DNA of 64,000 bases from Deltaproteobacteria bacterium. GTDB taxonomy: Bacteria; Desulfobacterota; GWC2-55-46. Of the stretch, positions 1 to 64,000 are shown piece after piece (positions within the stretch are counted from its first letter, which is position 1; each line of letters begins with the position of its first letter). Location of the stretch: the NCBI GenBank assembly GCA_015075075.1, contig JABTVA010000001.1, positions 51,662 through 115,661 on the forward strand, in the 5' to 3' direction. The translations under genes and the position numbers were made by a program. Below the pieces are notes generated by a model, which had not been told where the DNA came from, did not search any database, and saw only the letters and a program-made list of their open reading frames with translations.

Positions 1-504
1 CGGGCCTTCAACCTCTCCAACGATAACGCCGCCATCCCCTGCTACGGTAGCCAAAGGACCGTAAGCCGCATAAAAGCCACATTCGAGTATATCTTCAGGG
101 AAGACGGCAGGGACGGCTGGAAGCCGAACCTCTCGATACAGGCGGTCGAGGGGCCTTTCGAGCTGTTCGGCGAGAAGGTCGCTCCAGTGCCGGTCATGCA
201 CGGGCATTCAATGATCATGGGCTGGAGGGTCGGGCAGCTCGCTTACGTGACCGATTGCAGCGAGATACCCGAAAGCTCCTTCAACGCCCTCCTGGGCGCT
301 GAAATCCTTGTCCTCGGCGCATTAAGGCATAAGCCTCACCCCACTCACTTCACCATATCCCAGGCGCTCGAGGCCGCTAAAAAAATTGGCGCTCCGAGGA
401 CCATCTTCACCCACCTTAGCCACAACGTCCTCTATGAAAGGGACAGCAAGAACCTGCCCCCGGGAATCGAATTCGCCCACGACGGGCTTACAGCGGAGAT
501 ATAG
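1..504 (+). CDS. MBL-fold metallo-hydrolase (PhnP-like), 5'-partial; frame is open from position 1
   Basis: Frame 1 is open from nt 1 to the stop at 504. The C-terminal beta-lactamase-fold motifs (HGHSMIMGW...YVTDCS, THLSHN) are recognisable. Confidence 0.7.
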   Translation, partial: RAFNLSNDNAAIPCYGSQRTVSRIKATFEYIFREDGRDGWKPNLSIQAVEGPFELFGEKVAPVPVMHGHSMIMGWRVGQLAYVTDCSEIPESSFNALLGAEILVLGALRHKPHPTHFTISQALEAAKKIGAPRTIFTHLSHNVLYERDSKNLPPGIEFAHDGLTAEI

Positions 505-523
505 CAGGTTGCTGAAAAGACTT

Positions 524-553
524 GAGAGAACCTTTTTATAAAAAGGTTCTCTC
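524..553. terminator. Perfect hairpin GAGAGAACC-N12-GGTTCTCTC between convergent gene ends
   Basis: Inverted repeat seen in the sequence, AT-rich flanks, located between two 3' ends. Confidence 0.5.
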
Positions 554-841
554 AAACTCTTTCCAAAAATTTTTAGTTTCCCTGAGAGCCCCCCGAGTTT
601 GGGGGGCTCTCAGGGAAAGAACTACCTCCACCACTCTTCCGAAGCTCTCGTGCCCGATGACCAGGTCGTCGTAGCCTTCGGGCGGCGGGGCCTTGCCCTC
701 GGCTATACGCTCGCGGTCGGTGCCGCAGACGCCCACCCTCGAGACCAATATCTTCACCTGGTCCCCGGCCATGACGGCCGGCTCGGGCCGCTCTACAATC
801 CTAAGCTCCCTTCTGCCGGGAGAGTACGCTATGGCCTTCAT
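536..841 (-). pseudogene. N-terminal remnant of a Zn-dependent alcohol/threonine-type dehydrogenase (MDR family)
   Basis: MKAIAY...GDQVKILV..VGVCGTDRE...GHESFGRVVEV is the canonical MDR N-terminus. The ORF then runs into the terminator hairpins, and the Rossmann domain is missing. Confidence 0.5.
570..615. terminator. Second hairpin CCCTGAGAGCCCCCC-N-GGGGGGCTCTCAGGG
   Basis: 15-bp perfect inverted repeat, followed by A/T. Confidence 0.5.
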
Positions 842-863
842 CCGCCCGCCTCCTAAGGGCCTC

Positions 864-1223
864 CTACATCTCCAGGCCGTACATGGCCCGGTTGTTCTTG
901 AGGTAAAAGGCCCCTTTCACTATCCTGTAGATGACCCATACGGCCACGGCCAGGAGTATGAAATACCCTATTACGAGGAGATAGGTCAGGGCGCCTATGA
1001 CGGCCCAGAGTATACTGAACCAGAAGGTCCTTATCTGCCACCTGAAGTGCGACTCTATCCAGGTGCCTCTTACGTCCGAGGCCTTGACGTAATTGATTAT
1101 GACCGCGATTATGTATGTTATGCCTATGAAGAGGCCGATGGCCTGCAGGACATATACGGTTGCGGCTATCTTTTTGCCTGCGACCACGGTATCTTCGTAC
1201 GTGTCGACCGTTGTCCTTGGCAT
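864..1223 (-). CDS. Small integral membrane protein (3-4 TM, DUF4870-like)
   Basis: Hydrophobic segments. No confident family assignment. Confidence 0.45.
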   Translation of the reverse strand: MPRTTVDTYEDTVVAGKKIAATVYVLQAIGLFIGITYIIAVIINYVKASDVRGTWIESHFRWQIRTFWFSILWAVIGALTYLLVIGYFILLAVAVWVIYRIVKGAFYLKNNRAMYGLEM

Positions 1224-1368
1224 GGCATTACTCCTTTCCCCGTTTCATTTTAAGCGGGCAGGACCCTGCAATGACGGAAGGCCGCTTACCGTCCATATTA
1301 AAGTATAGCCCGTATTGAGCATAGATGGCCCGCAAACTTTGCGAAAACTGGTGGCGGGGAAAGAACGG

Positions 1369-1530
1369 CATGGCAGGGTGTTGAAAAACACCCTGCCATG
1401 CAATCCACGGATGGATTGCCGATTTGCGAAGGCTATCCGGGGCGAGCGATTTGTGAGGCTTGGACGGATTCATTCCGGCCAAGCCGTGGTTGAAAAAGTC
1501 CAGGAATGACTTTTTTCAACATCCTGTTAG
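1369..1530 (+). mobile_element. Family C MITE-like repeat, copy 1, about 160 bp, termini CAGGGTGTTGAAAAA / TTGAAAAAAGTC..CCTG
   Basis: About 85% identical to 41827-41990. Terminal inverted repeat plus internal hairpins (CAATCCACGGATGGATTG). Confidence 0.7.
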
Positions 1531-2372
1531 TTGAGTTTAGAGCCGCAGCATTTGCAGAAGACCGCGTCCGTGTCATGGCCTTCCGCGACGCACGACGGGC
1601 AGGCCTGGGTCGATTTCCTCGAGGCCGCCGCCTGCTGAACCATCTCGACGGTGACTATGCCGGTGGGGATGGCGATTATCCCGTACCCGATTATCATGAC
1701 CGCCGTGGCAAGCCCCATGCCGAGCGCGGTCTTGGGCGCGATGTCGCCGTAACCCACGGTCGTGAGCGTCACCACGCACCAGTATACGCTCCTTGGGATG
1801 CTGGTGAAGCCGTTCTCCTCGCCCTCTATGAGGTACATGAGTGAGCCGAGGACGACGACGAGGTTCATGACCGCAAAGAGGAACACGGATATCTTCTTCC
1901 TGCTGGCATTGAGCGCCCTTATGATATAAGCGCCCTCGTCCATGTACTCGAAGAGCTTGAATGTGCGGAATATGCGGAGCACCCTGAGCACCCGGACCAC
2001 CATCAGGTAGCGGCCGCCCGGAAGGAGGAGGTCGATATAGGTCGGGATTACGGCAAGGAGGTCTATTATGCCTAAGGTGCTTGTAGCGTATTTGAGGGGC
2101 CTTGCGACGCAGACGAGCCTCAAGGCGTATTCTATGGTGAAAAGGACGGTGAAGAACCACTCGGCTACATATAGCGCGGTCCCGTATTCCTCGGAAATCC
2201 AGGACACGCTGTCGAGCATCACCACAAGGACGCTCAAGAGTATGGCGGCTATGAGGGCCTTGTCGAAAAGCCTGCCGGCCGGAGTGTCGGCCTCGTATAT
2301 TACCTGGTGAAGGCCAGCCCTCCAGCCCGTCAGCACGCTTTTTCCGCGTATCGCGCCCGCTCTCCCGTCCAT
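1527..2372 (-). CDS. Voltage-gated K+ channel (6TM, TVGYGD selectivity filter, S4 with R-x-x-R repeats)
   Basis: TLTTVGYGD filter and RVLRVLRIFR voltage-sensor helix. Confidence 0.85.
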   Translation of the reverse strand: MDGRAGAIRGKSVLTGWRAGLHQVIYEADTPAGRLFDKALIAAILLSVLVVMLDSVSWISEEYGTALYVAEWFFTVLFTIEYALRLVCVARPLKYATSTLGIIDLLAVIPTYIDLLLPGGRYLMVVRVLRVLRIFRTFKLFEYMDEGAYIIRALNASRKKISVFLFAVMNLVVVLGSLMYLIEGEENGFTSIPRSVYWCVVTLTTVGYGDIAPKTALGMGLATAVMIIGYGIIAIPTGIVTVEMVQQAAASRKSTQACPSCVAEGHDTDAVFCKCCGSKLN

Positions 2373-2373
2373 C

Positions 2374-2673
2374 TCAGAATTCTATGAACTCGTGTCCGCA
2401 CCTGGGACAGTGCGCGGCGGATATGCTCACCTTCATCCTGCAGAAGCCGCAGGTCCTTGTGCCTCCGCCCACGAACCTCAGGCCCCTGTCCAGAAAGAGG
2501 GCGTGCGGCATGGCGATAACGAACGCCAGCGTGCCGTAGACCCACCATATAAGGAAACTCCGGCCCTTTTGCATGGCTATGAAAGCGGGCATTATCCCGA
2601 GCGAGACCGCTATTATGACTATGAGCGCTATCGTATGCATATCACTTCTCCCGGCCCGGTTTCCCCGGGCCAT
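2374..2673 (-). CDS. Small membrane protein with a C-terminal Cys4 zinc ribbon
   Basis: 2 TM segments, then CGFC...CPRC. Abuts the K-channel start by 1 nt. Confidence 0.45.
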   Translation of the reverse strand: MARGNRAGRSDMHTIALIVIIAVSLGIMPAFIAMQKGRSFLIWWVYGTLAFVIAMPHALFLDRGLRFVGGGTRTCGFCRMKVSISAAHCPRCGHEFIEF

Positions 2674-2687
2674 TTGCTTCCCTGCCC

Positions 2688-3926
2688 CTACTCCTCTTCC
2701 CCGGAGCCCAGCTCCAGGGACTTAAGCTCCGGAAGGGTAGAGCCTATTATGCCCTGCATGTCCCCGTACATGCCCGCAGTGTTGGCAACGGCCCTCTCGA
2801 GCTGCTTTTCCCTCCGCGCCCACACCTTGGTCATGGCCCTTTTCTCGGCCTCGAGCTCCTCCTTCAGCTCCTTGAAGGACTCCACTATCCCCTCGACCCT
2901 CTGCCTGAAGCCCTGGCCGGAGAGATATGCGTATATGGCCTCCATCTTCTCGTTCTTCCCGATCGACGAAAGCCTCGCAAGAGACAGCTGGATGAGCCCG
3001 GCCCGGAGCACTTCCGCAAGGCAGCCCGCAAGGCCGACGACCGACACCCACACGCCGTCTATCTGGGCGAATGACGAGACCCCCTTTGGAAGGGCCTCGG
3101 TCACGAGTACCGCGACCTCGGCCTTTATGTCCCTCTGGTCGTCCTTGAGCTTCGCTATCCATTCGTCGTTCCAGGCCTTGGTCCTCTTGGACTCCCACAC
3201 GATCGAACCGCAGTGCTGGCCGGTCCGCGTGTATACCTTCTGGATTATGTCCGCGCCCCGTACGCCCTTTGGCACGGGCTCGATGATGTCCACCGGGAAC
3301 ATGGACTTCAGGAGAGCTTCGAGGTCGAGCTCCAGGACCTCGCCCTGGGCCTGCATGGAGCCCTGCTCGCCCTTACGCTTCAATTCCTCTATGGTCTTGA
3401 GCATGTCGCTTATCTTCTTGTCCTTCTCAAGGTCCTTGAGCCTGTGCTCCTCCGAAAACATCTCGAGGGCCGACTGGCGTATCTTCTCCCTCTCGGAGTC
3501 GATCTTCCTGGCCGCCTCGATATCGAGCGCCTTCTTCGCCTCCTCGAGCTCCCTCGCCTTCTTCCTCAGCTCAAGCTCCCTTTTCCGGGCGTCTTCAAGG
3601 AGCTCGTCCTTCCTGGCCTGCTCCTCTTTCATGTCCCTGAGCTCGGTCTCGAACCTCTCAAGGGCCTTTTTCCGCGCCTCCTCGACAAGCCTCGCCTTAT
3701 CGGCGGAGAGCCTGGACGCGACCGTGTCCTCGACCGCTTTCCTCGCCTCCTCCAGCTCCGAAAGCTTCTTACTGAGCTCCTCTTCCCTTTTCCGGACCTC
3801 CAGGTCCTTCCGGACGGCCTTCTCCTCGTACTCGGCCCGCAACCCCTCCTTGATGCGGTCCGAAAGCGCCTCTGTGAGCTGGAACTCGATATGACAGTTT
3901 GGACACTTTATCGTATGGTCGGACAT
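2688..3926 (-). CDS. DUF2130-family coiled-coil protein with an N-terminal CPNC zinc finger
   Basis: MSDHTIKCPNCHIEF N-terminus, about 200 aa of K/E-rich coiled coil, conserved C-terminal GS.VWESKRTKAW block. Stops with TAG. Confidence 0.55.
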   Translation of the reverse strand: MSDHTIKCPNCHIEFQLTEALSDRIKEGLRAEYEEKAVRKDLEVRKREEELSKKLSELEEARKAVEDTVASRLSADKARLVEEARKKALERFETELRDMKEEQARKDELLEDARKRELELRKKARELEEAKKALDIEAARKIDSEREKIRQSALEMFSEEHRLKDLEKDKKISDMLKTIEELKRKGEQGSMQAQGEVLELDLEALLKSMFPVDIIEPVPKGVRGADIIQKVYTRTGQHCGSIVWESKRTKAWNDEWIAKLKDDQRDIKAEVAVLVTEALPKGVSSFAQIDGVWVSVVGLAGCLAEVLRAGLIQLSLARLSSIGKNEKMEAIYAYLSGQGFRQRVEGIVESFKELKEELEAEKRAMTKVWARREKQLERAVANTAGMYGDMQGIIGSTLPELKSLELGSGEEE

Positions 3927-3966
3927 ATATGGAATGGGCGTCTTAAGGTTTGACTGCTAATCTTTT

Positions 3967-4068
3967 TGGTTTGTCATTCTGAGCGGAGCGAAGAATCTCT
4001 GAATCACTTGAATTCTGAAGTAAAACGAGATTCTTCGTCGCCTTCGGCTCCTCAGAATGACAATCTTG
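3967..4068. repeat. Family D palindromic hairpin repeat (GTCATTCTGAGCGGAGCGAAGAATCTC ... GAGATTCTTCG...CTCAGAATGAC)
   Basis: About 100-bp near-perfect inverted repeat. Related copies at 22.44, 28.40 and 32.80-33.17 kb. Confidence 0.7.
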
Positions 4069-4074
4069 GTCCTC

Positions 4075-4998
4075 TCAGTCCCTTGCCTCCGTTTCGAAGT
4101 GTTCGATATAGTCTATGGCTGACGCCGCGGCTATCGCGCCGTCGCCCACGGCTGTGGCGACCTGAAGAAGGGGCGTCGTGCGGCAGTCGCCTGCCGCGAA
4201 AACGCCCGGCATGCTCGTCTGGAGCTTTGCGTCGGTCTTTATAAAGCCCCTGTCGTCCTTGTCAACGTCCGCGAAGTCGGTCGTGGGGTTTATGCCCACG
4301 AATATGAAGACCCCCTCGACGTCTATGGATTTCTGCTCGCCTGTCTTGATGTCGTCGAGGAGGGCGCTCTTTACGAGCCCCGCTTCCTCTTTTATGTGCG
4401 TGAGGATGTGGCTCTTCAATATCTCTATATTGGGCGTGCTCTCGAGCTTCTCCTGGTGCATCTTCTCGGCCCTGAACCTGTCCCGCCTGTGGGAGATGTA
4501 GACCTTTGCCGCTATCCTCGAAAGGTAGACGGCCTCCTTTACGGCGGTATCGCCCCCGCCCACGACCAGTACCTTGAGGTTCCTGAAGAACGGGCCGTCG
4601 CAGGTGGCGCAGTAGGAGACGCCCTTCCCGGTAAGCTCCTTCTCTCCCGGAACGCCAAGCCTCTTGGGTTTTGCGCCGGTCGCTATTATAACGGCCTTGG
4701 CCCTTATTTCGCCTTCGGTGGTCTTCAAGACCTTGACGCCGCCTTCGAGCGCGATGTCGAGGACTCCGGCGAGCCTTATTTCAAGCCCCAGGCCGCGCGC
4801 GTGCTCCTCGAACTTTTCCATGAGCCCTGCGCCGCTTATGGACGGGAAACCGGGGTAGTTCTCTATAACGTCGCTTACGGCTATCTGGCCGCCAACCATC
4901 TGCTTCTCAAGGAGCACCGTCTTGAGCCTCGCCCTCTGCGCGTATATGCCAGCCGTGAGCCCGGCAGGCCCGCCCCCGATTATGACCAGATCGTACAT
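4075..4998 (-). CDS. trxB: Thioredoxin-disulfide reductase
   Basis: GGGPAG FAD motif, CATC redox-active site, GGGDTA NADPH motif. Confidence 0.9.
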   Translation of the reverse strand: MYDLVIIGGGPAGLTAGIYAQRARLKTVLLEKQMVGGQIAVSDVIENYPGFPSISGAGLMEKFEEHARGLGLEIRLAGVLDIALEGGVKVLKTTEGEIRAKAVIIATGAKPKRLGVPGEKELTGKGVSYCATCDGPFFRNLKVLVVGGGDTAVKEAVYLSRIAAKVYISHRRDRFRAEKMHQEKLESTPNIEILKSHILTHIKEEAGLVKSALLDDIKTGEQKSIDVEGVFIFVGINPTTDFADVDKDDRGFIKTDAKLQTSMPGVFAAGDCRTTPLLQVATAVGDGAIAAASAIDYIEHFETEARD

Positions 4999-5059
4999 CG
5001 CGTGAAAGCCTCCTTGTAATCGTCTTAAGAATAATCCTAAACCAGATAAGGGGTATAAT

Positions 5060-5923
5060 TCAAGGCAATCTATCTATGCCCCTTAGTATCCGCCTTGCCT
5101 CGGCGAGGTTCCTCAGATCGTCCTCGTCCGAGTCCTTCGGGGTCTCGAGTATCATGGGCACCTTCCTTATCTTCGGGTGGTTGAGGAAGTGCCTGAACGC
5201 CTCGGCCCCTATCGCGCCCTTGCCGATATCGGCGTGGCGGTCGAGCTTCGAGCCAAGTCCGCCCCGCGAGTCGTTAAGGTGTATGACCCGGAGGCTACCG
5301 CGCCCGGCCTCCGCCTCTATCCTCTTTGCGAGTGAATCGGCCTCCCGGGGGGTCGAAAAGGAATACCCGGCTGCGAAAGCATGGCACGTGTCGAAGCACA
5401 GGCCCGCATCGAGCCCGCTCTCCTTGGCGCCCCTTATTATCCGTCCGATGTCGTCGAGCCTGCTCCCGAAGCCCGGCCCATAGCCCGATGTGTTCTCAAG
5501 GAGGACGCGCGTGGTCCTGCCGAGGCCGCTTCTTGCGACCTCCAGAAGCGCGAGGGAGACCCTTTTCAGCGCGAACGCGGGGCCCATGTCCTGCGGGCTT
5601 CCGAGGTGCGTGACAAGGTAGTCGGCGCCTATGGCCTCGGCTATCCCCAGCTCCTTTTTGAACATGTCTATCGACTTGTGGAAGATGCCGTCGTCGGGCG
5701 CGGTAAGGTTTATGAGGTAGTTCGTATGGACGACCACCGGGAAGAGGCCGGCCTCCTTCCTCAGGGTCCTGAAGAGCCGGGCCTCGGCTTCGGGGAGGGG
5801 CGTGTATATCCAGCTCCTCGGGTTCCTGCCGAATATCTGCATGGCGTCGCACCCGAGCCGCCGGGCCCTCTCTACCGACTTCGATACCCCTCCGGCGATC
5901 GAGACATGGACGCCGAGCGGCAT
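5060..5923 (-). CDS. nfo: Endonuclease IV (apurinic/apyrimidinic endonuclease)
   Basis: Full-length TIM-barrel AP endonuclease 2 signature (HTNYLINL, HLNDS, ILETP). Confidence 0.9.
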   Translation of the reverse strand: MPLGVHVSIAGGVSKSVERARRLGCDAMQIFGRNPRSWIYTPLPEAEARLFRTLRKEAGLFPVVVHTNYLINLTAPDDGIFHKSIDMFKKELGIAEAIGADYLVTHLGSPQDMGPAFALKRVSLALLEVARSGLGRTTRVLLENTSGYGPGFGSRLDDIGRIIRGAKESGLDAGLCFDTCHAFAAGYSFSTPREADSLAKRIEAEAGRGSLRVIHLNDSRGGLGSKLDRHADIGKGAIGAEAFRHFLNHPKIRKVPMILETPKDSDEDDLRNLAEARRILRGIDRLP

Positions 5924-6903
5924 CAGCCCCTGCCCGCCTTGGCCTCGAGCCTTCTCCTTGCGGCGGACGAAAGGGCCGAGGACACGTTCTTGCTTTTGGC
6001 TATCGTCTGCAGGTCCTTCTCGAATACCGTATCGAGGAGCTTAAGGGAAATGGCGAGCGGCGTCTTGGGATTAGACAGCATCCCGACCCTTATCGTGTGG
6101 CTCTTCATCCATTCCTTATTCCGGGATATCTGGCGCAGCAGGTCGTCGCTCGTCCCTTTTGAAGCCGTCACCTTCTGGACCTCCTCCTCGGTGACCCTCG
6201 GGTTTTTGAGCACCGCTACCGAGATTATCTTGTTCGGGTCTTTTACAAGGAGCTCGCGCGCGGCCTTGTTCCCGCAAAGCGCGAGCTTCAATTTCTGGCC
6301 CATTGTCATGCTGGATACGGCCTTATAGAGGTTCTGCTCGTCAGCCTTGTCCTTCTTTTCGTCAAGGAGGTCTTTCTCTATCTGCTCTGAGGCCGAGGCG
6401 GCTGATTCGCCGGTTTTATTCGCCTCGGGATCAAGCAGGCGCTCTTCGAGGATGCCGGACATGGAAAGCGTCATGTGGGGGTTCTTTTTGAGCGCCTCTA
6501 CAAGGAAGGGCTTTCTCGAAAGTAAAGGGCCGTCCTCCGAGATCGCGGCCACGACCTCCTCCGGCCCGGTCTCGGCAAGAGACTTAAGCGTCTCGTCGTC
6601 GGTGCCCGGGTTGAGGGCGGCCATTATACGGAGCGAGTCGTCGTCCCTGAGCTCGAGCGCCTTTTTTATGACAAGCGGGTCGAGCTTCTCTTCAAGCGCC
6701 TTTATGAGGCCGTCAAGGGGGTACTCGCCGAGGCTCTTTTTTGCCGCGCCGGACACGGCCGGGTCCTTGTCAAAGCCCAGGACAAAAAGGACCGTCACCT
6801 CGTCGGAGGGAGGGAGCGCCTCGTCCCCGGCCCTTCTGGCCAGCGCGAGCCGCCCCTCGGGCGGCGCCTTGAAAAACCTGAGGAGCTCCTGCCTGACCTT
6901 CAT
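5923..6903 (-). CDS. Hypothetical protein (helical repeat, acidic)
   Basis: ORF shares 1 nt with the nfo start. No recognisable motif. Confidence 0.5.
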   Translation of the reverse strand: MKVRQELLRFFKAPPEGRLALARRAGDEALPPSDEVTVLFVLGFDKDPAVSGAAKKSLGEYPLDGLIKALEEKLDPLVIKKALELRDDDSLRIMAALNPGTDDETLKSLAETGPEEVVAAISEDGPLLSRKPFLVEALKKNPHMTLSMSGILEERLLDPEANKTGESAASASEQIEKDLLDEKKDKADEQNLYKAVSSMTMGQKLKLALCGNKAARELLVKDPNKIISVAVLKNPRVTEEEVQKVTASKGTSDDLLRQISRNKEWMKSHTIRVGMLSNPKTPLAISLKLLDTVFEKDLQTIAKSKNVSSALSSAARRRLEAKAGRG

Positions 6904-6907
6904 CCCT

Positions 6908-9010
6908 TCACTCAGCCTTTTCCTTCTCCGGCCTGTGCGCGGCTATTATCTTCTGGCGGAGGTACGTCGGCACCTCCTCGTAGTGCGAGAACTCCATCGT
7001 GAATATGCCCCTGTCGCCTGTCATTCCGCGGAGATCAGTCGCGTATGTAATGACCTCCGCCATTGGCACGAGGGCCCTTATGGTCTGGCTGCCTGCCTTG
7101 GGTTCGGCGCCCAGTATCTTCCCGCGCCGCGAGTTTATGTCTCCGATAACGTCCCCGAGCTTCTCCTCCGGCACGCCTATCTCCATCCTCATGACGGGTT
7201 CGAGTATGACCGGGTTGGCCTCCTCGATCCCCTTCTTGAAGCCCATTGACCCGGCTATCTTGAAGGCCATCTCGGACGAATCAACCGTATGGTAAGTGCC
7301 GTCGTAGAGGGCCACCCTCACGTCCACGACCGGGAACCCGGCAAGCACCCCGTGCCTCATGGCATCGATTATGCCCTTTTCGACCGCGGGTATGTACTGC
7401 CTCGGTATCGCGCCCCCGGTTATCTGGTCCACGAACTCGAATCCCTTGCCCCTGGGTAGCGGGCTTATGTCGAGCCAGGCGTCCCCGTACTGCCCCCTGC
7501 CGCCCGACTGCTTCTTGTATTTCCCCTGCACCTTCACGTGCGACCTTATGGTCTCCTTGTAGGGCACCATCGGGGTCTTGAGCTCCACCTCGCACCCGAA
7601 CTTCCTCTTAAGCTTCTCTACGGACACCTCGATGTGCACCTGCCCCACGCCGGAGAGGAGGAATTCGTGCGTCTCCTCTTCCATCCTGAAATCCATGCTC
7701 GGGTCCTCCTCCATGAGCTTGGCTATGGCCAGAGGCGTCTTGTCCTCGTCCGCCTTGGTCTTCGGGTGGATGGCATAGGAGAGAGACGAGACGACCGGCG
7801 GGAACTGCCGGAACCTCACGGGCTCGGCGACGTCCGACAGGGTGTCCCCTATGTGGGTGTCCTTCAATTTCGAGACCGCCGCTATGTCCCCGGCCTCCAC
7901 CCTCCCCACCTCTTTAAGCTTCTTCCCCTCCATGAGGTAGAGGTGGCTTATCTTCTCCTTTATGTCCCTCGTGGGGTTGAGGACGGTAGAGTCGGCGTGA
8001 AGGGACCCGGAGAAGACCCTGAATATGGAGAGCTTCCCGGTGTAGGGGTCGATGAGCGACTTGAAGACGAACGCCGAGAAGGGCTCCTCTACCCTGGGCT
8101 CCCGCTCTATTTCCTCCCCGGTCCTCGGGTCAACGCCCCTTATGTGCCCCCGGATGGCGCCCTTGTCGAGCGGCGAAGGCAGGTTCCCGTTCACCGCGTC
8201 CATCAACAGATTCACGCCCATGTTCTTGAGGGCGGAGCCCAGGTAGACCGGGATGAACCTCCTTGTGAGGACCCCTTCTCTCAGGGCCTTAAGTAGCTCC
8301 TCTTCCGATATCCTGTCGCCGTTAAGGTATTTCTCCGTAAGCGCCTCGTCCGATTCGGCCACCGCGGCTATCATGTTCTCCCTCATGGCCGCGGCCTCGG
8401 ATTCGAGCTCTTTCGGGACCCCGCCGATTTCGAACCCTCCGGAGCCGTCGTCCTTGTAAATGTATGCCTTCATGGAGACCAGGTCCACGAGCCCCCTGAA
8501 GCCGTGCCCCTCGCCTATGGGTATCTGCATGGGCACGCCCTTGACCTTGAGGACCTTCTCCATGTCGTCCACGGCCCTCAGATAGCCCGCCCTCTCGCGG
8601 TCCATCTTGTTGACGAAGGCTATGCGCGAGACCTCGAACTCGTCCGCGAACTCCCAAATCTTTTCAGTCTGGACTTTCACGCCGGATATGGCGCTAAGGA
8701 TGACCACGGCCCCGCCGACCACCCTGAGCGAGTCCCTGGTCTCGGTGAGGAAGTTCGAATACCCCGGGGTGTCTATCACGTTCACCCGGCAGCCGTCCCA
8801 GTCGTAGTGGTGTATGGCCGCGGAAATGGTGATCTTCCGCTTCTGCTCCTCGGGCTCGAAGTCGAGGTGCGAGGTGCCGTCGTCCACCCTGCCGAGCCTG
8901 TCGACCGCCCCGGCGTTGAAGAGCATCGCCTCAGCGAGGGAGGTCTTGCCCGCGCCGCCGTGCGCGATGACGGATATGTTCCTCTTTTTTTCCAGCGAGA
9001 CTTCCATCAA
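6908..9010 (-). CDS. Elongation factor G-like translational GTPase (EF-G paralog with atypical G1 motif AHGGAGKTS)
   Basis: G1-G4 motifs (HGGAGKTS, DTPG, NKMD), domains II-V. The G1 diverges from canonical fusA AHIDAGKTT. Confidence 0.85.
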   Translation of the reverse strand: MMEVSLEKKRNISVIAHGGAGKTSLAEAMLFNAGAVDRLGRVDDGTSHLDFEPEEQKRKITISAAIHHYDWDGCRVNVIDTPGYSNFLTETRDSLRVVGGAVVILSAISGVKVQTEKIWEFADEFEVSRIAFVNKMDRERAGYLRAVDDMEKVLKVKGVPMQIPIGEGHGFRGLVDLVSMKAYIYKDDGSGGFEIGGVPKELESEAAAMRENMIAAVAESDEALTEKYLNGDRISEEELLKALREGVLTRRFIPVYLGSALKNMGVNLLMDAVNGNLPSPLDKGAIRGHIRGVDPRTGEEIEREPRVEEPFSAFVFKSLIDPYTGKLSIFRVFSGSLHADSTVLNPTRDIKEKISHLYLMEGKKLKEVGRVEAGDIAAVSKLKDTHIGDTLSDVAEPVRFRQFPPVVSSLSYAIHPKTKADEDKTPLAIAKLMEEDPSMDFRMEEETHEFLLSGVGQVHIEVSVEKLKRKFGCEVELKTPMVPYKETIRSHVKVQGKYKKQSGGRGQYGDAWLDISPLPRGKGFEFVDQITGGAIPRQYIPAVEKGIIDAMRHGVLAGFPVVDVRVALYDGTYHTVDSSEMAFKIAGSMGFKKGIEEANPVILEPVMRMEIGVPEEKLGDVIGDINSRRGKILGAEPKAGSQTIRALVPMAEVITYATDLRGMTGDRGIFTMEFSHYEEVPTYLRQKIIAAHRPEKEKAE

Positions 9011-9045
9011 ACCACCTCCTCCGGGTTGAGGGTCTCACGTATATT

Positions 9046-9177
9046 GGAAACCTCTAAAAATTAGGGATTTTTCCGCTTTTCCGGAAGGCCGGGGATTAAA
9101 AGCGAGCATATATGACAAATGTGAGCTTTTGTTCCCGGCCTGACAAGAATCCGGAAAGATCGTTTTCGGAGGTTGCC
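9046..9177 (+). mobile_element. Family B MITE-like repeat, copy (termini GGAAACCTCTAAAAAT ... CGGAGGTTGCC, core AGCATATATGACAAATGTGAGC)
   Basis: Shares the core and termini with 12283, 22583, 30128, 32554 and 50635. Confidence 0.7.
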
Positions 9178-9178
9178 A

Positions 9179-9646
9179 TTACCTGTTTTTCTTTTTTCCC
9201 AGGAGGCCCGGTATCGTCCTCCTCAGGAGTATCCCGAGGAACTTATTGAGCGGGTTGGACCTGTCGAGGACCGGGATGACCGGCCTGTTCCTGAACCCGA
9301 GCTGTATGAGGAGCGAGTTCATCTCCTCGTTCGCCGCATCGTACCTCAAGCCTTTCTTGAATACCTTAATGGCCCCCTTCTTATTCCCGGCGGCCATGTA
9401 GACCTTGCCGAGGTTCAAATAAAACTCGGCCCTGAAGAACTCCTTCTTTACGGCCCTGGTGCAGAACTCGAGGCCCAGGCCTATCTCCCCGGCCCTCATG
9501 GCCCTGACCATGCCGTAGTACGACATGTACTCGGGGTTCTCCTTGTCCTCTTTCCAGGCCTTGTCGAACGACTTCAGGGCCCTGTCCAGGTTGTCTTCCT
9601 TCAGAAATCGTTTTCCAGCGATGAAGTGTTCCCGGCCTTCAGACAT
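9179..9646 (-). CDS. TPR-repeat protein
   Basis: Tetratricopeptide-like helical repeats. Start abuts the coaX stop. Confidence 0.6.
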   Translation of the reverse strand: MSEGREHFIAGKRFLKEDNLDRALKSFDKAWKEDKENPEYMSYYGMVRAMRAGEIGLGLEFCTRAVKKEFFRAEFYLNLGKVYMAAGNKKGAIKVFKKGLRYDAANEEMNSLLIQLGFRNRPVIPVLDRSNPLNKFLGILLRRTIPGLLGKKKNR

Positions 9647-10411
9647 CTAATCTATCTTCCCTCCGTGGATTATCCTTAAGCCCTTGAGGGTCAGGAATTC
9701 GTCTATCTCGGTTATGCGCCTCGACCTGCCCTTAAGGAGGCCCGCGTACCCGCCGGTCGCGACTACTATGGGGTTTGTCCCGGCTTCTTCGGCCATCCTC
9801 TCCAGTATGCCGTCCACAAGCCCCAGAAAGCCGTAGAATATCCCGGAGCGCATGGCCTCGACCGTGTTCCTGCCGATAACCCTCTCCGGCTTATCGGGCT
9901 CGACCCTGGGTAGCGCCGCGGTCTTCACATGGAGCGCCTCTGCCGATAAGCCTATGCCAGGGGCGATGGCCCCGCCGGCAAACTCGCCCTTCCCAGTAAC
10001 GTAATCGAACGTCGCCGCGGTCCCGAAGTCGGCCACTATGAGCGGCCTCTTATGCATGCTGAAAGCCGCGACCGCGTTTACGAGCCTGTCAGGGCCTACC
10101 TCCGAGGGTCTTTCGGTTAGGATATTAATCCCGCAGTTCTCGTGCGTGACGAACGTCGCGCTGAGATTCAGGTATCTCGCGAGCGCGTCCTTCATGGCCT
10201 CATTCAGCTGAGGCACGACCGAAGAGACTATGGCCGCCTTGAGGTCCCGGGCCTTTATGCCCGGGGATGAAAAGAGCGCAAGGAGCGCGGCCCCGTACTC
10301 GTCCGCCGTCCTCCGGGCGTCCGTCGAGAGACGCCGGCTCTCTTTAAGCTCTTCGCCCCTGAAAACACCCAGTGTTATGGAGGTGTTGCCTATGTCTACG
10401 GTCAGGAGCAC
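9647..10411 (-). CDS. coaX: Type III pantothenate kinase
   Basis: MLLTVDIGNT N-terminus, ASKHA fold, GGxA motifs. Confidence 0.85.
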   Translation of the reverse strand: MLLTVDIGNTSITLGVFRGEELKESRRLSTDARRTADEYGAALLALFSSPGIKARDLKAAIVSSVVPQLNEAMKDALARYLNLSATFVTHENCGINILTERPSEVGPDRLVNAVAAFSMHKRPLIVADFGTAATFDYVTGKGEFAGGAIAPGIGLSAEALHVKTAALPRVEPDKPERVIGRNTVEAMRSGIFYGFLGLVDGILERMAEEAGTNPIVVATGGYAGLLKGRSRRITEIDEFLTLKGLRIIHGGKID

Positions 10412-11395
10412 CTATTTGGACGCCGCCTCCATGTCGCCGGCCACTATCTTCTTTACGGCGCCGCCCGGTTCCCTTATAAGGAGCGCCCCGGTATCGTCAA
10501 CCCCCAGGCAGACGCCTTTTACGGTATTGCCGAACGAGACGACCCGTATCTCCTTGCCCTCAAAGCCGAAATACCTCTTCCATTCCGAAAGTATAGGCAC
10601 GGAACCCTCGGCTAAGTATACCTTATACCACAGCTCGACGCTCGATAAAAGACGGCCCGCGAGGGTTCTTCTGTCGACCTCGGCCCCCTTGGTCTCGCGG
10701 ACGGAAGTGGCCGTATTCCTTATGTATTCCGGGAACATGGGCCTGGTCATATTGACGTTAACGCCGATGCCCATGACCACGAAATGCACCCTCTCGGGCT
10801 CGGAGCCCATCTCAAGGAGTATGCCTGCCGCCTTCCTCCCGTTGATGAGTATGTCGTTCGGCCATTTCAAAACCGGCCTTGCCGGGCAAAATTCCGATAT
10901 CGCCTCTGCCGCTGCTACGGCCGCCACGAACGTGAGCCAGTGCGCCTCTTCCGGCGGTATGGGCGGCCTTAGGATTATCGAGAGATAGATATTGTGCCCT
11001 GCAGGAGACTCCCATCTTCTCCCGAGACGTCCCTTTCCATTGGTCTGGCCCTCGGCCATTATGACCGTGCCTTCTACCGCCCCGTTCCGGGCAAGCTCAA
11101 AGGCCTCGGCATTGGTGGAGCCGACTTCATTGTGGAAGCGAAGCTCCCTCCCGACAAAGCCTGTCTCAAGAAGGGACGAGACCTCAATGCCGTTAAACGG
11201 GAGTGGGCCCTTTAGCCTGTAGCCCTTTGAAGGGCTTGCCTCTATCGTGTACCCGGATTTCCTGAGGGCCTCGATGTGCTTCCAGACCGCGGTCCTGGTC
11301 ACCCCCAGCGCCCTGCTCAGCTTCTGCCCCGAGACATGGCCGGCCCCTGCCTTGAGGAGCCTTATTATCTCGGCTTCCTGCCCTTTGTCCCGCAT
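10412..11395 (-). CDS. birA: Bifunctional biotin-[acetyl-CoA-carboxylase] ligase / BirA repressor
   Basis: N-terminal HTH, GRGRxGRxW biotin-binding loop, C-terminal SH3-like domain. Confidence 0.9.
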   Translation of the reverse strand: MRDKGQEAEIIRLLKAGAGHVSGQKLSRALGVTRTAVWKHIEALRKSGYTIEASPSKGYRLKGPLPFNGIEVSSLLETGFVGRELRFHNEVGSTNAEAFELARNGAVEGTVIMAEGQTNGKGRLGRRWESPAGHNIYLSIILRPPIPPEEAHWLTFVAAVAAAEAISEFCPARPVLKWPNDILINGRKAAGILLEMGSEPERVHFVVMGIGVNVNMTRPMFPEYIRNTATSVRETKGAEVDRRTLAGRLLSSVELWYKVYLAEGSVPILSEWKRYFGFEGKEIRVVSFGNTVKGVCLGVDDTGALLIREPGGAVKKIVAGDMEAASK

Positions 11396-12357
11396 AGGGA
11401 TACCACTTCCATGCTGATGTCCACGGCCCGCGCCGAATGTGTAATGCTCCCGGCGGATATGAAATCCACTCCGGTTTTCGAGATGGGGCCTATGGTTTCA
11501 AGGCTCACGTTCCCCGATGCCTCCACGAGCGCCCTTTTCCCGATAATCTTCACGGCCTTCTTCATCTCGGCAATGGCCATGTTGTCGAGCATTATGATAT
11601 CCGCCCCCCGGGTTTCAAGCGCTTCCCTGGTCTCGCGGAGGTCCGTGACCTCCACTTCCACCCTTACCCTGCCCCTCTTCTTTTTACTTACGGCTTCGAT
11701 TGCCGAGGCGACCGAGCCCGCGGCCTTTATGTGGTTGTCCTTTATCAAGACCGCGTCGAAGAGGCCGAACCTGTGGTTCTCCCCGCCCCCGGCCTTTACG
11801 GCATACCTCTCAAGGGGCCTCATGCAAGGGGTCGTCTTCCGGGTGTCCAGGAGTTTTACGCCCGGGGACTTTATCCTCCGCGCGAACTCATTGGTCCTCG
11901 TAGCTATGCCCTAGAGGCGCTGGAGGAAGTTGAGGGCGACCCTTTCGCCCGTAAGTAGCGCGGAGAGCTTGCCCGAGACTGTAGCGATGGCCTGCCCTTT
12001 CCTCACCCGCTCGCCGTCCTTGAAGCTGGCCCTGAATACTGCCTTTTTGTCGAGCTTTTTAAAGACCATCTCCGGGATGAAGAGCCCGGCTATTACCATC
12101 TCTTCCTTTGCAATGAACTCCGCAGCCCCGGCCTGCCCTTTTTTGACTATCGCGTCGGTCGTAATGTCGCCAGGGCCCACGTCCTCCGCAAGGGCAGCGT
12201 CTATGAGAAGGGCCGCGTAGTGTTTGAGCGCCTTGTCTACACCAAGTCGGCCACGTTTTTTCCGGGCGATATTCTTTCTCAAGGCAACCTCTAAAAATTT
12301 GAGATTTTTCCCGCTTTTCCGGAAGGCCGGGAATAAAAAGCGGAGCATATATGACAA
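11365..12357 (-). pseudogene. nadC: Nicotinate-nucleotide pyrophosphorylase with an in-frame TAG at a conserved Ser codon (plus 11911-11913); 5' end fused into MITE B
   Basis: Two ORFs (11911..12357 and 11365..11823) are in the same frame. The read-through peptide ALNFLQRL*GIATRTNEFARRIKSPGVKLLDTRKTTP matches the NadC consensus (LQRLSGIAT). The N-terminal 40 codons are a translation of MITE B. Confidence 0.75.
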
Positions 12358-12423
12358 TATGTGAGCATTTTTATTAACGGCCTGACGCTGAGTCCGGGGA
12401 AAATATCAATTTTTAGCTTGCTG
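12283..12423 (+). mobile_element. Family B MITE copy, fused at its right end to family A copy A1
   Basis: GGCAACCTCTAAAAAT...core...TCAATTTTTAGCTTGCTGG. Overlaps the annotated nadC 5' end. Confidence 0.75.
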
Positions 12424-12578
12424 GAAAACTCCGTTTTTATTCAGGCTGCCTCAAAAGCTCCAGATGCGAGGCCCCCATTGGTATAAGGGAGCGAGGAATG
12501 AGGCGTACTTTTCGTGTACGCCGCAATGACGAGCGACGTAGCCTTCGACGCAGATGGACTTTTTCAGCAGCCTGTGTC
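12411..12578 (+). mobile_element. Family A MITE copy A1 (TIR CAGGCTGCTCAAAAAG.../...CTTTTTCAGCAGCCTG; internal hairpin GGCGTACTTTTCGTGTACGCC)
   Basis: One of 7 copies. 26-bp terminal inverted repeats. Confidence 0.8.
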
Positions 12579-12596
12579 AGAGGCTGCCTCAAGCCC

Positions 12597-15278
12597 TTAT
12601 GTTCTGATGCGCTCAAGCCCGGCCTTGAGCTTCCCTGTCTTTTCCTCCAGGACTTCGAGCCTGGCCCTGTCCTTTTCGACCACCTCTGGCGGGGCCTTTT
12701 TCGTGAACTCCTCGTTCCCGAGCATCTTCATAAGTCCCGAGGCTTCCCCCTCGGCCTTTGAAAGCTCTTTCGTAATCCTCTTCTCCTCGACCTCGAAATC
12801 GACGAGCCCGCCGAGCGGCACGAAGACCTCGGCCTTCTTCTGCCCTGCCCCGGCCACGGCTGATACGGAATCCCCGGGCCTCTCGCCTTTTTCGGCTATG
12901 ACGAGCCCCTTTACCCTCGCAAGGAGCTTGATGTACTCCGCCCCCTCCGAAAGCGTCTCTCTCAAGCCCGGGTCGTCGGCAAAGCAGAAGCAGTCGGCCA
13001 TTGCCGACGGCGGCACGTTCATGTCGGTCCGGATGTTCCTCACGGCCCTTATGACGTCCATCACGTCCTCCATGCGCGCGGCCTCGTCGGGAAATGCCCT
13101 GCCCTCTTTCGGGAAGTCACCTGCCATAAGGCTCCCGGCATGGCCCGGCAGCTTCTCTGCTATCTCCTCGGTTATGAAGGGCATGAAAGGGTGGAGTAGC
13201 TTCATGGTGTCCATCATGACCGTCGCGAGGGTAGACTGCGCATCGAGCTTCCTTTCCGCGCCGCTCTCGCCCCTCAGATCAAGCTTTACAAGCTCCACAT
13301 ACCAGTCGCATAGCTCGTGCCAGACGAACCTGTAAAGGACCCTTGCGGCCTCGTCGAACCTGTAGGTGTCGATGGCCTCGATCACCTCCCTTATGCAGGC
13401 GTTCCTCCGCTCCCATATCCATTTATCAGCCATGTTGAAGCGGGACTCGTCCACCCTGGCCCTGCCCGAAGCCATAGCCTCGAAGAACGTCTCGTCGAGG
13501 TTCATCAGAGTGAACCTTGCGACGTTCCAAATCTTATTGCAGAAGTTCCTGTATCCGGCTATGCGGTCCTCTGCGAGCTTTATGTCCCTGCCCTGCGCCG
13601 CGAGCACCGCGAGCGTGAACCTGAAGGCGTCGGTCCCGTACTGCTCCATCATCACAAGGGGGTCTATGACGTTCCCCTTGCTCTTGCTCATCTTCTGCCC
13701 CTTGGCGTCCCTTATGAGGGCATGTATGTAGACCTCCCTGAAAGGCACGTCTTTCATGAATTTCAAGCCCATCATCGCCATCCTGGCGACCCAGAAAAAG
13801 ATGATGTCGAAGCTCGTGGAAAGGACCGATGTGGGATAAAAGGCCTTCAAGTCCCCGGTCTTCTCCGGCCAGCCGAGCGTGGAGAACGGCCAGAGCGCCG
13901 ACGAGAACCAAGTATCCAGCACGTCCGGGTCCTGCTCGATATTTTTACAGCCGCAGCTTTCGCACTTGTCCGGGTCGATGGTCGAGACCGTGACACCGCC
14001 GCAGTCCCTGCAATGCCATGCGGGTATCCTGTGCCCCCACCATATCTGGCGGGAGATGCACCAGTCCCGGATGTTCCTCATCCAGTCGAAATACAGGTTC
14101 TCCCAGTTCTTCGGGACGAACTTTATCCGTCCGTCCTCCACGGCCTCGATGGCCGGGCCGGCCAACGGGGCGACCTTCACGAACCACTGCTTGGAGAGGG
14201 TGGGCTCGACTATGGTAGAGCACCTGTAGCAGCCGCCGAGCATGAGCTTGTGCTTCTCGGTCTTTTCAAGGAGGCCCTTTTCCTCGAGCCCGGATACGAC
14301 CTTTTTCCGGGCCTCATATCTATCCATGCCCTTGAAGGGGCCTGCGTTCTCGTTCATCCTGGCGCTCTCGTCCATCACCTTTATGGACTGTAGCTTGTGC
14401 CTTCTGCCGACCTCGAAGTCGTTAAAGTCGTGTGCGGGGGTGATCTTCACCGCGCCCGTGCCGAACTCTATGGAGACGGAATCGTCCCCTATTACTGGTA
14501 TCTCGCGCTCGACGAACGGCAGCCTGACCTTCTTCCCGATGAGGGCCTTGTACCTCCCGTCCTCGGGGTTTACGGCCACGGCAGTATCGCCGAGCATCGT
14601 CTCGGGCCTGGTGGTTGCGACCGTAAGGTATTCGATGCCGCCAGCAGGCTTGACGAGCGGGTAGCGCATGTACCAGAGGCTGCCTTCGGTCTCGTTGAAC
14701 TCGACCTCGAGGTCGGATAGGGCGGTGTGGCACCTGGGGCACCAGTTTATGATGTAGTCGCCCCGGTATATGAGCCCCTCTTTGTAGAGCGAAGTAAAGA
14801 CCTCGCGGACGGCCCTGGAGAGCCCCTCGTCCATCGTGAAACGGAGGCGCGTCCAGTCGCACGAGGCCCCGAGCCTCTTAAGCTGGTTTATTATCGTGCC
14901 GCCTGACTCGTTCTTCCATTTCCAGACCCGCTCTATGAAGGCTTCCCTTCCGACCTTGTGCCTGTCGAGGCCTTCGGCGGCGAGCTGCTTCTCCACCACG
15001 TTCTGTGTGGCTATGCCCGCGTGGTCTATGCCGGGAAGCCAGAGGACGTTAAAGCCCCTCATGCGCCGGGACCTGGCGAGTATGTCCTGAAGGGTGGAAT
15101 TGAGGGCGTGGCCGAGGTGCAGGGCGCCGGTGATGTTGGGCGGGGGTATGACCATCGAGAAAGACGGTTTTTCCGAGCGCTCCCCGGGGGTCGCGAGCTT
15201 CTCCTTTATCCAGTAATCCGCCCACCGGCCCTCGACAGAGCCGGGCTCGTAAGTCTTCTCAAGCGTCTTCTCGCTCAT
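12597..15278 (-). CDS. valS: Valine--tRNA ligase
   Basis: HLGH and KMSKS motifs, C-terminal coiled coil, 893 aa, intact. Confidence 0.95.
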   Translation of the reverse strand: MSEKTLEKTYEPGSVEGRWADYWIKEKLATPGERSEKPSFSMVIPPPNITGALHLGHALNSTLQDILARSRRMRGFNVLWLPGIDHAGIATQNVVEKQLAAEGLDRHKVGREAFIERVWKWKNESGGTIINQLKRLGASCDWTRLRFTMDEGLSRAVREVFTSLYKEGLIYRGDYIINWCPRCHTALSDLEVEFNETEGSLWYMRYPLVKPAGGIEYLTVATTRPETMLGDTAVAVNPEDGRYKALIGKKVRLPFVEREIPVIGDDSVSIEFGTGAVKITPAHDFNDFEVGRRHKLQSIKVMDESARMNENAGPFKGMDRYEARKKVVSGLEEKGLLEKTEKHKLMLGGCYRCSTIVEPTLSKQWFVKVAPLAGPAIEAVEDGRIKFVPKNWENLYFDWMRNIRDWCISRQIWWGHRIPAWHCRDCGGVTVSTIDPDKCESCGCKNIEQDPDVLDTWFSSALWPFSTLGWPEKTGDLKAFYPTSVLSTSFDIIFFWVARMAMMGLKFMKDVPFREVYIHALIRDAKGQKMSKSKGNVIDPLVMMEQYGTDAFRFTLAVLAAQGRDIKLAEDRIAGYRNFCNKIWNVARFTLMNLDETFFEAMASGRARVDESRFNMADKWIWERRNACIREVIEAIDTYRFDEAARVLYRFVWHELCDWYVELVKLDLRGESGAERKLDAQSTLATVMMDTMKLLHPFMPFITEEIAEKLPGHAGSLMAGDFPKEGRAFPDEAARMEDVMDVIRAVRNIRTDMNVPPSAMADCFCFADDPGLRETLSEGAEYIKLLARVKGLVIAEKGERPGDSVSAVAGAGQKKAEVFVPLGGLVDFEVEEKRITKELSKAEGEASGLMKMLGNEEFTKKAPPEVVEKDRARLEVLEEKTGKLKAGLERIRT

Positions 15279-15524
15279 CCGAACCTTCCTGATCTTTTTT
15301 ACGGGGAAAAAACCGCTGCGGGCGGAACGGCCGATGCAGGATACAAAACCGGCCCAGGCCGCAGGAAGTGGGAATAGCCCCTGTGCCCAAAGCCCCGGCT
15401 TGCAAGCCGTTTCAGTTCTCGGACCGCCAAACTGAAATTATAATTTGGAATGGTTGTAAAAAAAACAAAAAAATTCTCTGCCGCTCGGAAACGGCAGAGA
15501 ATTCGATAAAGGCCTCTTATTTAC

Positions 15525-17024
15525 TTACCTTGTCTTGAGGAACGCTTCCTTGACCTTTCTGATCTCCTCTTTTATGAGGCGCTCCGCAAGCTCGGGGACC
15601 ACCTCCCATGAGACGTGCTCCACGACCTGCTTGGCGGACCTGGAGACGACGGCTTCCACCTGCTCCTTCGGGACCGAGAGCCCCTGGAGGCGCTGAACGA
15701 GCTCTCCCCGTATCTTCTCCTCCATCCTTTCGGCTGCCCTTTCCGCGGCCTCGGCAACAAGGGAATCGAGGCGCGCAAGCTTCGAGGCGAGCTCATTTCT
15801 GAGCCTCTCCTCGACCCTCTCGGCTACCTTCTCGATGACCTCAGCCGCCTGGGCCTCGGCCTTCCCGAGCCTTTTCTCGAGGCTGGAGGCGATCCTCTCC
15901 TCTATCCCGGCCGTAGCGCGCTCGACCGCCGCCCGTATCTCGGCCTCCGAGACCTCTGCGGGGCGCGGCTGGGGTGCGCGGGCCGGCGGCTCCGGAACGG
16001 TCATTTCCGCTTTCCTTAAAGACGGCGCCTCCGGCCTGGACTCGATTATCTCTTCCGGTATCTCGAGGAGGTCGGGCTCGGCTATCTCGCCTTCCTCCTC
16101 AAAAATGTCTTCAACCCGGGATATCTCCTCTACCGGGGCGGTTTCCTCCCTGAAGGGCTGGAACGAGCCCGTATCTGGAAGCCCTTCCGCTTCCTCTTTC
16201 ATCGCGGGTCCGCTCCCGAACGGCTTGATTTCGGGCGCCCCGGCAGACCTGTTATCCGCGTTATAGAAGCTGTCGAAAGCGCCGAGGTCGAACGGCGGCT
16301 CGCCCTTCCTTTCCTCGCCGGAATCGAAGCCTTTAAGCTCGAACGGGGATTCGGGGGTCGTTTCCGGGCCCTTTACGGCAGTACCGGGGCCAGTCTTGAA
16401 CTCGTCTTCGTTTAAAACGAGGTCAGTGAAGTCATCCGCCTTCGGCTGCCCCTTCTCCTCCTCCTCGAAAAGCCCTCCGGAGGTAAGGAAATCAAGGTCC
16501 ACGCTGCCGCCAGTATCCTCGGCTTTTGTCTCGAACTCGTCCGGCGCGCTAAGGAACCCTCCGGCAGACCAGATATCCTCCGCCCCTTCGCCCTGGGCGG
16601 CGGATGCGCCGGGCTTCACAGGGGCCGTTGAGGCGGCCTGCCCCTGGCTCGACTCGGCGCTTGCAAGGAGGTCCTTTACCTTGTCCAGGAGGTCCTGGGA
16701 CTCGAAAGGCTTGACGATGCTGTCGTCCGCGCCTACCCTCATGGCCTCGTTCTTGTCGAGCGGCTCAAACGTGCCCGCAAGGAGAAGGACCGGCGTATTC
16801 CTAAGCTCCGGGTCGGACTTTACAGCGGCCGCAAGCTCATAACCCGACTTCCCGGGCATGGCTATATCGGCTATGATGAGGTCCGGCTTCGCCTCCCTGG
16901 CTTTCCTAAAGGCCGTATCCCCGTCACCCGCTATGATAAGCTCATAGTCTTCAGAGGCGAAAGTAATGGATATGACCTTCTGGATCGTAATGGAATCGTC
17001 TGCCAGAAGTATCTTCCTTGCCAT
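15525..17024 (-). CDS. Response regulator: canonical REC + long acidic low-complexity linker + C-terminal coiled-coil domain
   Basis: ADDSxxI, DLIIADIAMP and KPF motifs, then about 250 aa of E/D/P-rich linker. Confidence 0.7.
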   Translation of the reverse strand: MARKILLADDSITIQKVISITFASEDYELIIAGDGDTAFRKAREAKPDLIIADIAMPGKSGYELAAAVKSDPELRNTPVLLLAGTFEPLDKNEAMRVGADDSIVKPFESQDLLDKVKDLLASAESSQGQAASTAPVKPGASAAQGEGAEDIWSAGGFLSAPDEFETKAEDTGGSVDLDFLTSGGLFEEEEKGQPKADDFTDLVLNEDEFKTGPGTAVKGPETTPESPFELKGFDSGEERKGEPPFDLGAFDSFYNADNRSAGAPEIKPFGSGPAMKEEAEGLPDTGSFQPFREETAPVEEISRVEDIFEEEGEIAEPDLLEIPEEIIESRPEAPSLRKAEMTVPEPPARAPQPRPAEVSEAEIRAAVERATAGIEERIASSLEKRLGKAEAQAAEVIEKVAERVEERLRNELASKLARLDSLVAEAAERAAERMEEKIRGELVQRLQGLSVPKEQVEAVVSRSAKQVVEHVSWEVVPELAERLIKEEIRKVKEAFLKTR

Positions 17025-17325
17025 TATAAGGCCCCCTTTTTATTGACGTGTTCAACTGGAAACTTACCCCTTGCCAGCCGGAAAGTCAAGGTAAATTTGA
17101 CAGTTACGGCCCCGGGGCGCATCTTCTCGATACCGCCCTGAAAGCGCAAGTACCCGTCCGCTATTCTTCGGCAGTTCCGGTTGAAATATTAAGTGTTTTG
17201 TAAAGGGCCGGTCAGTCGGATAGCCCGCATTGCGCCTGGAACCCATCCGGGGAACGCCGGCGGGAAAGGGATGGATGGCGCCCCCCGGAGGACGGGGGGC
17301 GGCAGGCAGTCGCTCAAGCTGGGTG

Positions 17326-18618
17326 CTATGCTTCTCTGGTGTAGGCTGGAGTGGCTTTACGGAGGGGGTGCACTATGCGGAGCCTGTTGTGAACGGCCCT
17401 TTCCGGGCCGGTCTCTTCATCTTCATCCCGGTCTTTTGCCTTGAAGCCTGATACGAGGCTTTTGAGCTCAGTAGCGAGGGCCGCAAGCTCGCCCGTGGCC
17501 CTCGCCACCTCGCCGGTGGCGGAAACGCTCTCCTTTGAGACCTCTGCTATCGATTCAACGCTCCTTGCGATCTCGTCAGTCGTGGCGCTCTGCTCCTCGG
17601 CGGAGGTCGCTATCTGCGCTATCATGTCGGTCACGAGCTCGACCCCCGAGACGATGTCATTAAGCGCCTGGCCTGCCTCGTTGGCGAGCCTCACGCCGTT
17701 TTCGACCTTCAGGTTGCCTTCGTTCATGGCCGAAACAGCCTTGGAGGTCTCTTCCTGTATGGAAGTTATCATCCCCCCGATCTCCCTGGTCGCCCTGGTC
17801 GTCCTTTCCGCAAGCTTCCTGACCTCGTCCGCGACGACCGCGAAACCGCGGCCCTGCTCGCCGGCCCTCGCGGCCTCTATGGCGGCGTTCAGCGCAAGGA
17901 GGTTCGTCTGGTCGGCTATGTCGTTTATGACGGAGACGATCGTCCCGATCTCCTCCGACCTGCTGCCGAGCTTCTGTATCGTGGAGGCCGAGACGGACGT
18001 TGCTTCGGCCACGTCCTGCATGGCGGAGATCGCCCCGCCCACCACCCGTCCGCCCCTTGAGGCGGTCTCGCTCGCCTTTTTCGCGTCTATCGAGGCCTGG
18101 TGGGAGTTCTTCGCGACCTCCAGCACCGTGGCGTTCATCTGGTCCATTGCCGTCGCAGCATAGGATGTCTGTCCGGACTGCCTCATCGCGCCCTCGGATA
18201 TGTGCGCCGAGGTGGCCGAGAGCTCTTCCGACGCCGAGGCAAGATGGGTCGAGGTCTCTTCTATTTTTTCTACAAGGCGCGATACCCTTTCTGCCATGCA
18301 GTTCACGCTCGCGCTCAATTCCGCGAACTCGTCCTTCATCTCGATACCAAGCACCCTTACCTTAACGTCCGACCTGCTCGATAAGTTCCCTGCCGAAAGC
18401 CCGTCTATGGCATTTTTGACGTCGAGTAGCGGTACGAGTATGTGCTTTCCGGCGATGAGCATGAAGACTGCCGTAAGCCCGCAAATCGCCGTCGATACGA
18501 GCGCGAACGCAACGATGCCTGTCGAAGCGCTTACCGCCCAGCAGACGAACAGCGCGAAAAAGGCGAGCGACATGCCGAAACCGCCCATCAAACGTATTTT
18601 AAACGACATCCAGTCCAT
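17326..18618 (-). CDS. Methyl-accepting chemotaxis protein (2 TM, no periplasmic domain, HAMP + MA domain)
   Basis: MA signalling hairpin ...LLALNAAIEAARAGEQGRGFAVVADEVRKLAE... Confidence 0.85.
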   Translation of the reverse strand: MDWMSFKIRLMGGFGMSLAFFALFVCWAVSASTGIVAFALVSTAICGLTAVFMLIAGKHILVPLLDVKNAIDGLSAGNLSSRSDVKVRVLGIEMKDEFAELSASVNCMAERVSRLVEKIEETSTHLASASEELSATSAHISEGAMRQSGQTSYAATAMDQMNATVLEVAKNSHQASIDAKKASETASRGGRVVGGAISAMQDVAEATSVSASTIQKLGSRSEEIGTIVSVINDIADQTNLLALNAAIEAARAGEQGRGFAVVADEVRKLAERTTRATREIGGMITSIQEETSKAVSAMNEGNLKVENGVRLANEAGQALNDIVSGVELVTDMIAQIATSAEEQSATTDEIARSVESIAEVSKESVSATGEVARATGELAALATELKSLVSGFKAKDRDEDEETGPERAVHNRLRIVHPLRKATPAYTREA

Positions 18619-19015
18619 CAGAACTCCTCGTCGACTCTGCGTTGAAAAGGGCCATTTTCACCATCTCAAGAAGCTGCTCCGAAGAGAACGGGGTCGCAAG
18701 CAGGCACGCGGCCCCGGCCTCCATCCATTCCATGCGCCTGTCCAGGTCGTCCCGCGACGCCAGTATCGCCAGTATCGGCGAGCGCCTTAGCACGGAAAGG
18801 CCGCTTATGCCCCTCAGCCATCCCGCTCCGGCCGGCCACGGGCCGCACCCGCATATGACGAGCTCGGGCGCGAACCCGGAACCTATCGCGCTCAAAGCCG
18901 AGCTTGCGCCGGACGCTTCCTTCACCTCGAAATCCTCAAGGGCCAGCGAGAAGCCGACCATGGTCCTCGTCATGCGGTCCTCGGAGACCACCAGTATCCT
19001 TGCGCGCCGTTTCAC
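18599..19015 (-). CDS. Degenerate single-domain receiver (pseudo-receiver; phospho-Asp replaced by Cys/Gly, Lys replaced by Thr)
   Basis: ILVVSED...ELVICGCG...AILAS...ATPF compared with the consensus DD...D...T...KPF. Overlaps the MCP 3' end by 20 nt. Confidence 0.55.
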   Translation of the reverse strand: MKRRARILVVSEDRMTRTMVGFSLALEDFEVKEASGASSALSAIGSGFAPELVICGCGPWPAGAGWLRGISGLSVLRRSPILAILASRDDLDRRMEWMEAGAACLLATPFSSEQLLEMVKMALFNAESTRSSDGLDVV

Positions 19016-19134
19016 CCTTTATTCCTTATCGGTTGGACGGGAGCGCTGATAATCGGGACTAAACCCTATTTTGAGGGATTTAAATCGATGATTCAGGACT
19101 AATGCGAAAGGTTGAGGCCTGACCGGCAAAAAGG

Positions 19135-19290
19135 TTTAGCAGGCTGCTCAAAAAGTCCATCTGCGTCGTTGTCTTCGTCGCTCGTCACTGCGGCGTACAC
19201 GAAAAGTACGCCTCATTCCTCGCTCCTCGACGCCTAGCATGGAGCCTTGAGCAGCCTGAATAAAAACGGAGTTTTTCGGCAAGCTGTTAG
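19135..19290 (-). mobile_element. Family A MITE copy A2 (reverse orientation)
   Basis: Reverse complement of the family A consensus. Confidence 0.8.
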
Positions 19291-19422
19291 GCCTCGATGA
19301 CAAAAGCCCTGCCTTGCCGTGTATCGCGCAAAACCCGAATGAGTTTTGCCGGGAATTTTCTTTTGAAACCGGGTATTTGGTTCGGGGAGGGTTGGTTCCT
19401 AAGGGCAGGGCTCATGGGCCCG

Positions 19423-20076
19423 TCAGTCGGGATGGACCATGCCTTTCCTGATTGCTATCTTTATAAGGCTCGCCATATCGCTCACCTTAAGTTTCTTCAT
19501 TATGTTGTTCCTGTGGCTTTTTACGGTAGCAAGCGATATGAAGAGCTTCTCGGCTATCTCCTTGCTGGTGGACCCGTCAGCGATGTGCTTGAGCACCTCT
19601 TTTTCCCTTCCGGAGAGGGTGTCGAATGGGTCGTGGCTCTGCTCCTTCTTTATGACCTCGACGAAGTCGTTCAGTATCTCCTCCGTGACGGCCGGGCTCG
19701 CGTACTTGCTCCCGGTCCTCACTTTCTCGACCGCCTTCAGTAGCTCCCCCGGCTCCGAGTCCTTGAGCACGTAGCCCAGCGCCCCTGCCCTGAAGGCCTC
19801 CAGGGGGCGCGACAGGTCCGCGTGCATGGAGAGGATGATTATCCTGGTCTCCGGAAATTCCTCCACCGCGCGCCTCGTCACCGCTATGCCGTCCAGGTCC
19901 GGCATGGTGATGTCGAGTATGGCTATGTCCGGCCTGAGCTCGGCTATGCCCTTCAGGGCCGCCATACCGTTGTCGGCCTCCCCCACCACCTCGTATTCAT
20001 TCGGGGGGAAGATCGCCTTTATGCCCCTACGCAGCACCGGGTGGTCGTCGGCTATGAATACCGTGGTCTTTTTCAT
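19423..20076 (-). CDS. NarL/FixJ-family response regulator (REC + LuxR HTH)
   Basis: VFIADDH, DIAILDITMP, C-terminal LSGREKEVL...GSTSKEIAEKLFIS..TVKSH. Confidence 0.8.
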   Translation of the reverse strand: MKKTTVFIADDHPVLRRGIKAIFPPNEYEVVGEADNGMAALKGIAELRPDIAILDITMPDLDGIAVTRRAVEEFPETRIIILSMHADLSRPLEAFRAGALGYVLKDSEPGELLKAVEKVRTGSKYASPAVTEEILNDFVEVIKKEQSHDPFDTLSGREKEVLKHIADGSTSKEIAEKLFISLATVKSHRNNIMKKLKVSDMASLIKIAIRKGMVHPD

Positions 20077-20223
20077 ACCTGCCTGAAGGGAAAAGGGCAT
20101 CGCCTCTTCGTTAACGAAACCGCTGGGACACGTTACAGCGGTCCAGGGGGGATAAATGGATTAAGGACGGTTTATTATATTAAAGGGCGGGGGTAAAAGC
20201 AAGGGATACTCTCGCGTACGCGC

Positions 20224-20384
20224 TATCAGCTTACTGAAAAACTCATTCAGGCTGCTCAAAAAGCTCCAGATGCGAGGCCCCCATTGAAATAGGGGAGCGA
20301 GGCATGAGGCGTACTTTCCGTGTACGCCGCAGTAACGAGCGACGTAGCCTTCGACGCAGATGGACTTTTTCAGCAGCCTGCTAG
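20224..20384 (+). mobile_element. Family A MITE copy A3
   Basis: Consensus match. Abuts the 3' end of the ftsH remnant. Confidence 0.8.
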
Positions 20385-22281
20385 TTGCTTATTTTACGGA
20401 GGGGCTCGACGCCTTTCGTCCTCCTTATTATGTCCTCCACGTCCTCCTTGTCCAGGGACTCGTCCTTGAGGAGCGCGGCCGCAAGCTCCTCTAACGTCTT
20501 CCGCCCCCGTAGAAGGATCTCGTCCGCCTTCCTTTCGGCCGTTATTATAAGGTTCCTTATCTCCTTGTCCATGAGCCAGGCCATCGTCTCGCTGTAGCGC
20601 TTCTGGACCGATATGTCCCTGCCGATGAACGGGTGCTCCTCGCCCCTGCCGAAGTTTATGGGCCCGACCTTGTCGGACATGCCCCACTGGGCGACCATCT
20701 TCTCCGCAAGGGCCGTCGCGTTCTTCAAGTCGTCGTTCGCGCCGCTGCTTACGTACATGAAGACCAGCTTTTCGGCGGCCCTCCCCGCGAGCGCAACACA
20801 GAGCCTGTTTATGAGATAACTCTTCGGGTAATAGTGCCTGTCCTCCTCGGGAAGGAACTGCGTAGCGCCCAGGGCCATGCCCCTCGGTATTATGGAGACC
20901 TTGTGTATGGGGTCCGTATGCGGGAGCTCCCAGGAGACCAGCGTGTGGCCTGCCTCATGGTACGCGGTTATCCTCTTTTCGTCCTCGGAGAAGCTCTCTT
21001 CCCTCTTGGAGCCCATTATAACCCTGTCCCTCGCCTCCTCAAAGTCCCTCATCTCTATACGCTCCTTGCCTTTCTTCACGGCCTCGAGCGCGGCCTCGTT
21101 CATGAGGTTTTCAAGGTCGGCCCCGGTCATGCCGGGGGTTCCCTTGGCTATCTTCTCGAAGTCGATCTCGGGGGCTATCCTCTTGTTCCTCGCGTGGACC
21201 TCGAGAATTGACTTCCTGTCCTTCCAGCCGGGCCTGTCTATGACGATGTGGCGGTCGAAGCGGCCGGGCCTTAAAAGCGCCGGGTCGAGGGACGTCCGGC
21301 CTGTTGGTGGCGGCTATGACTATTATCTCCTCGTGCGGCTCGAATCCGTCCATCTCGCTGGGGCTGGTTCAGGGTCTGCTCCCTCTCGTCGTGCCCCCGC
21401 CGAGGCCCGCGCCCCTGACCCTCCCGACGGAATCTATCTCGTCTGCCAAGAAGATTATCGAGGGCCGGGTCTCGCTGGCCTTCTTGAACATGTCCCTCAC
21501 CCTGGACGCGCCCGCCCACGAACATCTCGACGAACTCTGACGCTTATGCTGAAGAGGGGACGCCGGCCTCGCCTGCCGTGGCCCTCGCAAGGAGCGTCTT
21601 GCCTGTGCCCGGCGGCCCTATGAGGGGTATGCCTTTGGGGACCTTTGCGCCTATCGATGTGAACCGGGCCGGGTTCTTGAGGAACTCGACCGTCTCCTGG
21701 AGCTCCATCTTCGCGTTCTCAAGCCCGGCGACGTTCATGAACGTGATGCTGGGCTTTGCGCATGTTGTGAGCTTCGCCTTGCTCATGCCGAGTTAAGGCC
21801 CTGGCTGCGCCGCCATTGCTGCACTACCCTCTTATGATGAGGAACCAGATTCCGATTATGAGGACCCACGGCAGGAGCAGTATCACGAACTGCCATAAAG
21901 GCGACCCGCCTTCGTCAGGCTCGACGTTTACGGCTATGCCTTTTTTTTCGAATTCCCCCAGTATCTCCGGCCCTGGAACGCGGGAGATAGGTCATGAAGA
22001 CCGGCGGCAGGTCCGGGCGCGCCCTCGGGGCCGGGAACACCCACCTGGACCGGGCTCTTGAACTCGCCGGTCACCTCCTGCCCCTTCATGGTTATCGAGC
22101 GGATGTTCCCGGCCTCGAGCTGCTCCTGGAACTCCGTATAGCTTATCCTCTGCTCGGCCCCTGTCCCCTCCTCGACCGACTGGCCCCATATATAGAGGAA
22201 GAGCCCGAAGAGCACCAGGGCTATCAATATCTTCCATCCGCCCCCCCTCTCGGAGTTGGGGTATTTGGAGTCCTCGGCCAT
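20381..22281 (-). pseudogene. ftsH: ATP-dependent zinc metalloprotease FtsH, disrupted by at least 4 frameshifts
   Basis: Pieces recovered in three frames: N-terminal TM (21934..22281), Walker [14 protein letters not shown] (21544..21786), [13 protein letters not shown] / [10 protein letters not shown] (21271..21590), MDGFEPHEEIIVIAATNRPD (21111..21353) and the HEAGH protease domain (20381..21130). Confidence 0.8.
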
Positions 22282-22439
22282 ATTTAGAGTCTATAAGATA
22301 TTCCGATTAAATCAATCGGCGGGAAATAGATCAGCCTGATGAGACTGGAAGGATTGCAGGATTTTTGAGGAGGTTACGGGTGGACGCGGAGTGCCGGATT
22401 CAGACAACCTCTAAGAATTAGGGAAGGTCTGATTAATTC

Positions 22440-22555
22440 CGTTTCTTGCGGTCATTGCGAGGAGTGAAACGACGAAGCAATCTCAAAGTGCCTGATATTC
22501 AAAAGAAGAGATTGCTTCGCTGCGCTCGCAATGACGAATGCACGAATTAATCAAG
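22440..22555. repeat. Family D palindromic hairpin repeat (GTCATTGCGAGGAGTGAAACGACGAAGCAATCTC ... GAGATTGCTTCGCTGCGCTCGCAATGAC)
   Basis: Long inverted repeat seen in the sequence. Confidence 0.7.
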
Positions 22556-22582
22556 CTTCCTTAGCTATTTTTCCCGAGGTCT

Positions 22583-22680
22583 GCAGGGTGGAAGTAAAAA
22601 GCGAAGCATAGGAGCATATATGAAAATATGTGAGCATTTTTACGCAGAGTCCGGGGAAAAGATTCAATCTTTTAGCAGCT
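22583..22680 (+). mobile_element. Family B MITE copy (left end truncated), fused to family A copy A4
   Basis: Core AGCATATATGAAAATATGTGAGCATTTTTAC...GGGGAAAAGATTCAATCTTTTAGCAGC. Confidence 0.65.
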
Positions 22681-22840
22681 TGCTGAAAAACTCCGTTTTT
22701 ATTCAAACTGCTCAAAAAGCTCCATATGCGAGGCCCCCGTTGGAACAGGGGAACTGGGAATGAGGCGTACTTTTCTTGTACGCCGGAGTGTCAAGCGACG
22801 TAGCCTTCGACGGAGAACGACTTTTTCAGCAGCCTGTTAG
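22670..22840 (+). mobile_element. Family A MITE copy A4
   Basis: Consensus match. Ends at the stop of the downstream kinase gene. Confidence 0.8.
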
Positions 22841-22843
22841 AGG

Positions 22844-25321
22844 TTATGCCGCCGGAAGCCTTATGGAAACGGTGGTGCCTTTACCGGGCTCGGATTCGAA
22901 GTCCATGCTCCCTCCGTGCTCCCTTATTATCGAATAGGATATGGAAAGGCCGAGGCCCGTGCCTCCGGCATCCTCCCTCGTCGTAAAGAAGGGCTCGGTT
23001 ATCCTCTCCAGCACCTCCCTGGACATTCCCGCGCCCTCGTCGCGTACCTCGATGACCACCTCGCCATTTTCCTTGTCATGGAAAGTCCTTACACGGACGC
23101 CCCGAGCCCTCTCCGGGAGCGCGTGGAGGGCGTTGATGACAAGGTTTATGAGCACCTGCTCTATCTTCTGCGAGCTCCCCCGGACGGCAGGGAGGCCCTC
23201 GGCGGTCGAGACCTCGAATTTGTCCGTGTGCTTCATTATCTGGCTGCTCAAGATGGAGACGGCCGCCAGGACCGCCCTGTTCACGTCGAGTTCTCCGTCG
23301 AAGCAGGCCTTGTCCGGCCTCGAGAAGTCCTTCAAGCTATCCACTATCCCCTTTATCCTCCTCGACCCGTCGGTTATCCCTGAAAGGAGCTCGGGTATGA
23401 CCTCGGACATCTCCGAATAAGGGAGCCCCCCGAGGGAGAAGTCCCCGTGCTCCCGGTAATACCCGTCGAGTATCCTTACCGAGTCCTTCCACGCGTCCGC
23501 GAGCAGGGCCGAGTTGAAGAGTATGAAATTATTGGGGTTGTTTATCTCGTGGGCGACACCTGATGCGAGCGTCCCTATTGAGGTCATCTTGTTCGCGTGG
23601 ATGAGCTTGGCCTGCATAAGGCGGGCCTCCTCCTCCATCCTTATGAAGTCGGTCAGGTCCTGGACCGTGCAGAGGACCATCTTACCGTCCTTGAGCTTTA
23701 TGACCTGGCCCCTGGCCGAGAAGGTCACCCTGGTGCCGTCCTTCCTCTCGCCCTCTGCCCTGTCTATCGTGAAACCGGCGTCACGGGCCGAAAGGCTCTT
23801 TATCGCATCCGAGAGGCCGTGGTCCAGAAAGAACGGGGGCGGGTCTGATGAGGCGAGCTCCTCCCTCGAGTACCCGAATAGCGTTATGGCCGCCGGGTTC
23901 GCGTCGGTTATCCTGCAGCTACCGCCATCTATGAGTATCTGCGCGTTCTGGTTCTGCTCGAATATCTGCCTGAACCGCTCCTCGCTTTCCCTCAGGGCGT
24001 CCTCGGCGTTCTTCCGAGCGGTTATGTCCCTTTTTATCCCGAGGGCGAGATCCTTTTCGCCGACCTTGAAGGGCGTTATGGCCATGTCCACCCAGAGGAC
24101 CGAGCCGTCCTTCCTCCGTAGCGGCACCTCCTGCACGAAACCGCCCTTTTTCCAGAGGTCCCTGTGCAGCTTGAGCCTGTCGAACCTCCCGGGGATGGCG
24201 AGCAGGGCCACGTCGGACGAGAGTATCTCCTCGCGCGAATAGCCGACCATCAGGCAGCCCGAGAGGTTTACGTCGAGGTAGCGCCCTTCCATGTCGATGA
24301 CGAACATGCCGTCCATCGCCGATTCGAATATGGTCCTCAGGCGTTCCTCGCTCTCCCTGAGGGCATCTACCGCCTTCCTGCGCTCCGCGGCCTCCTCTAT
24401 GGATTGGAGCGCAAACCCCACGTCCGCCGCGAGGCTCAGAAGGAGGTCCACCATCTTTTCGAAAAAGACCGAGGGGTTTTCGGAGTAGACGGTAAGGGCC
24501 CCGAAGATAGTACCCCTTACCACGAGAGGGAAGGAAGCGCACGCCCTGTAGCCCCGGCTCGCGGCCTCGCCGGCCAGGGGCTTGAGGCCCCCGTCGCCTT
24601 CGATATCAAGGCATACGGAGTAAGAGCCGGAGTCGATGGCCCTGTCCACGGTGCCGGGCCCGGGCGGGATGCCGTCCTGCCTCCTCCGGGCTATCCGGAG
24701 GAAATCATTGTCGCAGCCTGCCGCGGCAAGCGGGACGATCTCGCCTGTCGCTACTCGCGATTTCCCTATCCACGCAGCCATGAACCCGGCCTTTTCAACG
24801 AGTATGCGGCAGGTCTCGGAAAGGACCATCCGCCCGGAGGACTCCCTTACGAGCATCTTGTCGACCTCGGTCAGGGTCTCAAGCAGCCGGTTAAGGGCCC
24901 GGAGCTCCTTTTCAGCCTTCCTGTGCGCCCTTTTCGTGGCATAGTCGCGAAGCTCGCGCTCTATTGCCGGGAGGAGCCTGAAGAGCCTGTCCTTCAGTAT
25001 ATAGTCGTCAGCCCCGGCCTTCATGGTGGTGACCGCCAGGTCCTCGCCCATGAGGCCCGATACGACTATGACCGGCACCTCGAGGCCGCGCTCCCTTACG
25101 GCCTTCACCACCTCGAGGCCGCAGAGCCTCGGCATTATGTAGTCGGATATGATAAGGTCCCAGGGGCCTTTTTCGAGCGCTTCCTGCAGGTCTCTTTCAT
25201 TGTCCACCCTGAGGAAGGACATATCATAGCCGCCGCGCCGGAGCTCGCGCATGAGGAATATGAGGTCGTCTTCCGAGTCCTCGGCGATAAGGACCTTGAG
25301 AGGGATGGTTTCAGGGTGCAT
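22844..25321 (-). CDS. Hybrid sensor histidine kinase: REC-GAF-PAS-PAS-HisKA-HATPase (cytoplasmic)
   Basis: N-terminal REC (DLIISDYIMP), H-box HEINNP, G1/G2 ATPase motifs. Confidence 0.85.
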   Translation of the reverse strand: MHPETIPLKVLIAEDSEDDLIFLMRELRRGGYDMSFLRVDNERDLQEALEKGPWDLIISDYIMPRLCGLEVVKAVRERGLEVPVIVVSGLMGEDLAVTTMKAGADDYILKDRLFRLLPAIERELRDYATKRAHRKAEKELRALNRLLETLTEVDKMLVRESSGRMVLSETCRILVEKAGFMAAWIGKSRVATGEIVPLAAAGCDNDFLRIARRRQDGIPPGPGTVDRAIDSGSYSVCLDIEGDGGLKPLAGEAASRGYRACASFPLVVRGTIFGALTVYSENPSVFFEKMVDLLLSLAADVGFALQSIEEAAERRKAVDALRESEERLRTIFESAMDGMFVIDMEGRYLDVNLSGCLMVGYSREEILSSDVALLAIPGRFDRLKLHRDLWKKGGFVQEVPLRRKDGSVLWVDMAITPFKVGEKDLALGIKRDITARKNAEDALRESEERFRQIFEQNQNAQILIDGGSCRITDANPAAITLFGYSREELASSDPPPFFLDHGLSDAIKSLSARDAGFTIDRAEGERKDGTRVTFSARGQVIKLKDGKMVLCTVQDLTDFIRMEEEARLMQAKLIHANKMTSIGTLASGVAHEINNPNNFILFNSALLADAWKDSVRILDGYYREHGDFSLGGLPYSEMSEVIPELLSGITDGSRRIKGIVDSLKDFSRPDKACFDGELDVNRAVLAAVSILSSQIMKHTDKFEVSTAEGLPAVRGSSQKIEQVLINLVINALHALPERARGVRVRTFHDKENGEVVIEVRDEGAGMSREVLERITEPFFTTREDAGGTGLGLSISYSIIREHGGSMDFESEPGKGTTVSIRLPAA

Positions 25322-25377
25322 TCGCTCTTGGGTTGGCTATGGATTTAAAAATCGTAACAATTGTAACCCACTTTCAG

Positions 25378-28362
25378 TTAAATAGTAAAATAAAAAGTTG
25401 CGCCCTTCTCACTTTCTCCTTCGGCCCGGATGCTGCCCCCGTGGCGCTGTATTATCCTCTGGACCGTGGCCAGGCCTATGCCGGTGCCCGGGAACTCGTC
25501 CTCGCCGTGGAGCCTCTGGAAGGGGTTAAAAAGCCTTTCCGCATACTTCATCTCGAAGCCTGCGCCGTTGTCGCGCACGAAAAAGACGGTTTTCCCGTCC
25601 TCCTTCCCGGATGAGCCGAACTCGATCCTCGCAACGCCCTTTTTAGAGGTGAACTTCCAGGCGTTCCCCAGGAGGTTCTCCATCACGGTCTTAAGAAGCC
25701 CCGGGTCGCCGTCAGCGGCCAGGTTCTCATGTATGATGAATTCGGCATTCCTGTCGGGCTGGGCCTTCCTCAAATCCGAGGCGATGGCCCTCGCGACGCC
25801 GCTAAGGTATACCCTCTCTACGGTCATCTCCGCCCTCATCACTCGCGAGAGCTTCAAGAGCGCGTCTATGAGCTCGCCCATGCGCCTGCTCGCGGCCACG
25901 AGCCTTTCAAGGTACTCCTTTCCGGTCGTGCCGAGCGCGTCAGAGCAGTCCTTTACGAGTATCCTCGCGAACCCGTCTATGACCCTCAAGGGGGTCTTCA
26001 GATCGTGCGCCACGCTGTAGCTGAAGGCCTCAAGCTCGCGGTTGGCCGCTGCGAGCTCCGCGGTCCTTTCCTCCACCCTCTGCTCGAGCTCGGCATTCAG
26101 CTTCCTTACCTCATCCTCGGCCCTCTTCCTCTCGGTTATGTCCAGTACCGTGCCCGACATCCTGAGCGGTTTCCCTGCCGGGTCATGGACGACCTCTCCC
26201 TGCTCGTGCACTATCTTCTCCGTCCCGTCGCGGAGCACGACCCTGTGGTCTATCGAGTACGGCGCCTTCCCGTAAAGCGCCTCGTCGACCGCCTTAATCA
26301 CGTTCTCCCTGTCTTCGGGGTGTACATGGTTGAGGAAGGACTCGTATGTGGCCCCGAACTCGCGGGGCGTTACGCCGAATATCCTGTATATCTCGTCGGA
26401 CCAGTGAAGGTCGTTATTCACGATGTCCCAGTCCCAGTTCCCGAGCCTCGCTATCCTCTGCGCGTTGGCGAGCCTCGATTCGCTCTCGCTCAGGGCGTTC
26501 TCAGCGGCTTTCCTTTCGGTTACGTCCCTGTCAATGCCCCTGTAGCCCCGGAAGACCCCGTCCGGGTCGAAGACGGGGGAGGCGTTGGTCTCAAGCACCA
26601 CGGGAGAGCCGTCTTTTTTGAAATTCAGGTTCTCGTACGCATTGAAAGATTCTTTTCTTTCCACTGACCGCTCGATATCTCTTTTAACCTTCTCGGCCTC
26701 CTCGGGGGGCATGAGGTCAAAGGGCGTCCTTCCGATTATCTCATCGGGCTCGTATCCGAGTATGCTCCTCACCTTCGGGCTGGCATACGTGTATACGAGG
26801 TTCTCGTCCACCTCCCATACGAAATCGTTGATCGTCTCGACAAGGCCCCTGAACTTCTCCTCGCTCTCGGCCAGCGCCTCCTGCGACCTCCTTATCTGGG
26901 TTATGTCCGTGGATATGCCCGCCACCCCGTATATCTGGCCGTCAGCGGCCCTGAGCCTGAACTTGATGGAAATATACGAATGGAGCCCGTCATCATGCGG
27001 CGCGTACTCCTCGAACTCGACCGGCCTTTCGGATGCAAGGGCCTTAAGGTCGTTGGCCCGGAAGGCATCGGCCACCTCCCGCGGGAAAAAGTCGTAGTCT
27101 GTCTTTCCGCTTATCTCCCCGCCGCTGATATGAAAAAGCTCCTCGTATCTCCTGTTTATCAGCAAGTACCTGCCCTCGACGTCCTTTAGATAGACGACGT
27201 TGTTCGTATTATCCATAATGCCCCTGAACCTCTCCTCGCTCTCCATGAGGGCGCGGCTCCGTTCCTCAACGTCGGCAGCCATCCTGTTGAAATGGCCCGC
27301 AAGGATGCCTATCTCGTCCCCGCTCCTTACCGGCACGCGGGCGGCATAGTTCCCGGCGGCTATCTCCTTCGAGGCAGAGGCGATGGTCTTGAGCTGCCTG
27401 GCCATCCTGAAGAAATAGAGCGCGAAACCCGAGACGAGGACCAGCACCGTCACTCCGGTGAGCATTCCGTAATTGACGAGGCGACGCACCGGGGCGAAGG
27501 CCTCGCTTCTGTCCACCTCCGTAAGTAGGACCCAGCCGAAATCCTGCAGGCAAATGGACGTCCCTAATACTATTTCACCCCTGTAGTCTTCGTAAACGCC
27601 CATGTGGTCCCTTGTTTCTTCCAAACAGGCCCGCACCGCCTCGGTATCCACGGTGGTCCTGAAGGCGGTGTCCTCGATGAGCCACGAAGGGGTTATCATG
27701 AGCCTGTCCATGTTCACGAGGTATATGTCGAGCGTTTCGTAGCCCTCCAAAGCCCGGCGCGTAATGCCGATATCACGCCCCCTGCCCCTGGCCAGGATAT
27801 CTCCAATCCGCTCCTTTAGAACAAAGGCCGCGAGCACGCCTATGATATCCCCATTCTCCCTGCTCCGGAGCGGCACCGAGGCGACAAGATCGGGAACACC
27901 GGCAGGCCGGACCGTAATCGAAGGCCCCTCGCTCCCCTTCAGGAAAAATTCCTGGCCTGACCGGTCCTCCCCGATAACGGCCTGGTCCGTGGAGGAGACG
28001 ACCTTTCCGTCCATGCGCATTACCGAAAGCCCGTATGCGTCCTCAAGGACCGGGAGCTTATGCTCGACGAGATACGCGCTGAGGGCCGGGTCCTCGTCGA
28101 GCCCCTCCTTTACCGCCCTCTCGAGGCTGTCCCTTATCATCCCGTCGGTAGAGAAATCGACGACCCTCTGCTTGAGCGACTCCAGGAAAAAGAGGAGTTC
28201 CGAGGACCTGGCCTCAGCAATAGACCTCAAGTTCTCGTTCACAAGGGCGCCCGTATCCCTGCTGATGCTCTTGAGGCTAAAGAGGAACATGGCGGATACG
28301 GGAAGGAGGACTACAAGGAATGCCAGCACGACTTTGTATGCGAGGGGACAGGGCCTTTTCAT
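25378..28362 (-). CDS. Sensor histidine kinase: TM-periplasmic Cache-like domain-TM-HAMP-3xPAS-HisKA-HATPase
   Basis: Two TM segments flanking about 270 aa, H-box SYSVAHDLKTP, GTGIGLA G2 box. Confidence 0.85.
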   Translation of the reverse strand: MKRPCPLAYKVVLAFLVVLLPVSAMFLFSLKSISRDTGALVNENLRSIAEARSSELLFFLESLKQRVVDFSTDGMIRDSLERAVKEGLDEDPALSAYLVEHKLPVLEDAYGLSVMRMDGKVVSSTDQAVIGEDRSGQEFFLKGSEGPSITVRPAGVPDLVASVPLRSRENGDIIGVLAAFVLKERIGDILARGRGRDIGITRRALEGYETLDIYLVNMDRLMITPSWLIEDTAFRTTVDTEAVRACLEETRDHMGVYEDYRGEIVLGTSICLQDFGWVLLTEVDRSEAFAPVRRLVNYGMLTGVTVLVLVSGFALYFFRMARQLKTIASASKEIAAGNYAARVPVRSGDEIGILAGHFNRMAADVEERSRALMESEERFRGIMDNTNNVVYLKDVEGRYLLINRRYEELFHISGGEISGKTDYDFFPREVADAFRANDLKALASERPVEFEEYAPHDDGLHSYISIKFRLRAADGQIYGVAGISTDITQIRRSQEALAESEEKFRGLVETINDFVWEVDENLVYTYASPKVRSILGYEPDEIIGRTPFDLMPPEEAEKVKRDIERSVERKESFNAYENLNFKKDGSPVVLETNASPVFDPDGVFRGYRGIDRDVTERKAAENALSESESRLANAQRIARLGNWDWDIVNNDLHWSDEIYRIFGVTPREFGATYESFLNHVHPEDRENVIKAVDEALYGKAPYSIDHRVVLRDGTEKIVHEQGEVVHDPAGKPLRMSGTVLDITERKRAEDEVRKLNAELEQRVEERTAELAAANRELEAFSYSVAHDLKTPLRVIDGFARILVKDCSDALGTTGKEYLERLVAASRRMGELIDALLKLSRVMRAEMTVERVYLSGVARAIASDLRKAQPDRNAEFIIHENLAADGDPGLLKTVMENLLGNAWKFTSKKGVARIEFGSSGKEDGKTVFFVRDNGAGFEMKYAERLFNPFQRLHGEDEFPGTGIGLATVQRIIQRHGGSIRAEGESEKGATFYFTI

Positions 28363-28397
28363 TCTCTCTCTGGATGGACCGGTCAGGAAGATTACGT

Positions 28398-28512
28398 CGC
28401 TTCATGACTTCAGTTTGTCATTGCGAGCGAAGCGAAGCAATCTCGTTCTCTGGAAAACCAAGCACTTTGAGATTGCTTCGGAGCTAAAGCTCCTCGCAAT
28501 GACAGCCCGGAC
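28398..28512. repeat. Family D palindromic hairpin repeat (GTCATTGCGAGCGAAGCGAAGCAATCTC ... GAGATTGCTTCG...CTCGCAATGAC)
   Basis: Inverted repeat seen in the sequence. Confidence 0.7.
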
Positions 28513-28565
28513 TTTTTCCGCACCCTGCTAAACCAAGGAACCTACCGCCTTCCAGGCGGTAGTGG

Positions 28566-29081
28566 TCAGTTACGCCTTGGCAGGCTCACGGCCCGTTGCC
28601 CGCGGAACCTGGCCCTCGACTCGGCTATGACCTTTTCCGCCGTTTCCCGGCCTGCCCAGCCCTCGACCCCGGTCTTTTTCTCTTCCAGGTCCTTGTAAAT
28701 CTCGAAGAAATGGCCTATCTCCTTGAGTAAATGCGGCGGAACGTCCTTAAGCTCGTTTATGTAGTTCCAGAGCGGGTCCCTCAGCGGCACGCAGAGTATC
28801 TTTTCGTCAGGCCCCTTCTCGTCCACCATCTTGAATACGCCCACAGCCCTCGTATCTATATGGCATCCGGGAAAGGTCGGCTCCCATACGAGCACCAGCG
28901 CGTCGAGCGCGTCGCCGTCCCCGGCGAGCGTGCCTGGTATGAAGCCGTAGTCGCTCGGGTAATGGACCGCCGAGAAGAGCATCCTGTCGAAACGGATGAC
29001 CTTTGCCGCAGGGTCGTACTCGTACTTGTTGCGGCACCCTTTCGGTATCTCAACTACCACAGTGACGGCCTTGTCCTTCAA
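28566..29081 (-). CDS. ppa: Inorganic pyrophosphatase (family I)
   Basis: Conserved E/D/K active-site constellation, 171 aa. Confidence 0.9.
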   Translation of the reverse strand: MKDKAVTVVVEIPKGCRNKYEYDPAAKVIRFDRMLFSAVHYPSDYGFIPGTLAGDGDALDALVLVWEPTFPGCHIDTRAVGVFKMVDEKGPDEKILCVPLRDPLWNYINELKDVPPHLLKEIGHFFEIYKDLEEKKTGVEGWAGRETAEKVIAESRARFRGQRAVSLPRRN

Positions 29082-29262
29082 AGGCCCTCCCGGCTTATGG
29101 ATTGTCCGCCCCGGCCAGGCAAGCCGCCTTGACCGGCCGCTTCCTAAGGGGGCGCATGGGGATTGAGAAGACTTTCAGGCGCTCGAAGGGACCGCTTCGC
29201 CTGAAACGGCGGGCTGTAGCGCCTCCGCCTTGAAAGGATTTTATATCAGGGCACAGGGTGTG

Positions 29263-29934
29263 TCAAACCCCTCTGTCCGTACGGACAGGCCGGAGGCGGT
29301 CAGGCGCTTCCGCGGCCTGGCGCTCGTTCCGGTTCCTGAGGGCGAACGTTATGAGCTGGGGCCTGTTCTGGATATCGAGCTTGTGGAATATGCGCTGGAG
29401 GTGCGTTTTGACAGTTGGCTCGCTTATGCAGAGCCTCAAGGCTATTTCCTTATTCCTGAACCCCTGGCCCACGAGGCTCACGACCTCCCATTCCCGTTCG
29501 GAGAGGGACGGCCTTGCCGCCTTCTTGAGGGCGTGGAGCCCGGTCAGTATGTTTTTCACCTCTATCTTGTCGAGCCATATCTCGCCGCAGGCGACGGCCC
29601 TTATGGCCTTCTTGAGGAGAAGCGGGGTCGAGCCGGCGGATAAGACCCCCTTGAGCCCCTTTGTGAGCACTGCCGAGACTATGTTCTCCTCGCCGCATCT
29701 GGTGTCGATGAGTATGAACCTGCCCGAGGCATGGCCGTCGTCTCCGAACCCGTTGAAAAGGGTGGTGAAATCAACCAGTACGCAGTCGGGCCTCAGCGAC
29801 TCTATGGCCTGCACGGGGCTCTCGCCGGGCTCGACCGTCCCGGCGACCTGTATATCCCCGGTCCCTTCAAGGAGCTTCCTTATGCCTTCAGAGAAGAGCC
29901 GGTTGCTGAAGGCGATGAGGACTTTTATCGTCAT
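29263..29934 (-). CDS. LuxR-family regulator with an atypical receiver (acidic DD pocket absent)
   Basis: C-terminal LuxR HTH (LSEREWEVV...FRNKEIALRLCISEPTVKTH). The N-terminal REC-like fold has AFSN where DD is expected. Confidence 0.7.
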   Translation of the reverse strand: MTIKVLIAFSNRLFSEGIRKLLEGTGDIQVAGTVEPGESPVQAIESLRPDCVLVDFTTLFNGFGDDGHASGRFILIDTRCGEENIVSAVLTKGLKGVLSAGSTPLLLKKAIRAVACGEIWLDKIEVKNILTGLHALKKAARPSLSEREWEVVSLVGQGFRNKEIALRLCISEPTVKTHLQRIFHKLDIQNRPQLITFALRNRNERQAAEAPDRLRPVRTDRGV

Positions 29935-30127
29935 ACCGCCTCCCTTTCATTTCATTTAAGGCTCGCGGCAAACCCACCCGATTGACCACACAAGCGAGCG
30001 CATTCCCCCGGGAGCTTTCTTCGTGGAACAAGCGAGCAAATATAAATCGAAAATCATGTGTCGAAGTTCCACGCGATGCCGCGGGGAACTTCAATGCCCT
30101 CTTTTTTTTTAAAGAGGCGGCCTAAAA

Positions 30128-30264
30128 GGGTGCTCTAAAAATTAGAAATTTTTTCTGAGGTCGAGGCAGAGGCGGAAATAAAAGCGGAGCATATATGTGA
30201 ATATGTGAGCATTTTATTCCGCCTCAACGAAGAGATCAGGAAAAGAGCAATTTTAGAGGCAGCC
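30128..30264 (+). mobile_element. Family B MITE copy
   Basis: GGTGCTCTAAAAAT...AGCATATATGTGAATATGTGAGC...ATTTTAGAGGCAGCC. Confidence 0.75.
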
Positions 30265-30268
30265 AAAA

Positions 30269-31375
30269 TCAGACCGAATCGAACGAGTCTATGTCCGACT
30301 GGCGTATTATCTTCTTGAGCTTGTCAAGTGCCTTTACTTCTATCTGGCGCACGCGCTCCCTGGTCACGCCGAACGACTTTCCTATCGCTTCGAGCGTCTG
30401 GGGCTCGTCCTCCTCGAGGCCAAACCTGAGCTTCAAGATCGTCCTTTCGTTCTCATCGAGCATCCCGAGCCAGGAGTTTATCCTGTCGACCCTCCGGGAA
30501 TCGTCGATGACCTCCATCGGGGTCGGGAACCTGTCGTCCTCCAGCCTGTCGAGGAGCGACTGGTCGGTGTCGTCCGGAAAGCTCGCCTCGAGAGAATAGC
30601 TCTTCTTGCTGATGGTGTTGAGCTTCTTGACGTACCTCCCGGAAAGCCCCGTCTTTTCCGAGAGCTCTACGAGGCTCGGCTCCCTTTTAAGCGCCCTCGT
30701 AAGCTCCCTGTTTGCCCGGGTGAGCTTGGATATGTCAGCGGTCACGTGTATAGGGAGCCTCACAATAGAAGACTGGTTGGCTATGGCGCGCTCTATGGCC
30801 TGCTTTATCCAGTAGGTCGCGTAGGTGGAGAACTTGCACCCCTTCGTGGCCTTGAACCGCTCGACGGATTTTATGAGGCCGATATTCCCTTCCTCTATGA
30901 GGTCCTGGAGCGGCAGCCCCCTGTTAAGGTACCTCTTCGCTATGTTGACCACGAGCCGGAGGTTCGCCTCTATCATCTTCCTCCTGGCCTGGGTATCGCC
31001 TTTCGCGATCTTCCTGGCGAGTGTTTTCTCCTCGTCGGATGTCAGGAGCGAGAACTTCTTTATGCCGCTGAAATATACCTTCACCGAATCGGTCGCGGTA
31101 GTTTCCTTTTCCCTGTCCTCTTTCCTGCCGCGCCTTTTCCCGGCAGGCTTGGAGGCCGCTTCGGGCCCGAGGGCCGACTCTTCCTTCATGTAGTCGCGGC
31201 CCGGGACGGCCTTTCCGGCCTCTTCCGCTTTATTCCTCCGGTAGGGGAGGGGCCACTTCTGCTGGGTCCGGGACACAGCCCCTTCCGAGAGTTTTTTCAT
31301 GGGCACGAACGGCTTTTCCTCTCCGTTTCCGCCGAAGCCCACGTATTTCCTGTTCTTGCCTTTGCCTTTGAACAT
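30269..31375 (-). CDS. Sigma-70 family sigma factor, RpoS/RpoD-like, with a basic N-terminal extension of about 110 aa
   Basis: Regions 1.2, 2 ([10 protein letters not shown]), 3 and 4.2 ([19 protein letters not shown]). ATG at 31373-31375 is preceded by AAGGAGGAG. The six-frame track extends the ORF to a TTG at 31402. Confidence 0.85.
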
Positions 31376-31398
31376 TTGCTCCTCCTTGGCGCTGATTT

Positions 31399-32196
31399 TC
31401 AAAGATGTTTTTGAGGAAGGCCCTCTCCCTGGCGGAACCCCTGGGCCTCTGGCCCCGCCCGCCTGGCCGCAGCGTTTACGAGTGAAGATACCGGCACAGG
31501 CTCATCCAGCCTGAGCCCCGATAAAACGGAGCCGTCCGCCTCTGTGGACCACGCCACGACCGCCTTTCTCCCGGTCTCGAACCCGCGGCCTATGCCGAGG
31601 CGAAGCCCGATAACGGCGCCTGCCTCAAGTAGGTCGCTGCCGGGGCATTCCACCTTCACGCCGTGCGTGGAAATGTCGACAGTCCGGGCCGCGAGCTCCG
31701 CGCCGCAGGCCGTGACATGACAGTCCAGGGATATCTCGATCCTCCCCTCGGCCCTCTTGCCTCCGCCGCGCCCCAGGATGCCCAGAAGCGACTTCTCCAT
31801 GAGCTTTTCAACCTTTTCGAGGAACTCTGATATCCGGAAAGGCTTGGGGAGGCAGGGGGGTCCGGCATCCGCGACGCGGCCAAACGCCAAATCGGGGTTG
31901 CCGGTCACGAAAAGGAACTTCTCCCGGAGCCCGGGGCTATTCTCCAGGGCGGCCCTGTAGAACTCCATGCCACCGAGCCCGGGCATGTTCATGTCGGAGA
32001 CGACCAGGTCGTAGCGGAAACCAGAATCCCGGAGCCTCTCAAGGCCCTCGAGCCCGTGCCTTGCGGTGTCCACCTGGTAGCCGGCGACGCGCAGCACCTC
32101 CGAGCAGAGGTCCCGTATGTTCTCGTCGTCGTCGACGACAAGTATCTTCCTCGAGTCGAGCATGCCTGTATCCACGAGCTGAGTTTTCCCGCTCAC
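31399..32196 (-). CDS. Response regulator with a C-terminal PilZ domain (REC-PilZ, putative c-di-GMP-binding)
   Basis: Canonical REC ([19 protein letters not shown]), PilZ RxxxR (KRAEGR) and DxSxxG (DISTHG). Stop is about 23 nt upstream of the sigma start codon. Confidence 0.8.
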
Positions 32197-32553
32197 CCGG
32201 GAGCGCCGGGGTCCGTTATGAAACCTGCAAATCCTGAAGCGTGCTGTCTGGGAGGTCCGGCCTTCAGAGGTATCCTAAGGGAATCCTGAAAGGGCACTCA
32301 CATATGCGCTTGGCCGCTTATCTCAGTGAAGGGGATGTTTTGCAGAAAGCATGCCAAAAGACGGACGCCGGATTTTGCCAATGACATGAGGCGACGAAGA
32401 CTTCCAGCGTACGTGATGGGATGCGACGGTTGTTCAAAGGTTTTGTATCCGATAAAGCGGAATGGCCTGTCAAGGCAAGGGTTTCGTGCAGGTGCAAAAA
32501 AAATCGCAGGAGCAAAAATTGTCTCAGGGGTGCGTGCGGCTATTTCGCTATAG

Positions 32554-32694
32554 GGTGCCTCTAAAAATTCGGAATTTTTTCAGAGGTCAAGGAAGGGCGG
32601 AAATAAAAAGCGCAGCATATATGGGAATATGTGAGCATTTTTATTTCCGCCCTGACACAGAGATCAGGAAAAAATAACTATTTTAGAGGTGGCC
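32554..32694 (+). mobile_element. Family B MITE copy
   Basis: GGGTGCCTCTAAAAAT...core...ATTTTAGAGGTGGCC. Confidence 0.75.
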
Positions 32695-32796
32695 TATAAC
32701 GATTGGGAGGAATGAGATGGATTTACGTCATGCCGGAATGACATGGACTCGGGGATGGGCGGAATGCTTAAAAGATCCCCTGGACTGTCTGATTAA

Positions 32797-33165
32797 TTCG
32801 CAAACGCTGTCATTCTGAGCGAAGCGAAGAATCTCTGGGCCCAGCATAACTATTCAGATAGGTCATGCCACCCAGGATTCATGGATTCGATCAATTCGAT
32901 TTTTCTGGCTCTCATCCACCCTTTTATCTGCTTTTCACGTTCCAGCGCAGAAAGAATATTCTGTTGTCATTGCGAGGAGCCTTGGCTCCGAAGCAATCTC
33001 CAAGTGCTTGATTTTCCAAAAGACAAGATTGCTTCCCGCCACGCTTCGCTCGCGGCTTCGGCTCACACGCTCGCAATGACGAACACATTGAATTAATCAG
33101 AGCTTCCTTAACTCCTGAAAACAGATTCTTCGCTTCGCTCAGAATGACAAGATTTAATTCTTACC
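32797..33165. repeat. Nested family D hairpin elements: an outer element (32797-32835 and 33115-33165) interrupted by an inner complete element (32955-33095)
   Basis: Half-site GTCATTCTGAGCGAAGCGAAGAATCTC at 32803; its partner GATTCTTCGCTTCGCTCAGAATGAC at 33120. Complete GTCATTGCGAGG...CTCGCAATGAC between them. Confidence 0.6.
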
Positions 33166-33194
33166 AAGGGAAGATCTGATTAAATCCCAATGTC

Positions 33195-34610
33195 CTAATG
33201 CTTGCGAGGGTCCTTTCTCTTGAGCCGCTTATTGAGCGCCTGGCGGGTAATCCCAAGGAGGTTCGCGGCTATGCCCTGGTTCCCGTGGGAAAGCTCAAGG
33301 GCCCTGGCTATGAGGACGTCTTCCGATTCCTTCAGGGTGGGGAAGTTCTCGGCGGATACGGGCGGCCCCGGCTTAAGCTCCTTTTGGGGGGCTGCCGCCG
33401 TCCTCTCCCGGCCTATTATGTCCCTGAAGTCTTTCCATTGAAAGCACGCCGCCCTTGTGCCTGGCGTAACCGCGTCGTAGACCATTGCCTTGGAGCCCCG
33501 GACGTTGCCCGGGAAATGATAGGTGGACATGAGGGTGGCGAGCTCGGGCGGCGGGTAGGCTTCTTCTTTTTCATGGCGTCCGCAGCCCTCTGCCAGGAAT
33601 GGTTATGAGCACCGGGATGTCCTCCTGGCGCTCGCGGAGCGGCGGATGTGGACCTGGTGGGCCGGAGCCTGTAGTAGGGTCCTTCCTGAAGCCGCCTTCG
33701 GCAATGAGCCTCAGGAAGTCGTGGTTCGTGGCGACGACTATCCGGACGTCGCCTTCTTGGGGACGTCCGATCCCAGCGGGTAGTATTTCTGTTCCTGCAG
33801 GAGCCGCAGGAGCTTCACCTGGGAGGACTCGTTCGTGTCCCCTATCTCGTCAAGGAAGAGGGTCCCGCCGGCGGCATGGGCTATGAGCCCCTCCCTCGCC
33901 TCGTCCGCCCCGGTATACGCGCCCTTCTTGTGGCCGAAGAGCGTGTCCGAGAACATGGTGTCGTCAAGCCCGGCCACGTTCACGGCAACGAACTCCCCTT
34001 TCCTGCCGCTTATGTCGTGGACCGCCCTTGCGAAGAGCTCCTTACCGACCCCGGTCTCGCCGGTTATGAGGACCGGCTGCTGTGTGGCGGCTATGACCTC
34101 GACGTACTGGAAGATGGCCCGCATCTTCTTGTTTACGGTGATTATGGAGGAGAAGGCTTCCTCGTTCTCGAGGTCGCCCATCAAGAGGCTCCGCTTGAGG
34201 GAAAGGACCTCAATCCGGAGCGAATGGAAATCGAGCGCCCTCCTTACGCTCGCCTCGAACCTGCTCCGCTCCACGGGCTTCACGAGGTAATCGAACGCCC
34301 CGGACTTCATGCATTCAACCGCGGTCTCGATGTCGTTTACGGCCGTGAGTATTATGACCGGGACCATCGGGTGGCTGTTTGCTATCTCATGGAGGAGCCG
34401 GGTCCCGGAGACGTGGGGCATGGAAAGGTCGAGGACGATGGCCGCGACCTCCTGCTTCTCGAGGAGCGGCATCACCTGCCTGCTGTCGTCGACCGTAAGG
34501 ACCTGCTTTATCCCGGCGCTACGGAGCAAGACGCTGTAGCTCTTAAGTATCTGGGCCTCGTCGTCGACAAGGAGGACCGGCAGGGGCATTTTACCGGTTT
34601 TTACCGACAT
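33195..34610 (-). pseudogene. Sigma-54-dependent (NtrC-family) response regulator, frameshifted between the AAA+ and HTH domains
   Basis: REC + AAA+ (GETGVGKE, GAYTGA) in 33738..34610. Fis-type HTH in 33195..33530. Frame is broken near 33540-33740. Confidence 0.7.
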
Positions 34611-34692
34611 TCTCGTTCCTTTCCTTAAGCCCGGGTGCCTGATGCGGGCCGCCCCCGGCGACAAACTATCTTCGCTCCGGGCGGCGCATCCG

Positions 34693-36303
34693 TCAAGGGG
34701 AAAAGACCCTCCCCAGCCTGCATATTATGAACTGGTCGTCTATGGAGCTGAACGTGCGGCACTCCTCTTTAATGGCGTACATGTTGAATTTGCCCGCGGT
34801 ACTCTCTATCTGCAATATGTTCGGGAAAGGCACTATGATGTATGCCGGGCCGCTGTGGTTCCTCAAAACCTCCCTCATCTCCGCCTGGAATTTAGTATCT
34901 TTATACGGTGCGGTAAGATTGCTCTCGACCCTTACGAAACGGACGTCCTCGGGGAAAAAGGGTATTATATACGAATAGGGGCGTATCCCGGCCATGAGCA
35001 CCACCGAGTCCCGCTCGATTTCAGCCGGGGGCCGCTTAAGCCCGAAAAGCGTCTCCGACCAGTCCGTCCTCCCCCAGTCAGGGACCTTGACCGCGGAGAC
35101 AATGGCAATGAAGAGCGCGGCGACGGAGAGGCGAAACCAGGGCCTGCTTTTCACAAGGCAGCTTAAAAGCGCCGCTATCAATACCGGAGACAGCAGTTCC
35201 AGCGGCACAAGATATCTGTAGTACGGGAACCTTATCTGCCATACGACGTAAGAGCCGACAAAAAAGACCGTTAGGAATATATCCTTTCTCCTGCCATCCA
35301 GTCCAGCCAGTTTCTCATTTCTCTTTCTGAAAAAAATATAGACCGTCGCAAGGGCCGAGATGACGATTAATATGTAGGCCGCCGCAAAGCGGATGTCCCT
35401 GAAGTGCAGCTCCAACGCCAGGTTGTTCAGGCGCGCGAAATAGAAGGGATAGAAAAGTGTCTGGACGGCGTCGCGGGGGAAGAAACGCAAGTCGGCAATC
35501 TCGACGGGGTCGAAATACCCGGATTTGAAAAAGGAGTTGAAAAACGGGAAAAAGGGGCTGCCGAATTTTTCCCATAGCTTGAGCATCCAGAAACCCGAGG
35601 ACAACAGCATGCCTGAGAAAATACCGAAGCTCCAGCCGACTCCGTTCATAACCGCATCCTTTAGACCCCTCGACACGACAAGAACGGCCATGAGGGCGCC
35701 CGCCGCGTAGATTAATTGAGTGAGTTTAAGCCCGACTCCGGCCCCCATGACAAGGCCGCTAAAGAAGAGAGATAAAAGGAACGCCCTGCGGCCCGCTTTC
35801 TCAAGGGCCCCGAGCATCAGGAGAACCGACAACAGCACGAGGACGGAAACAAGGCTGTCGTTGAGGGTGGCGCCGAGCTCGGAAAGGAACCCGGCCCCGA
35901 ACGTGCCTGTTGCGGCCGTGAAAAACGAAAGGACTATCCTTTTAAGCCCTTCTTCAAAGGTGAATAGCTTAAGGCCTATGAGGTACAGAAGCCAGAAATT
36001 GACCCCGTGCAGGGCTCCCATCACAAAGCCCGCGTACACCGGCGGAAGGTACAGGAAAGAGATATAGAACGGCAGGTCCGTTAAAGGGTTCAGGTAGGTC
36101 TGGAACTGCGCCGGGCCGTAATCAAAACCGAGACGGCCGTTGAGGAAGGCGTACGGGTTGTAGAAATGGTAGTTCTTCAGGTCCCAGTCTATGACCGGGC
36201 CCAAGGCGACCGACAGGGACCCGAAGAAGATAACGCTTATGAAAAGCACCAGTAAACCCTGGGCCCTGAAAGGAGAAAAATTGTTTTTCCGTTCAGCACT
36301 CAT
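34693..36303 (-). CDS. Polytopic membrane protein, GT-C-fold glycosyltransferase-like (DUF2029 / mannosyltransferase-like)
   Basis: About 11 TM helices. Assignment by architecture only. Confidence 0.55.
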   Translation of the reverse strand: MSAERKNNFSPFRAQGLLVLFISVIFFGSLSVALGPVIDWDLKNYHFYNPYAFLNGRLGFDYGPAQFQTYLNPLTDLPFYISFLYLPPVYAGFVMGALHGVNFWLLYLIGLKLFTFEEGLKRIVLSFFTAATGTFGAGFLSELGATLNDSLVSVLVLLSVLLMLGALEKAGRRAFLLSLFFSGLVMGAGVGLKLTQLIYAAGALMAVLVVSRGLKDAVMNGVGWSFGIFSGMLLSSGFWMLKLWEKFGSPFFPFFNSFFKSGYFDPVEIADLRFFPRDAVQTLFYPFYFARLNNLALELHFRDIRFAAAYILIVISALATVYIFFRKRNEKLAGLDGRRKDIFLTVFFVGSYVVWQIRFPYYRYLVPLELLSPVLIAALLSCLVKSRPWFRLSVAALFIAIVSAVKVPDWGRTDWSETLFGLKRPPAEIERDSVVLMAGIRPYSYIIPFFPEDVRFVRVESNLTAPYKDTKFQAEMREVLRNHSGPAYIIVPFPNILQIESTAGKFNMYAIKEECRTFSSIDDQFIICRLGRVFSP

Positions 36304-37947
36304 CTGATGGGTCCAGACGCATTCCGTTCAGGAAGCCTTGCGAGCCTGCAGAGTATGAACCTGTCCTCGCCCTCCGCGGCCAAGCCCTTTGCCGATGAGA
36401 ACGAGCTGCAGTCATCTTTCCTCGCGTACATGCCGTATTCACCGGTTATTTTTTCTATCTGGAAGACATTTGCGAACGGGACCAGCAGATAGACCGGGCC
36501 TGCGTGCTCATTCAGCAACTCCCGGATTTCCTTCTGGTAAAGGGTGTTCTTATGGGGAGCGGTGAAGTTGCTTTCCACTCTTACGAAACGGATGTCTTCC
36601 GGAAAAAACGGGATCAAGTACGAGTACGGCCTCTGACCGGCCATGATCACCACCGAATTCTTCTCGATATACGCAGGAGGCGTCTCCAATCCGAAATAAG
36701 ACTCAGACCAGTTCGTCCGTCCCCAATCCGGGACCTTGACCATCGAGATGATGCCTATAAGGGCCGCTGCAACGGAGAGATAAAACCAGGGCCTGCTCCT
36801 CACAACGTAGCTCAAGAGCACTACTACCAAGGCCGGGGCAAGGAGCTCGAGCGGTATCAGATACCTGTAATACGGGAACCTTATCTGCCATATCACATAA
36901 GAGCCGACGAAGAAAACGGCCAGAAAGAGGTATTTCGAGCTGTCCCAGCCAGGCCGATTTTCACCGGCCTTTCTGAGATAGCGGTGTGCAAGCATCAAGG
37001 CCGAAAGGACAAGCAGGATATAGACTACCGCAAAGCGGACCTCCCTGAAGTACTGTTCAAGCACCAGATAAAAATTTAACCGGGCGAAATAGAAAGGGAA
37101 GAAAAGGGTCTGGATAACTCCCTCGGGAAAGAACCTGGTGTCAGCGATTTCGACTGGATCGAAATAAGGGGATTTGAAAAAAGCATTGAAGAACGGAAAG
37201 AACGGGCTCTCGAACCTCGTCCAGAGCATGTACATCCAGAAACCCGAGGAGGACAGAACACCGGCGGCGATTCCGAAGGCCCATGCGAACGCGCTCGCAA
37301 CGGATCTCTTCAATCCTCTTGAGACGGCAAGGACGGCCATGAAGGCGCCCGCGGCATAGATCAATTGCGTAAGTATCAGCCCGACCCCGGCCCCGAGGAC
37401 AAGGCCGCTCAGGAAAAAGGATATCAAGACCGTCTTGCGCCCCGTTTTCTCAAAAAGCCCCGAGCATCAAGAGGACCGACCACAATACGAATATCGCGAC
37501 GAGGCTGTCGATGAGGGTGGTGCCGAGTACGGACAGGAACCCGGCGCCGAAGGCGCCGGCAGCGGCAGAGGAGAATGAAAGGGCGCTTCTTTTGAGGCCA
37601 TCCTCAAAGGTAAATAGCTTAAGGCCGATGAGGTACAACAGCCAGAAATTAATTCCGTGCAGGGCGCCCAGCACAAAGCCCACGTAAACCGGCTTAAGGT
37701 ACAGAAAGGAAATATAGAACGGCAGGTCCGACAAGGGGTTCAGGTAGGTCTGGAACTGCGCCGGCCCGTAATCGAACCCGAGACGGCCGTTCAGGAAGGC
37801 GTACGGGTTGTAGAAATGGTAGTTCTTCAGGTCCCAGTCCACGACCTGGCCGAAAACGACGGATAGTGCCCCGAAAAAAAGCAGGCTTGAAAGAAGCACC
37901 AGCAGGCTCTGCGCTCCAGGGGTGCGAGAAGGTTTTTTTTGCCGCAT
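36300..37947 (-). pseudogene. Tandem paralog of the upstream GT-C-like membrane protein, split by a frameshift near 37430-37450
   Basis: 37450..37947 encodes the N-terminal third and 36300..37427 the rest. Both align colinearly with 34693..36303 (e.g. DWDLKNYHFYNPYAFLNGRLGFDYGPAQFQTYLNP identical). Confidence 0.6.
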
Positions 37948-38086
37948 TTTTTAAAGCTCCAAGCGGGACCACAAATGAATTAGGCCGGGATTCGCCGGCC
38001 CGTTACTTTATACATCCTTTCGTGTTAGCGCTTCAATGGGAAATTGGCCGGAGGGGAGGCGCTGACGCATCGCCGGGGCCGGGCTC

Positions 38087-40972
38087 TCAGTTCACCAGTT
38101 TCGAGACGACGCTGCTGAGCTCGTCTATCGTGAAAGGCTTCTTGATGGAAGGCGCGCCCACCTTGGAAAGGAAGGCCTGCGTCTCGGGGTTTATGCTGTC
38201 TCCCGATATGAATATCATCTTCTTCAGGGCCTCCGGCCTCAGGACCTGCACCTCGTTGTAGAACCCCTTGCCGCCGAGCCCCGGCATCTTGATGTCGCTT
38301 ATTATGAGGTCGTAGTCCGAGCCGGACACCTTGATGATGGCGTCCTCGGCGGACGAGCACCTGTCCACCACGAAGCCGAAGCCGGTGAGCGAGTCCATGA
38401 GGAGGTCCAGCACTATGGGCTCGTCGTCAACGACGAGGGCCTTCTTGCCGTCCACCCTTAACTTCTCGGATGCTTCCGTGCCGCCGTAAAAGAGGCCTTC
38501 GGAGTCGTCGCCCACGACCGGCAGCTCCACTATGAAGGTGGTCCCGCTCCTTCTCCGGCTGGACGCGTATATGTTGCCGCCGTGCTCGTGCACTATGCCG
38601 TACGAGATGGAGAGGCCGAGCCCGGTCCCCTTCCCCACCTCCTTTGTGGTAAAGAACGGGTCGAATATCCTGTTCGCTATCTCTTCGGATATGCCCTTGC
38701 CGGAATCCTCGACGCTTACGACTATCTTCCCGTTGCTGTGCCTGCTCGTTATCCTGATGGTGCCGCCGGAGCCGCCCTCCTTTATCGCGTCGCTCGCGTT
38801 GTTTATGAGGTTCAGGAACACCTGCTGTATCTGGTTGGCGTCCAGCATGGTCCCGGGTATCGAGTCGTCAAGGTCGAGGTCGACTTTTATGTTGTCGATC
38901 CTCAGCTGGTATGCCCTGAAATCCAGGCTGTCCCTTATTATGCGGTTTACGTCGCCGTACTTCTTCTCGGGCCTCTTCCACCTGGCGAAGGTGAGAAGGT
39001 TCTCGATTATCTTCTTGCAGCGGTGCGAGGCCTCGTTTATCTTCCGTATCTTGGAGCTTGCGCTCTCGCCGAGCTTGTCCTCGAGGAGGAGCTCGGAGAA
39101 GCACATTATCCCGGTAAGCGGGTTATTGAGCTCGTGCGCGACCCCGGAGACCAGCTCCCCGAGAGACGAAAGCTTGTCCGACTGGAGGAGCTTCTGCGTA
39201 AGGAGCCGTTTTTCCGTAACGTCGTGGACGTAGACGACGGCGCTCCCGGGCTTTTCCCCGTCCAGCACCGGATAGGACTGCCAGACGAAGACCTTGCCGT
39301 CCGGCGTCGTGAACTCCATCTCGGCGGTGGACGAGTGCTCTATCGACTTCCTTACCGGGCAGTTCCTGGCCGGCGGCTCAAGCCCGAACGCGGCGTATAC
39401 GTTCCTGCCGACGGCTGCCCGCTCCGTGAGGCCCGTCATCTCGAGGAAAGACCTGTTCGCCTCGACTATCTTGTAATCGCTCCCGACGAGCAGTATGAAG
39501 TCCCTTATGCCGTCGTAGATGAGCCGGAGCTTGTTCTTGGCCTTCTTGAGCTCCTCCTCTTCCTTGAGTATTATCCTGTTAGCCTTCTGGAGCTCGGTAT
39601 TTTTCCTGTCCAGGTCCTCGTTAAGGAGCTTCAGCTCCTCGTTTATGGCATGGAGCTCCTCGGTCTGGCTCTGTGTTTCCTCGTACGCAATCTCGAGCTC
39701 CTCGTTGGATATCCGGAGCTCTTCGTTCAGGTGGGCAAGCGCGGTGTTCTTCGCCTCTATCTCGGCAAGGTACCTGGCCTTCTCGGCTTCCCTTCCGCCC
39801 GCCTCGTCCGCCATCCTGTTGAATACCTTGGCGAGCACGGCTATCTCGTCCACGGCCTCGGCGTCCTCGACCACTATCCTCACCCCCAGGTCGCCCCTGC
39901 CGTACGCAAGGAGCTTCTCCTTTACCTCCTTGAGGGGCCTCGTTATCCTGTTGGTAGAGACGAAGGCGGCAATGAGCGCGAAGCCGAAGCCTATGAGGGT
40001 TATTACGGCTATGACCAGCTGGTTTTCCCTCTGGATGGACCACAGCCTCTCCTTGGAGATGCCGACGTGCAGGGAGCCGACTATATTGCCCCTCGAGTCC
40101 CTGATCGGCTCGGACATCGATATCAGCGAAAGCCCCCCGACGGTCATCTCGCCGAGGAAAGGCTTGCCGGCCGCAAGCTCCGCATAGGCCGTCCCGTTTA
40201 CGCGCGTGCCGCGCATGTTCCTCCCGTTCTCGTCGGCTATGTTGGTCGATACGCGCACACCCATGGCGGATATGGTGGTGAAGAACCCTGGGAGCTTCCG
40301 GGACACCATGTCGGGTACGAAGCTGTCGTTATTAAGAACATCCCCTGTGATTATGGTTCCGGTTACCGCGCCCCGTCCGTCCAGCACCGGCGTGACCACC
40401 ATAAGCGCCAGCACGCCCGGGGAGTCGCCGGCGGGCGCTTCCGCGTCCGGCGACGCGTTCAGGGCAAGCTCCGGCCCCTCGAGCCTCAAGGCCGCCTTGT
40501 CGAGTAGCTCGGTGGAGGTCCGGGCCTCCCTGCCCTCCACGGCCTGCCTGGTAAGCCCGCCGAGGGGGTAGAGGTCGCCGGTGGACGCGCTGTTGAGCCT
40601 TGCAATGATTCTGCCGTCCGCGTCGGTCACGGCCCAGATGTCCACATAGGGCCTCGACTTCTTCCAGGAGACCATGCTGTCCCTGAGATACCTGGCGTTC
40701 CCGGTGGCGACCGCGTCCTGTATCTCGCGCATTGCCGCGGCCTGGAGCATGCCGTAGCGCATCTGCTCGCCGCGGACGTAATACTCGGTCCACGCCGCCT
40801 TTATGCCCGTGGAGACCTGCTCGACCGCGTGCTCCATGAGCCTCGTGTCAATCACCCTGTAGGAGATATAGGCAAGGAGGAACATCGGGACAAGGACGAC
40901 GGAGAGGAAGACGACCGTGAACTTGAAACCCATAGGCCGTCCGTAGAAGTACTTGAGCGGTCTCATCGGCAT
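38087..40972 (-). CDS. Hybrid sensor histidine kinase: TM-double Cache-TM-HAMP-NEEL coiled coil-PAS-HisKA-HATPase-REC
   Basis: Periplasmic region of about 280 aa, repeated NEEL heptads (NEELRISNEELEIAYEETQSQTEELHAINEELKLLNEDL), H-box HELNNP, C-terminal REC (DLIISDIKMP). Confidence 0.85.
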   Translation of the reverse strand: MPMRPLKYFYGRPMGFKFTVVFLSVVLVPMFLLAYISYRVIDTRLMEHAVEQVSTGIKAAWTEYYVRGEQMRYGMLQAAAMREIQDAVATGNARYLRDSMVSWKKSRPYVDIWAVTDADGRIIARLNSASTGDLYPLGGLTRQAVEGREARTSTELLDKAALRLEGPELALNASPDAEAPAGDSPGVLALMVVTPVLDGRGAVTGTIITGDVLNNDSFVPDMVSRKLPGFFTTISAMGVRVSTNIADENGRNMRGTRVNGTAYAELAAGKPFLGEMTVGGLSLISMSEPIRDSRGNIVGSLHVGISKERLWSIQRENQLVIAVITLIGFGFALIAAFVSTNRITRPLKEVKEKLLAYGRGDLGVRIVVEDAEAVDEIAVLAKVFNRMADEAGGREAEKARYLAEIEAKNTALAHLNEELRISNEELEIAYEETQSQTEELHAINEELKLLNEDLDRKNTELQKANRIILKEEEELKKAKNKLRLIYDGIRDFILLVGSDYKIVEANRSFLEMTGLTERAAVGRNVYAAFGLEPPARNCPVRKSIEHSSTAEMEFTTPDGKVFVWQSYPVLDGEKPGSAVVYVHDVTEKRLLTQKLLQSDKLSSLGELVSGVAHELNNPLTGIMCFSELLLEDKLGESASSKIRKINEASHRCKKIIENLLTFARWKRPEKKYGDVNRIIRDSLDFRAYQLRIDNIKVDLDLDDSIPGTMLDANQIQQVFLNLINNASDAIKEGGSGGTIRITSRHSNGKIVVSVEDSGKGISEEIANRIFDPFFTTKEVGKGTGLGLSISYGIVHEHGGNIYASSRRRSGTTFIVELPVVGDDSEGLFYGGTEASEKLRVDGKKALVVDDEPIVLDLLMDSLTGFGFVVDRCSSAEDAIIKVSGSDYDLIISDIKMPGLGGKGFYNEVQVLRPEALKKMIFISGDSINPETQAFLSKVGAPSIKKPFTIDELSSVVSKLVN

Positions 40973-41793
40973 TTCCTGTAGATGTTGAGGCCGCGCCCGA
41001 GCAGCTCGTACCTTGCGGAATACATGTGCGGCAGCACCTCCGCCTTTCCCATGACCAGTATGCCGCCGGGGCGGAGCGCGTAATCGAGCTTCGCGAAGAC
41101 CTTCTCCTGGAGGGGCTTGTTGAAGTATATGAAAAGGTTCCTGCAGAAAAGTATGCTCACCCCCCGTATGGAAGGGCTCTGGACTATGTCGAGGGTGCCG
41201 AACCGCACCAGGCCCCTCAAGTCCATGCTCACCCGGTAGAAGCCGTCCGCCGGCACGAAGTACTTCTCCCGGAGCGCCGGCGAGACGTTCGCTATCGCTT
41301 CCTCCCTGTATACGGCCCTCCTGGCCTGGTCAAGCGCGTCGCAATCGATGTCGGTCGCGAATATCCGCGAGCCTGCAAGCGCCTCGGGGCTCATGGCCTC
41401 GGCAAAGAGCGCGCCGAGAGAATAGGCCTCCTCGCCGTATGCGCACCCGCAGCACCAGGATTTCAACGGCGTATTGCGGAACTCGCGCCTGACGATGCCT
41501 TCCAGGACGGAGAAGACCTCCGGTTCCCTGAAAAACTCGCTTACCTTTATCGTGAGCGTGGAGAAGAGCCTGTGGTACTCGTAGGGGTCTTTTCCGAGGA
41601 TATGGAGGTAGTCTTCGCAGGAGCGCGCCCTGGCGGAGTGGAGGAGTTTCGAGACCCTGCGCGAAAGCGTTGACCTCTTGTAATTTCTGAAATCCCAGCC
41701 CCGTTCCTCATAGACCTTCTCCAAAAGAGAGGAAAGTCCGTCTGAGGAACCGCTCTGGCCGTGCCTATGGAGGGTCCCGTGGACAATATTCAT
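40963..41793 (-). CDS. cheR: CheR-type protein-glutamate O-methyltransferase
   Basis: SAM-binding CGCAYGEEAYS and CRNLFIYF motifs. The stop overlaps the kinase start (ATGCCGATGA). The alternative upstream start at 41862 lies inside the family C repeat. Confidence 0.8.
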   Translation of the reverse strand: MNIVHGTLHRHGQSGSSDGLSSLLEKVYEERGWDFRNYKRSTLSRRVSKLLHSARARSCEDYLHILGKDPYEYHRLFSTLTIKVSEFFREPEVFSVLEGIVRREFRNTPLKSWCCGCAYGEEAYSLGALFAEAMSPEALAGSRIFATDIDCDALDQARRAVYREEAIANVSPALREKYFVPADGFYRVSMDLRGLVRFGTLDIVQSPSIRGVSILFCRNLFIYFNKPLQEKVFAKLDYALRPGGILVMGKAEVLPHMYSARYELLGRGLNIYRKCR

Positions 41794-41826
41794 AGTTGTA
41801 TACCAGGAAGAGTAAAGGCCAAAGAT

Positions 41827-41990
41827 AGCAGGGTATTGAAAAAACCCTGCCAAGCAATCCACGGATGGATTGCAAATTGCGAAGACTATCCCAAGTCGAG
41901 CAATTTGTAATGCCTGGACGGATTCATTCCGGCCAAGCCGTGGTTGGAAAAGCCCAAAAGGACTTTTTCAATAACCTGATAGGAGGGAGA
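41827..41990 (+). mobile_element. Family C MITE-like repeat, copy 2
   Basis: About 85% identical to 1369-1530. Confidence 0.7.
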
Positions 41991-42151
41991 TTTGGACTAC
42001 GAATGCCCCCTCAATTAGAACAGATAGCACAAATCTGTTTTTTTTGCAATAAATTGTTTAGGTTGCTGGTTTCGCCGGTCGAAATTGGATCCATCCAACC
42101 GTGCCTGAGGGCGCGCTGCCGGCTCCCTGCGGGAGGCGGGCCTTTTTCCCG

Positions 42152-42186
42152 AAAAACCTTGAACATAACGCGGTTTCCGGGTTATC
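42152..42186 (+). promoter_or_regulatory. Putative sigma-70 promoter (TTGAAC-N18-TATCAT) upstream of the dsrE2-like gene
   Basis: Hexamers read from the sequence. Would give a near-leaderless transcript if the ATG at 42196 is used. Confidence 0.35.
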
Positions 42187-42195
42187 ATAACTTTA

Positions 42196-42704
42196 TGGCA
42201 ACCGGTCTTCAGGGCGCTCAGGCGGAGCCCAAAAAGAGCGTCACCATCGTCCTTTTCAGCGGCGACCTCGACAAGGCCATCGCGGCCTTCGTCATTGCCA
42301 CGGCCGCCGCTTCCATGTGCATGAAAGTCAATATCTTCTTCACCTTCTGGGGTCTTAACGCCATAAAGAAAAAGAGCGGGCTCATAAAAGGGCAGAACTG
42401 GATGCAGAAGATGCTGAATATCGTGAACTACGGCCATGCCAGGAAGCTCGCCCTCTCGAAGCTCAACATGATGGGCATGGGACCGGCAATGCTGAAGACC
42501 ATGATGTCGAAAAAGCGGGTGCCGAGCCTCGATGAGTTCATAAAGACCGCTTCCGCCCTGGGCGTAGGGTTCTACGCCTGCGAGATGAGCATGACGGTAA
42601 TGGGCCTCCGGAAGGAAGACTTCATAGACGAGTGCCGCGACGTAATCGGGGCGGTCAGCTATATCTCGATAGCAAGGGACTCGAACGTCAACCTTTTCAT
42701 TTGA
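42196..42704 (+). CDS. DsrE2-like (DsrE/DsrF-like family) sulfur-relay protein
   Basis: VTIVLFSGDLDKAIAAFVIATAAA...IFFTFWGL motif block. Start codon uncertain (42196 ATG or 42238 GTG). Confidence 0.6.
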
Positions 42705-42745
42705 GGCCGGGTCCGCCATGCGGAACGGCACAACCGGCGGACTTC

Positions 42746-42903
42746 TAACAGCTTGCCGTTTTTATTCAGGCTGCTCAAAAAGCTCCAGATGCGAGGCCCC
42801 GTTGGAACAGGGGAACTGGGAATGAGGCGTACTTTTCGTGTACGCCGGAGTGTCAAGCGACGTAGCCTTCGACGCAGATGGACTTTTTCAGCAGCCTGCT
42901 TAA
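42746..42903 (+). mobile_element. Family A MITE copy A5, inserted between dsrE2-like and tusA-like
   Basis: Consensus match. Confidence 0.8.
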
Positions 42904-42928
42904 GCCGTTCGGAAAAAGAGAGGGTATC

Positions 42929-43165
42929 ATGGAAGAGTTTGCTCCTGACAAGACCCTTGACGCAAGGGGCTTAAGCTGTCCCATGCCGTCCGTAAAGACG
43001 GCCCTGGCGCTCGAAGGGATGGTCCCGGGGCAGGTGCTCCTGGTGCTTACGGACGACCCTGTCTCCCAGAAAGAGCTGCCTCTCTGGGCCGAAGCGACCG
43101 GCAACAAGCTCCTGGCCCTGGACCGGGAGGAGAAGACCATCAGGATATTCCTCAGGAAGGGATGA
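42929..43165 (+). CDS. tusA: TusA-like sulfurtransferase (CPxP motif)
   Basis: LDARGLSCPMP. The six-frame ORF starts inside the MITE; the ATG at 42929 is more likely. Confidence 0.75.
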   Translation: MEEFAPDKTLDARGLSCPMPSVKTALALEGMVPGQVLLVLTDDPVSQKELPLWAEATGNKLLALDREEKTIRIFLRKG

Positions 43166-43978
43166 CCGGGATGGCGAAGGTCTACCACCTCGATCTTGAC
43201 AGGAAGGCGATAAAGGGCGCCGCCATCGCGCTCCTCCCGGGCGACCCCGGAGAACAAGGCCCATAGCCGAGGCCGTTTCCCGGGCCTACGGCACCGATTT
43301 CTCCCTCATCGCATCCAGGCGCGAGTTCACGACCTGCCTTACGGAGGCCCTCGGCAGGAAGGTGCTCGTAACCTCCACGGGCATAGGCGGCCCGTCCACA
43401 TCCATAGCAATCGACGAGCTCGCCCAATTGGGCGTCACCCATTTCATACGCGTCGGCACGACCGGGGCCATACAGGACGATATAAAGAACGGGGACTGCG
43501 TAATAACCACGGGCTCGGTCCGCCTCGACGGCGCGTCCACGCACTACGCCCCCATCGAATACCCGGCTGTCGCGGATTTTTCCATAGTGGCGGCCCTCGT
43601 CCTCGGCGCGAAAGAGGCCGGCGTCCGGTTCCATGTGGGCGTGACAGCCTCGTCCGACACCTTCTACCCCGGCGAGGAGAGGTCAGACTCCTTCATGAAG
43701 TACAAGCTCCGGAGGTTCAGGGGCGCTACGAGGGAATGGAAGGCGCTCCATGTGCTCAACTACGAGATGGAGTCCTCGACCCTTCTTACGGTTACCTCTG
43801 CCCTGGGGTTAAGGGGCGGCTGCGTGACCGGGGTCGTGAACAGGGCGCAGCACCGGGAAGATAACCGCGAACGCTTTCTCGCTCCGGACCGAGTCCTGCT
43901 TTGGAGAACGCGGTCAGCTCCAGACAGCGGTTGCCGCAATAATGAGGTTCTTTCTCGAAGACGGATACGGCGTCTGAA
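43162..43978 (+). pseudogene. udp: Uridine phosphorylase (PNP/UDP family) with two frameshifts
   Basis: MAKVYHLDL...ALLPGDPG then a frame shift. STGIGGPSTSIAIDELAQLG..RVGTTGA...YEMESSTLL in a second frame. The C-terminus is in a third frame. Confidence 0.75.
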
Positions 43979-44004
43979 AAGCTCACGGGGCTTAAGAGTC
44001 CTGC

Positions 44005-44192
44005 TTTAGCAGCTTGCTGAACGACGTAGGTGCCGAGGCCCCAGACCTCTGCCTTTTATTCAGGCTGCTCAAAAAGCTCCAGATGCGAGGCCCCCGTTGG
44101 AATAGGGGAACTGGGAATGAGGCGTACTTTTCTTGTACGCCGGAGTGTCCAGCGACGTAGCCTTCGATGCAGATGGACTTTTTCAGCAGCCT
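44005..44192 (+). mobile_element. Family A MITE copy A6, carrying a 32-bp insertion duplicated from 44299-44330
   Basis: CGACGTAGGTGCCGAGGCCCCAGACCTCTGCC inside the left arm is near-identical to CGACGTAGGTGCCGAGGTCCCAGACCTCTGCC within the adjacent ligD-PE gene. Confidence 0.8.
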
Positions 44193-44583
44193 GTACCTTG
44201 ATTACAAGCCAGTTCTTCTCCATAAAGCGGACCAGGGCATATCTCCCGGAAAGCTTCTTCCCGATGAACTCGACCGTTATCCTGTCTTTTTCCCAGGCCT
44301 CCACGACGTAGGTGCCGAGGTCCCAGACCTCTGCCTTGCCGGCGCCGTATCGCCCTTCGGGAATGGTGCCTTCGAAGCCGAAGTAGTCGAGCGGGTGGTC
44401 CTCTACCTCAACAGCCAGCCTTTTTACCCCTGGATTCTCGGGCATTCCCCTGGGGACGGCCCAGCTCTTAAATACCCCTCCCCTTTCGAGCCCCAGGTCG
44501 TAATGCGGGCGTTTTGCCTCGCGGCTGTGCACGGCGAACTTCCGGTTTTCCTTCAATCCGTCCTCCGGGTTGACAGCTCCCAT
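44056..44583 (-). CDS. Stand-alone LigD-type 3'-phosphoesterase domain protein; the C-terminal ~50 codons are read through MITE A6
   Basis: HYDLGLER...SWAVPRG motif. After ...RFMEKNWLVIK the reading frame is a translation of the repeat (RRWTLRRTRKV). Confidence 0.6.
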   Translation of the reverse strand: MGAVNPEDGLKENRKFAVHSREAKRPHYDLGLERGGVFKSWAVPRGMPENPGVKRLAVEVEDHPLDYFGFEGTIPEGRYGAGKAEVWDLGTYVVEAWEKDRITVEFIGKKLSGRYALVRFMEKNWLVIKVQAAEKVHLHRRLRRWTLRRTRKVRLIPSSPIPTGASHLELFEQPE

Positions 44584-44645
44584 TTACATGCTATTTTCAT
44601 TATAGCGGCCGCGCAGCGGTTACGCGGCCAGGAAGGATAACGCCC

Positions 44646-45149
44646 ATGACCAAGAGGCTCCTCCTGCTTTCAGCGCTTGCAGCCGTTCTCATCTCGGGCT
44701 GCGCGCCGGTCATCTCAAAGGAAACGCTCGGGACCGTCAACCGCGGGCTCGGGTTCGGCGAGGTCGCATCCAGGCCCGCCGACTACGTAGGCGCGTCGGT
44801 GGTCTTCGGAGGGACCATCCTCGAGACCCGTAACGAAGAGGGCCGGACTGTCGTCGAGGTCCTTCAGGAAGGCCTTGATTCGAGGCTCAGGCCCTCAGAG
44901 CGGGGCGAATCCGAAGGGCGGTTCCTTGTCGAGTTCGAGGGGTTCAGGGACCCGGCCATATACTCGAGGGGCAAGAGGATAACCGTCGCGGGCGAGGTCA
45001 TCGGCACCGAGAGGCTCAGTATCGGCAGGGGCACATACGACTATCCGGTAATACAGCCCAGGGAGCATACGCTCCTCGACCCCCCTTCATACGACCCGGG
45101 GCCGCGCATCGGCATAGGCATAGGTCTCGGCTACACCCGCGTGAGGTGA
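44646..45149 (+). CDS. Slp-family outer-membrane lipoprotein
   Basis: Lipobox LISGC, Slp-like length and hydrophilic body. Confidence 0.6.
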   Translation: MTKRLLLLSALAAVLISGCAPVISKETLGTVNRGLGFGEVASRPADYVGASVVFGGTILETRNEEGRTVVEVLQEGLDSRLRPSERGESEGRFLVEFEGFRDPAIYSRGKRITVAGEVIGTERLSIGRGTYDYPVIQPREHTLLDPPSYDPGPRIGIGIGLGYTRVR

Positions 45150-47785
45150 CCGGCCTCCCCGCCGACAGTCCTCAGGAATGCCTTGACCACCTCCGGGTCG
45201 AACTGCGTGCCCGAGCACCTCTTGAGCTCCCGCAGGATGTTCTCCAGGGGCAGGCCCTTCCTGTAGGGCCTGTCGGCGCTCATGGCATCCACCGTGTCCG
45301 CCACGGCCAGTATGCGCGCCATGAGCGGTATCTCGCCGCCCTTGAAGCCCCCGGGATAACCCGACCCGTCGTATGACTCGTGATGGTGCATTATGGCAGG
45401 AACTATCCTCTTCATCTGCCTTATGGGCGAGAGTATGTCCGCGCCCTTCTGCGGGTGCCTCCTTATGACGGCTATCTCCTCGTCGGTGAGCCTGCCGGGC
45501 TTATCCAGTATGGACTCGTAGGTCCCGAGCTTACCTATGTCGTGGAGGAGCCCCGCGAGCTCCATGTCCTTGAGATCCTCCGCCGAGAAGGACATCTCGC
45601 GCGCTATTTCCATCGCGTATTTCGTGACCCTGTCCGAGTGCCCCTTGGTCCAGGAGCTCTTGGCGTCGATCGCCTCGGAAAGGGTCTTCACTATGCCGAG
45701 GAAGAGCTCGCTCAAGTCGCTTACGAGCCGCGCGTTCTCGAGGGCCACGCCTATCTGTGAGGCGAGCTTCTCCATGACCGATAAGTCGTCGGAGGTAAAG
45801 GCGGCCTTCCTCCTGGCCCCGACCGTAAGCACCCCGACCACCTCTCCCTTTATCGCGAGCGGGACCCTGAGGTGCGAAAGGAAACCGTCCTTGAATAAGG
45901 CCTCCTCGAGGCGCTGCCTGACGGATTCGTTTATATCAGGCACGAACTGCGGCCTGCCGGTACTCAGTATGTCGGTCGTAGTCGTGTCAGAAAACGGGAT
46001 GAGGCTGCCTTTCTCAAGGGATATTCCGAAGCCCGCCTCGTATACGAACCCGCCCTTCTCCCTGTCGACGAGGGCCACGGTGGCCCGGTCGCAGGAGATT
46101 ATCTTCGAGACCATCCGGGCGGCTATCTCCAGTATCTCGTTGGGCTCGAGGGTGGAGAGGATGGACTTGTCTATCTCGTGCATTATGCTTATGGTCTCGA
46201 CCTTCCTCGAAAGGTCGAGCGCCCTGTCTATCGAGTCCTGGTAGAGCTTGGCCTCGTCCAGCGCGGTCGAGACCTGGTAGGATATGCCGCCGAGCACCTC
46301 CTTGTCCCTCCTTGTAAGCCCTCCGCTGTACTTGCCAGGCGGGCAGGTATAGAGGCAAAGGAGGACCCCCAGCCATTCGCTTTTGCGGACAAGGGGCAGG
46401 ATTATCGCGGCCTCGGCGCCCCCCGACCATTCGAGCGCCTCTTTTCCCCCGCCGCCGCCCTCGAAGACCTCGATACCCGGGCCGGACTCCATCGCTTTCA
46501 TGATGAACGGCAGGTCGGGCTTAAGCGGGTTTACCCTGAAGAGGGAGGCCAGGTCGGCCGGGAGCCCCTTCTGGGCCGAGGGCTCCAGGACGCCTTTTTC
46601 CCTGTCCCAGAGGTACGAAATGCAGCAGTCCGCCTCCATTATGGAAAGAAGGCTCTCGACCACGTGCCCCATGAGCTTGTCTATGTCCGTCGTGTGCTCG
46701 GTGGCAAAGGCTATGGCGAGGAGGTGCCTCGTTATCTCCATCTCCTCTTTCATCCTCTGCGAGGTCTCCTTAAGCTCGCTGAAGAGCTTCGCGTTCCTGA
46801 TGCAGAGGGCCGCGTGGTTCGCAAGGGTCTGGAGGAACGGGACCTCGTTCTGGGGGAACTCTTCTTTCGCGGAGCATATGGTGAGAACGGCAATGGGCTT
46901 CCCGGCCTCGGTTATCGGAAAAGAGGCCGCGGACCCCGGCCCGGCTTCCGTACCGTCCGGGACGGCCTTCCACGGGGCCGGGACCCGGTTTTGGACCTCC
47001 GGGACCCCGCTCCTTACGGCCCTCGACGAGAGATCCCCGGCGCACTGCAAATGACCGGAAGGGTCCAGTGCGGCCTCGGTCACCGAAGGTGAGCGCCCAT
47101 CGTCGGCCGTTGCTAACGTCCGCGGCAGTATCTCTCCGGTATCGGGGTCGAGGAGCCCCACCCATGCCATCCTGAAGCCGAAGCTGACGGCCGTGCCGCA
47201 TATCCTCTTGAGCCTGAACTCGAGATCTAAGCTCCCCATTACGTCCTGCGAGAGCTCGTATACGAGCCTTTCCCTCTCGGTCCTCCTCTTCTCCTCCGTT
47301 ATGTCCCGGAATATCTGGATGGCGGTGGGCTCCTCCTTTTCAAGCACGTAAAAGCTCACGTTGTAGACCCTGTCGGGGCCCGCAATCCTTATCTCCTCCG
47401 TGCAGGCGTGCGGCTCCCCCTTTCCGAGCATGTGCCTGCACGCCTCGAAGGGCCCGTCCATCTTCGGGAAGACCTCGTAATACCTCCTCCCGATTATCGA
47501 GCTGAAAGGCATGCCTGCGGCGTCCTGGTAGGCCCTGTTGCATTTCAAGACCCTCATGTCGGAATCGTGGATGAGTATGGGGTCGAGTATGCTGTCGAAG
47601 GTCGCTTCCCATTCCCTCTTGGACTTCATGATGCCCTCGGCAATGGCGGTGTTGTCCTCGAGGAGCGAGAGCATCGCACGGCGCGTGCTCATGAACTCCT
47701 TTTCGCGCTCCATTGCCCTTTCAAGCTCTTTCCTGAGCTTTCCCAGTTCCGCGGAGGCGCGGTCGTTTGAGGCGGGTTTATGCAA
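45131..47785 (-). CDS. PAS-GAF-GAF-GAF-HD-GYP c-di-GMP phosphodiesterase
   Basis: C-terminal HD (LLHDIGK) and HHHESYDGSGYP motifs, 884 aa, intact. Confidence 0.85.
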   Translation of the reverse strand: MHKPASNDRASAELGKLRKELERAMEREKEFMSTRRAMLSLLEDNTAIAEGIMKSKREWEATFDSILDPILIHDSDMRVLKCNRAYQDAAGMPFSSIIGRRYYEVFPKMDGPFEACRHMLGKGEPHACTEEIRIAGPDRVYNVSFYVLEKEEPTAIQIFRDITEEKRRTERERLVYELSQDVMGSLDLEFRLKRICGTAVSFGFRMAWVGLLDPDTGEILPRTLATADDGRSPSVTEAALDPSGHLQCAGDLSSRAVRSGVPEVQNRVPAPWKAVPDGTEAGPGSAASFPITEAGKPIAVLTICSAKEEFPQNEVPFLQTLANHAALCIRNAKLFSELKETSQRMKEEMEITRHLLAIAFATEHTTDIDKLMGHVVESLLSIMEADCCISYLWDREKGVLEPSAQKGLPADLASLFRVNPLKPDLPFIMKAMESGPGIEVFEGGGGGKEALEWSGGAEAAIILPLVRKSEWLGVLLCLYTCPPGKYSGGLTRRDKEVLGGISYQVSTALDEAKLYQDSIDRALDLSRKVETISIMHEIDKSILSTLEPNEILEIAARMVSKIISCDRATVALVDREKGGFVYEAGFGISLEKGSLIPFSDTTTTDILSTGRPQFVPDINESVRQRLEEALFKDGFLSHLRVPLAIKGEVVGVLTVGARRKAAFTSDDLSVMEKLASQIGVALENARLVSDLSELFLGIVKTLSEAIDAKSSWTKGHSDRVTKYAMEIAREMSFSAEDLKDMELAGLLHDIGKLGTYESILDKPGRLTDEEIAVIRRHPQKGADILSPIRQMKRIVPAIMHHHESYDGSGYPGGFKGGEIPLMARILAVADTVDAMSADRPYRKGLPLENILRELKRCSGTQFDPEVVKAFLRTVGGEAGHLTRV

Positions 47786-47925
47786 GAGGTCTTCTCCTCC
47801 GGGGCGGCCCCCTGGCTTAAGGGCCGCCGAACCTCCCTGGAGGTCGGGATGCGGGTTTCAGGTTGAAGGGAGAACTGAAATGCGAGGCGCGCAAGGTGAA
47901 TGGCGGGTTGGTTATCTAACAGCTT

Positions 47926-48086
47926 GCTGAAAAACTCCGTTTTTATTCAGGCTGCTCAAAAAGCTCCAGATGCGAGGCCCCCCGTTGGAATAGGGGGCGG
48001 AGGAACAGGCGTACTTTTCGTGTACGCCGCAGGATGACGAGCGGCGAAGACAACGACGCAGATGGACTTTTTCAGCAGCCTGCTAA
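47926..48086 (+). mobile_element. Family A MITE copy A7
   Basis: Consensus match. About 10 nt from the rpe remnant stop. Confidence 0.8.
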
Positions 48087-48095
48087 TCCGGACTT

Positions 48096-48810
48096 ATGCG
48101 GAAGCTATCTCTTTTTTCATCTGCGCTATCGTCTTCGCGTAATCGGTGGTGGAGAAGACTCCCGAGCCCGAGACGAAGACGTCGGCCCCGGCTGCTGCCA
48201 CGGTACGGATATTGCCGGCCTTTATGCCGCCGTCCACTTCGAGCTCTGTTCCTGCCCGTAGCCTCGATCATCCGGCGGACGGCGCTTACCTTTCCGAGTG
48301 TCGCGGGTATAAAGCCCTGGCCGCTGAAGCCCGGGTTCACGGACATGACGAGGACGAGGTCCACGTCCCCGATGATCGCTTCGAGGGACGACGCCGGGGT
48401 GCCGGGGTTTATAGAAACGCCCGCCCGGAGCCTGTGCCCCTTTATGGCCTGCACCGCCCTGTGGAGGTGGGTGGCGGCCTCCACGTGTACGGTTATTATG
48501 GCGCTTCCGGCCCTGGCGAAATCGTCTATGTACCTTTCCGGCTCCTCGCGAGGTGCACGTCAAGCGGTAGCCTGGTCCCCTCCCTTATGGCCTCGATGAC
48601 GAAAGGCCCTATGGTGATGTTCGGGACGAACCGTCCGTCCATCACGTCTACATGGACGTAATCGGCGCCTCCGTCCTCAAGGGCCTTAAGTTCAGAGCCG
48701 AGCCTGGTGAAGTCAGCCGAGAGTATCGAGGGGGAAATCTTCATGATCACTCCGAAACGGCGGGATTCCCTTCCGGGATGTTGCCCAGGCGCAAAAGCGC
48801 CTGCTCCGCC
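48096..48810 (-). pseudogene. rpe: Ribulose-phosphate 3-epimerase with two single-base frameshifts
   Basis: [12 protein letters not shown]...DVHL (frame a), ...VSINPGTPASS...LVMSVNPGFSGQGF...IEATGR (frame b), then ELEVDGGIKAGNIRTVAAAGADVFVSGS to the stop (frame c). This last frame was translated by hand. Confidence 0.75.
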
Positions 48811-48851
48811 AATTTCATACCAGAACCGGGCGGCTTTGTCCACCTGTACTT

Positions 48852-50580
<1,729 letters not shown>

Positions 50581-50634
50581 CGGGGCACCTCTTTAGGAAG
50601 TGGTTTACGGCATGGCAGCCGGAACGTTATAAAG

Positions 50635-50776
50635 GCAACCTCTAAAAATCAAAGATTTTTAACGCTTTTCCCGGAAGGCAGGGAATAAAAAACGGAGCAT
50701 ATATGACGATATGTGAGCATTTTTATTCCCGTAACTACCCAGAGTCCGGGGAAAAGATCAATTTTTAGAGTTTGCC
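50635..50776 (+). mobile_element. Family B MITE copy
   Basis: GGCAACCTCTAAAAAT...AGCATATATGACGATATGTGAGC...ATTTTTAGAGTTTGCC, followed by ATTGATTTTAA. Confidence 0.8.
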
Positions 50777-50836
50777 TGAATTGATTTTAACAGCGATAGC
50801 CAAAGGGCGCAACCGCCGGGGCGCAAGGAGTAGAAA

Positions 50837-51397
50837 TTATGCCTTCAGGTATTCCCTTAGGTACTCGGAGAGGGTCTTCTGGGTAACCATGCCGTTAAAG
50901 ACCTGGAGGACCGTGCCGTCCTTCCCGATGACGTAGGTCATGGGTATGAAGCCTATCTTGTAATCGGACATTATCCGCCTGTCGGAATCGATGCCAGCCG
51001 GGAAGGTGACGTTGTACCTCTTTATGAACTCGCGCGCGTTTGTCTCCGTGTCGTCGACCGCGACGGCCACGAACTCGACCCCGCTGCCCTTGAACTCCGC
51101 CCAGGTCCGCTCAAGCTCAGGGGCCTCCATCCTGCATGGCCCGCACCAGCTCGCGAAGAAATTGACGACCACGAGCTTGCCCTTGAGCTCCTCGATCCCG
51201 ATCTCCCTGCCGTCGAACCCCATTATCTTGAAAGGGACCGCCCTCTGGGGGGCAGTTTCGCTGGCGGCATTGGATTTCTCTTCCGCTTTCTTCCTGTCCT
51301 CGACTTTGCCGCAGCCCCAGAGGCCGATCCCCGCCAGGACGAACAGGATTACCGCTATATTGAGCGTATGGCCGCGCTGGCCCGCCTTGGTTCCCAT
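50837..51397 (-). CDS. TlpA/ResA-family periplasmic thiol-disulfide oxidoreductase (lipoprotein)
   Basis: Signal peptide with lipobox, WCGPC active site. Confidence 0.8.
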   Translation of the reverse strand: MGTKAGQRGHTLNIAVILFVLAGIGLWGCGKVEDRKKAEEKSNAASETAPQRAVPFKIMGFDGREIGIEELKGKLVVVNFFASWCGPCRMEAPELERTWAEFKGSGVEFVAVAVDDTETNAREFIKRYNVTFPAGIDSDRRIMSDYKIGFIPMTYVIGKDGTVLQVFNGMVTQKTLSEYLREYLKA

Positions 51398-51516
51398 CTA
51401 AGAGCACCTTCCAGTTTTTTGTGATTTTAACCTTATTGAAGGCGCTTTGCAACTGAAAGCAAAAAAGGCAGGCCTTTCGGCCTGCCTCCGGGATACCCAA
51501 ACGGATTGATTTTAAA

Positions 51517-51534
51517 GGCAACCTCTAAAAATTT
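51517..51534 (+). mobile_element. Solo left terminus of family B (GGCAACCTCTAAAAATTT), preceded by ATTGATTTTAA, abutting the trxA stop
   Basis: 18-nt identity with the B-family left terminus. Confidence 0.5.
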
Positions 51535-51541
51535 CTATTTA

Positions 51542-51871
51542 TCAAAACGCCTTTTCTATAAGTTCCTTCACCTGGTCCTTCGGCACCGCTCCGACAAGCT
51601 GGTCAACGACCTTACCGTCCTTGAAGAGTATCAGGGTCGGTATGCCCCTTACGCCGTACCTGCCCGGGGTGGAGGGGTTGTCGTCCACGTTCATCTTCGC
51701 CACCCTAACCTTGCCGGAATAGGCAGCTGCCATCTCGTCGACGATAGGGGCGATAGCCTTGCACGGGGCGCACCAGCTCGCCCAGAAGTCCACCAGGGCC
51801 GGGATTTCGGATTTCAGCACCATGGACTCGAAATTGGAATCTGATACGTTTATCGTGTTCTCGCCCATCAA
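51542..51871 (-). CDS. trxA: Thioredoxin
   Basis: WCAPCK active site, 108 aa. Confidence 0.9.
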   Translation of the reverse strand: MMGENTINVSDSNFESMVLKSEIPALVDFWASWCAPCKAIAPIVDEMAAAYSGKVRVAKMNVDDNPSTPGRYGVRGIPTLILFKDGKVVDQLVGAVPKDQVKELIEKAF

Positions 51872-52135
51872 CGGCTCCTTTCAAGGCTATTATGCAGAAA
51901 AGCGGCTTTCAAAAGGGAAAAATGGAGATTCCGGGCAATTCAATACTGTATGAATATAATTCAACTACCCTGGTGTGTCAACTTATTTGTCCTAAGCCAG
52001 ATAGTATCGATGTACCCGGCGAAGACAGGAGCCCGGCAGCCCTGGACAAAAAGCATATCCGGCTCGAATCGCTCGTCGGGCCTGGACCTCTTTTGACTTG
52101 ACACCAGGGCGCCTTTCCTGGAAAATATACCGGCA

Positions 52136-52429
52136 ATGAAGGACGAAGCACTACTCCAGGCACTCGAAGAAGCAGCCGAACGGCTCTCGATAAAGCTCTC
52201 GTATGAAGACCTCCGGAAAGGCGAAGTAACCGCCCGCGGCGGCATCTTCCAGCTTCGGGGCGAGACGCGGATAATCGTACACAGGGGCCTTCCCGTGAAG
52301 GACAGGGCCGAAGTGTTGACCGATATCCTCTCGGGGGTGGATACGTCCTCAATACACCTTGCGCCCGGAGTCAGGGAAAGGCTTGAAAAAGCAAGGGAAC
52401 GGGCCGTGCCCAGGGCTGCCGAGGCCTGA
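52136..52429 (+). CDS. Hypothetical small protein
   Basis: ORF only, divergent from trxA. Confidence 0.3.
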   Translation: MKDEALLQALEEAAERLSIKLSYEDLRKGEVTARGGIFQLRGETRIIVHRGLPVKDRAEVLTDILSGVDTSSIHLAPGVRERLEKARERAVPRAAEA

Positions 52430-52616
52430 GCAGGCCAGGAACCCGGCCTTTTACGCCTCTGAAGGCCCCTTAAAACCGCATATTCCCAGTTCACGCTCCC
52501 GGCTCTAACCAGCGCTCCCAATACATCTTCCAGCTGATCCCGGCTCGTTCCGGCCTTAAAACAAAGGCCGGCGTTATTTGCATTGCCGCCAATAGGCCCT
52601 CTCATCTTCTTTCTTG

Positions 52617-52650
52617 GATTGACTCCTGGATATTGCGGGTGGTATCATAG
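52617..52650 (+). promoter_or_regulatory. Putative sigma-70 promoter TTGACT-N18-TATCAT, about 150 nt upstream of the TPR gene
   Basis: Hexamers seen in the sequence. Confidence 0.35.
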
Positions 52651-52804
52651 GAAGCGGCAGAATTTTGGCCAGGGGCGCCCCGGAGATTACTTTATCAGGG
52701 TGCCCATAGAAGCAAGGCTCCGCCGCCAATGGACCGCGGCACCAGTCAGGCCTGAAACGGAGCGCGCTTGAGCGCCCCTTCGAGGCCGGTTCGGAGGAAT
52801 AGTC

Positions 52805-54535
52805 GTGAAGGAATCCACCTATTTCAAAAAACTGGTAGTGCCCGCGCTTGCGGCGCTCCTCCTTGTGCCTTCTTTTACCTCCAAATCGCACGCCAAGGAC
52901 CACAAAAGCGCCAAGGTCAGCCTGAAGAAATCCGGAAAGTCAGGCGACTCCTATTACTACTACATGGCCGCGCAGGTGCTAAGGAATAGCGGCGACCTCG
53001 CCGGCGCGATAGACCTCTACAAACGATCCGTCTCCCTGGACCCGGATTCCGCGGTCCTGCATTCCGAGCTCGGCAGCCTGTACATGGGCACCTCGGACCT
53101 TGAGTCCGCGAAGAAGCACCTCGAGACCTCTATAGGAAAGGACCCGGGCTACGCGCCACCGTACGCGCTCCTTGCAGAGATATACTCGTTCCAGAAGGAC
53201 CAGGCGGAAGCCGCCAGGAACTACGAGAAGGCCATCGAGCTCGACCCCTCGGACAGCAAGAGCTACCTGATGCTCGGCTCAATGTATTCCAAATCGAAGG
53301 AGTACGAGAAGGCCGAGGGGGTCCTGAAGAAGCTCCTTTCCGTAAAGCCCGACTCCGCGATGGCGTATTACTACCTCGCCAAGAACGAATTCGACAGGGC
53401 GGACTACGGCAAGGCCGCCGAATATTACCAGGGCGCCCTCAACCTCAACTCGCGCTTCGGGACCGTTTACTTCGAGCTCGGGGTAACCTTCGAGCTCGCC
53501 AAGCAGTTCGACAAGGCCATAGAGGTCTATTCGCAGGGCGTGCTCCTCATGCCCAACGACACGGGCATGGTAAACCGCCTGAGCACGCTCTACATCCAGC
53601 AGAACAGGCTGGACGAGGCGCTGGAGCAGCTCAAGAAGCTCGAGAACAGGGACGAAACGCGCCTGGACGCGATGGTCAGGACCGGTCTCATCTACTTCGA
53701 GAAAAAGAGGTTCGACGACGCCATAGCGAAGTTCAACGACATACTCTCCATGAACCCCGAGCTCCACAGGGTCCGCTACTACCTCGGGACCACGTACGAG
53801 GAGAAGGGGGACCTCGCCAACGCGGCGGCCGAGTTCGTGAAGATACCGGAGAAGGACACGAGCTTCATCGACTCGAAGATACACCTCGCGTACATATACG
53901 AGCGCCAGGGGAGGCTCGATAACACCATAAAGGAGCTGAACGAGGCCATAAAGGCCCGGGGCGAGAGCGTCGAGCTCCTTAAGCTCCTCGCCACCATATA
54001 CCGCGACGCGAAGAGGCATGCCGAATCGATAGAAACGCTCGAAATCGCCGTGAAGCTCAAGCCCGATGACCCGGACCTCCTTTTCCTCCTCGGGGTCCTC
54101 TACGACGAGGCGGAGGTCGAGGACAAGTTCATCCCCACCATGTACAGGGTGATAGAGATAGACCCCAAACACGCCAATGCCCTTAACTATATCGGCTACA
54201 CCTACGCCGAGAGGGGCATCGAGCTCGACAAGGCCGAGGAGCTCATAAAAAGGGCCTTGGAGGTCTCGCCCGATAGCGCCCACATACTCGACAGCCTCGG
54301 CTGGGTCTACTTCAAGAAAGGCGAGCTGGACAAGGCCATCGCCGAGCTCGAAAAGGCCCTCAAGCTCCTCCCCGACGACCCGGTAGTGATAGAGCACCTC
54401 GGGGACGCGTATGCGGGCAGGGACACGGAGAAGGCGCTTGGCCTCTTCGAGTCAGCCCTCGGCAAAGACCCGGAAAACCAGGGCCTGAGGGAGAAAATTG
54501 ACCGCATAAGGAAAGAAATGAAGGCCGCCAAGTGA
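52805..54535 (+). CDS. Secreted multi-TPR-repeat protein
   Basis: Signal peptide, at least 12 TPR units. Confidence 0.7.
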   Translation: MKESTYFKKLVVPALAALLLVPSFTSKSHAKDHKSAKVSLKKSGKSGDSYYYYMAAQVLRNSGDLAGAIDLYKRSVSLDPDSAVLHSELGSLYMGTSDLESAKKHLETSIGKDPGYAPPYALLAEIYSFQKDQAEAARNYEKAIELDPSDSKSYLMLGSMYSKSKEYEKAEGVLKKLLSVKPDSAMAYYYLAKNEFDRADYGKAAEYYQGALNLNSRFGTVYFELGVTFELAKQFDKAIEVYSQGVLLMPNDTGMVNRLSTLYIQQNRLDEALEQLKKLENRDETRLDAMVRTGLIYFEKKRFDDAIAKFNDILSMNPELHRVRYYLGTTYEEKGDLANAAAEFVKIPEKDTSFIDSKIHLAYIYERQGRLDNTIKELNEAIKARGESVELLKLLATIYRDAKRHAESIETLEIAVKLKPDDPDLLFLLGVLYDEAEVEDKFIPTMYRVIEIDPKHANALNYIGYTYAERGIELDKAEELIKRALEVSPDSAHILDSLGWVYFKKGELDKAIAELEKALKLLPDDPVVIEHLGDAYAGRDTEKALGLFESALGKDPENQGLREKIDRIRKEMKAAK

Positions 54536-55173
54536 GGAGGCTTCTTCTGCTTGCCGCCCTTGTCCCGCTGCTTGCGGCGGGGTGCGCCGCCAAACGCCCT
54601 GTAACGCTGCCTCCACCCGAGATAACCCCCGTAACGCTACGCGCATACGGGGCAGTTGAGATGAAGCGGGTCTTCGCCATAAGCGGCAGGGCCTTGATAC
54701 TCGCCAGCAGCCCCGCCTCCTTCAGGATAGAGGTCTACGGGCCCTTCGGCCAGACCGCCGCGATAATCGCGAGCGACGGAGAGACGGTTTACACCGTCAC
54801 TGAAGACGGCGCCGAGTCTTTCAGCCGCGATGAACCCGGCGTTCCATATTCGATTAAGCCCGAGGACGTCACATCCTTCCTCCTCGGGAACCCCCGCCCG
54901 GCATACGAGTTCTCCGGAAACAGGGTCGAGACGGCGATGGACGAGCACGGAAGGCTCCGGCTCTTTTCCAGGCCGGCTGAAGGCGGAGAGCGCGGCCTCA
55001 AGGTCCTCCTCGAGGACTACAGGGAGGTATCGGGGGCCCACATACCTTTCAGGATAATCATCGACGACGGCAAAAGGACGGTCACGATAAAATACAACGA
55101 AGTCGAGGTAAACCCGGCGCTTCCGGAAGACCTCTTCAGCGCCGGACAGGCATCCCTGGAGCCCCGCCCGTAA
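54532..55173 (+). CDS. LolB-like / DUF4292 outer-membrane lipoprotein
   Basis: Lipobox LLAAGC. 4-nt overlap with the TPR gene. Confidence 0.5.
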   Translation: MRRLLLLAALVPLLAAGCAAKRPVTLPPPEITPVTLRAYGAVEMKRVFAISGRALILASSPASFRIEVYGPFGQTAAIIASDGETVYTVTEDGAESFSRDEPGVPYSIKPEDVTSFLLGNPRPAYEFSGNRVETAMDEHGRLRLFSRPAEGGERGLKVLLEDYREVSGAHIPFRIIIDDGKRTVTIKYNEVEVNPALPEDLFSAGQASLEPRP

Positions 55174-55248
55174 AGGCAAAGAAGTTGACTATAAAAGACG
55201 GATATGTTATAAAGATAATACCTCTTTCCCCAATTCCAAAGGACCTTC

Positions 55249-55755
55249 ATGTCCAAAATCGTAATAGATAACTTCAAGACCGGCGAGCTTGCCGTCTACC
55301 CTGCCCACGGCGTTGGAATGATAATGGGCATCGAGACAAGGGAAGTCTCGGGATTAAACAAAAACTTTTACATAATCAAGATACTCGACACCGAAGCCAC
55401 GATAATGGTGCCGACCGACACGGCCGCGGCGGTCGGCCTCCGTAAGATCGTAAAGAAGTCCCTTGTCCCCAAGGTGTACGAGATATTGAAGGACCGCTCC
55501 GAGGTCTGCCTCGACAACCAGACATGGAACAGGAGATACAGGGACTACACCGACAAGATAAAGAGCGGCTGCGTGATGGAAGTGGCGCGGGTGCTCAGGG
55601 ACCTCTACATCCTCAAATATGACAAGGAGCTGTCGTTCGGCGAGCGCAGGATGCTCGACACGGCCAAGAACCTCCTTGTAAAAGAGATTTCGATCGCCAA
55701 GAAGATAAAGGAAGAGAAGGTCGAGGAAGAGCTTTTCCGCCTGATGCAGCGTTAA
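55249..55755 (+). CDS. cdnL: CarD/CdnL-family RNA-polymerase-binding transcription factor
   Basis: FKTGELAVYPAHGVG N-terminal Tudor-like motif. Confidence 0.85.
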   Translation: MSKIVIDNFKTGELAVYPAHGVGMIMGIETREVSGLNKNFYIIKILDTEATIMVPTDTAAAVGLRKIVKKSLVPKVYEILKDRSEVCLDNQTWNRRYRDYTDKIKSGCVMEVARVLRDLYILKYDKELSFGERRMLDTAKNLLVKEISIAKKIKEEKVEEELFRLMQR

Positions 55756-55765
55756 GGAGGCCGAC

Positions 55766-56812
55766 TTGTATCTCGTAATGCGCTCCCTTCTGGTGATCTT
55801 CGCTTCGGCCAGCGGGTACTACATAGTCCTAAGGATACTCGGCGGAAAGTTCGCCCTCGTGGGCCTCGTAAGCGGCCTTCTCATATCCGTCCTCGCCCTC
55901 TTTTTCGAAAAGCGCGTAAAGAAGACCCCTCTGAGGATCGTCCTCGGCGGGGCCATAGGGCTCATAATAGGGCTCACGGTCGCGAACCTCCTGACCTATC
56001 CGCTGATGCTCAAATCCCAGTTCGGGAGCGAGTACTTCGAGCTTGCGGTCTATCTCCTCACCAACATAATAATCGGCTACCTGGGCCTGAGCATCGGGAT
56101 GAAAAAGGGCGACGAGTTCGATTGGCACAAGACCGTCAAGCTCTTCACCGAGCACCAGAAGGGCGGCGACTCGCCCGAGAAGGCCGCTATAAAGGCAAGC
56201 CCGCTCGTCATAGACACGAGCGTCATAATAGACGGCAGGATCGCCGAGGTCACGGAGACCGGCTTCCTGGAAGGCAAGCTCATAGTGCCGCAGTTCGTGC
56301 TCCAGGAGCTGCAGCACATAGCCGACTCCGCGGACCCGGTCAAAAGGGCCCGCGGCAAGAGGGGGCTCGACGTATTGAAGCAGATACAGTCCACGAACAG
56401 GACATCGGTCGAGATAACCGGGCGGGACTTCCCTGAGATAAGGGAGGTGGACTCGAAGCTCGTGGCCCTCGCAAAGGAGATTTCCGGGAAGATACTCACG
56501 AACGACGCCAACCTAAACAAGGTGGCGGAGCTCCACGGCGTGAGCGTACTCAACATGAACAAGCTCGCGACGGCCATGAAGCCGGTGGTGCTCCCGGGAG
56601 AGGCCCTCAACATCCTGGTCCTCAAGGAGGGCAAGGAGCACGGCCAGGGCGTAGGCTATCTCGAGGACGGGACAATGGTCGTCATAGACAACGGCCGCGA
56701 GTTCGTGGGCAAGACCATAGACGTCACCATAACGAGCGTCCTCCAGACGACCGGAGGGAGGATGATATTCTCCAAGGCCCGGGAGGACTTCAGGAAGGCC
56801 GCCTACCAGTAG
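55766..56812 (+). CDS. PIN/TRAM-domain membrane protein (YacL-like)
   Basis: N-terminal TM helices, PIN (VIDTSVIIDGRI), C-terminal TRAM. TTG start with AGGAGG at -11. Confidence 0.8.
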   Translation: MYLVMRSLLVIFASASGYYIVLRILGGKFALVGLVSGLLISVLALFFEKRVKKTPLRIVLGGAIGLIIGLTVANLLTYPLMLKSQFGSEYFELAVYLLTNIIIGYLGLSIGMKKGDEFDWHKTVKLFTEHQKGGDSPEKAAIKASPLVIDTSVIIDGRIAEVTETGFLEGKLIVPQFVLQELQHIADSADPVKRARGKRGLDVLKQIQSTNRTSVEITGRDFPEIREVDSKLVALAKEISGKILTNDANLNKVAELHGVSVLNMNKLATAMKPVVLPGEALNILVLKEGKEHGQGVGYLEDGTMVVIDNGREFVGKTIDVTITSVLQTTGGRMIFSKAREDFRKAAYQ

Positions 56813-57003
56813 CAGTTTCCGCGAGCCTTCGGCTGTGCCGGGCCGCGATCTCCGGTTCCCTGTACAATCAGACAGTGCCTCGCCCCGAAATCCGCTTAAA
56901 AATCCTTTAAATCGAGTTGAAATAATATTAAACTGTCCGGTGCCGTCAAATCGTGGCGGGCATCGAATGCCTTTCGTCCTTTTTGACGCCGCCTTGAGTG
57001 ATA

Positions 57004-57722
57004 TGAAAAATCCGCCTGAACGGGTAAAAACTCTCGCCATAATACCTTCCGCCGGCATGGGCCGTAGGATGGGCTCCGGGAAGATGAAGAACTACCTCGA
57101 CCTCCTCGGAAAACCGGTGCTCGCCCGCACGATAGAGCCTTTCGCGGCATCGGGCATGGTCGATTCCATCGTCGTCGTAGCCCCCCCCCCGGACGAAAGG
57201 TTCTGCAGGGAACGGATTATAGAAGAGTACGGCTTCCGCAAGGTCATCTGCGTGGCGGGCGGAGGGGCCGAGAGGCAGGACTCGGTCGAGAACGGCCTCA
57301 ATGCCGCCGGAGAGGGCTTCGGGGCGGTCATAGTGCATGACGGGGCCCGGCCCCTCGTCACCCCTGACATAATCGAGAAGACCATAAGGGCCGCGCTCGA
57401 TATTGGCGCGGCCATAGCCGCGGTGCCCGTGAAGGACACGATAAAGGAGGCCGGGGACGGCTTTGTGAGGTCTACCCTTAAAAGGGAACCGCTCATAGCC
57501 GTGCAGACCCCGCAGGCCTTCAGGACCGCGGTCCTCGTAGAGGCCTTCAGGAAGGCGAAGGCAGACGGATTTTTAGGCACCGACGAAAGCTCTCTTGTCG
57601 AGAGGACGGGCGCGAAGGTAAAGGTGGTCCTCGGCTCCTACGAGAACATAAAGATAACGACACCCGGCGACCTCATGCTCGCCGAATGCATATTGAGGCA
57701 GAGGGACGGGATAACGACATGA
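57004..57722 (+). CDS. ispD: 2-C-methyl-D-erythritol 4-phosphate cytidylyltransferase
   Basis: IIPSAGMGRRMG P-loop. Contains a C10 homopolymer at 57181-57190 (in frame, VAPPPD). Confidence 0.85.
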
Positions 57723-58198
57723 GGATAGGTTTCGGATACGACGTCCACAGGCTTGTGGAGGGAAGAAGGCTCGTGCTCGGCGGCGTGGATGTGCCCTATG
57801 AAAAGGGCCTTCATGGTCACTCCGACGCGGACGTCCTCCTCCATGCGCTGATAGACGCGCTCATCGGGGCCGCGGGCCTGGGCGACATCGGAAAGCACTT
57901 CCCCCCGACAGACCCCGCGTGGAAGGACGCGTCGAGCCTCGACCTCCTTGCCAGGGCCGGGTCCCTTCTCAGGGAAAAGGGCTATACCGTCGGTAACATC
58001 GACTCGACCATCGTATGCGAGGCCCCCAAGCTCCTCGGCCACATACCCGGTATGGTCAGGAACATCTCGCGGGTGCTTGGCTGCGGCGAGGAGAGAGTGA
58101 ACGTAAAGGCCAAGACAGAGGAAGGGCTCGGCTTTACCGGGAGCGGGGACGGCATAAGCGCCTACGCCGTCGCCCTCATCGAGGGGGGCCGCGGGTAA
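57719..58198 (+). CDS. ispF: 2-C-methyl-D-erythritol 2,4-cyclodiphosphate synthase
   Basis: IGFGYDVHRL, HSDADV motifs. 4-nt overlap with ispD. Confidence 0.9.
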   Translation: MRIGFGYDVHRLVEGRRLVLGGVDVPYEKGLHGHSDADVLLHALIDALIGAAGLGDIGKHFPPTDPAWKDASSLDLLARAGSLLREKGYTVGNIDSTIVCEAPKLLGHIPGMVRNISRVLGCGEERVNVKAKTEEGLGFTGSGDGISAYAVALIEGGRG

Positions 58199-59574
58199 TG
58201 GTCCGGACCAGGTTCGCGCCGAGCCCGACAGGCGCGCTCCACCTCGGCAATGCCCGCACCGCTCTTTTCAACTGGCTCTTCGCGCGACACCATAAAGGGA
58301 ACTGCATACTCCGGATAGAGGACACCGACACCAAAAGCTCCACCTCCGAGGCCGAGGCAGGCATTTACGAGGACCTTAAGTGGCTCGGGCTCGGCTGGGA
58401 CGAGGGGCCTGACACGGGCGGGCCGTTCGGCCCATACAGGCAGTCCGAGCGTCTCTCACTTTACAGGGAAGAGGCCGAGAGGCTCATTGACGAGGGCAAG
58501 GCGTACAGGTGCTACTGCACTGTCGAGAGGCTTGAAGCGCTCCGCGCGGAGCAGGCTGCCAAGGGGCTTCCCTCGCGCTACGACGGGAAATGCAGGGGGC
58601 TCGCCCCGGGAAAAGAGCCGAAGGGCGCGCCTTCGGTCGTTCGCTTCAAGGTGCCTGTAAAGGACGTCATGCTCATGGACGCGGTCCACGGGCTTTTGAG
58701 CTTTGATTCGCGCTCCATTGGCGATTTCGTCATAATGGGCTCGGACGGCATCGCGGCCTATAATTTCGCCGCCGTGGTGGACGACTCAGGGATGAGCATA
58801 TCCCACGTGATACGAGGCGACGACCACCTCTCGAACACGCCGAGGCAGCTGCTTCTCTTCGAGGCGCTCGGCAGGCCTGCCCCCATATACAGCCACGTGC
58901 CGCTGGTACTCGGGCCGGACAGGACGCCGCTCAGCAAGCGCCACGGCGACTTCTCCCTAAGGGGCCTCCGGGAAGAGGGCTATCTACCCGAGGCGATCGC
59001 TAACGCCATAGCAAGGCTCGGATGGAACCCGGGCGAGGGGTTCCTTACGCTTGAAGAGATGGCCGGGAGGTTTTCGCTTGAGCGGCTCTCGAAATCCGGC
59101 TCGGAGTTCGATATCGGAAGGCTTAAGTCCTACAACAAGGACGCGATGAATGAAAAAGGCGGGCGGGAGCTTGCCTCGCTCCTCGGCATCGAGGGAGCGG
59201 GCATTGACAAGCTCGCCGGTCTTGCGGACGCGCTCAAGAAAAACGCCTCGACGCTTAACGAGCTACGCTCCCTCATGCGCCCCTTCCTCTCAGAGCCCGC
59301 TCCCGGAGAAGCCGCGCTTTCCGAAATAAGAGAGGAGCGGAGCCTCAAGGTCATAAGGGCTTTCAGTGAAGAGCTGGACAAGGCGGCAGGTCCGGAAGAT
59401 TACGAGGCGATAATAGAGAGGGTCAAGGCCGCCACGGGCGAAAAGGGTAAGCATCTTCTCATGCCCGCGCGGCTCGCCCTCACAGGCGAGCGCGAAGGCA
59501 TAGAGCTACCCGGGGTCTTGAGGCTCCTCGGAAAAAGAGAAGCGATAAGGAGGCTTGAAAAATGGCTTCGATAA
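58198..59574 (+). CDS. gltX: Glutamate--tRNA ligase
   Basis: RFAPSPTGALHLGNARTA HIGH motif, KLSKR. Confidence 0.9.
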   Translation: MVRTRFAPSPTGALHLGNARTALFNWLFARHHKGNCILRIEDTDTKSSTSEAEAGIYEDLKWLGLGWDEGPDTGGPFGPYRQSERLSLYREEAERLIDEGKAYRCYCTVERLEALRAEQAAKGLPSRYDGKCRGLAPGKEPKGAPSVVRFKVPVKDVMLMDAVHGLLSFDSRSIGDFVIMGSDGIAAYNFAAVVDDSGMSISHVIRGDDHLSNTPRQLLLFEALGRPAPIYSHVPLVLGPDRTPLSKRHGDFSLRGLREEGYLPEAIANAIARLGWNPGEGFLTLEEMAGRFSLERLSKSGSEFDIGRLKSYNKDAMNEKGGRELASLLGIEGAGIDKLAGLADALKKNASTLNELRSLMRPFLSEPAPGEAALSEIREERSLKVIRAFSEELDKAAGPEDYEAIIERVKAATGEKGKHLLMPARLALTGEREGIELPGVLRLLGKREAIRRLEKWLR

Positions 59575-61013
59575 GGGTCTTCAACTCCCTCACGGGCGAG
59601 AGGGAGGAGTTTAAGCCGAAGGAGCCCGGCAAGGTCTCGATGTACGTATGCGGGCCGACCGTCTACGACCTGAGCCACATAGGGCACGCGAGGAGCGCGG
59701 TCTCCTTCGACGCCATACAGAAATACTTCAGGTACAGGGGATACGATGTCAGATACGCCCGGAACTACACGGACGTAGACGACAAGATAATCAAGAGGGC
59801 CGCCACCGAGGGCACATCGTCCGAGGTGGTAGCGGAGAAGTACATCAAGGCCTTTGACGAGGACATGGCCGCCCTCGGCGTGGGCCTCCCGGACTTGAGG
59901 CCCAAAGCAACCGAGAGCATAGGGAAGATAATCGAGGTGACCGGCTCGCTCATAAAGAAGGGCTTCGCCTACGAGATGGGAGGCGACGTATACTATTCCG
60001 TCCGGAAAAAGGCCGACTACGGGAAGCTCTCCGGAAAGAACATAGACGAGCTCGAAAGCGGCGCGAGGGTCGAGGTGGACGAGCGGAAGAAAGACCCGCT
60101 GGACTTCGCCCTCTGGAAAGCGAGCAAGCCCGGCGAGCCCTCATGGGAGAGCCCCTGGGGAAAGGGCCGCCCGGGCTGGCACATCGAGTGCAGCGCGATG
60201 GTATTGGAATGGCTCGGCGACACCATAGACATACACGGCGGCGGCAAGGACCTCATCTTCCCGCACCACGAAAACGAGATAGCGCAGAGCGAGGCCGCCA
60301 CAGGCAAAACACCCTATGCCAGATACTGGCTCCACAACGGCTTCGTGAACATCGAAAAGGAGAAGATGAGCAAGTCCCTCGGGAACATCCTGAATATCAG
60401 GGACGCTCTAAAAGACCACACCGCAGAGGCCATAAGGCTCTTCCTCCTTTCGAGCCACTACCGCTCTCCCATAGACTACACTGCCGAATCGCTCCGTGAG
60501 GCCGAGAGCGCGGTAGAGAGATATTATAAGACCCTCCAGCGCGCAGCAGCCGAGTACCCGACCATACTCGAGGCCCAGCCCTGCTTAAGCTGCGTGGAGG
60601 ACAGGCTACACGACGCCTTCAAGCCCATGGACGACGACTTCAACACCGCCGAGGTCATAGGGAACCTCTTTAAGGAAATAACCCGCATGAACAAGGCCAT
60701 GGACGAGGCGCGGAGCAAAGGCGAGAAAAAGGGCGTGTGGGAGGAGCTTTCGAACTCGCTCGCGGTCATACGCGAGGCGTCGAAGTTCTTAGGCGTCTTC
60801 AACCGCACGCCCGAGGAGTATTACAAGGACAGGAGCTCGCGCGTTGAGATGGAGCTTTCGGCTCAAGAGATCGAAAGGCTCATAGCCGAGAGGAACGAGG
60901 CCCGGAAGAGGAAGGACTTTGCCAGGGCCGACGCTATAAGGAAGGAGCTATCTGAAAAAGGCGTCGAGCTTGAAGACACGCCAAAGGGGACGACGTGGAG
61001 CGTGAGGGGGTGA
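59562..61013 (+). CDS. cysS: Cysteine--tRNA ligase
   Basis: CGPTVYDLSHIGH, KMSKS. Confidence 0.9.
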   Translation: MASIRVFNSLTGEREEFKPKEPGKVSMYVCGPTVYDLSHIGHARSAVSFDAIQKYFRYRGYDVRYARNYTDVDDKIIKRAATEGTSSEVVAEKYIKAFDEDMAALGVGLPDLRPKATESIGKIIEVTGSLIKKGFAYEMGGDVYYSVRKKADYGKLSGKNIDELESGARVEVDERKKDPLDFALWKASKPGEPSWESPWGKGRPGWHIECSAMVLEWLGDTIDIHGGGKDLIFPHHENEIAQSEAATGKTPYARYWLHNGFVNIEKEKMSKSLGNILNIRDALKDHTAEAIRLFLLSSHYRSPIDYTAESLREAESAVERYYKTLQRAAAEYPTILEAQPCLSCVEDRLHDAFKPMDDDFNTAEVIGNLFKEITRMNKAMDEARSKGEKKGVWEELSNSLAVIREASKFLGVFNRTPEEYYKDRSSRVEMELSAQEIERLIAERNEARKRKDFARADAIRKELSEKGVELEDTPKGTTWSVRG

Positions 61014-61093
61014 TAAAGGAATGAACATCTCCCCGGCCTTGAAAGGCCGGGGCTTTCTGACCGCTTCTTAAAAAAGCTGATAATGTCTACATT

Positions 61094-61803
61094 TTAACGA
61101 TCGAATTCGTTAACAGGAGGAGCTGGCGCCTCCCAAACAATCACATCTGAATAGTCCAAAAAGTTTAGAATGTTTTTTTTCGTACGTACTTTTGCTTCTA
61201 CTTTACCCGTCCCTGGCCTTATTACCGTTATTACAACTTCTGTTCCTTCATTAATTTTAAGCAACTCAGGACCCTGTGGTGGAAAAGGGATGCTGTTTAT
61301 TGAGATAATATTGTCCCCTTCAATTATGCCAGCATTACGCAATTCATCATTATGGATTTCTATAATCATATTGTTTTCATTTGTTCTAAATCCAATCTGA
61401 GACGGATTTATTTTGAATAAAAAACCATAAATCTGTGTCTGATACATTGAACGGCCATCGCAGTTGCACCACCATATGGTAAAGGCACAGCTGTAGCAGT
61501 ACTGCCAGCGTATTGTGTTTGACCATGTTTTATCAAAACCAAATCCGCTTTAAGCTCAGCTGCTTTTTTCCAGATACGTCTTGTTGCAAAATCCCTACCG
61601 CCACCTTCAAATGTGCTGATGACTGCGAATGGTGTCAAAGCAGAATCAATCTTGACGGAATCTGCATAGAAAAGTTTAGGCCTTTCTGGGCCATCTATAT
61701 TCATTGCATAATCATAAGCAGGAAGCCTATGAACCTGTAATGGGGCACAACCTGAAATCAAAATCAAAATAAAGATAATTGTAAAAATTTTTAATTTCAG
61801 CAT
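61094..61803 (-). CDS. Lipoprotein with a PDZ-like C-terminal segment, encoded in an AT-rich islet; split by a probable frameshift at a T6 run (about 61408-61447)
   Basis: Lipobox ILISGC. The two ORFs 61408..61803 and 61094..61447 overlap at TTTTTT. Local GC is far below the window mean. Confidence 0.45.
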
Positions 61804-61971
61804 AAGTTGCTCCTAGCGACGAATTGAAATTACTTATGCCATTTCATAATGAAAAAGTAAACAATTTGCAGATAGGACGCGTCACGAGACATAAAGGATC
61901 TCTAACGTTGACAAGATCTCTTTCCTCCGGATATAGTTCCGGCTTTCCTCCACGCCGCGCCTGGTCAGTTA

Positions 61972-62059
61972 GGTAGGGTGCGCTGCGCGCACCAAAGCAT
62001 CATATTAATATTTTGTATCCGGAATCCGATTGAATGGTGCGCACAGCGCACCCTACGAG
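61972..62059. repeat. Family E palindromic element: 21-bp GC-rich arms (GTAGGGTGCGCTGCGCGCACC / GGTGCGCACAGCGCACCCTAC) around a 45-bp AT-rich loop
   Basis: Second copy at 62604-62685. Confidence 0.65.
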
Positions 62060-62078
62060 CTACGATCAGAGAGGCCTT

Positions 62079-62408
62079 TCAGTGCCGCGCCTTCCTCATG
62101 TGGTAGTGCTTTGTGAGCCCCTCGTCCACGCGCGAGAATTCGACTCCCATCCCGCATTTGGTGATGTGCACCATGCCATGCGGGACCTTCTTTGCCCAGG
62201 CCACCACGCCCTCGGCCATGTAGTCAACATCGTCTATTGTAATCTTGAGATATAGCTTCGTCCCAACGCCGAAAACCTGGTGGGCCTTTATGCAGATGCC
62301 TGTCTCCGACAGGTCGGTGATGAATGCGAACTGCTCCGGCGGATTGGTCAACCCGTAACGGACGCTTGCGCGCATTTTTAACCTGGGGCTTTTTCTTTTG
62401 TCGACCAT
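62079..62408 (-). CDS. Single-domain PilZ protein
   Basis: RKSPR (RxxxR) and DLSETG (DxSxxG) motifs. Confidence 0.7.
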   Translation of the reverse strand: MVDKRKSPRLKMRASVRYGLTNPPEQFAFITDLSETGICIKAHQVFGVGTKLYLKITIDDVDYMAEGVVAWAKKVPHGMVHITKCGMGVEFSRVDEGLTKHYHMRKARH

Positions 62409-62464
62409 CGCTTTCTTTTTTGTCCGGCGATCTCTTGCGGCTTATGCGTCTTATATATGAGCCT

Positions 62465-62562
62465 TGCAGGTTGGGTTCGCGTAGTTAGGGTAGGTTGGGT
62501 TAGCGAAGCGTAACCCAACACAAGTCTTCTTGTCGGGTCTGCTTCGCGACCCAACCTGCAAA
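62465..62562. repeat. Family F palindromic element (GCAGGTTGGGT...TTGGGTTAGCGAAGCGTAACCCAA...GGGTCTGCTTCGCGACCCAACCTGC). Partial second copy at 62733-62763.
   Basis: Inverted repeats seen in the sequence. Confidence 0.55.
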
Positions 62563-62603
62563 ATCCCCCTCTTTGCCCCTTTATCAAAGGGCAAATCAGC
62601 TTC

Positions 62604-62685
62604 GCAGGGTGCGCTCCGCGCACCAAATCTCATTTAAAATATTTTGTATTCGGAATCAAATTAAATGGTGCGCGGAGCGCACCCT
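62604..62685. repeat. Family E palindromic element, copy 2
   Basis: CAGGGTGCGCTCCGCGCACC...AT-rich loop...GGTGCGCGGAGCGCACCCTAC. Confidence 0.65.
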
Positions 62686-62840
62686 ACAAATTTCAAGGCA
62701 ACCCGTCTTCACAAATTAAAATAGCCTTTTATGTTGGGTCTGCTTCGCGACCCAACCTACAAGAAATCTCAAATTAAATGGTGCGCGGAGCGCACCCTGG
62801 AAATTTCAAGGCAACCCGTCTTCGTAAATTTAAAATAGCC
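62657..62840. repeat. Two direct repeats of about 68 bp (CAAATTAAATGGTGCGCGGAGCGCACCCT..AAATTTCAAGGCAACCCGTCTTC..AAATTAAAATAGCC) separated by a family F half-element
   Basis: Units at 62657-62724 and 62770-62840. Confidence 0.6.
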
Positions 62841-62841
62841 C

Positions 62842-63207
62842 CTACTGCCTGTTCAGCCAATCCTCTATCGCGTCCTTGCTCGCCTCGTCGAGGTCCAGGA
62901 ATTTTATGCCCATGCCCGGCTCCTGCTTGACGAGCGAATCGTACTCCCTCGACCAGGCGACCACGCACCTGCATTTTATGTCGAGGTCCCCGAGCTTGAA
63001 GGATATCTCGAACTCCTCGCCAGCCTTTTTCGGGTTTACGGAGGCTATGAACATGCCTCCCCTGCCGACGGTCTTGGCGTATCCGAAGAAGACCCCGGCC
63101 TTGTCCTCGCCCCTTACCTTGAGGACAAGGAGCTGCTTACGGAGGTTCTTTCTCCTGTCGGACCTCAGAAGTACGTAATCGTCTTCCTGGTTCTTACCAT
63201 TTCCCAT
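62842..63207 (-). CDS. PilZ-domain protein (second paralog, degenerate DxSxxG)
   Basis: RRKNLR motif. 14-nt overlap with the upstream nitroreductase gene. Confidence 0.6.
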   Translation of the reverse strand: MGNGKNQEDDYVLLRSDRRKNLRKQLLVLKVRGEDKAGVFFGYAKTVGRGGMFIASVNPKKAGEEFEISFKLGDLDIKCRCVVAWSREYDSLVKQEPGMGIKFLDLDEASKDAIEDWLNRQ

Positions 63208-63727
63208 GATGGATTATCTCCGAGACGGGTTTCCTGGTCTTGGCCTCTCTCTTGAGCTCGTCCTTGGGGTATCCTATGGCAATGACGGCGACCACCTCTA
63301 TCTTTTCGGGTATTCCGAGCCTTTTCTTTACCGCTTCGGCGTCTATCGCGGCCACCCAGCAGGTGCCGAGCCCTTCGGCGGTCGCTGCCCCTATCATCTC
63401 GGTCACGGCGATGGTCACGTCCACCCATGAATAGTTGATATTGTCGGTCTTCCTTACCCAGGCCTGGGCGGGGTCAGCGCAAGCGACTATCAATACCGGC
63501 GCGCGCATGAAGCCATCTTTCGTAAAGAGGTCATTTATCCGCCCCCTCCCCTCCTCGTCCGAAAGCACGACGAAGTGCCACGGCTGCCGGTTAGCCGCGC
63601 TCTGCGCCCTGCCGAGGGAGATTATGAGCCTCTCAAGTTTTTCCGGCTCAACGGGCCTCTCCGCGAAGTCCCGTATGCTCTTTCTCCTCTCGTAGAGGTC
63701 GTAAAAACTCCTCAGACTCTCGTCCAC
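63194..63727 (-). CDS. Nitroreductase-family (NADH oxidase/flavin reductase fold) protein
   Basis: RKSIRDF...PW.F N-terminal FMN-binding signature. Confidence 0.8.
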
Positions 63728-63741
63728 CCTGCCCCTCCCTA

Positions 63742-64000
63742 CTATATAAGCGCCTCTGCGAACTCCCTGGCGTCGAACTCTTTCAAGTCTTCGACCGTCT
63801 CTCCCACGCCCACGAACCTTACGGGGATGCCGAGCTCCCTGGCTATCGCGATAATGATGCCGCCCTTTGCCGTGCCGTCGAGCTTTGTAAGGGCTATGCC
63901 GGTTACGCCCACGGCCTCGTTGAAGAGCCTGGCCTGGTTCAATGCGTTCTGCCCGGTTGAGGCGTCGAGCACGAGGAGGTTTTCATGCGGCGCGCCGGGG
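63742..64000 (-). CDS. ftsY: Signal-recognition-particle receptor FtsY, C-terminal part (gene continues past the window end)
   Basis: [37 protein letters not shown] is the SRP54-type GTPase G4/G5 region. The FtsY-typical tail [22 protein letters not shown] is present. Confidence 0.85.

Follow-up and report, generated by a model that had tools for sequence, protein, structure and literature searches.

A probable transposon family of about 142 bp with a conserved central hairpin in a deltaproteobacterial genome

Introduction

Between positions 9046 and 51534 of a 64,000-nt stretch from a Deltaproteobacteria bacterium (GCA_015075075.1, JABTVA010000001.1:51662-115661; the whole stretch is termed the window here), a short sequence with inverted termini recurs between unrelated genes. 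The initial annotation described it as a second MITE of about 140 bp, family B, with terminal inverted repeats (TIRs), six copies and a solo end. Does this repeat move as a transposon, or is it a conserved structured RNA? A profile census and target duplications support the central MITE claim, whereas the side claims on an 11-mer, on tlpA and on nadC needed correction.

Family B in the window

When 70 full copies of relatives were combined into an nhmmer profile, the search returned exactly six copies, all on the plus strand; the 16-nt terminus by itself matches six times at up to two mismatches, against 0.01 expected. Copies are 132-143 bp long and lack a transposase gene, the longest frame in the consensus amounting to about 22 codons as read from the sequence. 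Small size (for MITEs, below some 300-500 bp) without a transposase gene and many dispersed copies (six per 64 kb), two hallmarks of MITEs, are thus observed. The neighbours are housekeeping genes (fusA, coaX, birA, nadC, valS, a sigma factor, RNR and trx), to which all six copies lie antisense, so that read-through would yield the less stable strand of the element (see below). A core of 46 nt had been called near-invariant; only the copy at 12283 matches it exactly, that at 50634 having two mismatches. The truly invariant part is AGCATATATG-NNN-ATATGTGAGCA, and a 32-nt version of the core is 88-97% identical across five copies. Two terminal variants occur, GGCAACC (B1, B2, B6 and the solo end) and GGGTGC(C) (B4 and B5).

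The first copy, B1 (9046-9177, plus strand, E=8e-19), is bordered by a TPR gene, whose stop is at 9179, and by fusA, which starts at 9010; its flanks, TATT and ATTA, have ATT alone in common. B4 (30128-30264, plus strand, E=6.7e-34; an earlier left boundary was amended to 30128) is flanked by AAAA at 30124-30127 and 30265-30268, and a sigma-70 gene has its stop (30269) 4 nt from the right end. B5, the best copy of the window (32553-32694, plus strand, E=3.9e-42), lies between TATA at 32549-32552 and 32695-32698. B6 (50634-50776, plus strand, E=1.1e-29), between a ribonucleotide-reductase gene and tlpA, has the flanks TAAA and TGAA, which differ by one mismatch. Two near-identical public assemblies have the same family-B copies as the window. 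Compared with public assemblies 99.6-99.7% identical to the window, the degenerate core of B1 and the short homopolymers of B4 are confined to the window sequence, the public copies being clean: of the 32 differences that separate the window from GCA_048500075.1 along 7.7 kb, 26 lie in B1, whose core is intact in the public copy, and B4 has four homopolymer deletions of 1 nt compared with GCA_023384475.1.

B2 and B3 are complete copies, each split by other MITEs in TTAG motifs of the arms. The main part of B2 (12283-12416, plus strand, E=1.8e-35) comprises the left TIR, the core and the right arm up to ATTTTTAG. It could be taken for a truncated copy, a reading we rejected: a family-A MITE of 164 bp with the TIR CAGSYTGCTGAAAAASTCC (12417-12580, plus strand, identified by repeat search and from its junctions) is inserted into the TTAG of the right TIR, with TTAG and TCAG as flanks, and the last 8 nt of B2 (AGGCTGCC, 12581-12588, plus strand, from the junction sequence) follow downstream. 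TCAA precedes B2 at 12279-12282 and recurs at 12589-12592, shortly before the valS stop (12597), in agreement with the 4-bp duplication rule derived below.

B3 is interrupted twice. Its left terminus (GACAACCTCTAAGAATTAG, 22403-22421, plus strand, by terminus match) is followed by a 139-bp palindromic MITE (GGAAGGTCTGATTAATT...CATTGCGAGGAG..., 22422-22560, strand not assigned), on both sides of which TTAG is duplicated (22418-22421 and 22561-22564); a copy in a relative (L100) has the same MITE type at the same site. The body of B3 (22561-22675, plus strand, E=3.6e-20) runs from the remaining left arm through the core (22611-22642) into the right arm as far as CTTTTAG. There, a second family-A MITE (22676-22840, plus strand, by repeat search) occupies the same right-TIR TTAG as in B2, again with TTAG duplicated on either side, and the last 10 nt of B3 (AGGTTATGCC, 22841-22850, plus strand, from the junction sequence) overlap the stop region of a histidine-kinase gene (22844). 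The TTAG motifs in the arms of family B are therefore landing sites for other MITEs.

The solo left terminus (51517-51534, plus strand), 18/18 identical to the left end of B2 and 7 nt from the trx stop, is the remnant of a family-B copy whose body has been lost; deletion derivatives are known from elsewhere in the family. The 11-mer ATTGATTTTAA, which had been proposed as a duplicated target or a recombination scar bordering B6 and the solo end, occurs exactly twice in the window, against 0.02 expected. Its first occurrence (50780-50790, plus strand) begins at the last base of the right flank of B6, the second (51505-51515, plus strand) ends 1 nt before the solo end. The 11-mer is thus offset by 3 nt and 1 nt, respectively, whereas the real duplication is 4 bp long and abuts the termini; at other insertion sites the 11-mer was not seen, except for one 10/11 look-alike at a non-orthologous locus. 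That tlpA was carried in by the element was rejected as well, since the tlpA-trx synteny is found in a relative lacking both B6 and the solo end: tlpA, which has a promoter-like site of its own and is located after the trx terminator, is ancestral. Finally, the element supplying the start of nadC is the copy at 12283 rather than the first one (9046), and it contributes about 22 codons instead of some 40. The called start is a minus-strand ATG in the B2 core, matching the public annotation of GCA_048500075.1; ATG or TTG on this strand serves as the mechanical or annotated nadC start.

Target duplication and mobility

Identical 4-nt flanks directly abut the GG...CC boundaries in 29 of the 70 full copies from relatives, compared with 3.7 expected (mean of 2000 flank permutations; maximum 11), and 13 more copies have such flanks with one mismatch. 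Other boundary shifts or lengths fall below 29/70, save for 2- and 3-nt sub-strings of this 4-nt repeat. The target consensus is TTAA, and non-palindromic duplications include TCAT, TACA, ACAA, CTCA and ATAA; those of the window (TCAA at B2, AAAA at B4, TATA at B5, TAAA/TGAA at B6) belong to the same picture. For the Desulfosarcina/Desulfatibacillum clade, a clean duplication was read by eye in only one of six copies (CTAA, L115). Target-site duplication directly at the termini, a further MITE hallmark, is hence observed, and family B inserts via a 4-bp staggered cut into A/T-rich tetranucleotides with the consensus TTAA. In this genome of 58% G+C, the target tetranucleotides are mostly found just past stop codons.

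Among relatives, family B was detected at more than 110 loci, spread over at least 21 species-level assemblies, the copies sampled across these MAGs being phylogenetically non-independent, with at least 12-13 copies per MAG. Copies within a genome have a median identity of 90%, reaching 98% in one MAG. One relative (L057) carries family B at a site unoccupied in the window and is devoid of both B6 and the solo end; in L019 and L055 the insertions are about 9 bp apart and oppositely oriented, and L020 carries family B at a site where L041 has a family-A element. Presence and absence thus differ at orthologous sites, as is typical of MITEs, and family B has been gained and lost at orthologous intergenic positions; with genomes 72-87% identical, none of the orthologous empty sites is base-precise. 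Deletion derivatives are present elsewhere among the relatives: family B decays by internal deletion, giving rise to mini-palindromes and solo ends.

Fold and conserved centre

Nearly the whole element, about 142 bp, is an imperfect palindrome with the termini GG(C/G)NNCCTCTAAAAAT...ATTTTTAGAGGNN(G/C)CC, so that terminal inverted repeats are present as well. Two arms of about 60 nt pair around an asymmetric 35-nt centre, AAAGCG-S-AGCATATATG-NNA-ATATGTGAGCATTT, and the predicted hairpin has a folding energy of -72 kcal/mol (z = -12). In the centre, a 7-bp A/U stem carries a G-N-N-A loop, and the internal loop is asymmetric and purine-rich. The centre stays invariant across clades; the last loop position is A in 115 of 116 copies, the two middle positions being free.

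Covariation in the stems across species had been named beforehand as the observation that would speak against a mobile repeat, and it was indeed found. Across two deep clades, 36 pairs are 94.4% paired, 19 of them with double changes; none of 500 shuffles matched this, and slid controls were 35-60% paired. Compensated base pairs, as expected of structured RNAs in general, are therefore a property of family B, but this does not refute its mobility, as covariation and mobility are not alternatives. Rare or private mismatches comprise 12 G.U and 8 A.C without strand bias, which is expected if resident copies decay neutrally.

A non-autonomous transposon as the best explanation

Taken together, we consider family B very probably a MITE, a non-autonomous DNA transposon, about 142 bp in length. 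A DDE-type transposase encoded at another locus would act on it in trans. An autonomous element with matching termini was not found in about 0.93 Mb of fetched loci plus the window, when TIR pairs 600-3000 bp apart were considered; all pairs found were pairs of MITEs. A DDE enzyme normally requires just the terminal 20-30 bp, which by itself explains neither the pairing of the whole arms nor the invariant centre nor the plus-strand bias of the fold. Hairpin and centre are most likely needed in cis, with propagation as the probable purpose. The self-complementary arms may act by folding or cruciform extrusion that brings the ends of a short element together, and centre or arms may also bind the transposase or a host factor. 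Such a cis requirement for propagation would explain the compensation across clades despite neutral decay of resident copies. Read-through from neighbouring genes would produce a long RNA hairpin that may affect mRNA ends, by analogy with the Correia and ERIC elements discussed below.

The same features raise the question whether the MITE doubles as a dispersed, structured RNA module that functions on the plus strand, selection acting on the RNA and not on transposition; it might then be a riboregulator, a protein-binding hairpin or an mRNA-end or insulator element. We regard this as unlikely, though it has several points in its favour. Besides the strong compensatory change in two clades and the invariant apical hairpin with its G-N-N-A loop, the plus strand has purine-purine internal loops and fixed G.U pairs; its RNA fold is more stable than that of the minus strand by about 13.5 kcal/mol in 70/70 copies, and more stable in five of six copies of the second clade. 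This asymmetry becomes much smaller under DNA parameters, and no more than two or three independent lineages underlie it. Stop codons abut the right end in 17 cases and the left end in four, but orientation relative to the flanking genes is mixed (38/26/23/14) and the window copies are all antisense. Private mutations have no G.U bias, and copies are freely interrupted, truncated and deleted. The 64 kb gave no Rfam match at the gathering score, B5 yielding chance-level hits only, and a simple consensus scan of B4, B5 and B6 detected no sigma-70-like promoter.

Less likely still is a more unusual arrangement, in which the invariant centre and the strand-biased, compensated arms of 60 nt would be recognised in the form of a folded single strand. 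Either the mobilising enzyme would require a hairpin or cruciform and yet make 4-bp duplications, or the MITE would carry a small structured RNA module used by the host lineage at gene ends. To our knowledge, the combination of a hairpin or cruciform substrate with 4-bp duplications has not been described for bacterial transposons.

The long hairpin with its conserved loop and covarying stems, the strand asymmetry of the fold and the intergenic sites near gene ends would also suit a REPIN/REP-like or palindrome-associated element that a Y1 HUH transposase (RAYT, IS200/IS605) mobilises as single-stranded DNA. Such systems insert beside one fixed tetra- or pentanucleotide and make no target duplication. 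REPINs (REP doublets that RAYTs mobilise) share with family B long intergenic hairpins that remain palindromic over evolutionary time, but are not known to have target duplications or true TIRs abutting duplicated flanks. The flanks of family B are duplicated and vary between copies, and it is a single 142-bp unit with true TIRs, in contrast to REP units of 20-40 nt; from what is generally known of REPINs, it does not belong to the REP/REPIN class, and we consider a Y1 HUH origin very improbable. The attC sites of integrons separate promoterless cassettes in arrays and are palindromes with RYYYAAC/GTTRRRY ends; family B, with its GG...CC ends and housekeeping neighbours, is not one of them.

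We attach hardly any weight to the alternative held out by the initial annotation, a structured RNA gene or cis-regulatory motif that is conserved and does not move. Stem covariation across species agrees with it, but the 4-bp target duplications vary in sequence, position and orientation differ at orthologous loci, the neighbours are unrelated housekeeping genes and Rfam gave no match. Nor does family B fit a structured RNA gene of conserved position with its own promoter and terminator, its positions differing between relatives. That the core encodes a small peptide (ATG-NNA-ATA-TGT-GAG-CAT-TT..., i.e. M-x-I-C-E-H-F...) is practically negligible: a plus-strand ATG frame of about 17-27 codons was read in the sequences of both clades and GGAG lies 5 nt upstream in some copies, but positions 1 and 2 of the second codon vary freely and position 3 is fixed (A in 115/116), the reverse of a coding pattern, GCAG replaces GGAG in about half of the copies, downstream changes track base pairing and not codons, and length and stop position vary.

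Comparison with known elements

The Correia element (CREE/NEMIS) of Neisseria is a non-coding MITE of 104-157 bp with long terminal inverted repeats and many intergenic copies near genes; its centre is functionally important (IHF site), and co-transcribed copies form RNA hairpins cleaved by RNase III (PMC10969869, PMC3184786). Family B likewise is a short, non-coding, intergenic MITE with inverted repeats and hairpin potential, but Correia duplicates TA and family B 4 bp with the consensus TTAA. The best match to the IHF consensus WATCARNNNNTTR in family B is 7/9, at non-conserved positions only. With its 4-bp duplication and without a conserved IHF site, family B is not a Correia element; it further differs by the lack of a sigma-70-like promoter in B4, B5 and B6, by the host phylum and, on informal judgement, by the absence of recognisable sequence similarity.

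ERIC of the Enterobacteriaceae and Vibrionaceae, classed as a MITE, is an imperfect palindrome of about 127 bp that is intergenic, kept across genera and often found at gene 3' ends, affecting mRNA decay (PMC10969869). Family B is also an intergenic imperfect palindrome, but its 4-bp duplications are clear and its recent copies reach 98% identity within a genome; informally judged, the two have no recognisable sequence relation. Chunjie, a MITE from Geobacter uraniireducens, is deltaproteobacterial, A+T-rich and present in many full and partial copies; its RNA is predicted to fold very stably, and it measures 178-235 bp with TIRs of 21 bp and direct repeats of 9 bp (PMC3184786, PMC10969869). 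Given these differences in size and repeat length from family B (142 bp, 4-bp duplication), Chunjie represents a different family, and the two probably use different transposases.

Similar to family B in size, flanking repeats and compensatory change is bcr1 of the Bacillus cereus group, about 155 bp long with a transposon-like distribution and short flanking direct repeats, whose folded structure is kept by base-pair compensatory changes (PMC3184786). However, bcr1, for which transcription has been demonstrated, has 5-bp repeats and a cruciform of two independent stem-loops, family B 4-bp duplications and one long hairpin. Set beside Correia, ERIC and bcr1, family B is new, an ordinary type of element with an unusually well-conserved central hairpin.

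Copies, target duplication and distribution

Family B is a previously undescribed family of ~142-bp palindromic MITEs rather than a new kind of system, and it stands out for its invariant central hairpin. With a profile derived from 70 full copies of relatives, precisely six copies were detected in the window, each on the + strand: B1 (9046-9177), B2 (12283-12416 plus 12581-12588), B3 (22403-22421 plus 22561-22675 plus 22841-22850), B4 (30128-30264), B5 (32553-32694) and B6 (50634-50776). Together with a solo end at 51517-51534, identical to the B2 left end at 18/18 positions, this confirms the second MITE with six copies and a solo end proposed in the initial annotation. The termini are GGNNNCCTCTAAAAAT, and the 16-nt terminus GGCAACCTCTAAAAAT has six matches in the window with at most two mismatches (0.01 expected). 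A near-invariant core of 46 nt had also been proposed; this version is exactly matched in B2 only (B6 has two mismatches), and what is truly constant is AGCATATATG-NNN-ATATGTGAGCA. Two subfamilies can be distinguished in the window genome, one comprising B1, B2 and B6 (85-91% identity), the other B4 and B5 (79%); within one MAG, copies are 80-98% identical (median 90%).

With the boundaries set at the GG...CC ends, the 4 nt outside the left and right ends were identical in 29/70 full copies, compared with 3.7 on average and at most 11 when flank partners were permuted 2000 times. The count was unmatched at any other length or shifted boundary, except for the 2- and 3-nt sub-strings contained in this 4-nt repeat, and 13 further copies had flanks with one mismatch. 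As many of the duplications are non-palindromic (TCAT, TACA, ACAA, CTCA, ATAA), they are direct repeats rather than a continuation of the inverted repeats. Their consensus is T-T-A-A. In the window, TCAA is found on both sides of B2 once its nested element is recognised, AAAA is duplicated at B4 and TATA at B5; B6 has TAAA/TGAA, B1 only ATT in common, and B3 no matching flanks. An 11-mer previously interpreted as a duplicated target or a recombination scar does occur twice in the window (0.02 expected), but not as a target duplication or extended target motif, the target signal being 4 nt and TTAA-like; nor is it a general feature of other insertion sites, where the flank profiles carry only this 4-nt signal.

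Scanning a 24-nt core against one genome per species yielded at least 110 loci in at least 21 assemblies. Among the matches listed, groundwater MAGs named 'Deltaproteobacteria bacterium' form the majority, the other hosts being Desulfosarcina variabilis, one Desulfosarcina MAG and one Desulfatibacillum MAG. Plasmids and viral contigs gave no match, and a search of all fetched DNA for TIR pairs that might mark an autonomous partner returned only pairs of MITEs.

Comparisons of orthologous loci in related genomes (L-numbers) show turnover of family B. At L057, with ~72% nucleotide identity to the window, the order RNR-tlpA-trx is retained without B6 and without the solo end, and a B copy lies in an intergenic region that is empty of B in the window. 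L019 and L055 (84-87% identical) carry family B ~9 bp apart in opposite orientations, and L020 carries it where L041 has an element of family A, another MITE of the window. Some insertions are old and occur in more than one species (L003/L059, L025/L068, L066/L099). In the two public assemblies of the window's species we found the same family B copies and thus no strain-level insertion polymorphism.

Fold and covariation

The family B consensus folds into a single long hairpin (-72 kcal/mol, z = -12). The arms are entirely different in sequence in copies from Desulfosarcina, Desulfatibacillum and two metagenome contigs, and the length, the spacing and the centre AAAGCG-S-AGCATATATG-NNA-ATATGTGAGCATTT are unchanged; the unpaired CAAGG and AACG motifs are likewise retained. 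In the apical loop, G-N-N-A, the two middle positions are free and the final A is found in 115/116 copies. Within a 26-sequence alignment the 36 inner pairs are 94.4% paired, and 19 of them show changes on both sides (100 cells); none of 500 shuffles reached the observed pairing and compensation, and slid controls were 35-60% paired. The initial annotation had held that stem covariation across species would speak for a conserved structured RNA gene and against a mobile repeat. Such covariation is present, and coexists with clear mobility.

As RNA, the + strand folds better than the - strand in 70/70 copies (mean -59 vs -46 kcal/mol) and in 5/6 copies of the second clade (Desulfosarcina/Desulfatibacillum), owing to shared G.U pairs and purine-purine internal loops. 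The strands differ little and inconsistently when DNA parameters are used, and rare or private mismatches have no significant strand bias (G.U 12, A.C 8).

Resident copies would decay neutrally, and propagating lineages would have to retain both fold and centre, which would make these two features cis requirements of family B itself. They may plausibly serve to bring together both ends of the 142-bp element, and to bind the transposase or a host factor. A function of the hairpin as a host-level RNA is a live alternative, weaker than that of a cis requirement. Rfam gave no match at the gathering score over the whole window, and only chance-level matches for B5 at the E-value threshold; a tRNA/tmRNA search found none, and a simple consensus scan detected no sigma-70-like promoter in B4, B5 or B6. 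The substitution pattern led us to reject a small peptide encoded in the core.

Decay, nesting and neighbouring small elements

Decay of family B proceeds by loss of the centre. At L003 only a 25-nt mini-palindrome is found in place of the full centre of L042; we therefore rejected L003 as an 'empty site', as it represents an internal deletion. At L068 and L100 there are minis of 44 and 59 bp, flanked by TTAA, and solo ends were also seen, a pattern that the solo end of the window fits.

TTAG inside the family B arms is a target for other MITEs. Both B2 and B3 carry a 164-bp family-A element in the identical TTAG of the right TIR, and a 139-bp palindromic element (22422-22560) lies in the left-arm TTAG of B3 and also, in the same position, within a B copy of L100. 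The latter represents a third small palindromic element, with TTAG duplication and a widespread motif, CATTGCGAGGAG...GAAGCAATCTC. This type is listed at L100 (~850), L036 and L097, and also at 32808-32834 / 33123-33149, where 288 bp beside B5 are enclosed by a related sequence in the form of a perfect 27-nt inverted repeat. A 90-nt element (TCCTGCCGGACGGGCAAAT...GGCTGGAGAATTGATTTACCCC...GCGCCGAGCAG) follows GCAG in the B right arm at eight loci from different MAGs (L007, L026, L027, L039, L062, L081, L084, L104), either because the insertion is site-specific or because a composite subfamily has spread; L081 has an additional free-standing copy.

Family A, presumably the first MITE of the initial annotation, is ~164 bp long, with TIR CAGSYTGCTGAAAAASTCC and duplicated TTAG. 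Its window copies are at 12417-12580, 19133-19290 (-), 20221-20383, 22676-22840, 42739-42900, 44034-44194 and 47921-48081, with one pair (19137-19226 / 20294-20383) inverted around an ORF at 19423-20100. Since GGCTGC...AAAAA is common to the termini of families A and B, both may be moved by the same transposase family.

On three metagenome contigs (L117, L119, L125), two family B copies form a head-to-tail tandem dimer, in which the first copy, truncated at its right end (ATTTTTAAAA), leads directly into the left terminus of the second. Further repeats of the window include a cluster at 61965-62834 in which a GC-rich hairpin (GGGTGCGCTSCGCGCACC...TGGTGCGCGGAGCGCACCC) occurs at least four times, separated by A/T-rich spacers; it is REP-like and has no relation to family B. 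Two distant sites, 1443-1502 and 41897-41956, share a 60-nt repeat (90% identity); a 23-nt inverted repeat (41826-41848 / 41959-41981, ..GGGTATTGAAAAAACCCT..) encloses the second copy, and the ensemble may be a further small mobile element. A repeat search also revealed tandem paralogous genes at 34693-37947, with 300-nt blocks 66-82% identical at an offset of 1650 bp.

Gene context and comparison with public assemblies

Minus-strand housekeeping genes flank every window copy; those around the copies are fusA, a TPR gene, coaX, birA, nadC, valS and genes for a histidine kinase, a sigma factor, a PilZ response regulator and ribonucleotide reductase, as well as tlpA and trx. Orientation relative to neighbouring genes is mixed, and the matches listed comprise 38 antisense tandem, 26 sense tandem, 23 convergent and 14 divergent arrangements. 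The stop codon of an inward-reading ORF lies within 3 bp of the right end in 17 cases vs four for the left end, and within 10 bp in 21 vs seven, counts that are inflated by orthologous copies; four of the six window copies obey this rule. The preference may reflect either target asymmetry or selection. The left flank is more A/T-rich than the right.

The window is 99.0-99.7% identical to the public MAG assemblies GCA_023384475.1 and GCA_048500075.1, with differences clustered at 9074-9167 (inside B1), 30216-30264 (B4 homopolymers), 33430-33752 and 48248-50583 (the last two being genic stretches). B1 holds 26 of the 32 differences found over 7.7 kb, so its 'degenerate' core belongs to the window sequence and not to family B; B4 differs by four 1-nt homopolymer deletions. 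Many indels in the differing stretches split the ribonucleotide reductase gene of the window, called as one 576-aa gene in GCA_023384475.1. These clusters look like local assembly error rather than biology.

In the window, the N- and C-terminal domains of NadC lie on two ORFs because of an in-frame stop (T vs G at 11912; region 11908-11912), which is absent from the intact gene of GCA_048500075.1, called as 327 aa. Its start is called at a minus-strand ATG within the B2 core, with ~22 codons supplied by the element (12283-12357). The claim that the annotated nadC start lies inside a family B element is thus correct, but for copy B2 instead of B1 and ~22 instead of ~40 codons. Exactly at the B2 boundary, 5 nt beyond the GAGG in the family B terminus, is an in-frame TTG that would yield a NadC of normal length, so the called start is probably an annotation artefact caused by the repeat. 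For tlpA, a role as cargo between two ends is ruled out by L057, which has the same gene order without the elements; the gene has a promoter-like site of its own beyond the trx terminator, and both lie outside family B.

Significance and comparison with known elements

For annotation, family B explains a nadC start called within a repeat in these MAGs, broken contigs at the repeat, with short Logan contigs ending immediately beside B1, and clustered apparent assembly errors within copies. With it, a poorly studied, uncultured branch of the Desulfobacterota gains a well-defined MITE family whose 4-bp target is TTAA-like, and MITEs are seen to nest in specific TTAG sites of each other. It is also a clean case of a MITE whose central hairpin is invariant across genera while the arms are rewritten by compensatory changes, so that the cis needs of a MITE beyond its ends become a testable question.

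We found no paper containing the family B core or terminus. Family B resembles Correia and ERIC in its behaviour, and bcr1 above all, which is MITE-like and has a compensated structure (PMC3184786, PMC10969869). The IHF site as in Correia has no consensus match at conserved positions of family B. All three differ from it in sequence, length of the target duplication and host, and Chunjie of Geobacter, with 178-235 bp and 9-bp repeats, is unlike family B with its 142 bp and 4-bp duplication.

Follow-up and report, generated by a model that had tools for sequence, protein, structure and literature searches.

The window, by which is meant the whole 64,000-nt stretch of DNA analysed, contains seven copies of a short repeat, termed family A, distributed from 12.4 to 48.1 kb. 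These lie at the places indicated by the original prediction, and all are supported by hairpin and profile matches. The copies measure 147-184 bp and share 86-97% pairwise identity at aligned positions. They are as follows, with the flanking 4-bp duplications excluded from the coordinates:

12417-12574, + strand: copy 1, with 3 nt missing at the left end; flanks TTAG and TGTC
19140-19286, − strand: copy 2, the sole copy on this strand, without the small CCCC/GGGG hairpin
20227-20380, + strand: copy 3; flanks CTAT (20223-20226) and CTAG (20381-20384)
22676-22836, + strand: copy 4; perfect TTAG/TTAG at 22672-22675 and 22837-22840
42749-42898, + strand: copy 5, its outer left end bearing a 10-nt deletion; flanks CTAA and CTTA
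44010-44193, + strand: copy 6, whose outer left end is set apart from the inner one by an insertion of ~31 nt; flanks TTAG and TACC
47920-48082, + strand: copy 7; perfect CTAA/CTAA at 47916-47919 and 48083-48086

At least three other types of element in the window share these ends, and elements of a further MITE family act as hosts to copies 1 and 4:

12283-12593: element of the 'D2' MITE family, the right terminal inverted repeat (TIR) of which hosts copy 1
1374-1526: a different MITE family with the same terminus type, CAGGGTGTTGAAAAA ... TTTTTCAACATCCTG and then TTAG
41829-41978: second copy of the 1374-1526 family; flanks ATAG and ATAG
28434-28527, + strand: partial element; its interior is palindromic and unrelated (GTCATTGCGAG...), its right terminus the same, GGACTTTTTCCGCACCCTG, followed by CTAA
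505-519, + strand: solo left terminus, TAG|CAGGTTGCTGAAAAG, immediately past the end of a gene, with a perfect hairpin after it

Every family A copy lies between Pfam-supported genes, a placement for which the gene calls of a near-identical contig (L119) were also used, and the intergenic location originally proposed is thereby confirmed. Copy 1 sits between the valS stop (12597) and nadC, copy 5 downstream of a DsrE-like gene (41865-42704), copy 6 between a phosphorylase-family gene (43362-44009) and a Slp-family gene, and copy 7 is bordered by the start of an HD-GYP-type gene (45131-47785, − strand) on one side and by rpe fragments, at their 3′ end, on the other. Copy 3 lies beside ftsH, with its flanking CTAG including the ftsH stop codon (TAG, − strand); in L119 the last base of ftsH adjoins the element. 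With regard to orientation, the count of six copies on one strand and one on the other stands, but the bias that this was taken to imply does not (two-sided binomial p = 0.125, not significant). Relative to transcription the window copies are roughly even: two are sense, three antisense, copy 2 scores both ways (its flanking ORF calls conflict) and copy 7 is left unclassified. Across 50 copies, orientation shows a random relation to the gene upstream (26 sense, 24 antisense, using rough gene calls). The element is without coding capacity, its single internal ATG being absent from many copies, and a small ORF starting at GGAATG was dismissed because this ATG is not conserved. With regard to the predicted absence of a transposase, tblastn found none of IS5/IS1182 type in the window, and a Pfam scan of 40 ORFs (36 of which are ≥130 aa) likewise gave none.

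A 27-nt left motif is matched six times in the window at ≤3 mismatches, against a chance expectation of 0; copy 2, the one copy outside this set, carries a 4-nt deletion inside the motif. The hairpin GGCGTACTTTTCGTGTACGCC is matched seven times, four exactly and three with one mismatch, against an expectation of 0.01, and an nhmmer profile built from the copies returns the same seven and no others in the window.

The architecture of the element differs in one respect from that first described, in which a 26-bp TIR was taken as the terminus. Both of the repeats reported do exist; the 26-bp TIR, however, is sub-terminal on the left, and the true ends of family A, CAGCTTGCTGAAAAA (left) and TTTTTCAGCAGCCTG (right), are those originally listed as 'outer' termini. 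These are complementary at 13 of 15 bases. The inner left-end copy pairs with the right end better than the outer one does, and the '26-bp TIR' is this inner, second left-end copy paired with the right end. In this lineage the moving unit consists of an extra outer left end, a linker of ~12 nt and a near-palindrome of 125-140 bp, the last being made up of the terminal helix (the 26-bp TIR of the original prediction), a variable middle and a central hairpin, GGCGTAC-loop-GTACGCC. Complementarity of the arms between terminal helix and hairpin does not exceed that of shuffled or mismatched controls, and in the sub-family found in the window the 'rod' is real at the terminal helix and central hairpin only.

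The original prediction left the target-site duplication to be defined; it is a 4-bp repeat of YTAR. Amongst the window copies it is perfect in three of seven and one base off in two more, the perfect examples being non-palindromic direct repeats (CTAA, CTAA and TTAG). One of these belongs to copy 2, where TTAG (+ strand; CTAA when read along the element) occupies 19136-19139 and 19287-19290. As the copies differ by 3-14% and two of the duplications are unrecognisable, at least some of the insertions are old. Copies in other genomes include at least five with perfect duplications, amongst them TTAA, CTAG, TTAG and CTAA.

Empty sites confirm these junctions. In a contig from a related species (L120), which has a ValRS 91% identical and DNA ~84% identical to the window, copy 2 is missing and a single TTAG stands at the orthologous place; copy 3 is likewise missing, with a single CTAG and with alignment blocks that abut at window positions 20225/20380. 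The same contig lacks copy 4 together with its D2 host, leaving a spacer of 57 bp against 479 bp in the window. Copy 1 is present in a second related-species contig (L121), which marks it as an older insertion, whilst in L122, from a relative further removed, the valS and nadC genes share 4 bp where the window has ~240 bp of MITE DNA between them. Copy 4 is nested at the same right-TIR TTAG of a D2-family element as copy 1 and, because the two sit at one point of one type of host MITE, they may not represent separate insertion events.

Autonomous insertion sequences (ISs) with matching ends are known from genomes other than the host. These full-length relatives, of 1.3-1.4 kb, occur in many other phyla and bear the same 19-nt terminus as family A; they start with CAGGCTGCTGAAAAAGTCC, and their right end, CTTTTTCAGCAGCCTG, is exact in one element (L016) and differs by 1-3 bases in the rest. 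The flanks are CTAG/CTAG in four of them and TTAA/TTAA in one. The three of their proteins that were scanned, of 361-377 aa, contain DUF772 and DDE_Tnp_1. These transposases score 236-272 bits against the NCBIfam model NF033581 'IS5 family transposase' (cut-off 140), and 201-207 bits against the IS1182 model, under its cut-off of 270. The terminus is identical in all of 36 further metagenome IS elements, and a YTAR-like upstream flank is present in each of these for which the flank is on the contig. Close relatives on rhizobial plasmids, annotated as IS5 family transposase, have CAGGCTGTTGAAAAAG ends.

The match of family A to these elements is limited to the first 19-22 nt, with an interior unrelated to that of the full-length elements found. 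A metagenome scan for a direct parent, which combined the extended end GTCCATCTGC with a conserved transposase motif, gave zero hits. None of the 36 ISs, which came from a relaxed pattern, has the family A sub-terminal sequence or lies alongside a family A copy. Equally, no NF033581-type transposase is present in the window or in the fetched 'Deltaproteobacteria' and Nitrospirota MAG loci that bear family A.

Taken together, the TIRs, the 4-bp duplication, the empty sites, the existence of autonomous ISs elsewhere and the spread of the family support the MITE interpretation first put forward, and family A is very probably a non-autonomous MITE with ends borrowed from one clade of IS5-family ISs. 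The ends presumably recall the IS5 inverted repeat. Mobilisation would occur in trans, through a DDE transposase (DUF772 and DDE_Tnp_1, NF033581) supplied by a full-length IS elsewhere; such a partner, expected to have CAGGCTGCTGAAAAAG-type ends, probably resides or once resided in the host genome, and the family may still be mobile. The transposase is predicted to recognise the terminal ~16-19 bp, namely CAGSYTGCTGAAAAA on the left and TTTTTCAGCAGCCTG on the right, and the element would insert at a YTAR tetranucleotide, which becomes duplicated. Whichever way it is read, YTAR holds a stop codon; it is therefore scarce within genes and common at gene ends, and copies would consequently accumulate in intergenic DNA, at times on a stop codon itself, as at ftsH. 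Copies also enter the TTAG of other MITEs, as copies 1 and 4 do. IS5 itself duplicates 5′-YTAR-3′, which per kb is found about twice as often in non-coding DNA (PMC5009759).

The central hairpin is conserved through compensatory change in Nitrospirota, in several 'Deltaproteobacteria'/Thermodesulfobacteriota MAG lineages and in a cultured Sedimentibacter, whilst the flanks drift. Under a structure defined by hand, pairing in the terminal helix and central hairpin amounts to 95% over 50 copies drawn from several phyla; both sides have changed in ten of the pairs, and the observed values are reached by none of 500 shuffles. The hairpin stem covaries and its loop varies freely, with the closing pair passing from C-G to G-C, U-A and A-U, and the pair at the base from G-C through G-U to A-U. 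RNAalifold gave no consensus from a mixed MAFFT alignment, as the sub-families in it are not structurally aligned; the hand-defined structure and an alignment of a single sub-family did succeed.

What this conservation signifies can be read in more than one way. Most likely it reflects structure that the element tolerates or needs in order to persist, as opposed to a host function. It is unlikely that the central hairpin, together with its extension in Nitrospirota, is a functional structured module that has been moved between phyla by an IS5-type MITE, possibly because it is needed by the transposition machinery or a host nuclease, or possibly as an RNA element exapted at gene ends. In either case family A, through its spread across phyla, would depart from the genus-specificity reported for prokaryotic MITEs.

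Another proposal, that family A is first and foremost a module of structured RNA or single-stranded DNA (for instance an sRNA, or a hairpin with a regulatory or processing role) under selection at the level of the host, with the IS5-type ends serving only to spread it, we consider very unlikely. The pairing pattern described above speaks for it, as does copy 7, which folds better than shuffled sequences (z = -3.9 as RNA, -4.7 as DNA). Covariation in the terminal helix, however, is to be expected regardless, since one transposase must fit both ends, and compensatory change can be mimicked by template-switch correction of quasi-palindromes. The + strand folds better than the − strand by 4.4 kcal/mol on average (42 of 50 copies), a small effect with a significance drawn from a non-independent sample. 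As this asymmetry perhaps stems from a single conserved C-C versus G-G mismatch, it was not used as evidence for an RNA. Further against this proposal, Rfam 15 yields no match at gathering score and nothing overlapping the copies at E-values up to 0.5, a scan for intrinsic terminators detects no terminator-like site in the copies, the middle arms pair no better than their controls, and orientation relative to transcription is, as noted, random.

Two accounts that dispute the class or the fact of transposition are far harder to sustain. An origin as a MITE of IS630/Tc1-mariner type, duplicating TA, might be suggested by the TA found in every flank and by ends that open with CAG and bear an A-run, giving a TA-CAG...AAAAAG appearance that we take to resemble Tc1-like inverted repeats. 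It is nonetheless extremely improbable: the duplications are of 4 bp and non-palindromic (CTAA/CTAA, TTAG/TTAG), so that the bases adjoining TA are repeated directly and not inverted, the empty sites hold one whole YTAR, and autonomous elements with these ends encode IS5-family DUF772/DDE_Tnp_1 transposases. The 4-bp YTAR duplication thus indicates an IS5-family partner and not one of the TA-duplicating IS630/Tc1 type. Local segmental or tandem duplication, the alternative raised in the original prediction for the case of copies confined to the window, has in its favour the upstream flanking sequence that copies 1 and 4 have in common. This shared flank is, however, another MITE, of the D2 family, and the flanks of the remaining copies are unrelated; moreover, the junctions are precise and come with 4-bp duplications and corresponding empty sites, and the family is found in many genomes and phyla, leaving next to no room for this account. 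REP/BIME elements, which are palindromes of 20-40 bp that have a conserved head of GTAG type, lack a target duplication and depend on a Y1 transposase (RAYT), were dismissed given the ~150-bp size, 4-bp duplication and DDE-type relatives of family A.

Family A, then, is an ordinary kind of mobile DNA, previously undescribed (a full-text literature search with the terminal sequences found no relevant paper) and present in several bacterial phyla. The family itself occurs in 'Deltaproteobacteria' and Nitrospirota MAGs and in a Sedimentibacter isolate. Its exact 19-nt terminus is found at >116 loci, on many unrelated interiors, in Nitrospirota, 'Deltaproteobacteria' and Thermodesulfobacteriota MAGs, Acidobacteriota, Alphaproteobacteria, Verrucomicrobiota, Planctomycetota and Actinomycetota. 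In soil and groundwater bacteria of at least eight phyla, numerous MITE families that are unrelated to one another appears to be served by a single IS5-family clade, the 19-nt end of which hardly varies; one of these MITE families keeps a covarying hairpin across phyla. Within the window, family A explains much of the intergenic DNA, and it accounts for the breaking of related MAG contigs downstream of valS. It supplies a rule for the sites of insertion, YTAR at gene ends and within other MITEs, and shows that target duplication can regenerate a stop codon, as in the case of ftsH. The reach of the clade and the cross-phylum hairpin should be useful to curators of mobile elements, whilst the general picture of MITEs is unchanged.

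Amongst known systems, IS5 and other IS5-family ISs resemble family A in their 4-bp YTAR duplication and preference for non-coding DNA, and full-length ISs of the NF033581 clade are identical to it over the terminal ~16-19 nt; unlike these ISs, family A lacks a transposase, and its interior is dissimilar to theirs, with the left end doubled and the central hairpin conserved. The Correia elements found in Neisseria and the ERIC/IRU-type MITEs of enterobacteria form a long hairpin when co-transcribed. Like family A, they are of ~100-200 bp, with inverted ends of ~26 bp, and are intergenic (see the review PMC10969869). Correia elements differ in their TA duplication and their IHF and promoter-like sites, and have no sequence similarity to family A. 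The IS5-related BrickBuilt, MITE293 and MITE700 of Porphyromonas gingivalis and ATR of Neisseria are, like family A, non-coding, have TIRs alone in common with IS5-family ISs, occur with identical TIRs in unrelated phyla and nest into other mobile elements (PMC4596501). Their TIRs are of the GAGACCTTTGCA type, unlike those of family A, and the variable or absent duplications and internal minisatellite of BrickBuilt contrast with the regular 4-bp YTAR and hairpin core seen here. Lastly, the MITE named Chunjie, from Geobacter uraniireducens, compared by description only, is of 178-235 bp, lies in an operon and has many intergenic copies; its host belongs to a related environmental 'delta-proteobacterial' group, and its size is similar to that of family A (PMC10969869).

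A search of the window with the left motif of family A gave six matches at ≤3 mismatches, and with the hairpin motif seven, about zero being expected by chance in each case. The family was also picked out by a repeat search (D1 and inverted pairs I1–I9), and a profile built from the copies returns exactly seven matches in the 64 kb. The seven copies of the original prediction are therefore real, displaying 86–97 % identity over aligned positions. Six do indeed share a strand, as had been stated, but this is not significant as a bias (binomial p = 0.125). Their refined limits and 4 nt flanks (left/right) are as follows.

12417–12574, + strand, copy 1, flanks TTAG/TGTC
19140–19286, − strand, copy 2, flanks TTAG/TTAG
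20227–20380, + strand, copy 3, flanks CTAT/CTAG
22676–22836, + strand, copy 4, flanks TTAG/TTAG
42749–42898, + strand, copy 5, flanks CTAA/CTTA
44010–44193, + strand, copy 6, flanks TTAG/TACC
47920–48082, + strand, copy 7, flanks CTAA/CTAA

When the copies are aligned with their flanks, similarity begins with CAGCTTGCTGAAAAA directly after YTAR (CTAG, CTAA, TTAG or TTAA) and stops at TTTTTCAGCAGCCTG directly before YTAR. Both terminal motifs initially described are thus present, but the supposed 26 bp terminal repeat does not mark the true ends: it pairs the right end with a further left-end copy lying inside the element (CAGGCTGCTCAAAAAGCTCCAGATGC), and the "second outer terminus" is the true left end, since similarity starts there. 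A TA duplication with an extended inverted repeat can be dismissed, as CTAA/CTAA and TTAG/TTAG repeat directly rather than invertedly; the duplication is therefore 4 bp.

Related contigs, reached via near-identical and related homologues of the window's ValRS, provide empty sites. L119 (GCA_048500075.1, contig JASNYS010000002.1) is from the same species, being 99.67 % identical over 22.7 kb, and harbours copies 1–4. Contigs L120 and L121 represent a sister species (ValRS 91 % identical, DNA ~84 %); they share copy 1, inside which they end, and lack copies 2, 3 and 4, the last along with the MITE that hosts it. At copy 2, GGT TTAG (element) TTAG GCC in the window corresponds to GGT TTAG GGC in L120; at copy 3, CTAT (element) CTAG TTGCTTAT corresponds to GAG CTAG TTGCTTAT. 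The ftsH stop codon lies within the CTAG at copy 3 and is regenerated by the duplication, which leaves the gene untouched. The more distant relative L122 has a 4 bp overlap of valS and nadC (L122 12667–12670), whereas in the window the interval between them (12357–12597) holds ~240 bp of MITE DNA from two nested elements, and the predicted nadC start falls within MITE-derived sequence. The 5′ end of nadC, together with the signals for its translation, may thus have been replaced on insertion.

Caution is warranted with the reading frames of the window, because 46 gap positions separate it from L119 over 22.7 kb and several genes are split into multiple ORFs: ftsH (20381–22290), rpe (48083–48942), nadC (11365–12357) and ribonucleotide reductase (48852–50580). 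As so close a relative has both ftsH (637 aa) and nadC (327 aa) in unbroken form, the split genes point to assembly indel errors rather than pseudogenes.

With regard to the origin of these ends, a search with the 19 nt end GGACTTTTTCAGCAGCCTG, using one genome per species, found it at more than 116 loci, a lower bound, and CTAG, CTAA or TTAG follows in nearly all matches listed. Amongst these loci are full insertion sequences of 1.3–1.4 kb, with left end CAGGCTGCTGAAAAAGTCC; their right end matches CTTTTTCAGCAGCCTG exactly in L016 and differs from it by 1–3 bases in the others. Identical 4 bp flanks bound several of them (CTAG in L100, L045, L016 and L008; TTAA in L114). Their ORF begins 54–115 nt from the end, and all three proteins scanned (361–377 aa) contain DUF772 and DDE_Tnp_1; these transposases exceed the NF033581 ('IS5 family transposase') cut-off of NCBIfam but fall short of the IS1182 one. 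Rhizobial plasmids hold relatives that carry the annotation IS5 family transposase, one of which, in S. meliloti, is bounded by ttag and CAGGCTGTTGAAAAAG at one end, and CTTCTTCAACAGCCTG and ctag at the other; more distant plasmid matches (~31 % identity) belong to the IS1182 family. A metagenome scan added 36 full elements, with a YTAR-like upstream flank in every one whose flank lies on the contig. IS5 itself duplicates YTAR (PMC5009759).

No IS5-type transposase was found in the window, in agreement with the original prediction, or in the fetched loci of MAG lineages carrying family A; Pfam analysis of 40 window ORFs returned only housekeeping and signalling genes. Similarity between family A and all full elements found is limited to the ends, and the metagenome search yielded no parent with the family's extended end. 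Family A is accordingly a MITE of the type that shares termini alone with an insertion sequence. The best-supported account of the observed ends, duplications, empty sites and autonomous relatives is that it is mobilised in trans by an IS5-family DDE transposase, which would bind the terminal 16–19 bp and insert the element at YTAR via a 4 bp staggered cut. We infer a partner insertion sequence in the host genome, and would extend the same caution to present-day activity and to any role for the hairpin or the doubled left end. The location of all copies at gene ends, remarked upon at the outset, follows from the target: whichever way it is read, YTAR includes a stop codon, and it is hence scarce within reading frames and found where they end. 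Per kb, non-coding DNA contains approximately twice as many such sites (PMC5009759).

Every copy folds as a long imperfect hairpin (copy 7, z = −3.9 as RNA and −4.7 as DNA). Across 50 copies from all lineages, a structure comprising the terminal helix and a 7 bp central hairpin is 95 % paired, with ten pairs changed on both sides; none of 500 shuffles reached the observed values, and slid controls pair at 33–42 %. Complementarity of the intervening arms in the window's sub-family is no greater than in controls. Covariation in the terminal helix is expected, as both ends must fit one transposase. In the central hairpin the loop is free to vary, the closing pair alternates between C-G, G-C, U-A and A-U, and Nitrospirota copies lengthen the stem by additional covarying pairs; it is this covariation alone that hints at anything beyond a selfish element. 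A host function otherwise finds no support: no Rfam family matches, a terminator scan found no terminator-like site within copies, and orientation to the upstream gene shows no preference (26 sense, 24 antisense, by heuristic gene calls). Of the 50 copies, 42 give a slightly more stable fold on the + strand, but the copies are not mutually independent and the difference may be due to a single conserved mismatch (C-C versus G-G).

The window contains further repeats, several with the same type of end.

505–519, solo IS5-type end
518–559, perfect long hairpin (GAGAGAACCTTTTTATAAAAAGGTTCTCTC), directly after a gene end and the solo terminus
1374–1526 and 41829–41978, second family with the same end type, the latter flanked by ATAG/ATAG
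28434–28527, partial element with the same end type
9046–9190, 12283–12593, ~22400–22850, 30127–30259, 32551–32695 and 50640–50775, D2 MITE-like family, ~145 bp, TIR GGCAACCTCTAAAAAT ... ATTTTTAGAGGTTGCC
28434–28504, 32965–33035 and ~22440–22540, palindromic module (GTCATTGCGAGCGAAGCGAAGCAATCTC ... GAGATTGCTTCG ... CTCGCAATGAC), both orientations
34693–37947, tandem array of two or three paralogous ORFs (536, 375 and 165 aa), 66–82 % DNA identity, ~1650 bp spacing, no Pfam match
61965–62834, cluster of 66–92 nt repeats whose ends are inverted (TAGGGTGCGCTGCGCGCACC ... GGTGCGCACAGCGCACCCTA), located where window GC is lowest (52 %)

Copies 1 and 4 are both inserted in the TTAG of the right TIR of a D2 element (at the junction of ATTTTTAG and AGGTTGCC), reflecting either a hot spot or a composite moved as a unit. 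The D2 copies at 30127–30259, 32551–32695 and 50640–50755 are intact, and the family is shared with groundwater MAG JACRCL01 (L116, L095 and L052) at 86–92 % identity. The palindromic module is joined once to an IS5-type right terminus. The hairpin at 518–559 resembles plastid 3′UTR families in Rfam only below threshold (37.7 bits, gathering score 48.5), and is probably just a terminator-like palindrome; the 61965–62834 repeats may constitute a further small family, mobile or palindromic.

Copies are not confined to the window. Elements with both the ends and the central hairpin, which constitute family A proper, are present in several 'Deltaproteobacteria' MAG species from groundwater (JACRCL01, JACRET01, JACRNL01, JACRNN01, JACRNO01 and MGPL01 among them), one Thermodesulfobacteriota MAG, many Nitrospirota/Nitrospiraceae MAGs and the cultured Firmicute Sedimentibacter hydroxybenzoicus DSM 7310. 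Many unrelated interiors bear the same 19 nt end in Acidobacteriota, Alphaproteobacteria and other groups. Carriers of family A are mostly MAGs, in which binning errors are possible; the Sedimentibacter isolate and the long contigs speak against such errors as a general explanation. The element in Sedimentibacter is GC-rich (L113 4489–4616), with the terminus also at L034 ~5355 (at least two occurrences), suggesting that it was acquired horizontally, and recently, from Nitrospirota- or Thermodesulfobacteriota-like donors.

No published description of family A or its terminal sequence was found, the sequence of Chunjie (Geobacter) lying outside the comparison. Prokaryotic MITEs are reported to be largely genus-specific in a recent survey (PMC11602168); by that measure it is unusual for one family to be present in Nitrospirota, in Thermodesulfobacteriota-like lineages and in a Firmicute, although horizontal transfer between organisms sharing a habitat would account for such spread. 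Cross-phylum identity of IS5-type TIRs is itself already known, as are MITEs sharing just their TIRs with IS5-family elements, for example BrickBuilt, MITE293 and MITE700 of P. gingivalis and ATR/ISNme1 of Neisseria (PMC4596501). Family A resembles BrickBuilt, MITE293, MITE700 and ATR in this respect, sharing TIRs alone with IS5-family elements.

Follow-up and report, generated by a model that had tools for sequence, protein, structure and literature searches.

Gene order and features of the locus

The window, by which the whole 64-kb stretch of DNA analysed here is meant, carries a gene for a response regulator with a receiver (REC) and a PilZ domain directly 5' of a gene for an N-terminally extended sigma factor of the RpoS type. 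At loci with flanking sequence, the cassette comprises, in order, an NtrC-type enhancer-binding protein, upstream sites and a sigma-54 promoter, REC-PilZ, the sigma factor, and an atypical NarL/VpsT-like regulator, usually followed by a pyrophosphatase and a dCache histidine kinase. The features in the window are as follows, with strand in brackets:

25378..28362 (-): dCache-HAMP-PAS-HisKA-HATPase histidine kinase, candidate REC-PilZ kinase (Pfam, conserved neighbourhood)
29263..29934 (-): atypical NarL/LuxR-family regulator (VpsT/CsgD-like), third conserved cassette gene (GerE HTH, PDB matches)
30269..31375 (-): N-terminally extended group-2 sigma factor, RpoS paralogue, 368 aa (Pfam regions 1.2, 2, 3 and 4)
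31091..31375 (-): N-terminal extension of the sigma factor, residues 1-95 (orthologue alignment, pLDDT, composition)
31376..31398 (-): intercistronic spacer, 23 nt, with the Shine-Dalgarno site AAGGAGGAG (read from the sequence)
31399..32196 (-): REC-PilZ response regulator gene (Pfam REC and PilZ, both above gathering thresholds)
32164..32340 (-): leader from the sigma-54 promoter to the REC-PilZ start codon, ~135-165 nt, conserved among close relatives
32341..32356 (-): sigma-54 (-24/-12) promoter, TGGCATGCTTTCTGCA, the sole match in the window; conserved
32422..32434 (-): AACAACCGTCGCA, a further conserved element, ~70 nt 5' of the promoter
32493..32526 (-): candidate upstream activator site, direct repeat TGAGACAATTTTTGC-TCC-TGCGATTTTTTTTGC, conserved in 13 lineages
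33195..34610 (-): NtrC-type enhancer-binding protein with REC, AAA+ sigma-54 activator and Fis-type HTH domains (Pfam on two ORF fragments)
38087..41862 (-): CheR methyltransferase and hybrid Cache-HAMP-PAS histidine kinase, candidate input to the activator (Pfam, synteny)
45131..47785: HD-GYP protein with an HD_5 domain, HHHESYDGSGYP
62079..62408 and 62842..63207: stand-alone PilZ ORFs

The last two lines bear out the original prediction, which had placed an HD-GYP phosphodiesterase and two further PilZ proteins in the same window. The second of the stand-alone PilZ ORFs lacks [D/N]xSxxG. Hairpin repeats flanking the cassette were considered as the ends of a mobile element and rejected, since relatives show the same synteny and copies of the repeat are scattered over five intergenic regions.

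The ATG of the sigma gene (31375) follows the end of REC-PilZ by 23 nt, the spacing first proposed, and the ribosome-binding site called strong at the outset is a GGAGG-type sequence, found just 5' of the sigma ATG wherever the start was located (15 loci). Neither a terminator nor a sigma-70 promoter was found on scanning the spacer, and the two genes are probably co-transcribed. REC-PilZ is present at every extended-sigma locus with enough upstream DNA. The lineages that carry the pair are uncultured 'Deltaproteobacteria'/Thermodesulfobacteriota MAGs, relatives of sulfate reducers; the gap between the genes ranges from 19 to 231 nt and REC-PilZ identity from 37 to 89%. Compared in the same genome, REC-PilZ shows 74% identity against 94% for the sigma core, and thus evolves much faster. 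The phylogenetic profile suggested as a check came out in favour of the pair, which is retained together down to the lowest of these identities. Because the pair recurs in at least 16 lineages, always with REC-PilZ directly 5', its adjacency can be taken, on gene order, as beyond chance.

The sigma-54 promoter and the adjoining activator gene

The main regulatory feature of the locus is the sigma-54 promoter with the adjoining NtrC-type activator gene, both absent from the original prediction. The single promoter match compares with 0.12 expected across the window, and a promoter of this kind (consensus TGGCAY-N5-NTGCA) stands 5' of REC-PilZ in every sigma-linked locus that could be assessed (16 of 16). 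It has GG at -24 and GC at -12 with canonical spacing, and is accompanied by upstream sites and by an AAA+ activator gene (disrupted here). The direct repeat lies ~140-170 nt upstream of the promoter and is near-invariant across the 13 lineages; the DNA around it is not conserved. The promoter and its upstream sites are directly amenable to testing.

At all sigma-linked loci with enough flank an intact NtrC-type activator gene lies directly 5' of REC-PilZ. The copy in the window is broken by frameshifts and three in-frame stops, and shares 82% identity with that of lineage L001, an intact orthologue of 472 aa. The CheR/hybrid-kinase pair upstream of the activator is likewise conserved (L001, L002, L005, L013-L015 and L021). 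Dependence of REC-PilZ transcription on RpoN and this activator is predicted.

Conservation of the leader is high among close relatives only, and what is shared more widely is a weak 5-bp CCTTY/GAAGG stem. A structured leader RNA is not claimed: RNAalifold over 13 lineages returned that stem alone, at -1.25 kcal/mol in total, and Rfam at a permissive threshold over positions 29900-33800 gave no riboswitch or known RNA in the leader.

The REC-PilZ protein and the sigma paralogue

The REC-PilZ ORF encodes 265 aa from the GTG at 32196 to the stop codon at 31399-31401, although the ATG at 32163 is the more likely start, because the resulting 254 aa match the length of most homologues. The protein is, as originally described, a canonical receiver joined to a PilZ domain whose c-di-GMP motifs are intact. 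Pfam places Response_reg at residues 18-129 (56.2 bits, cutoff 30.2) and PilZ (PF07238) at residues 147-230 (32.9 bits, cutoff 22.5); the receiver has its DD, D, T and K residues, RxxxR reads RAEGR at residue 148, and [D/N]xSxxG reads DISTHG at 174. The receiver blocks VVDDDE, SDMNMP, FVTG and PKPF are kept in the alignment of all orthologues. No aligned member of the family departs from the two PilZ motifs or from DD/D/T(S)/K in the receiver (16/16, 14 of them sigma-linked). With these motifs, REC-PilZ would be expected to bind c-di-GMP, and the other refuting condition named at the outset, a PilZ domain unable to bind it, is not borne out as far as sequence goes. The wider family is larger than a word-indexed homologue search indicates (~12 proteins), as an exhaustive profile search yields at least 56 clusters at 50% identity. 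A metagenome scan with the REC-PilZ alignment was swamped by generic receiver matches; the only true relative, L031, also carries RxxxR and [D/N]xSxxG. An AF2 model (pLDDT 74.5) has a receiver joined by a linker to a beta-barrel, with a helix at the C-terminus. Foldseek comparison of this model with the PDB found no two-domain analogue and hence gives no indication of a target; nearly all matches are receiver domains, and the one distant match containing PilZ is BcsA.

The sigma factor belongs to group 2, having regions 1.2, 2, 3 and 4 with neither region 1.1 nor a large non-conserved insert (Pfam). The initial description as an RpoS-like paralogue of group 1 or 2 holds in that RpoS is the top NCBIfam family and the top PDB match; it does not extend to orthology. 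The scores fall below the RpoS equivalog cutoffs (PRK05657, 315.9 against 394; TIGR02394, 311 against 378.7), and the position of the gene differs: a shorter copy of ~305 aa in relatives occupies surE-pcm-(LysM/M23)-rpoS, that is, surE-pcm-nlpD-rpoS, whereas the window gene lies behind REC-PilZ. Extended and short paralogues coexist in single genomes (L012 and L022; P0121 and P0220), and the extended form makes up a tightly conserved clade of its own, apart from the nlpD-linked paralogue. On scores, gene position and clade structure, the window sigma factor is a lineage-specific rpoS duplicate.

The lysine/arginine-rich N-terminal extension first noted is real, but measures 95 aa ahead of region 1.2 rather than about 110 aa. 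It has no family match in Pfam, exceeds the corresponding part of E. coli RpoS by ~40 aa and that of the relatives' short paralogue by ~65-70 aa, and is basic (24 K+R against 13 D+E, pI 10.1). Residues 1-102 are predicted to be disordered (pLDDT <50), as the model would lead one to expect of a docking or degron segment. The orthologue alignment shows three conserved motifs in this tail, KK[FY]xGFG, FVPxKK and WPLP[YF]R, and in the last of these W41 is near-invariant and P42 and P44 are invariant among 35 sequences. The tail is restricted to the paralogue linked to REC-PilZ.

Possible targets of REC-PilZ

The best reading of the locus is a cascade from sigma-54 to an RpoS paralogue with a co-expressed c-di-GMP/phosphoryl switch. 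The NtrC-type activator, probably fed by the adjoining CheR/hybrid-kinase pair, would bind the conserved upstream repeats and turn on the -24/-12 promoter, giving one transcript that spans REC-PilZ, the RpoS-type duplicate and, in some lineages at least, the NarL/VpsT-like gene; the outcome would be a sigma-54 to sigma-S-paralogue cascade. As REC-PilZ has no DNA-binding or enzymatic output, it would be a protein-binding switch, integrating c-di-GMP with phosphorylation, probably by the conserved dCache kinase. An orthologue of this kinase (43% over 1002 aa) lies directly 3' of REC-PilZ in L008, where no sigma gene is present; both kinase assignments are putative. The likeliest target is the sigma factor that would share an mRNA with REC-PilZ and that REC-PilZ may contact through the disordered basic tail and its WPLP[YF]R motif, leading to sequestration, release or hand-over to a protease. 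The new sigma factor would thereby be active only in the right second-messenger and phosphorylation state. To this reading, a conserved sigma-54 regulatory operon in which REC-PilZ acts directly on the co-encoded sigma factor, we assign a probability of about 0.4. The synteny of the pair and the conservation of the motifs are consistent with REC-PilZ gating the sigma factor; a contact between the two proteins is presumed, and the sigma factor may plausibly be under second-messenger control.

Several observations count against this reading. Five REC-PilZ lineages with intact motifs have no adjoining sigma gene (L008, L009/L111, L113, L114 and L115), so the fold must have sigma-independent targets, and the L006 lineage retains the pair without WPLP[YF]R. 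The activator gene of the window is disrupted, and group-2 sigma factors seldom have protein partners dedicated to them. It is a real possibility that the genes are only co-regulated, REC-PilZ being an effector on an unlinked target (motility, polysaccharide synthesis or a kinase), the sigma-54 promoter being common to one lifestyle programme, and the sigma tail having an unrelated role. In L113 and L115 a sigma-54 promoter still stands ~95 nt upstream of REC-PilZ, and thus sigma-54 control would belong to REC-PilZ itself. A precedent is PixA of Myxococcus xanthus, also a response regulator with one PilZ and one receiver domain, which binds c-di-GMP in vitro, whose phospho-acceptor Asp matters genetically, and which governs motility polarity rather than a sigma factor (PMC8316039). 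Its domain order is reversed (PilZ, then REC), and it is an orphan gene with no sigma neighbour, acting on cell polarity and motility. However, co-regulation alone does not readily account for a REC-PilZ-then-sigma order that has outlasted such divergence of REC-PilZ, nor for a tail gained only in the linked paralogue; the two together exceed what mere co-regulation usually preserves.

The partner of REC-PilZ might instead be the atypical NarL/VpsT-like regulator, if REC-PilZ and this LuxR-type gene formed the ancestral unit and one clade then acquired the rpoS duplicate between the two. The LuxR-type gene lies 3' of the sigma gene in all loci with flank, with gaps down to 32-36 nt. The acidic DD pocket of its receiver is replaced, and the protein may thus need a protein or ligand partner rather than phosphorylation. 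L115 keeps the sigma-54 promoter, REC-PilZ and an orthologous LuxR-type gene (50% identity, with ALSN, VLVDF and GEVWLDK) and lacks the sigma gene. This arrangement is known from that single lineage, however, where the 420 nt between the genes could be a deletion scar, and the sigma-less L008, L113, L114 and L111 have no LuxR-type neighbour either, which makes the idea unlikely. PDB matches of the regulator cover NarL over the full length and VpsT over residues 95-201 only. It resembles VpsT and CsgD in joining a receiver-like domain with a degenerate phosphorylation pocket to a GerE HTH, and csgD is RpoS-dependent in E. coli. Binding of c-di-GMP in the manner of VpsT was considered and set aside, as the VpsT motif W[FLM][TS]R is replaced by WLD[KR] in all orthologues, a comparison to be taken as a lead only.

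The analogy with RssB (SprE), on which the original prediction leaned, stands for the canonical receiver and for little beyond it. RssB is likewise a receiver protein without DNA-binding output, and post-translational control of an RpoS-type sigma factor is proposed here too. Its C-terminal domain, in contrast, is PP2C-like, its gene and rpoS lie in different operons in E. coli, and RssB binds around K173 of RpoS, which is both the RssB contact and the -13 C determinant. On alignment, the equivalent residue in both sigma paralogues is Ala or Ser (HVTAD, HITAD or HITSD). The analogy is weakened further by the status of the sigma factor as a paralogue of RpoS and by the REC-PilZ genes with no sigma neighbour. 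The RssB model PRK10693 matches REC-PilZ over residues 13-82 only, at 35 bits against a cutoff of 329, and membership of the RssB/SprE family was rejected on this receiver-only match and on the PilZ domain at the C-terminus; NCBIfam matches to RssB, CpdR and CckA are all confined to the receiver and far below cutoffs. A strict RssB-type scheme, a special case of the preferred reading in which phosphorylated REC-PilZ is an adaptor delivering the sigma factor to ClpXP, could draw on the receiver and on the tail as a possible degron (in E. coli, ClpX recognizes sigma-S near its N-terminus after RssB binding), but is quite improbable given the lack of a PP2C-like domain, the substitution at K173 and the lack of any identifiable ClpX-binding feature, and no PilZ domain is known to serve as a protease adaptor.

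RssB-RpoS and the c-di-GMP-dependent anti-sigma factor RsiG provide further precedents for direct action on the sigma factor. In Streptomyces, c-di-GMP decides whether sigma(WhiG) is sequestered by its partner RsiG. RsiG is helical, however, binds c-di-GMP where it meets its group-3 sigma factor, and has no PilZ domain, receiver or sigma-54 control; REC-PilZ was rejected as an anti-sigma factor of this type because it consists of an alpha/beta receiver and a beta-barrel, not a helical coiled coil (Pfam, AF2 model). The boldest form of the preferred reading would make REC-PilZ the first PilZ-type sigma regulator, a dual-input (phosphoryl and c-di-GMP) anti-sigma factor or adaptor docking on WPLP[YF]R, with a tail that evolved after the rpoS duplication for second-messenger control; this remains rather doubtful. 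Another precedent is that of Borrelia burgdorferi, where Rrp2, RpoN and RpoS form a cascade and the PilZ receptor PlzA modulates RpoS function (PMC11109971, PMC9974103). There too an NtrC-type enhancer-binding protein acts at a sigma-54 promoter to yield an RpoS-type sigma factor, and a PilZ receptor of c-di-GMP tunes the RpoS-dependent output. The organisms are unrelated. PlzA has two PilZ domains, is encoded at an unlinked site and is believed to work via BosR; here a single protein joins the PilZ domain to a receiver, its gene shares an operon with the sigma gene and stands directly 5' of it, and the sigma factor is an additional paralogue whose N-terminal tail is new.

The components of the cassette are all of familiar kinds: sigma-54 activators, RpoS-type sigma factors, PilZ receptors and VpsT/CsgD-like regulators. 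In the literature searched, no operon that joins a receiver-PilZ gene to a sigma factor gene is described. Should REC-PilZ act on its sigma neighbour, a PilZ domain would carry the c-di-GMP signal to RNA polymerase, a route not yet shown, and the acquisition of separate control by a duplicated general-stress sigma factor could be studied in a compact pair of proteins amenable to biochemistry. Failing that, the cassette would still exemplify, cleanly and outside the spirochaetes, a cascade from sigma-54 to sigma-S.

Receiver-PilZ protein and its gene neighbourhood

The response regulator gene REC-PilZ, the sigma gene that follows it and a LuxR-type regulator gene are annotated as follows:

31399..32196, minus strand: REC-PilZ ORF, 265 aa if the GTG start is used
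ATG at 31375, minus strand: sigma-70-family ORF, 368 aa, with regions 1.2, 2, 3 and 4
29263-29934, minus strand: NarL-family LuxR-type ORF, third gene of the cassette

The more likely start of REC-PilZ is the ATG at 32163, which would give a protein of 254 aa, as in most homologues. The original prediction of a receiver fused to a PilZ domain is borne out by two Pfam domains above their curated thresholds (receiver, residues 18-129, 56 bits; PilZ, residues 147-230, 32.9 bits) and by both PilZ motifs, RxxxR (RAEGR at 148) and DxSxxG (DISTHG at 174). The family alignment has 16 members (14 sigma-linked, plus those of loci L008 and L009), and the divergent L031 was compared too. RxxxR and [D/N]xSxxG are kept in all of them, as are the receiver DD, phospho-acceptor D and K, the one exception being L009, which lacks sigma and has S in place of one D of the acidic pair; T or S occupies the T position. 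The alignment thus places the c-di-GMP and phosphorylation motifs under purifying selection. In the AlphaFold2 model (pLDDT 74.5), a standard receiver is joined by a flexible linker, on which RxxxR lies, to a beta-barrel followed by a C-terminal helix. A search of the PDB with this model returned nearly exclusively receiver domains, plus one distant match, to cellulose synthase BcsA, which contains a PilZ domain. REC-PilZ has neither a DNA-binding nor an enzymatic domain, and its output must therefore be partner binding; the ligand binding and the target are putative.

The REC-PilZ stop codon (31399-31401) is followed by 23 nt containing AAGGAGGAG and then by the sigma ATG, so that the gap and ribosome-binding site described originally can be read directly from the DNA. 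The coding strand of the window contains no terminator or sigma-70-type promoter between the two genes, which would be co-transcribed. Loci from relatives were drawn from REC-PilZ homologue neighbourhoods, a sigma query of GTDB species representatives and one metagenome scan. The closest REC-PilZ homologue (89% identity) belongs to the complete 2.75-Mb Thermodesulfobacteriota MAG CP129479.1, and others fall to ~37%. Over this range the pair is indeed kept together, in at least 16 lineages, all of them, by record title, uncultured 'Deltaproteobacteria'/Thermodesulfobacteriota MAGs or metagenome contigs. The extended sigma gene is adjoined by REC-PilZ in every locus with enough upstream DNA (in L010, REC-PilZ is interrupted merely by masked Ns), the gap being 19-231 nt, and wherever the sigma start was located (15 loci), its ATG is directly preceded by a GGAGG-type site. 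The common gene order is NtrC-type enhancer-binding protein (the activator), REC-PilZ, extended sigma factor and LuxR/GerE-type regulator. Genes for a pyrophosphatase, a dCache-HAMP-PAS histidine kinase and a REC-GAF-PAS kinase usually come next, and a CheR gene and a hybrid kinase are often found upstream. Tight, conserved linkage of REC-PilZ, the RpoS paralogue and an atypical LuxR-type regulator is evident from the compared gene orders.

In the LuxR-type protein, (A/L)xSN replaces the DD of the acidic pocket, the Asp at the acceptor position is kept, and GE[IV]WLD[KR] stands where VpsT has its c-di-GMP motif. The distance from the sigma gene shrinks to 32-36 nt in some lineages, where the LuxR-type gene is probably part of the sigma operon. 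A near-consensus sigma-70 promoter (TTGACA-17-TAAAAT, 11 of 12 positions) lies at 29238-29266 (minus strand), at the 3' end of the LuxR-type gene and upstream of the pyrophosphatase gene, which is thus probably transcribed separately from the regulatory operon.

Ancestry of the sigma factor and its basic extension

Two RpoS models are the best curated families for the sigma factor, with RpoD next (288 bits), and the best solved-structure matches are Pseudomonas and E. coli RpoS. The scores of the two RpoS models, 316 and 311 bits, are both below the equivalog cutoffs (394 and 379). Since region 1.2 begins at residue 96, the N-terminal extension comprises 95 aa; it is basic, as stated originally (24 K+R vs 13 D+E, pI 10.1), but shorter than the ~110 aa proposed. 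The sigma search gave two length classes, one of 350-395 aa aligned over the whole query, the other of ~305 aa aligned only from region 1.2 on. Both occur in the same genome (homologues P0121 and P0220 on one 1.55-Mb contig; loci L012 and L022 in assembly JACOUO01), so these relatives hold two RpoS-type sigma factors. The ~305-aa gene stands in a surE-pcm-(LysM/M23 nlpD-like peptidase)-sigma context, the classical nlpD-rpoS order (L022, 4083-7873; L023, 4210-7840), and REC-PilZ, activator and LuxR-type genes were never found near it. Neighbour-joining analysis of the core region groups the extended sigmas in a single, very tight clade that is nested within the short ones, and within the same genome sigma identity is 94%, vs only 74% for REC-PilZ. 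The nesting of this tight clade marks the window sigma as a duplicated, strongly constrained RpoS paralogue and not as the RpoS orthologue. Both paralogues have Ala or Ser at the residue aligned with K173 of E. coli RpoS.

The extended copy exceeds the short paralogue by ~65-70 residues. Its tail carries the motifs KK[FY]xGFG, FVPxKK and WPLP[YF]R in otherwise variable, basic sequence, with P42 and P44 invariant and W41 nearly so in a 35-sequence alignment. WPLPYR is kept in L031, a lineage at 39% identity, and WPLP[YF]R is missing from the L006 tail. AlphaFold2 gives pLDDT below 50 for residues 1-102 and leaves everything up to residue 96 free of secondary structure, so the tail behaves like a disordered region with linear motifs. 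It does not resemble a region-1.1-like domain. The disordered tail is specific to the extended paralogue, and it is the kind of segment that may serve as a docking site or degron.

Promoter region and other elements of the window

Three elements precede REC-PilZ:

32341-32356, minus strand: sigma-54 promoter TGGCATGCTTTCTGCA, ~145 nt upstream of the REC-PilZ GTG
32526-32493, upstream of the sigma-54 promoter: direct repeat TGAGACAATTTTTGC-TCC-TGCGATTTTTTTTGC, common to 13 lineages
32434-32422, upstream of the sigma-54 promoter: conserved block AACAACCGTCGCA, common to 13 lineages

The promoter, not remarked in the original prediction, is the sole match to TGGCAY-N5-YTGCW in 64 kb (0.12 expected), and TGGCAY-N5-NTGCA lies between activator and REC-PilZ in all 16 sigma-linked loci with upstream DNA. 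The DNA around the two upstream blocks is not conserved in the 13 lineages; promoter and blocks together have the layout expected of an activator-dependent sigma-54 promoter. A conserved activator gene and predicted sigma-54 promoter lie upstream of REC-PilZ. Relative to its intact 472-aa orthologue in CP129479.1, with which it shares 82% identity, the window activator (33195-34610, minus strand) is interrupted by three in-frame stops and several compensating frameshifts. FtsH-like ORFs at 20381-22281 (minus strand) are also split, into about four pieces, so error-prone assembly accounts for the breaks as readily as real decay. The leader between promoter and REC-PilZ (32164-32340, minus strand; ~135-165 nt) is almost identical in relatives whose proteins are only 74% identical; more widely, leaders share only a weak 5-bp stem, and the window leader has no Rfam match.

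An intergenic repeat of ~150 nt occurs five times in one orientation (12270-12440, 22540-22710, 30122-30264, 32548-32694 and 50622-50792), two copies flanking the REC-PilZ/sigma operon. Inverted repeats lie at its ends and inside it, and its core, GCATATATG-N4-ATATGTGAGCATTTT, is invariant. The copy at 32540-32705 forms a single long hairpin when folded (-67 kcal/mol, z = -8.6), and the repeat resembles a MITE/REP-type element. Between the activator gene and the upstream activator sites, a stretch of 288 nt is bounded by a perfect inverted repeat of 27 nt, TGTCATTCTGAGCGAAGCGAAGAATCT (32808-32834 and 33123-33149), and a third arm lies at 3972-3998. This unit, probably a second small insertion element, helps explain an intergenic region of ~1 kb here vs 550-700 nt in relatives. 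At 34693-37947 (minus strand), three successive ORFs (536, 375 and 165 aa), none with a Pfam match, encode similar multi-pass membrane proteins; the same position holds a single 537-aa gene in CP129479.1 and none in L002. The 375- and 165-aa ORFs look like a split second copy. The HD-GYP protein and two further PilZ proteins reported for the window were all found:

45131..47785: PAS-GAF-GAF-HD-GYP protein
62842-63207, minus strand: one of the two stand-alone PilZ ORFs, with RxxxR present

The latter PilZ protein may not bind c-di-GMP, since its second motif, [D/N]xSxxG, is missing.

Wider family, candidate partners and known systems

In an exhaustive profile search, proteins of 230-260 aa that match the REC-PilZ profile over its full length fell into at least 56 clusters at 50% identity. 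Among contexts sampled across this family, L116 and L117 contain the full cassette, and no sigma gene was found near REC-PilZ in L008, L009/L111, L113 and L114. L115 (3631-5547) comprises REC-PilZ with its own sigma-54 promoter, a 64-aa ORF and a LuxR-type orthologue with no sigma gene between, reflecting either sigma loss or an ancestral pair; in L113 a sigma-54 promoter lies ~95 nt upstream of REC-PilZ. In L008 (23-4084), where REC-PilZ has no sigma gene nearby, the gene immediately after it encodes an orthologue of the dCache-HAMP-PAS kinase (43% over 1002 aa vs window 25378-28362, minus strand). This pairing gives the clearest hint of a cognate kinase and suggests that the dCache kinase partners REC-PilZ; kinase identities for the cassette regulators are presumptive. 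The sampled contexts tie sigma-54 control and the dCache kinase to REC-PilZ itself; only in a large sub-clade are the sigma and LuxR-type genes its partners.

Direct gating of the co-expressed sigma factor by REC-PilZ is the preferred reading, rated tentatively at a probability of about 0.4, and the wider family limits what can be concluded about sigma as the target. Co-regulation only, with REC-PilZ acting on an unlinked target, is a serious if somewhat less probable possibility. A partnership with the LuxR-type protein, whose gene follows REC-PilZ in L115 without sigma, is unlikely. Strict RssB-type delivery of sigma to a protease, a sub-case of direct gating, is more doubtful still: REC-PilZ resembles RssB, CpdR and CckA in the receiver only, far under cutoffs. 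The original RssB analogy, of which just the receiver concept is shared, is to be dropped and replaced by a sigma-54 to sigma-S-paralogue framing.

Direct gating of sigma by REC-PilZ may be set beside known systems. RsiG-sigma(WhiG) is likewise a case of c-di-GMP-dependent sigma control, but its fold is unrelated to that of REC-PilZ. In its logic, the Rrp2-RpoN-RpoS cascade of Borrelia comes closest: RpoS function is modulated there by a PilZ protein, PlzA (PMC11109971, PMC9974103), although this protein is unlinked and lacks a receiver. PixA of Myxococcus is a characterised PilZ/receiver fusion, with reversed domain order and motility as its output (PMC8316039). Literature searches turned up no account of sigma-factor linkage for any REC-PilZ protein. 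The REC-PilZ/sigma arrangement is real, conserved and so far undescribed, its parts being known, and the mechanism proposed originally is approachable with two small proteins.

Follow-up and report, generated by a model that had tools for sequence, protein, structure and literature searches.

What does a stand-alone CheR-family methyltransferase act on when its gene lies directly upstream of the gene for a hybrid sensor histidine kinase? We addressed this question for a gene pair found in a 64-kb window (the whole stretch of DNA that was analyzed).

The cheR-kinase gene pair and its products

Both genes are on the minus strand, with cheR directly upstream of the kinase gene (Table 1). The junction reads ...AGGAAATGCCGATGAGAC... 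on the minus strand; the cheR frame ends with AAA TGC CGA TGA, and the kinase frame begins with ATG CCG ATG. The TGA of cheR overlaps the ATG of the kinase, just as a sequence-only reading of this locus had stated. The overlap is 10 nt when the first ATG is taken as the start and 4 nt (ATGA) when the second one is taken. The second ATG is preceded, at a distance of 7 nt, by an AGGA sequence, and in an orthologue of 95% identity the kinase was called from this second ATG, with a 4-nt overlap with cheR. Among the orthologous loci, the spacing between the two genes varied between -4 and +138 nt. Such overlapping stop and start codons are commonplace in operons and do not by themselves merit notice. 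A mechanical call gave cheR a GTG start and a longer ORF (40963-41862, 299 aa). This ORF is probably too long because the orthologues are 275 to 278 aa in length and fully cover the 276-aa product.

CheR proteins are made of an all-alpha N-terminal domain and a SAM-binding alpha/beta domain; their GCxxGEExYS motif, the arginine of FFRE, and the tyrosine of IYF have roles in SAM binding and catalysis. According to Pfam, the product of cheR has this two-domain architecture, with CheR_N (PF03705; 1.3e-10, 41.3 bits) and CheR (PF01739; 6.7e-43, 146.8 bits) both over the gathering score (27 in each case). It matched CheR structures in the PDB (5FTW, 1.6e-32; 1BC5, 9.5e-28), and when aligned with both of them, the FFRE, GCxxGEExYS, and CRNxxIYF motifs were found intact at positions 87, 116, and 222 of the 276-aa protein. 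The NCBIfam CheR equivalog model (NF007902) gave 116.2 bits against a cut-off of 435, a score too low for equivalence to canonical chemotaxis CheR. The 150 representatives that matched this CheR best scored 164 to 283 bits, versus 68 to 117 bits for the canonical CheRs in the PDB. Among these 150, 103 were at least 450 aa long, 71 contained CheB, and 75 contained arrays of NEEL heptads; the nearest relatives were mostly CheB-CheR multidomain proteins. Several of the CheR orthologues also carry the JGI name "CheB/CheR fusion protein." In a neighbor-joining tree drawn with no bootstrap, the split CheRs were placed beside the fusion CheRs, as a sister group and not nested within them, and a che-cluster CheR (L172) was only moderately more distant from the split clade.

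The kinase contains, in order, a transmembrane (TM) helix, a double-PDC/Cache sensor, a second TM helix, HAMP, a helix of eight NEEL heptads, PAS, HisKA, HATPase, and a receiver (REC) domain. Residues H613, D893, and K945 are conserved among the orthologues, Cys538 in the PAS domain is invariant (C134 of alignment A1), and among the 25-aa segments of the protein, the H-box has the highest conservation. No MCPsignal domain (PF00015) was matched in the kinase by Pfam at E<=0.01. The sensor had been read as a periplasmic double-Cache domain. Pfam reported sCache_3_3 (5.3e-16, residues 213 to 310), a partial Cache_3-Cache_2 (9.1e-11), and a weak dCache_1 in this region. In the AF2 model, a long stalk helix is followed by two alpha/beta modules (residues 112 to 212 and 218 to 306) with a pLDDT of about 85 to 93, and tandem PDC modules are thereby predicted between the two TM helices. 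A fold search with the kinase model gave no match to a solved dCache structure because the kinase core dominated the search. The double-Cache assignment is supported by the match of the kinase homologues to dCache_3 and by the two modules of the model.

Table 1. Features of the cheR-kinase locus (positions in the window)
Feature	Position	Strand	Remarks
Hybrid sensor histidine kinase	38087..40972	-	961 aa; about 85 full-length orthologues
TM1, residues 16-38	40859..40927	-	Translation FKFTVVFLSVVLVPMFLLAYISY; inside model helix 14-80
Periplasmic double-PDC (dCache-like) sensor, residues 39-317	40022..40858	-	Pfam and AF2 model
TM2, residues 318-340	39953..40021	-	Translation QLVIAVITLIGFGFALIAAFVST
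HAMP, residues 340-392	39797..39955	-	Pfam HAMP 2e-08, match at 340-390
NEEL heptad array, residues 416-471	39560..39727	-	8 heptads; proposed CheR-recognition and methyl-accepting segment
PAS, residues 481-589	39206..39532	-	PAS_9 6.2e-11, PAS_4 7.5e-09
HisKA/DHp, residues 604-665	38978..39163	-	HisKA 1.3e-16; phospho-accepting H613
HATPase_c catalytic domain, residues 711-819	38516..38842	-	Pfam 1.3e-25
C-terminal receiver (REC), residues 846-956	38105..38437	-	Response_reg 3.8e-14; D893 invariant
cheR, stand-alone CheR-family protein-glutamate O-methyltransferase	40963..41793	-	276 aa from ATG 41793
Gene junction	40963..40972	-	ATGCCGATGA; cheR TGA overlaps kinase ATG
Terminator-like GC-rich hairpin	37982..38001	-	About 85 nt past kinase stop; T-tract weak; consensus match only

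The NEEL array and its association with CheR

The heptads of the array are NEELRIS, NEELEIA, YEETQSQ, TEELHAI, NEELKLL, NEDLDRK, NTELQKA, and NRIILKE. The NEEL string quoted in the sequence-only reading was present exactly, at residues 416 to 454, inside this unbroken array of eight. The pattern is one Leu per heptad, usually with an Asn three residues earlier and a Glu-Glu pair between them. It is the sole array of this type among the 359 ORFs of the window, and none was found in the 33 unrelated PAS kinases scanned. The NEEL core (residues 430 to 454) is near-invariant, with a mean top-residue frequency of 0.947 versus 0.661 overall and 0.62 in the flanking helix, and its conservation equals that of the H-box. 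In four heptads, all seven positions are conserved, polar ones included; the polar positions of the array are 88 to 100% conserved over orthologues with 39 to 95% identity, and the Glu-Glu pairs are its most invariant feature. The coiled coil and the PAS domain are homologous to those of CheB-CheR fusions (tblastn, 7e-7 and 2.5e-9).

A link between such helices and CheB-CheR fusion kinases had been proposed, and it was borne out in two collections covering genomes and metagenomes: CheR was encoded in the same ORF or adjacent at 140/160 NEEL-bearing loci, 110 of the 140 also having CheB in cis. For seven NEEL proteins, no CheR was found within the available flank. Within the family of the kinase itself, cheR was immediately upstream, as a separate gene, in 13/13 evaluable loci (the window, L001-L005, L007, L008, L087, L089, L090, L091, and L170), and the linkage was kept at identities down to 39% in neighborhoods that were otherwise unrelated. 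Two homologues with the same Cache sensor and no NEEL array (P0084/L006 and P0085/L088) had no cheR (0/2). The alignment of P0084 with the kinase showed a clean 56-aa gap, equal to eight heptads, and the Pfam coordinates agreed with it; this gap, at about residues 427 to 482, removes the array from the second heptad on. The variants P0077 and P0081 have no PAS domain but retain both NEEL and cheR. Therefore, the association of cheR tracks NEEL and not PAS. An independent split design was found in Ca. Desulfofervidus (L171), where CheD-HDOD-HD and CheR precede a HAMP-PAS-GAF kinase with a NEEL array just ahead of its DHp domain. Taken together, the co-occurrence of NEEL with CheR, the conserved split pair, and the multidomain relatives of CheR argue for a CheR dedicated to the kinase, which would act outside the CheA/CheW pathway.

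Integer-heptad coiled-coil linkers are common between sensor and kinase modules, and the AF2 model has a plain continuous helix (residues 415 to 488) spanning the array. Both would fit an array that is a structural signaling helix only, its link to CheR being a leftover of descent from a fusion with no present function. However, the conservation of the polar positions compared with that of the flanking helix, the dispensability of the cassette in a CheR-less homologue, and the tight linkage kept in every family locus despite changing neighborhoods make this explanation very improbable.

The other chemotaxis genes bear on whether CheR serves a chemoreceptor instead of the kinase. No CheB, CheD, or CheW was detected in the window by tblastn seeded with the CheB domains of two fusions and one che-cluster CheB, together with CheD and CheW. 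CheA was absent from the 64 kb as well, and Pfam scans of about 40 window ORFs revealed no che gene other than that of the methyl-accepting chemotaxis protein (MCP) at 17326-18618. Pfam found no CheB domain in the kinase or CheR polypeptides. The earlier statement that CheR is a separate gene and that CheB is absent from the window thus holds at the sensitivity of tblastn. The flanks of the orthologous loci contained no CheB or CheD either, and reversible adaptation is therefore not evident. The window MCP has textbook methylation sites (ASEELSATS and SAEEQSATT). An ordinary chemoreceptor methyltransferase, acting on MCPs such as this one and adjacent to the kinase for co-expression only, would have the canonical catalytic and SAM motifs found in this CheR, and the CheRs of che clusters lie only somewhat farther from it. 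However, the MCP is 20 kb away from the pair, with no CheA, CheW, CheB, or CheD in the window; the equivalog score is far under the cut-off; and cheR follows the NEEL cassette. Moreover, no MCP was listed in the fetched 4- to 8-kb flanks at 11/12 family loci, the exception being L003, where a PilJ/MCP gene follows the kinase gene at a distance of about 3.8 kb. We consider it quite unlikely that MCPs are the substrate.

A proposed action of CheR on the kinase

On balance, we favor the view that the cheR-kinase module is a variant of the widespread CheB-CheR-NEEL-PAS-kinase fusions that is divided between two genes, is anchored in the membrane, and lacks CheB; its methyl acceptor would probably be the Glu-Glu array. 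The comparative evidence points to the array as the target. From the sequence comparisons, CheR is likely to bind the array, and the chance that its Glu residues are methylated, as the sequence-only reading had suggested in naming the coiled coil as the CheR substrate, appears to be about even. A periplasmic ligand would be sensed by the double-PDC/Cache domain, and the signal would pass through TM2 and HAMP to the long helix, with the NEEL array at its center, and from there to PAS, DHp/CA, and REC. The co-produced CheR would recognize the array and, most probably, methylate the gamma-carboxyls of the Glu-Glu pairs using SAM. The neutralization of charge could make the helix pair more or less stable or pack it differently, and the flow of signal from HAMP into the kinase core may be biased as a result. 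The outcome would be a covalent gain or memory setting, as in MCP methylation helices. Because neither CheB nor CheD is encoded at the locus, a reset would need a trans-acting enzyme, spontaneous ester hydrolysis, or protein turnover.

Classical MCP methylation sites follow the pattern E-E-x-x-small-small. The heptad consensus of the fusion type, N-E-E-L-Q-[STA]-[SAT], reproduces this pattern at heptad spacing. In the split family, Glu-Glu pairs spaced by 7 residues occur as in MCP sites, but at least one small residue is seen at the two positions following E-E-x-x in just 3/8 heptads; the split family therefore fits the MCP pattern less well than the fusions do. This deviation would agree with a CheR that partners with the kinase through the NEEL helix as a docking or regulatory site and not as a methyl acceptor, whether for regulation of the kinase, for sequestration of CheR, or for methylation of a residue elsewhere (REC or a response regulator). 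An interaction is enough to account for the co-occurrence and conservation; catalysis on the helix is not needed. Furthermore, the CheR of Salmonella was reported to methylate a non-MCP target, the response regulator PhoP, at R112 (PMC8546571), and two-component proteins besides MCPs can therefore be CheR targets. However, CheR and the array are accompanied by a CheB esterase domain in most fusions and by CheD in one split variant; the simplest explanation for such company is a substrate close by on which methyl groups are both added and removed. The invariance of the Glu-Glu pairs also speaks against docking alone, which we regard as unlikely.

A cheR gene overlapping the start of a sensor kinase with the glutamate-rich helix of the CheR fusions suggests, short of proof, that methylation tunes some ordinary two-component sensors just as it does chemotaxis receptors. 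We put forward, tentatively and with somewhat less than even confidence, a large class of "methyl-accepting histidine kinases," broad in its phylogeny, in which a Glu-Glu NEEL array would be written by a dedicated CheR and, where CheB or CheD is fused or encoded next to it, erased by that enzyme; the CheB-less pair of the window would be a one-way latch or memory on a periplasm-sensing kinase. If the array is indeed the target, receptor methylation would be a general gain or memory setting in two-component kinases and not a peculiarity of chemotaxis. Fusion-related loci numbered more than 480 among the matches listed in each of GTDB species genomes and JGI metagenomes, and their phyla include Bacteroidota, Proteobacteria, Acidobacteriota, Planctomycetota, Chloroflexota, and others. 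In the literature searched, we found no functional study of the split cheR-kinase module or the fusions, no report of methylation for the fusion family, and no account of the targets of its methylation enzymes. The split pair is the most tractable form for a test: the enzyme and its candidate substrate are made as two proteins, P0084 provides a natural control without the cassette, and there is no esterase to complicate labeling.

Comparison with known systems

The closest known relatives are the CheB/CheR fusion sensor kinases (KEGG K13924; examples P0097, P0100, and loci L009-L086), annotated as [quoted passage not shown] The heptad NEEL coiled coil is followed by PAS, HisKA, HATPase_c, and REC in both, and their CheR belongs to the same broad clade as that of the window. 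However, the window CheR is encoded by a separate, overlapping gene, CheB is present neither as a domain nor as a gene, the region of about 160 aa between CheR and the array in the fusions is missing, and the PAS domain was not scored as PAS_10. The window kinase is also a transmembrane protein with a periplasmic double-Cache domain and HAMP, features that Pfam did not report in P0097 and P0100, the fusions that were scanned.

The adaptation of MCPs, in which CheR and CheB act on the methylation helices of Tar, Tsr, and other chemoreceptors, resembles the window pair in its CheR-family enzyme, in the Glu-Glu pairs spaced by 7 residues on a long helix beside HAMP, and in the proposed logic of tuning signaling by charge neutralization. 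It differs in that the window kinase has no MCPsignal domain, no CheA or CheW, and a DHp/CA kinase as its output; no esterase is encoded at the locus, and the small-residue consensus positions are only partly kept. In the PhoP case (PMC8546571), a CheR-family enzyme likewise modifies a non-MCP two-component protein, but there the only chemotaxis CheR of the cell acts on an arginine of an unlinked regulator, and neither a dedicated gene pair nor a repeat array is involved. The Ca. Desulfofervidus operon (L171) has the order RR, CheD-HDOD-HD, CheR, and HAMP-PAS-GAF-NEEL-kinase. It differs from the window in its CheD domain protein, its other sensor modules, and the position of its array directly before DHp, but it shares a stand-alone CheR immediately 5' of a NEEL-array kinase.

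The cheR-kinase gene pair

The sequence-only reading had described a stand-alone cheR whose stop codon overlaps the start of a hybrid kinase with a periplasmic double-Cache sensor, and no CheB in the window. Each of these points was borne out. Both genes are on the minus strand, and at the junction (AGGAAATGCCGATGAGAC) the TGA of cheR and the kinase start overlap; the overlap measures 10 nt, or 4 nt (ATGA) with the second ATG as the start. AGGA lies 7 nt upstream of this second ATG, from which the kinase of a 95%-identical orthologue was called. Overlaps of this type are commonplace in operons, and this one is ordinary. The cheR gene was taken to begin at the ATG because its orthologues are 275 to 278 aa long and match the 276-aa product from end to end. 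This product matched the CheR_N (1.3e-10) and CheR SAM-binding (6.7e-43) domains of Pfam and the solved structures of Bacillus subtilis CheR (1.6e-32) and Salmonella CheR (9.5e-28); its FFRE, GCxxGEExYS, and CRNxxIYF motifs align with those of solved CheRs. No CheB was found in the 64 kb. Rfam and tRNA scans of the whole window gave no matches, and thus no SAM riboswitch upstream of cheR; nor was a sigma-70-like promoter found upstream of it on the minus strand.

The periplasmic region of the kinase matched sCache_3_3 and Cache_3-Cache_2 in Pfam, and kinase homologues also matched dCache_3. Modelling with AlphaFold2 on 55 orthologues (mean pLDDT, 76.9) gave a stalk helix and two alpha/beta modules, at residues 112 to 212 and 218 to 306 (pLDDT of about 85 to 93). 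The double-Cache assignment is supported by the Pfam matches together with these two modules. When the full-length model was compared with the PDB using Foldseek, the kinase core dominated, and no match to a Cache domain or on the helix was obtained. Past TM2, the order is HAMP, a long helix, PAS, HisKA (H613), HATPase_c, and REC (D893), and residues 415 to 488 form an unbroken helix in the model. Cys538 of the PAS domain (39359-39361, motif NCPV) was invariant in 17 diverse family members, with CxxC at this position in some relatives; the residue might serve in redox chemistry or in binding a cofactor.

Unlike several genes of the window that look broken, cheR and the kinase gene are both intact. 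Of FtsH, a single ORF covers just the C-terminal part, preceded by short ORFs; a sigma-54 response regulator ends at 308 aa (472 aa in L001, the closest orthologous locus), a membrane protein is split into 165 and 375 aa, and the ribonucleotide reductase ORF covers only the C-terminal part. This suggests assembly indel errors or pseudogenes. The split membrane protein is the kinase-proximal copy of a tandem pair of polytopic paralogues just downstream of the kinase (68% identity, no Pfam match), where L001 has a single 537-aa copy. Divergent from cheR are DsrE-family and TusA sulfur-relay genes, an arrangement that recurs in L001 to L004, sometimes with a P-type ATPase inserted, and is missing in L005, L087, and L170. 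Elsewhere, a REC-PilZ gene and the start of an RpoD-like sigma-70 factor gene overlap, and the two genes are neighbours in L001 as well.

Features of the window and of the kinase
Feature	Position	Strand	Details
cheR	40963-41793	minus	276 aa, from ATG 41793; listed ORF from GTG, 40963-41862
Hybrid sensor kinase	38087-40972	minus	961 aa
TM1 of kinase	residues 16-38
TM2 of kinase	residues 318-340
NEEL array of kinase	residues 416-471		eight uninterrupted heptads
DsrE-family and TusA genes	41865-43165	plus
Tandem membrane proteins	34693-36303; 36300-37947	minus	second is split
MCP	17326-18618	minus
REC protein next to MCP	15525-17024	minus
REC-PilZ and sigma-70 factor genes	30269-32196	minus
Signalling-dense regions	22844-28362; 45131-47785
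Broken-looking genes versus intact relatives	20381-22281; 33195-34664; 36300-37947; 48852-49703

The NEEL array and its association with CheR

The array consists of the heptads NEELRIS, NEELEIA, YEETQSQ, TEELHAI, NEELKLL, NEDLDRK, NTELQKA, and NRIILKE; the NEEL string quoted in the sequence-only reading matched residues 416 to 454 exactly. It is unique among the 359 ORFs of the window. None was found in the signalling proteins of the two signalling-dense regions, which encode a REC-GAF-PAS kinase, a dCache_1-HAMP-PAS(x4) kinase, and a PAS-GAF-GAF-HD-GYP-type protein. Among 72 full-length orthologues (39 to 95% identity), the mean top-residue frequency in the 25-residue segment from 430 to 454 was 0.947, second only to the H-box (0.983); the values were 0.661 for the whole kinase and 0.62 for the helix just upstream. 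Four heptads in a row were conserved at 79 to 100% at every one of their seven positions, including the polar ones. In the coiled-coil register, Asn and Leu could occupy a and d, respectively, or Leu could sit at a and the third residue after it (A, Q, I, L, and others) at d. Fixed polar positions would not be expected in a purely structural coiled coil.

The association with cheR was then followed across homologous loci. In all 13 evaluable loci (the window, L001 to L005, L007, L008, L087, L089, L090, L091, and L170), cheR lies directly upstream of the kinase gene, with a spacing of -4 to +138 nt. L005 keeps the pair at only 39% kinase identity and in a quite different neighbourhood, and the kinases of about 860 aa in L087 and L089 (P0077 and P0081) lack PAS and keep both the array and the upstream cheR. 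Judged by this gene order, the split pair is a conserved unit; all known carriers are MAGs of uncultured Thermodesulfobacteriota/'Deltaproteobacteria' and Nitrospirota. No CheB or CheD was found in the flanks of the split-pair loci. Two homologues with the same Cache sensor, P0084 (L006) and P0085 (L088), are devoid of the array, and neither has cheR (0/2). Against the window kinase, P0084 showed a clean gap of 56 residues, or 8 heptads, at about residues 427 to 482; a difference of equal size follows independently from where Pfam places HAMP and PAS. The array thus acts like a cassette with a whole number of heptads, and in these sequences its presence tracks that of cheR. The alternative of an inert structural helix, kept by descent, fits poorly with the invariant polar positions and with the loss of the cassette in the CheR-less homologue.

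The array was also found beyond the split pairs. Two CheB/CheR-fusion sensor kinases among the distant matches of the kinase are arranged as CheB, CheR_N, CheR, about 160 residues without annotation, NEEL array, PAS_10, PAS, HisKA, HATPase_c, and REC; their array and PAS align to kinase residues 385 to 595 (tblastn, 7e-7 and 2.5e-9). The stretch of about 160 to 200 residues between CheR and array (P0097, 482 to 640; P0100, 485 to 690) has no Pfam assignment and no counterpart in the split family. GTDB species genomes and JGI metagenomes were searched using the alignment of the NEEL and PAS segment, with patterns derived from the array only. Each of the two scans gave more than 480 related loci among the matches listed, and the best 80 per scan (160 in total) were classified with purpose-built CheR and CheB profile HMMs. 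CheR was encoded in the array's ORF or adjoining it in 140 of the 160 loci, 110 of which also had CheB in cis, in agreement with the earlier claim that the NEEL helix is a hallmark of CheB-CheR fusions. The host ORF was misframed in four GC-rich metagenome loci (L120, L136, L140, and L153), which were classed solely by the adjoining CheR. The contig was cut at the 5' end in 10 loci, and 3 had a PAS-only match or no array. The remaining 7 had intact arrays of 4 to 6 heptad pairs and no CheR in the available flank (L041, L100, L104, and L164, plus L128, L147, and L162, short contigs with <500 nt upstream). These proteins may use a CheR encoded elsewhere; in L100, one is 3.5 kb distant. No NEEL-type array was present in 33 unrelated PAS kinases among the matches of the kinase, which served as a control.

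Cultivable carriers of a fusion include Chitinophaga pinensis, Flavobacterium frigidimaris, Magnetospirillum molischianum, and Geomonas sp. Red32. The attachment of CheB varied, and in most loci it was fused. In Chitinophaga and Leeuwenhoekiella (L054, L059, L071, and L082), a separate CheB gene lies just upstream of a CheR-NEEL-kinase gene, and in Geomonas sp. Red32 (L040) a CheR-NEEL-kinase has no CheB within 7 kb. Independent support comes from L171 (Ca. Desulfofervidus auxilii MAG, 2582-8609), another split CheR-kinase system of different design, in which CheD, a chemotaxis-type deamidase/esterase, takes the place of CheB. Its order is RR(HTH-REC), CheD-HDOD-HD, CheR, and a HAMP-PAS-GAF kinase (HisKA-HATPase) whose array (NEELQSQ, SEELSAL, NEELQAQ, AEELAAQ) directly precedes the DHp.

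Possible roles of the array

In our view, CheR and the NEEL helix are likely to be functional partners. Outside the split family, 146 distinct arrays (1,064 heptads), almost all from CheB/CheR-fusion proteins, gave the consensus N(74%)-E(86%)-E-L(84%)-Q(45%)-[S/T/A](83%)-[S/A/T](59%), that is, E-E-x-x-small-small at a 7-residue spacing. MCP methylation sites classically have this pattern, and the MCP of the window shows it as ASEELSATS and SAEEQSATT. On the most economical reading, such kinases accept methyl groups on the array. CheR would write methyl marks on the array, CheB or CheD, where present, would erase them, and charge neutralisation would alter helix packing from HAMP to the kinase core. 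The split-family heptads keep the small-residue positions only partly (EE-LE-VA, EE-TQ-SQ, EE-LH-AI), and the locus has no eraser. Methylation is less well supported here than in the fusions. The chances that the Glu residues of the array are methyl acceptors appear about even; in the split pair, the mark might conceivably be one-way or slow to reverse. The methylation-pathway interpretation of the sequence-only reading was partly supported, with strong comparative genomics behind it.

Alternatively, CheR could dock on the array without catalysis there or modify another target, such as the REC domain. Salmonella CheR has been reported to methylate PhoP at R112 (PMC8546571), the sole precedent found in a literature search on the fusions, the motif, kinase methylation, and orphan CheR. 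CheR might also be an ordinary MCP methyltransferase, for which the MCP of the window offers good methylation sites; however, CheA, CheW, CheB, and CheD were not found in the window, and the MCP is unlinked to the pair in L001. This MCP has an N-terminal hydrophobic stretch, no sizeable periplasmic domain, and no CheA or CheW nearby; the neighbouring REC protein combines a long acidic, low-complexity middle with a C-terminal region rich in Glu, Arg, and Ala.

Ancestry of CheR and comparison with known systems

The best 150 matches of the window CheR among 1.84 billion cluster representatives scored 164 to 283 bits; 103 were at least 450 aa long, 71 had a CheB domain, and 75 had NEEL arrays. 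Canonical solved CheRs scored 68 to 117 bits, and the NCBIfam CheR equivalog gave 116 bits against a cut-off of 435. Several orthologues are named 'CheB/CheR fusion protein' by JGI. This match profile and naming point to a fusion-related CheR but are not decisive. In a neighbour-joining tree without bootstrap, from a sample biased to matches of the query, the split CheRs and their Nitrospirota relatives were placed beside the sampled fusion clade, not inside it. The CheR of a canonical che cluster (L172) was 39% identical to one split-clade member.

The CheB/CheR-fusion class, which exists as an annotation category, is the closest known kind; no functional study of these fusions or of the NEEL motif was found in the literature searched, coverage of which was incomplete. 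Since the pair lacks two defining features of the class (CheB is missing, and CheR is unfused) and the kinase carries additional parts (a periplasmic double-Cache sensor, two TM helices, and HAMP), we regard it as a variant and not as a member. With its two separate proteins, the pair allows a clean test of the idea that two-component kinases can accept methyl groups. It is like MCP adaptation in logic, but the kinase has no MCPsignal domain.
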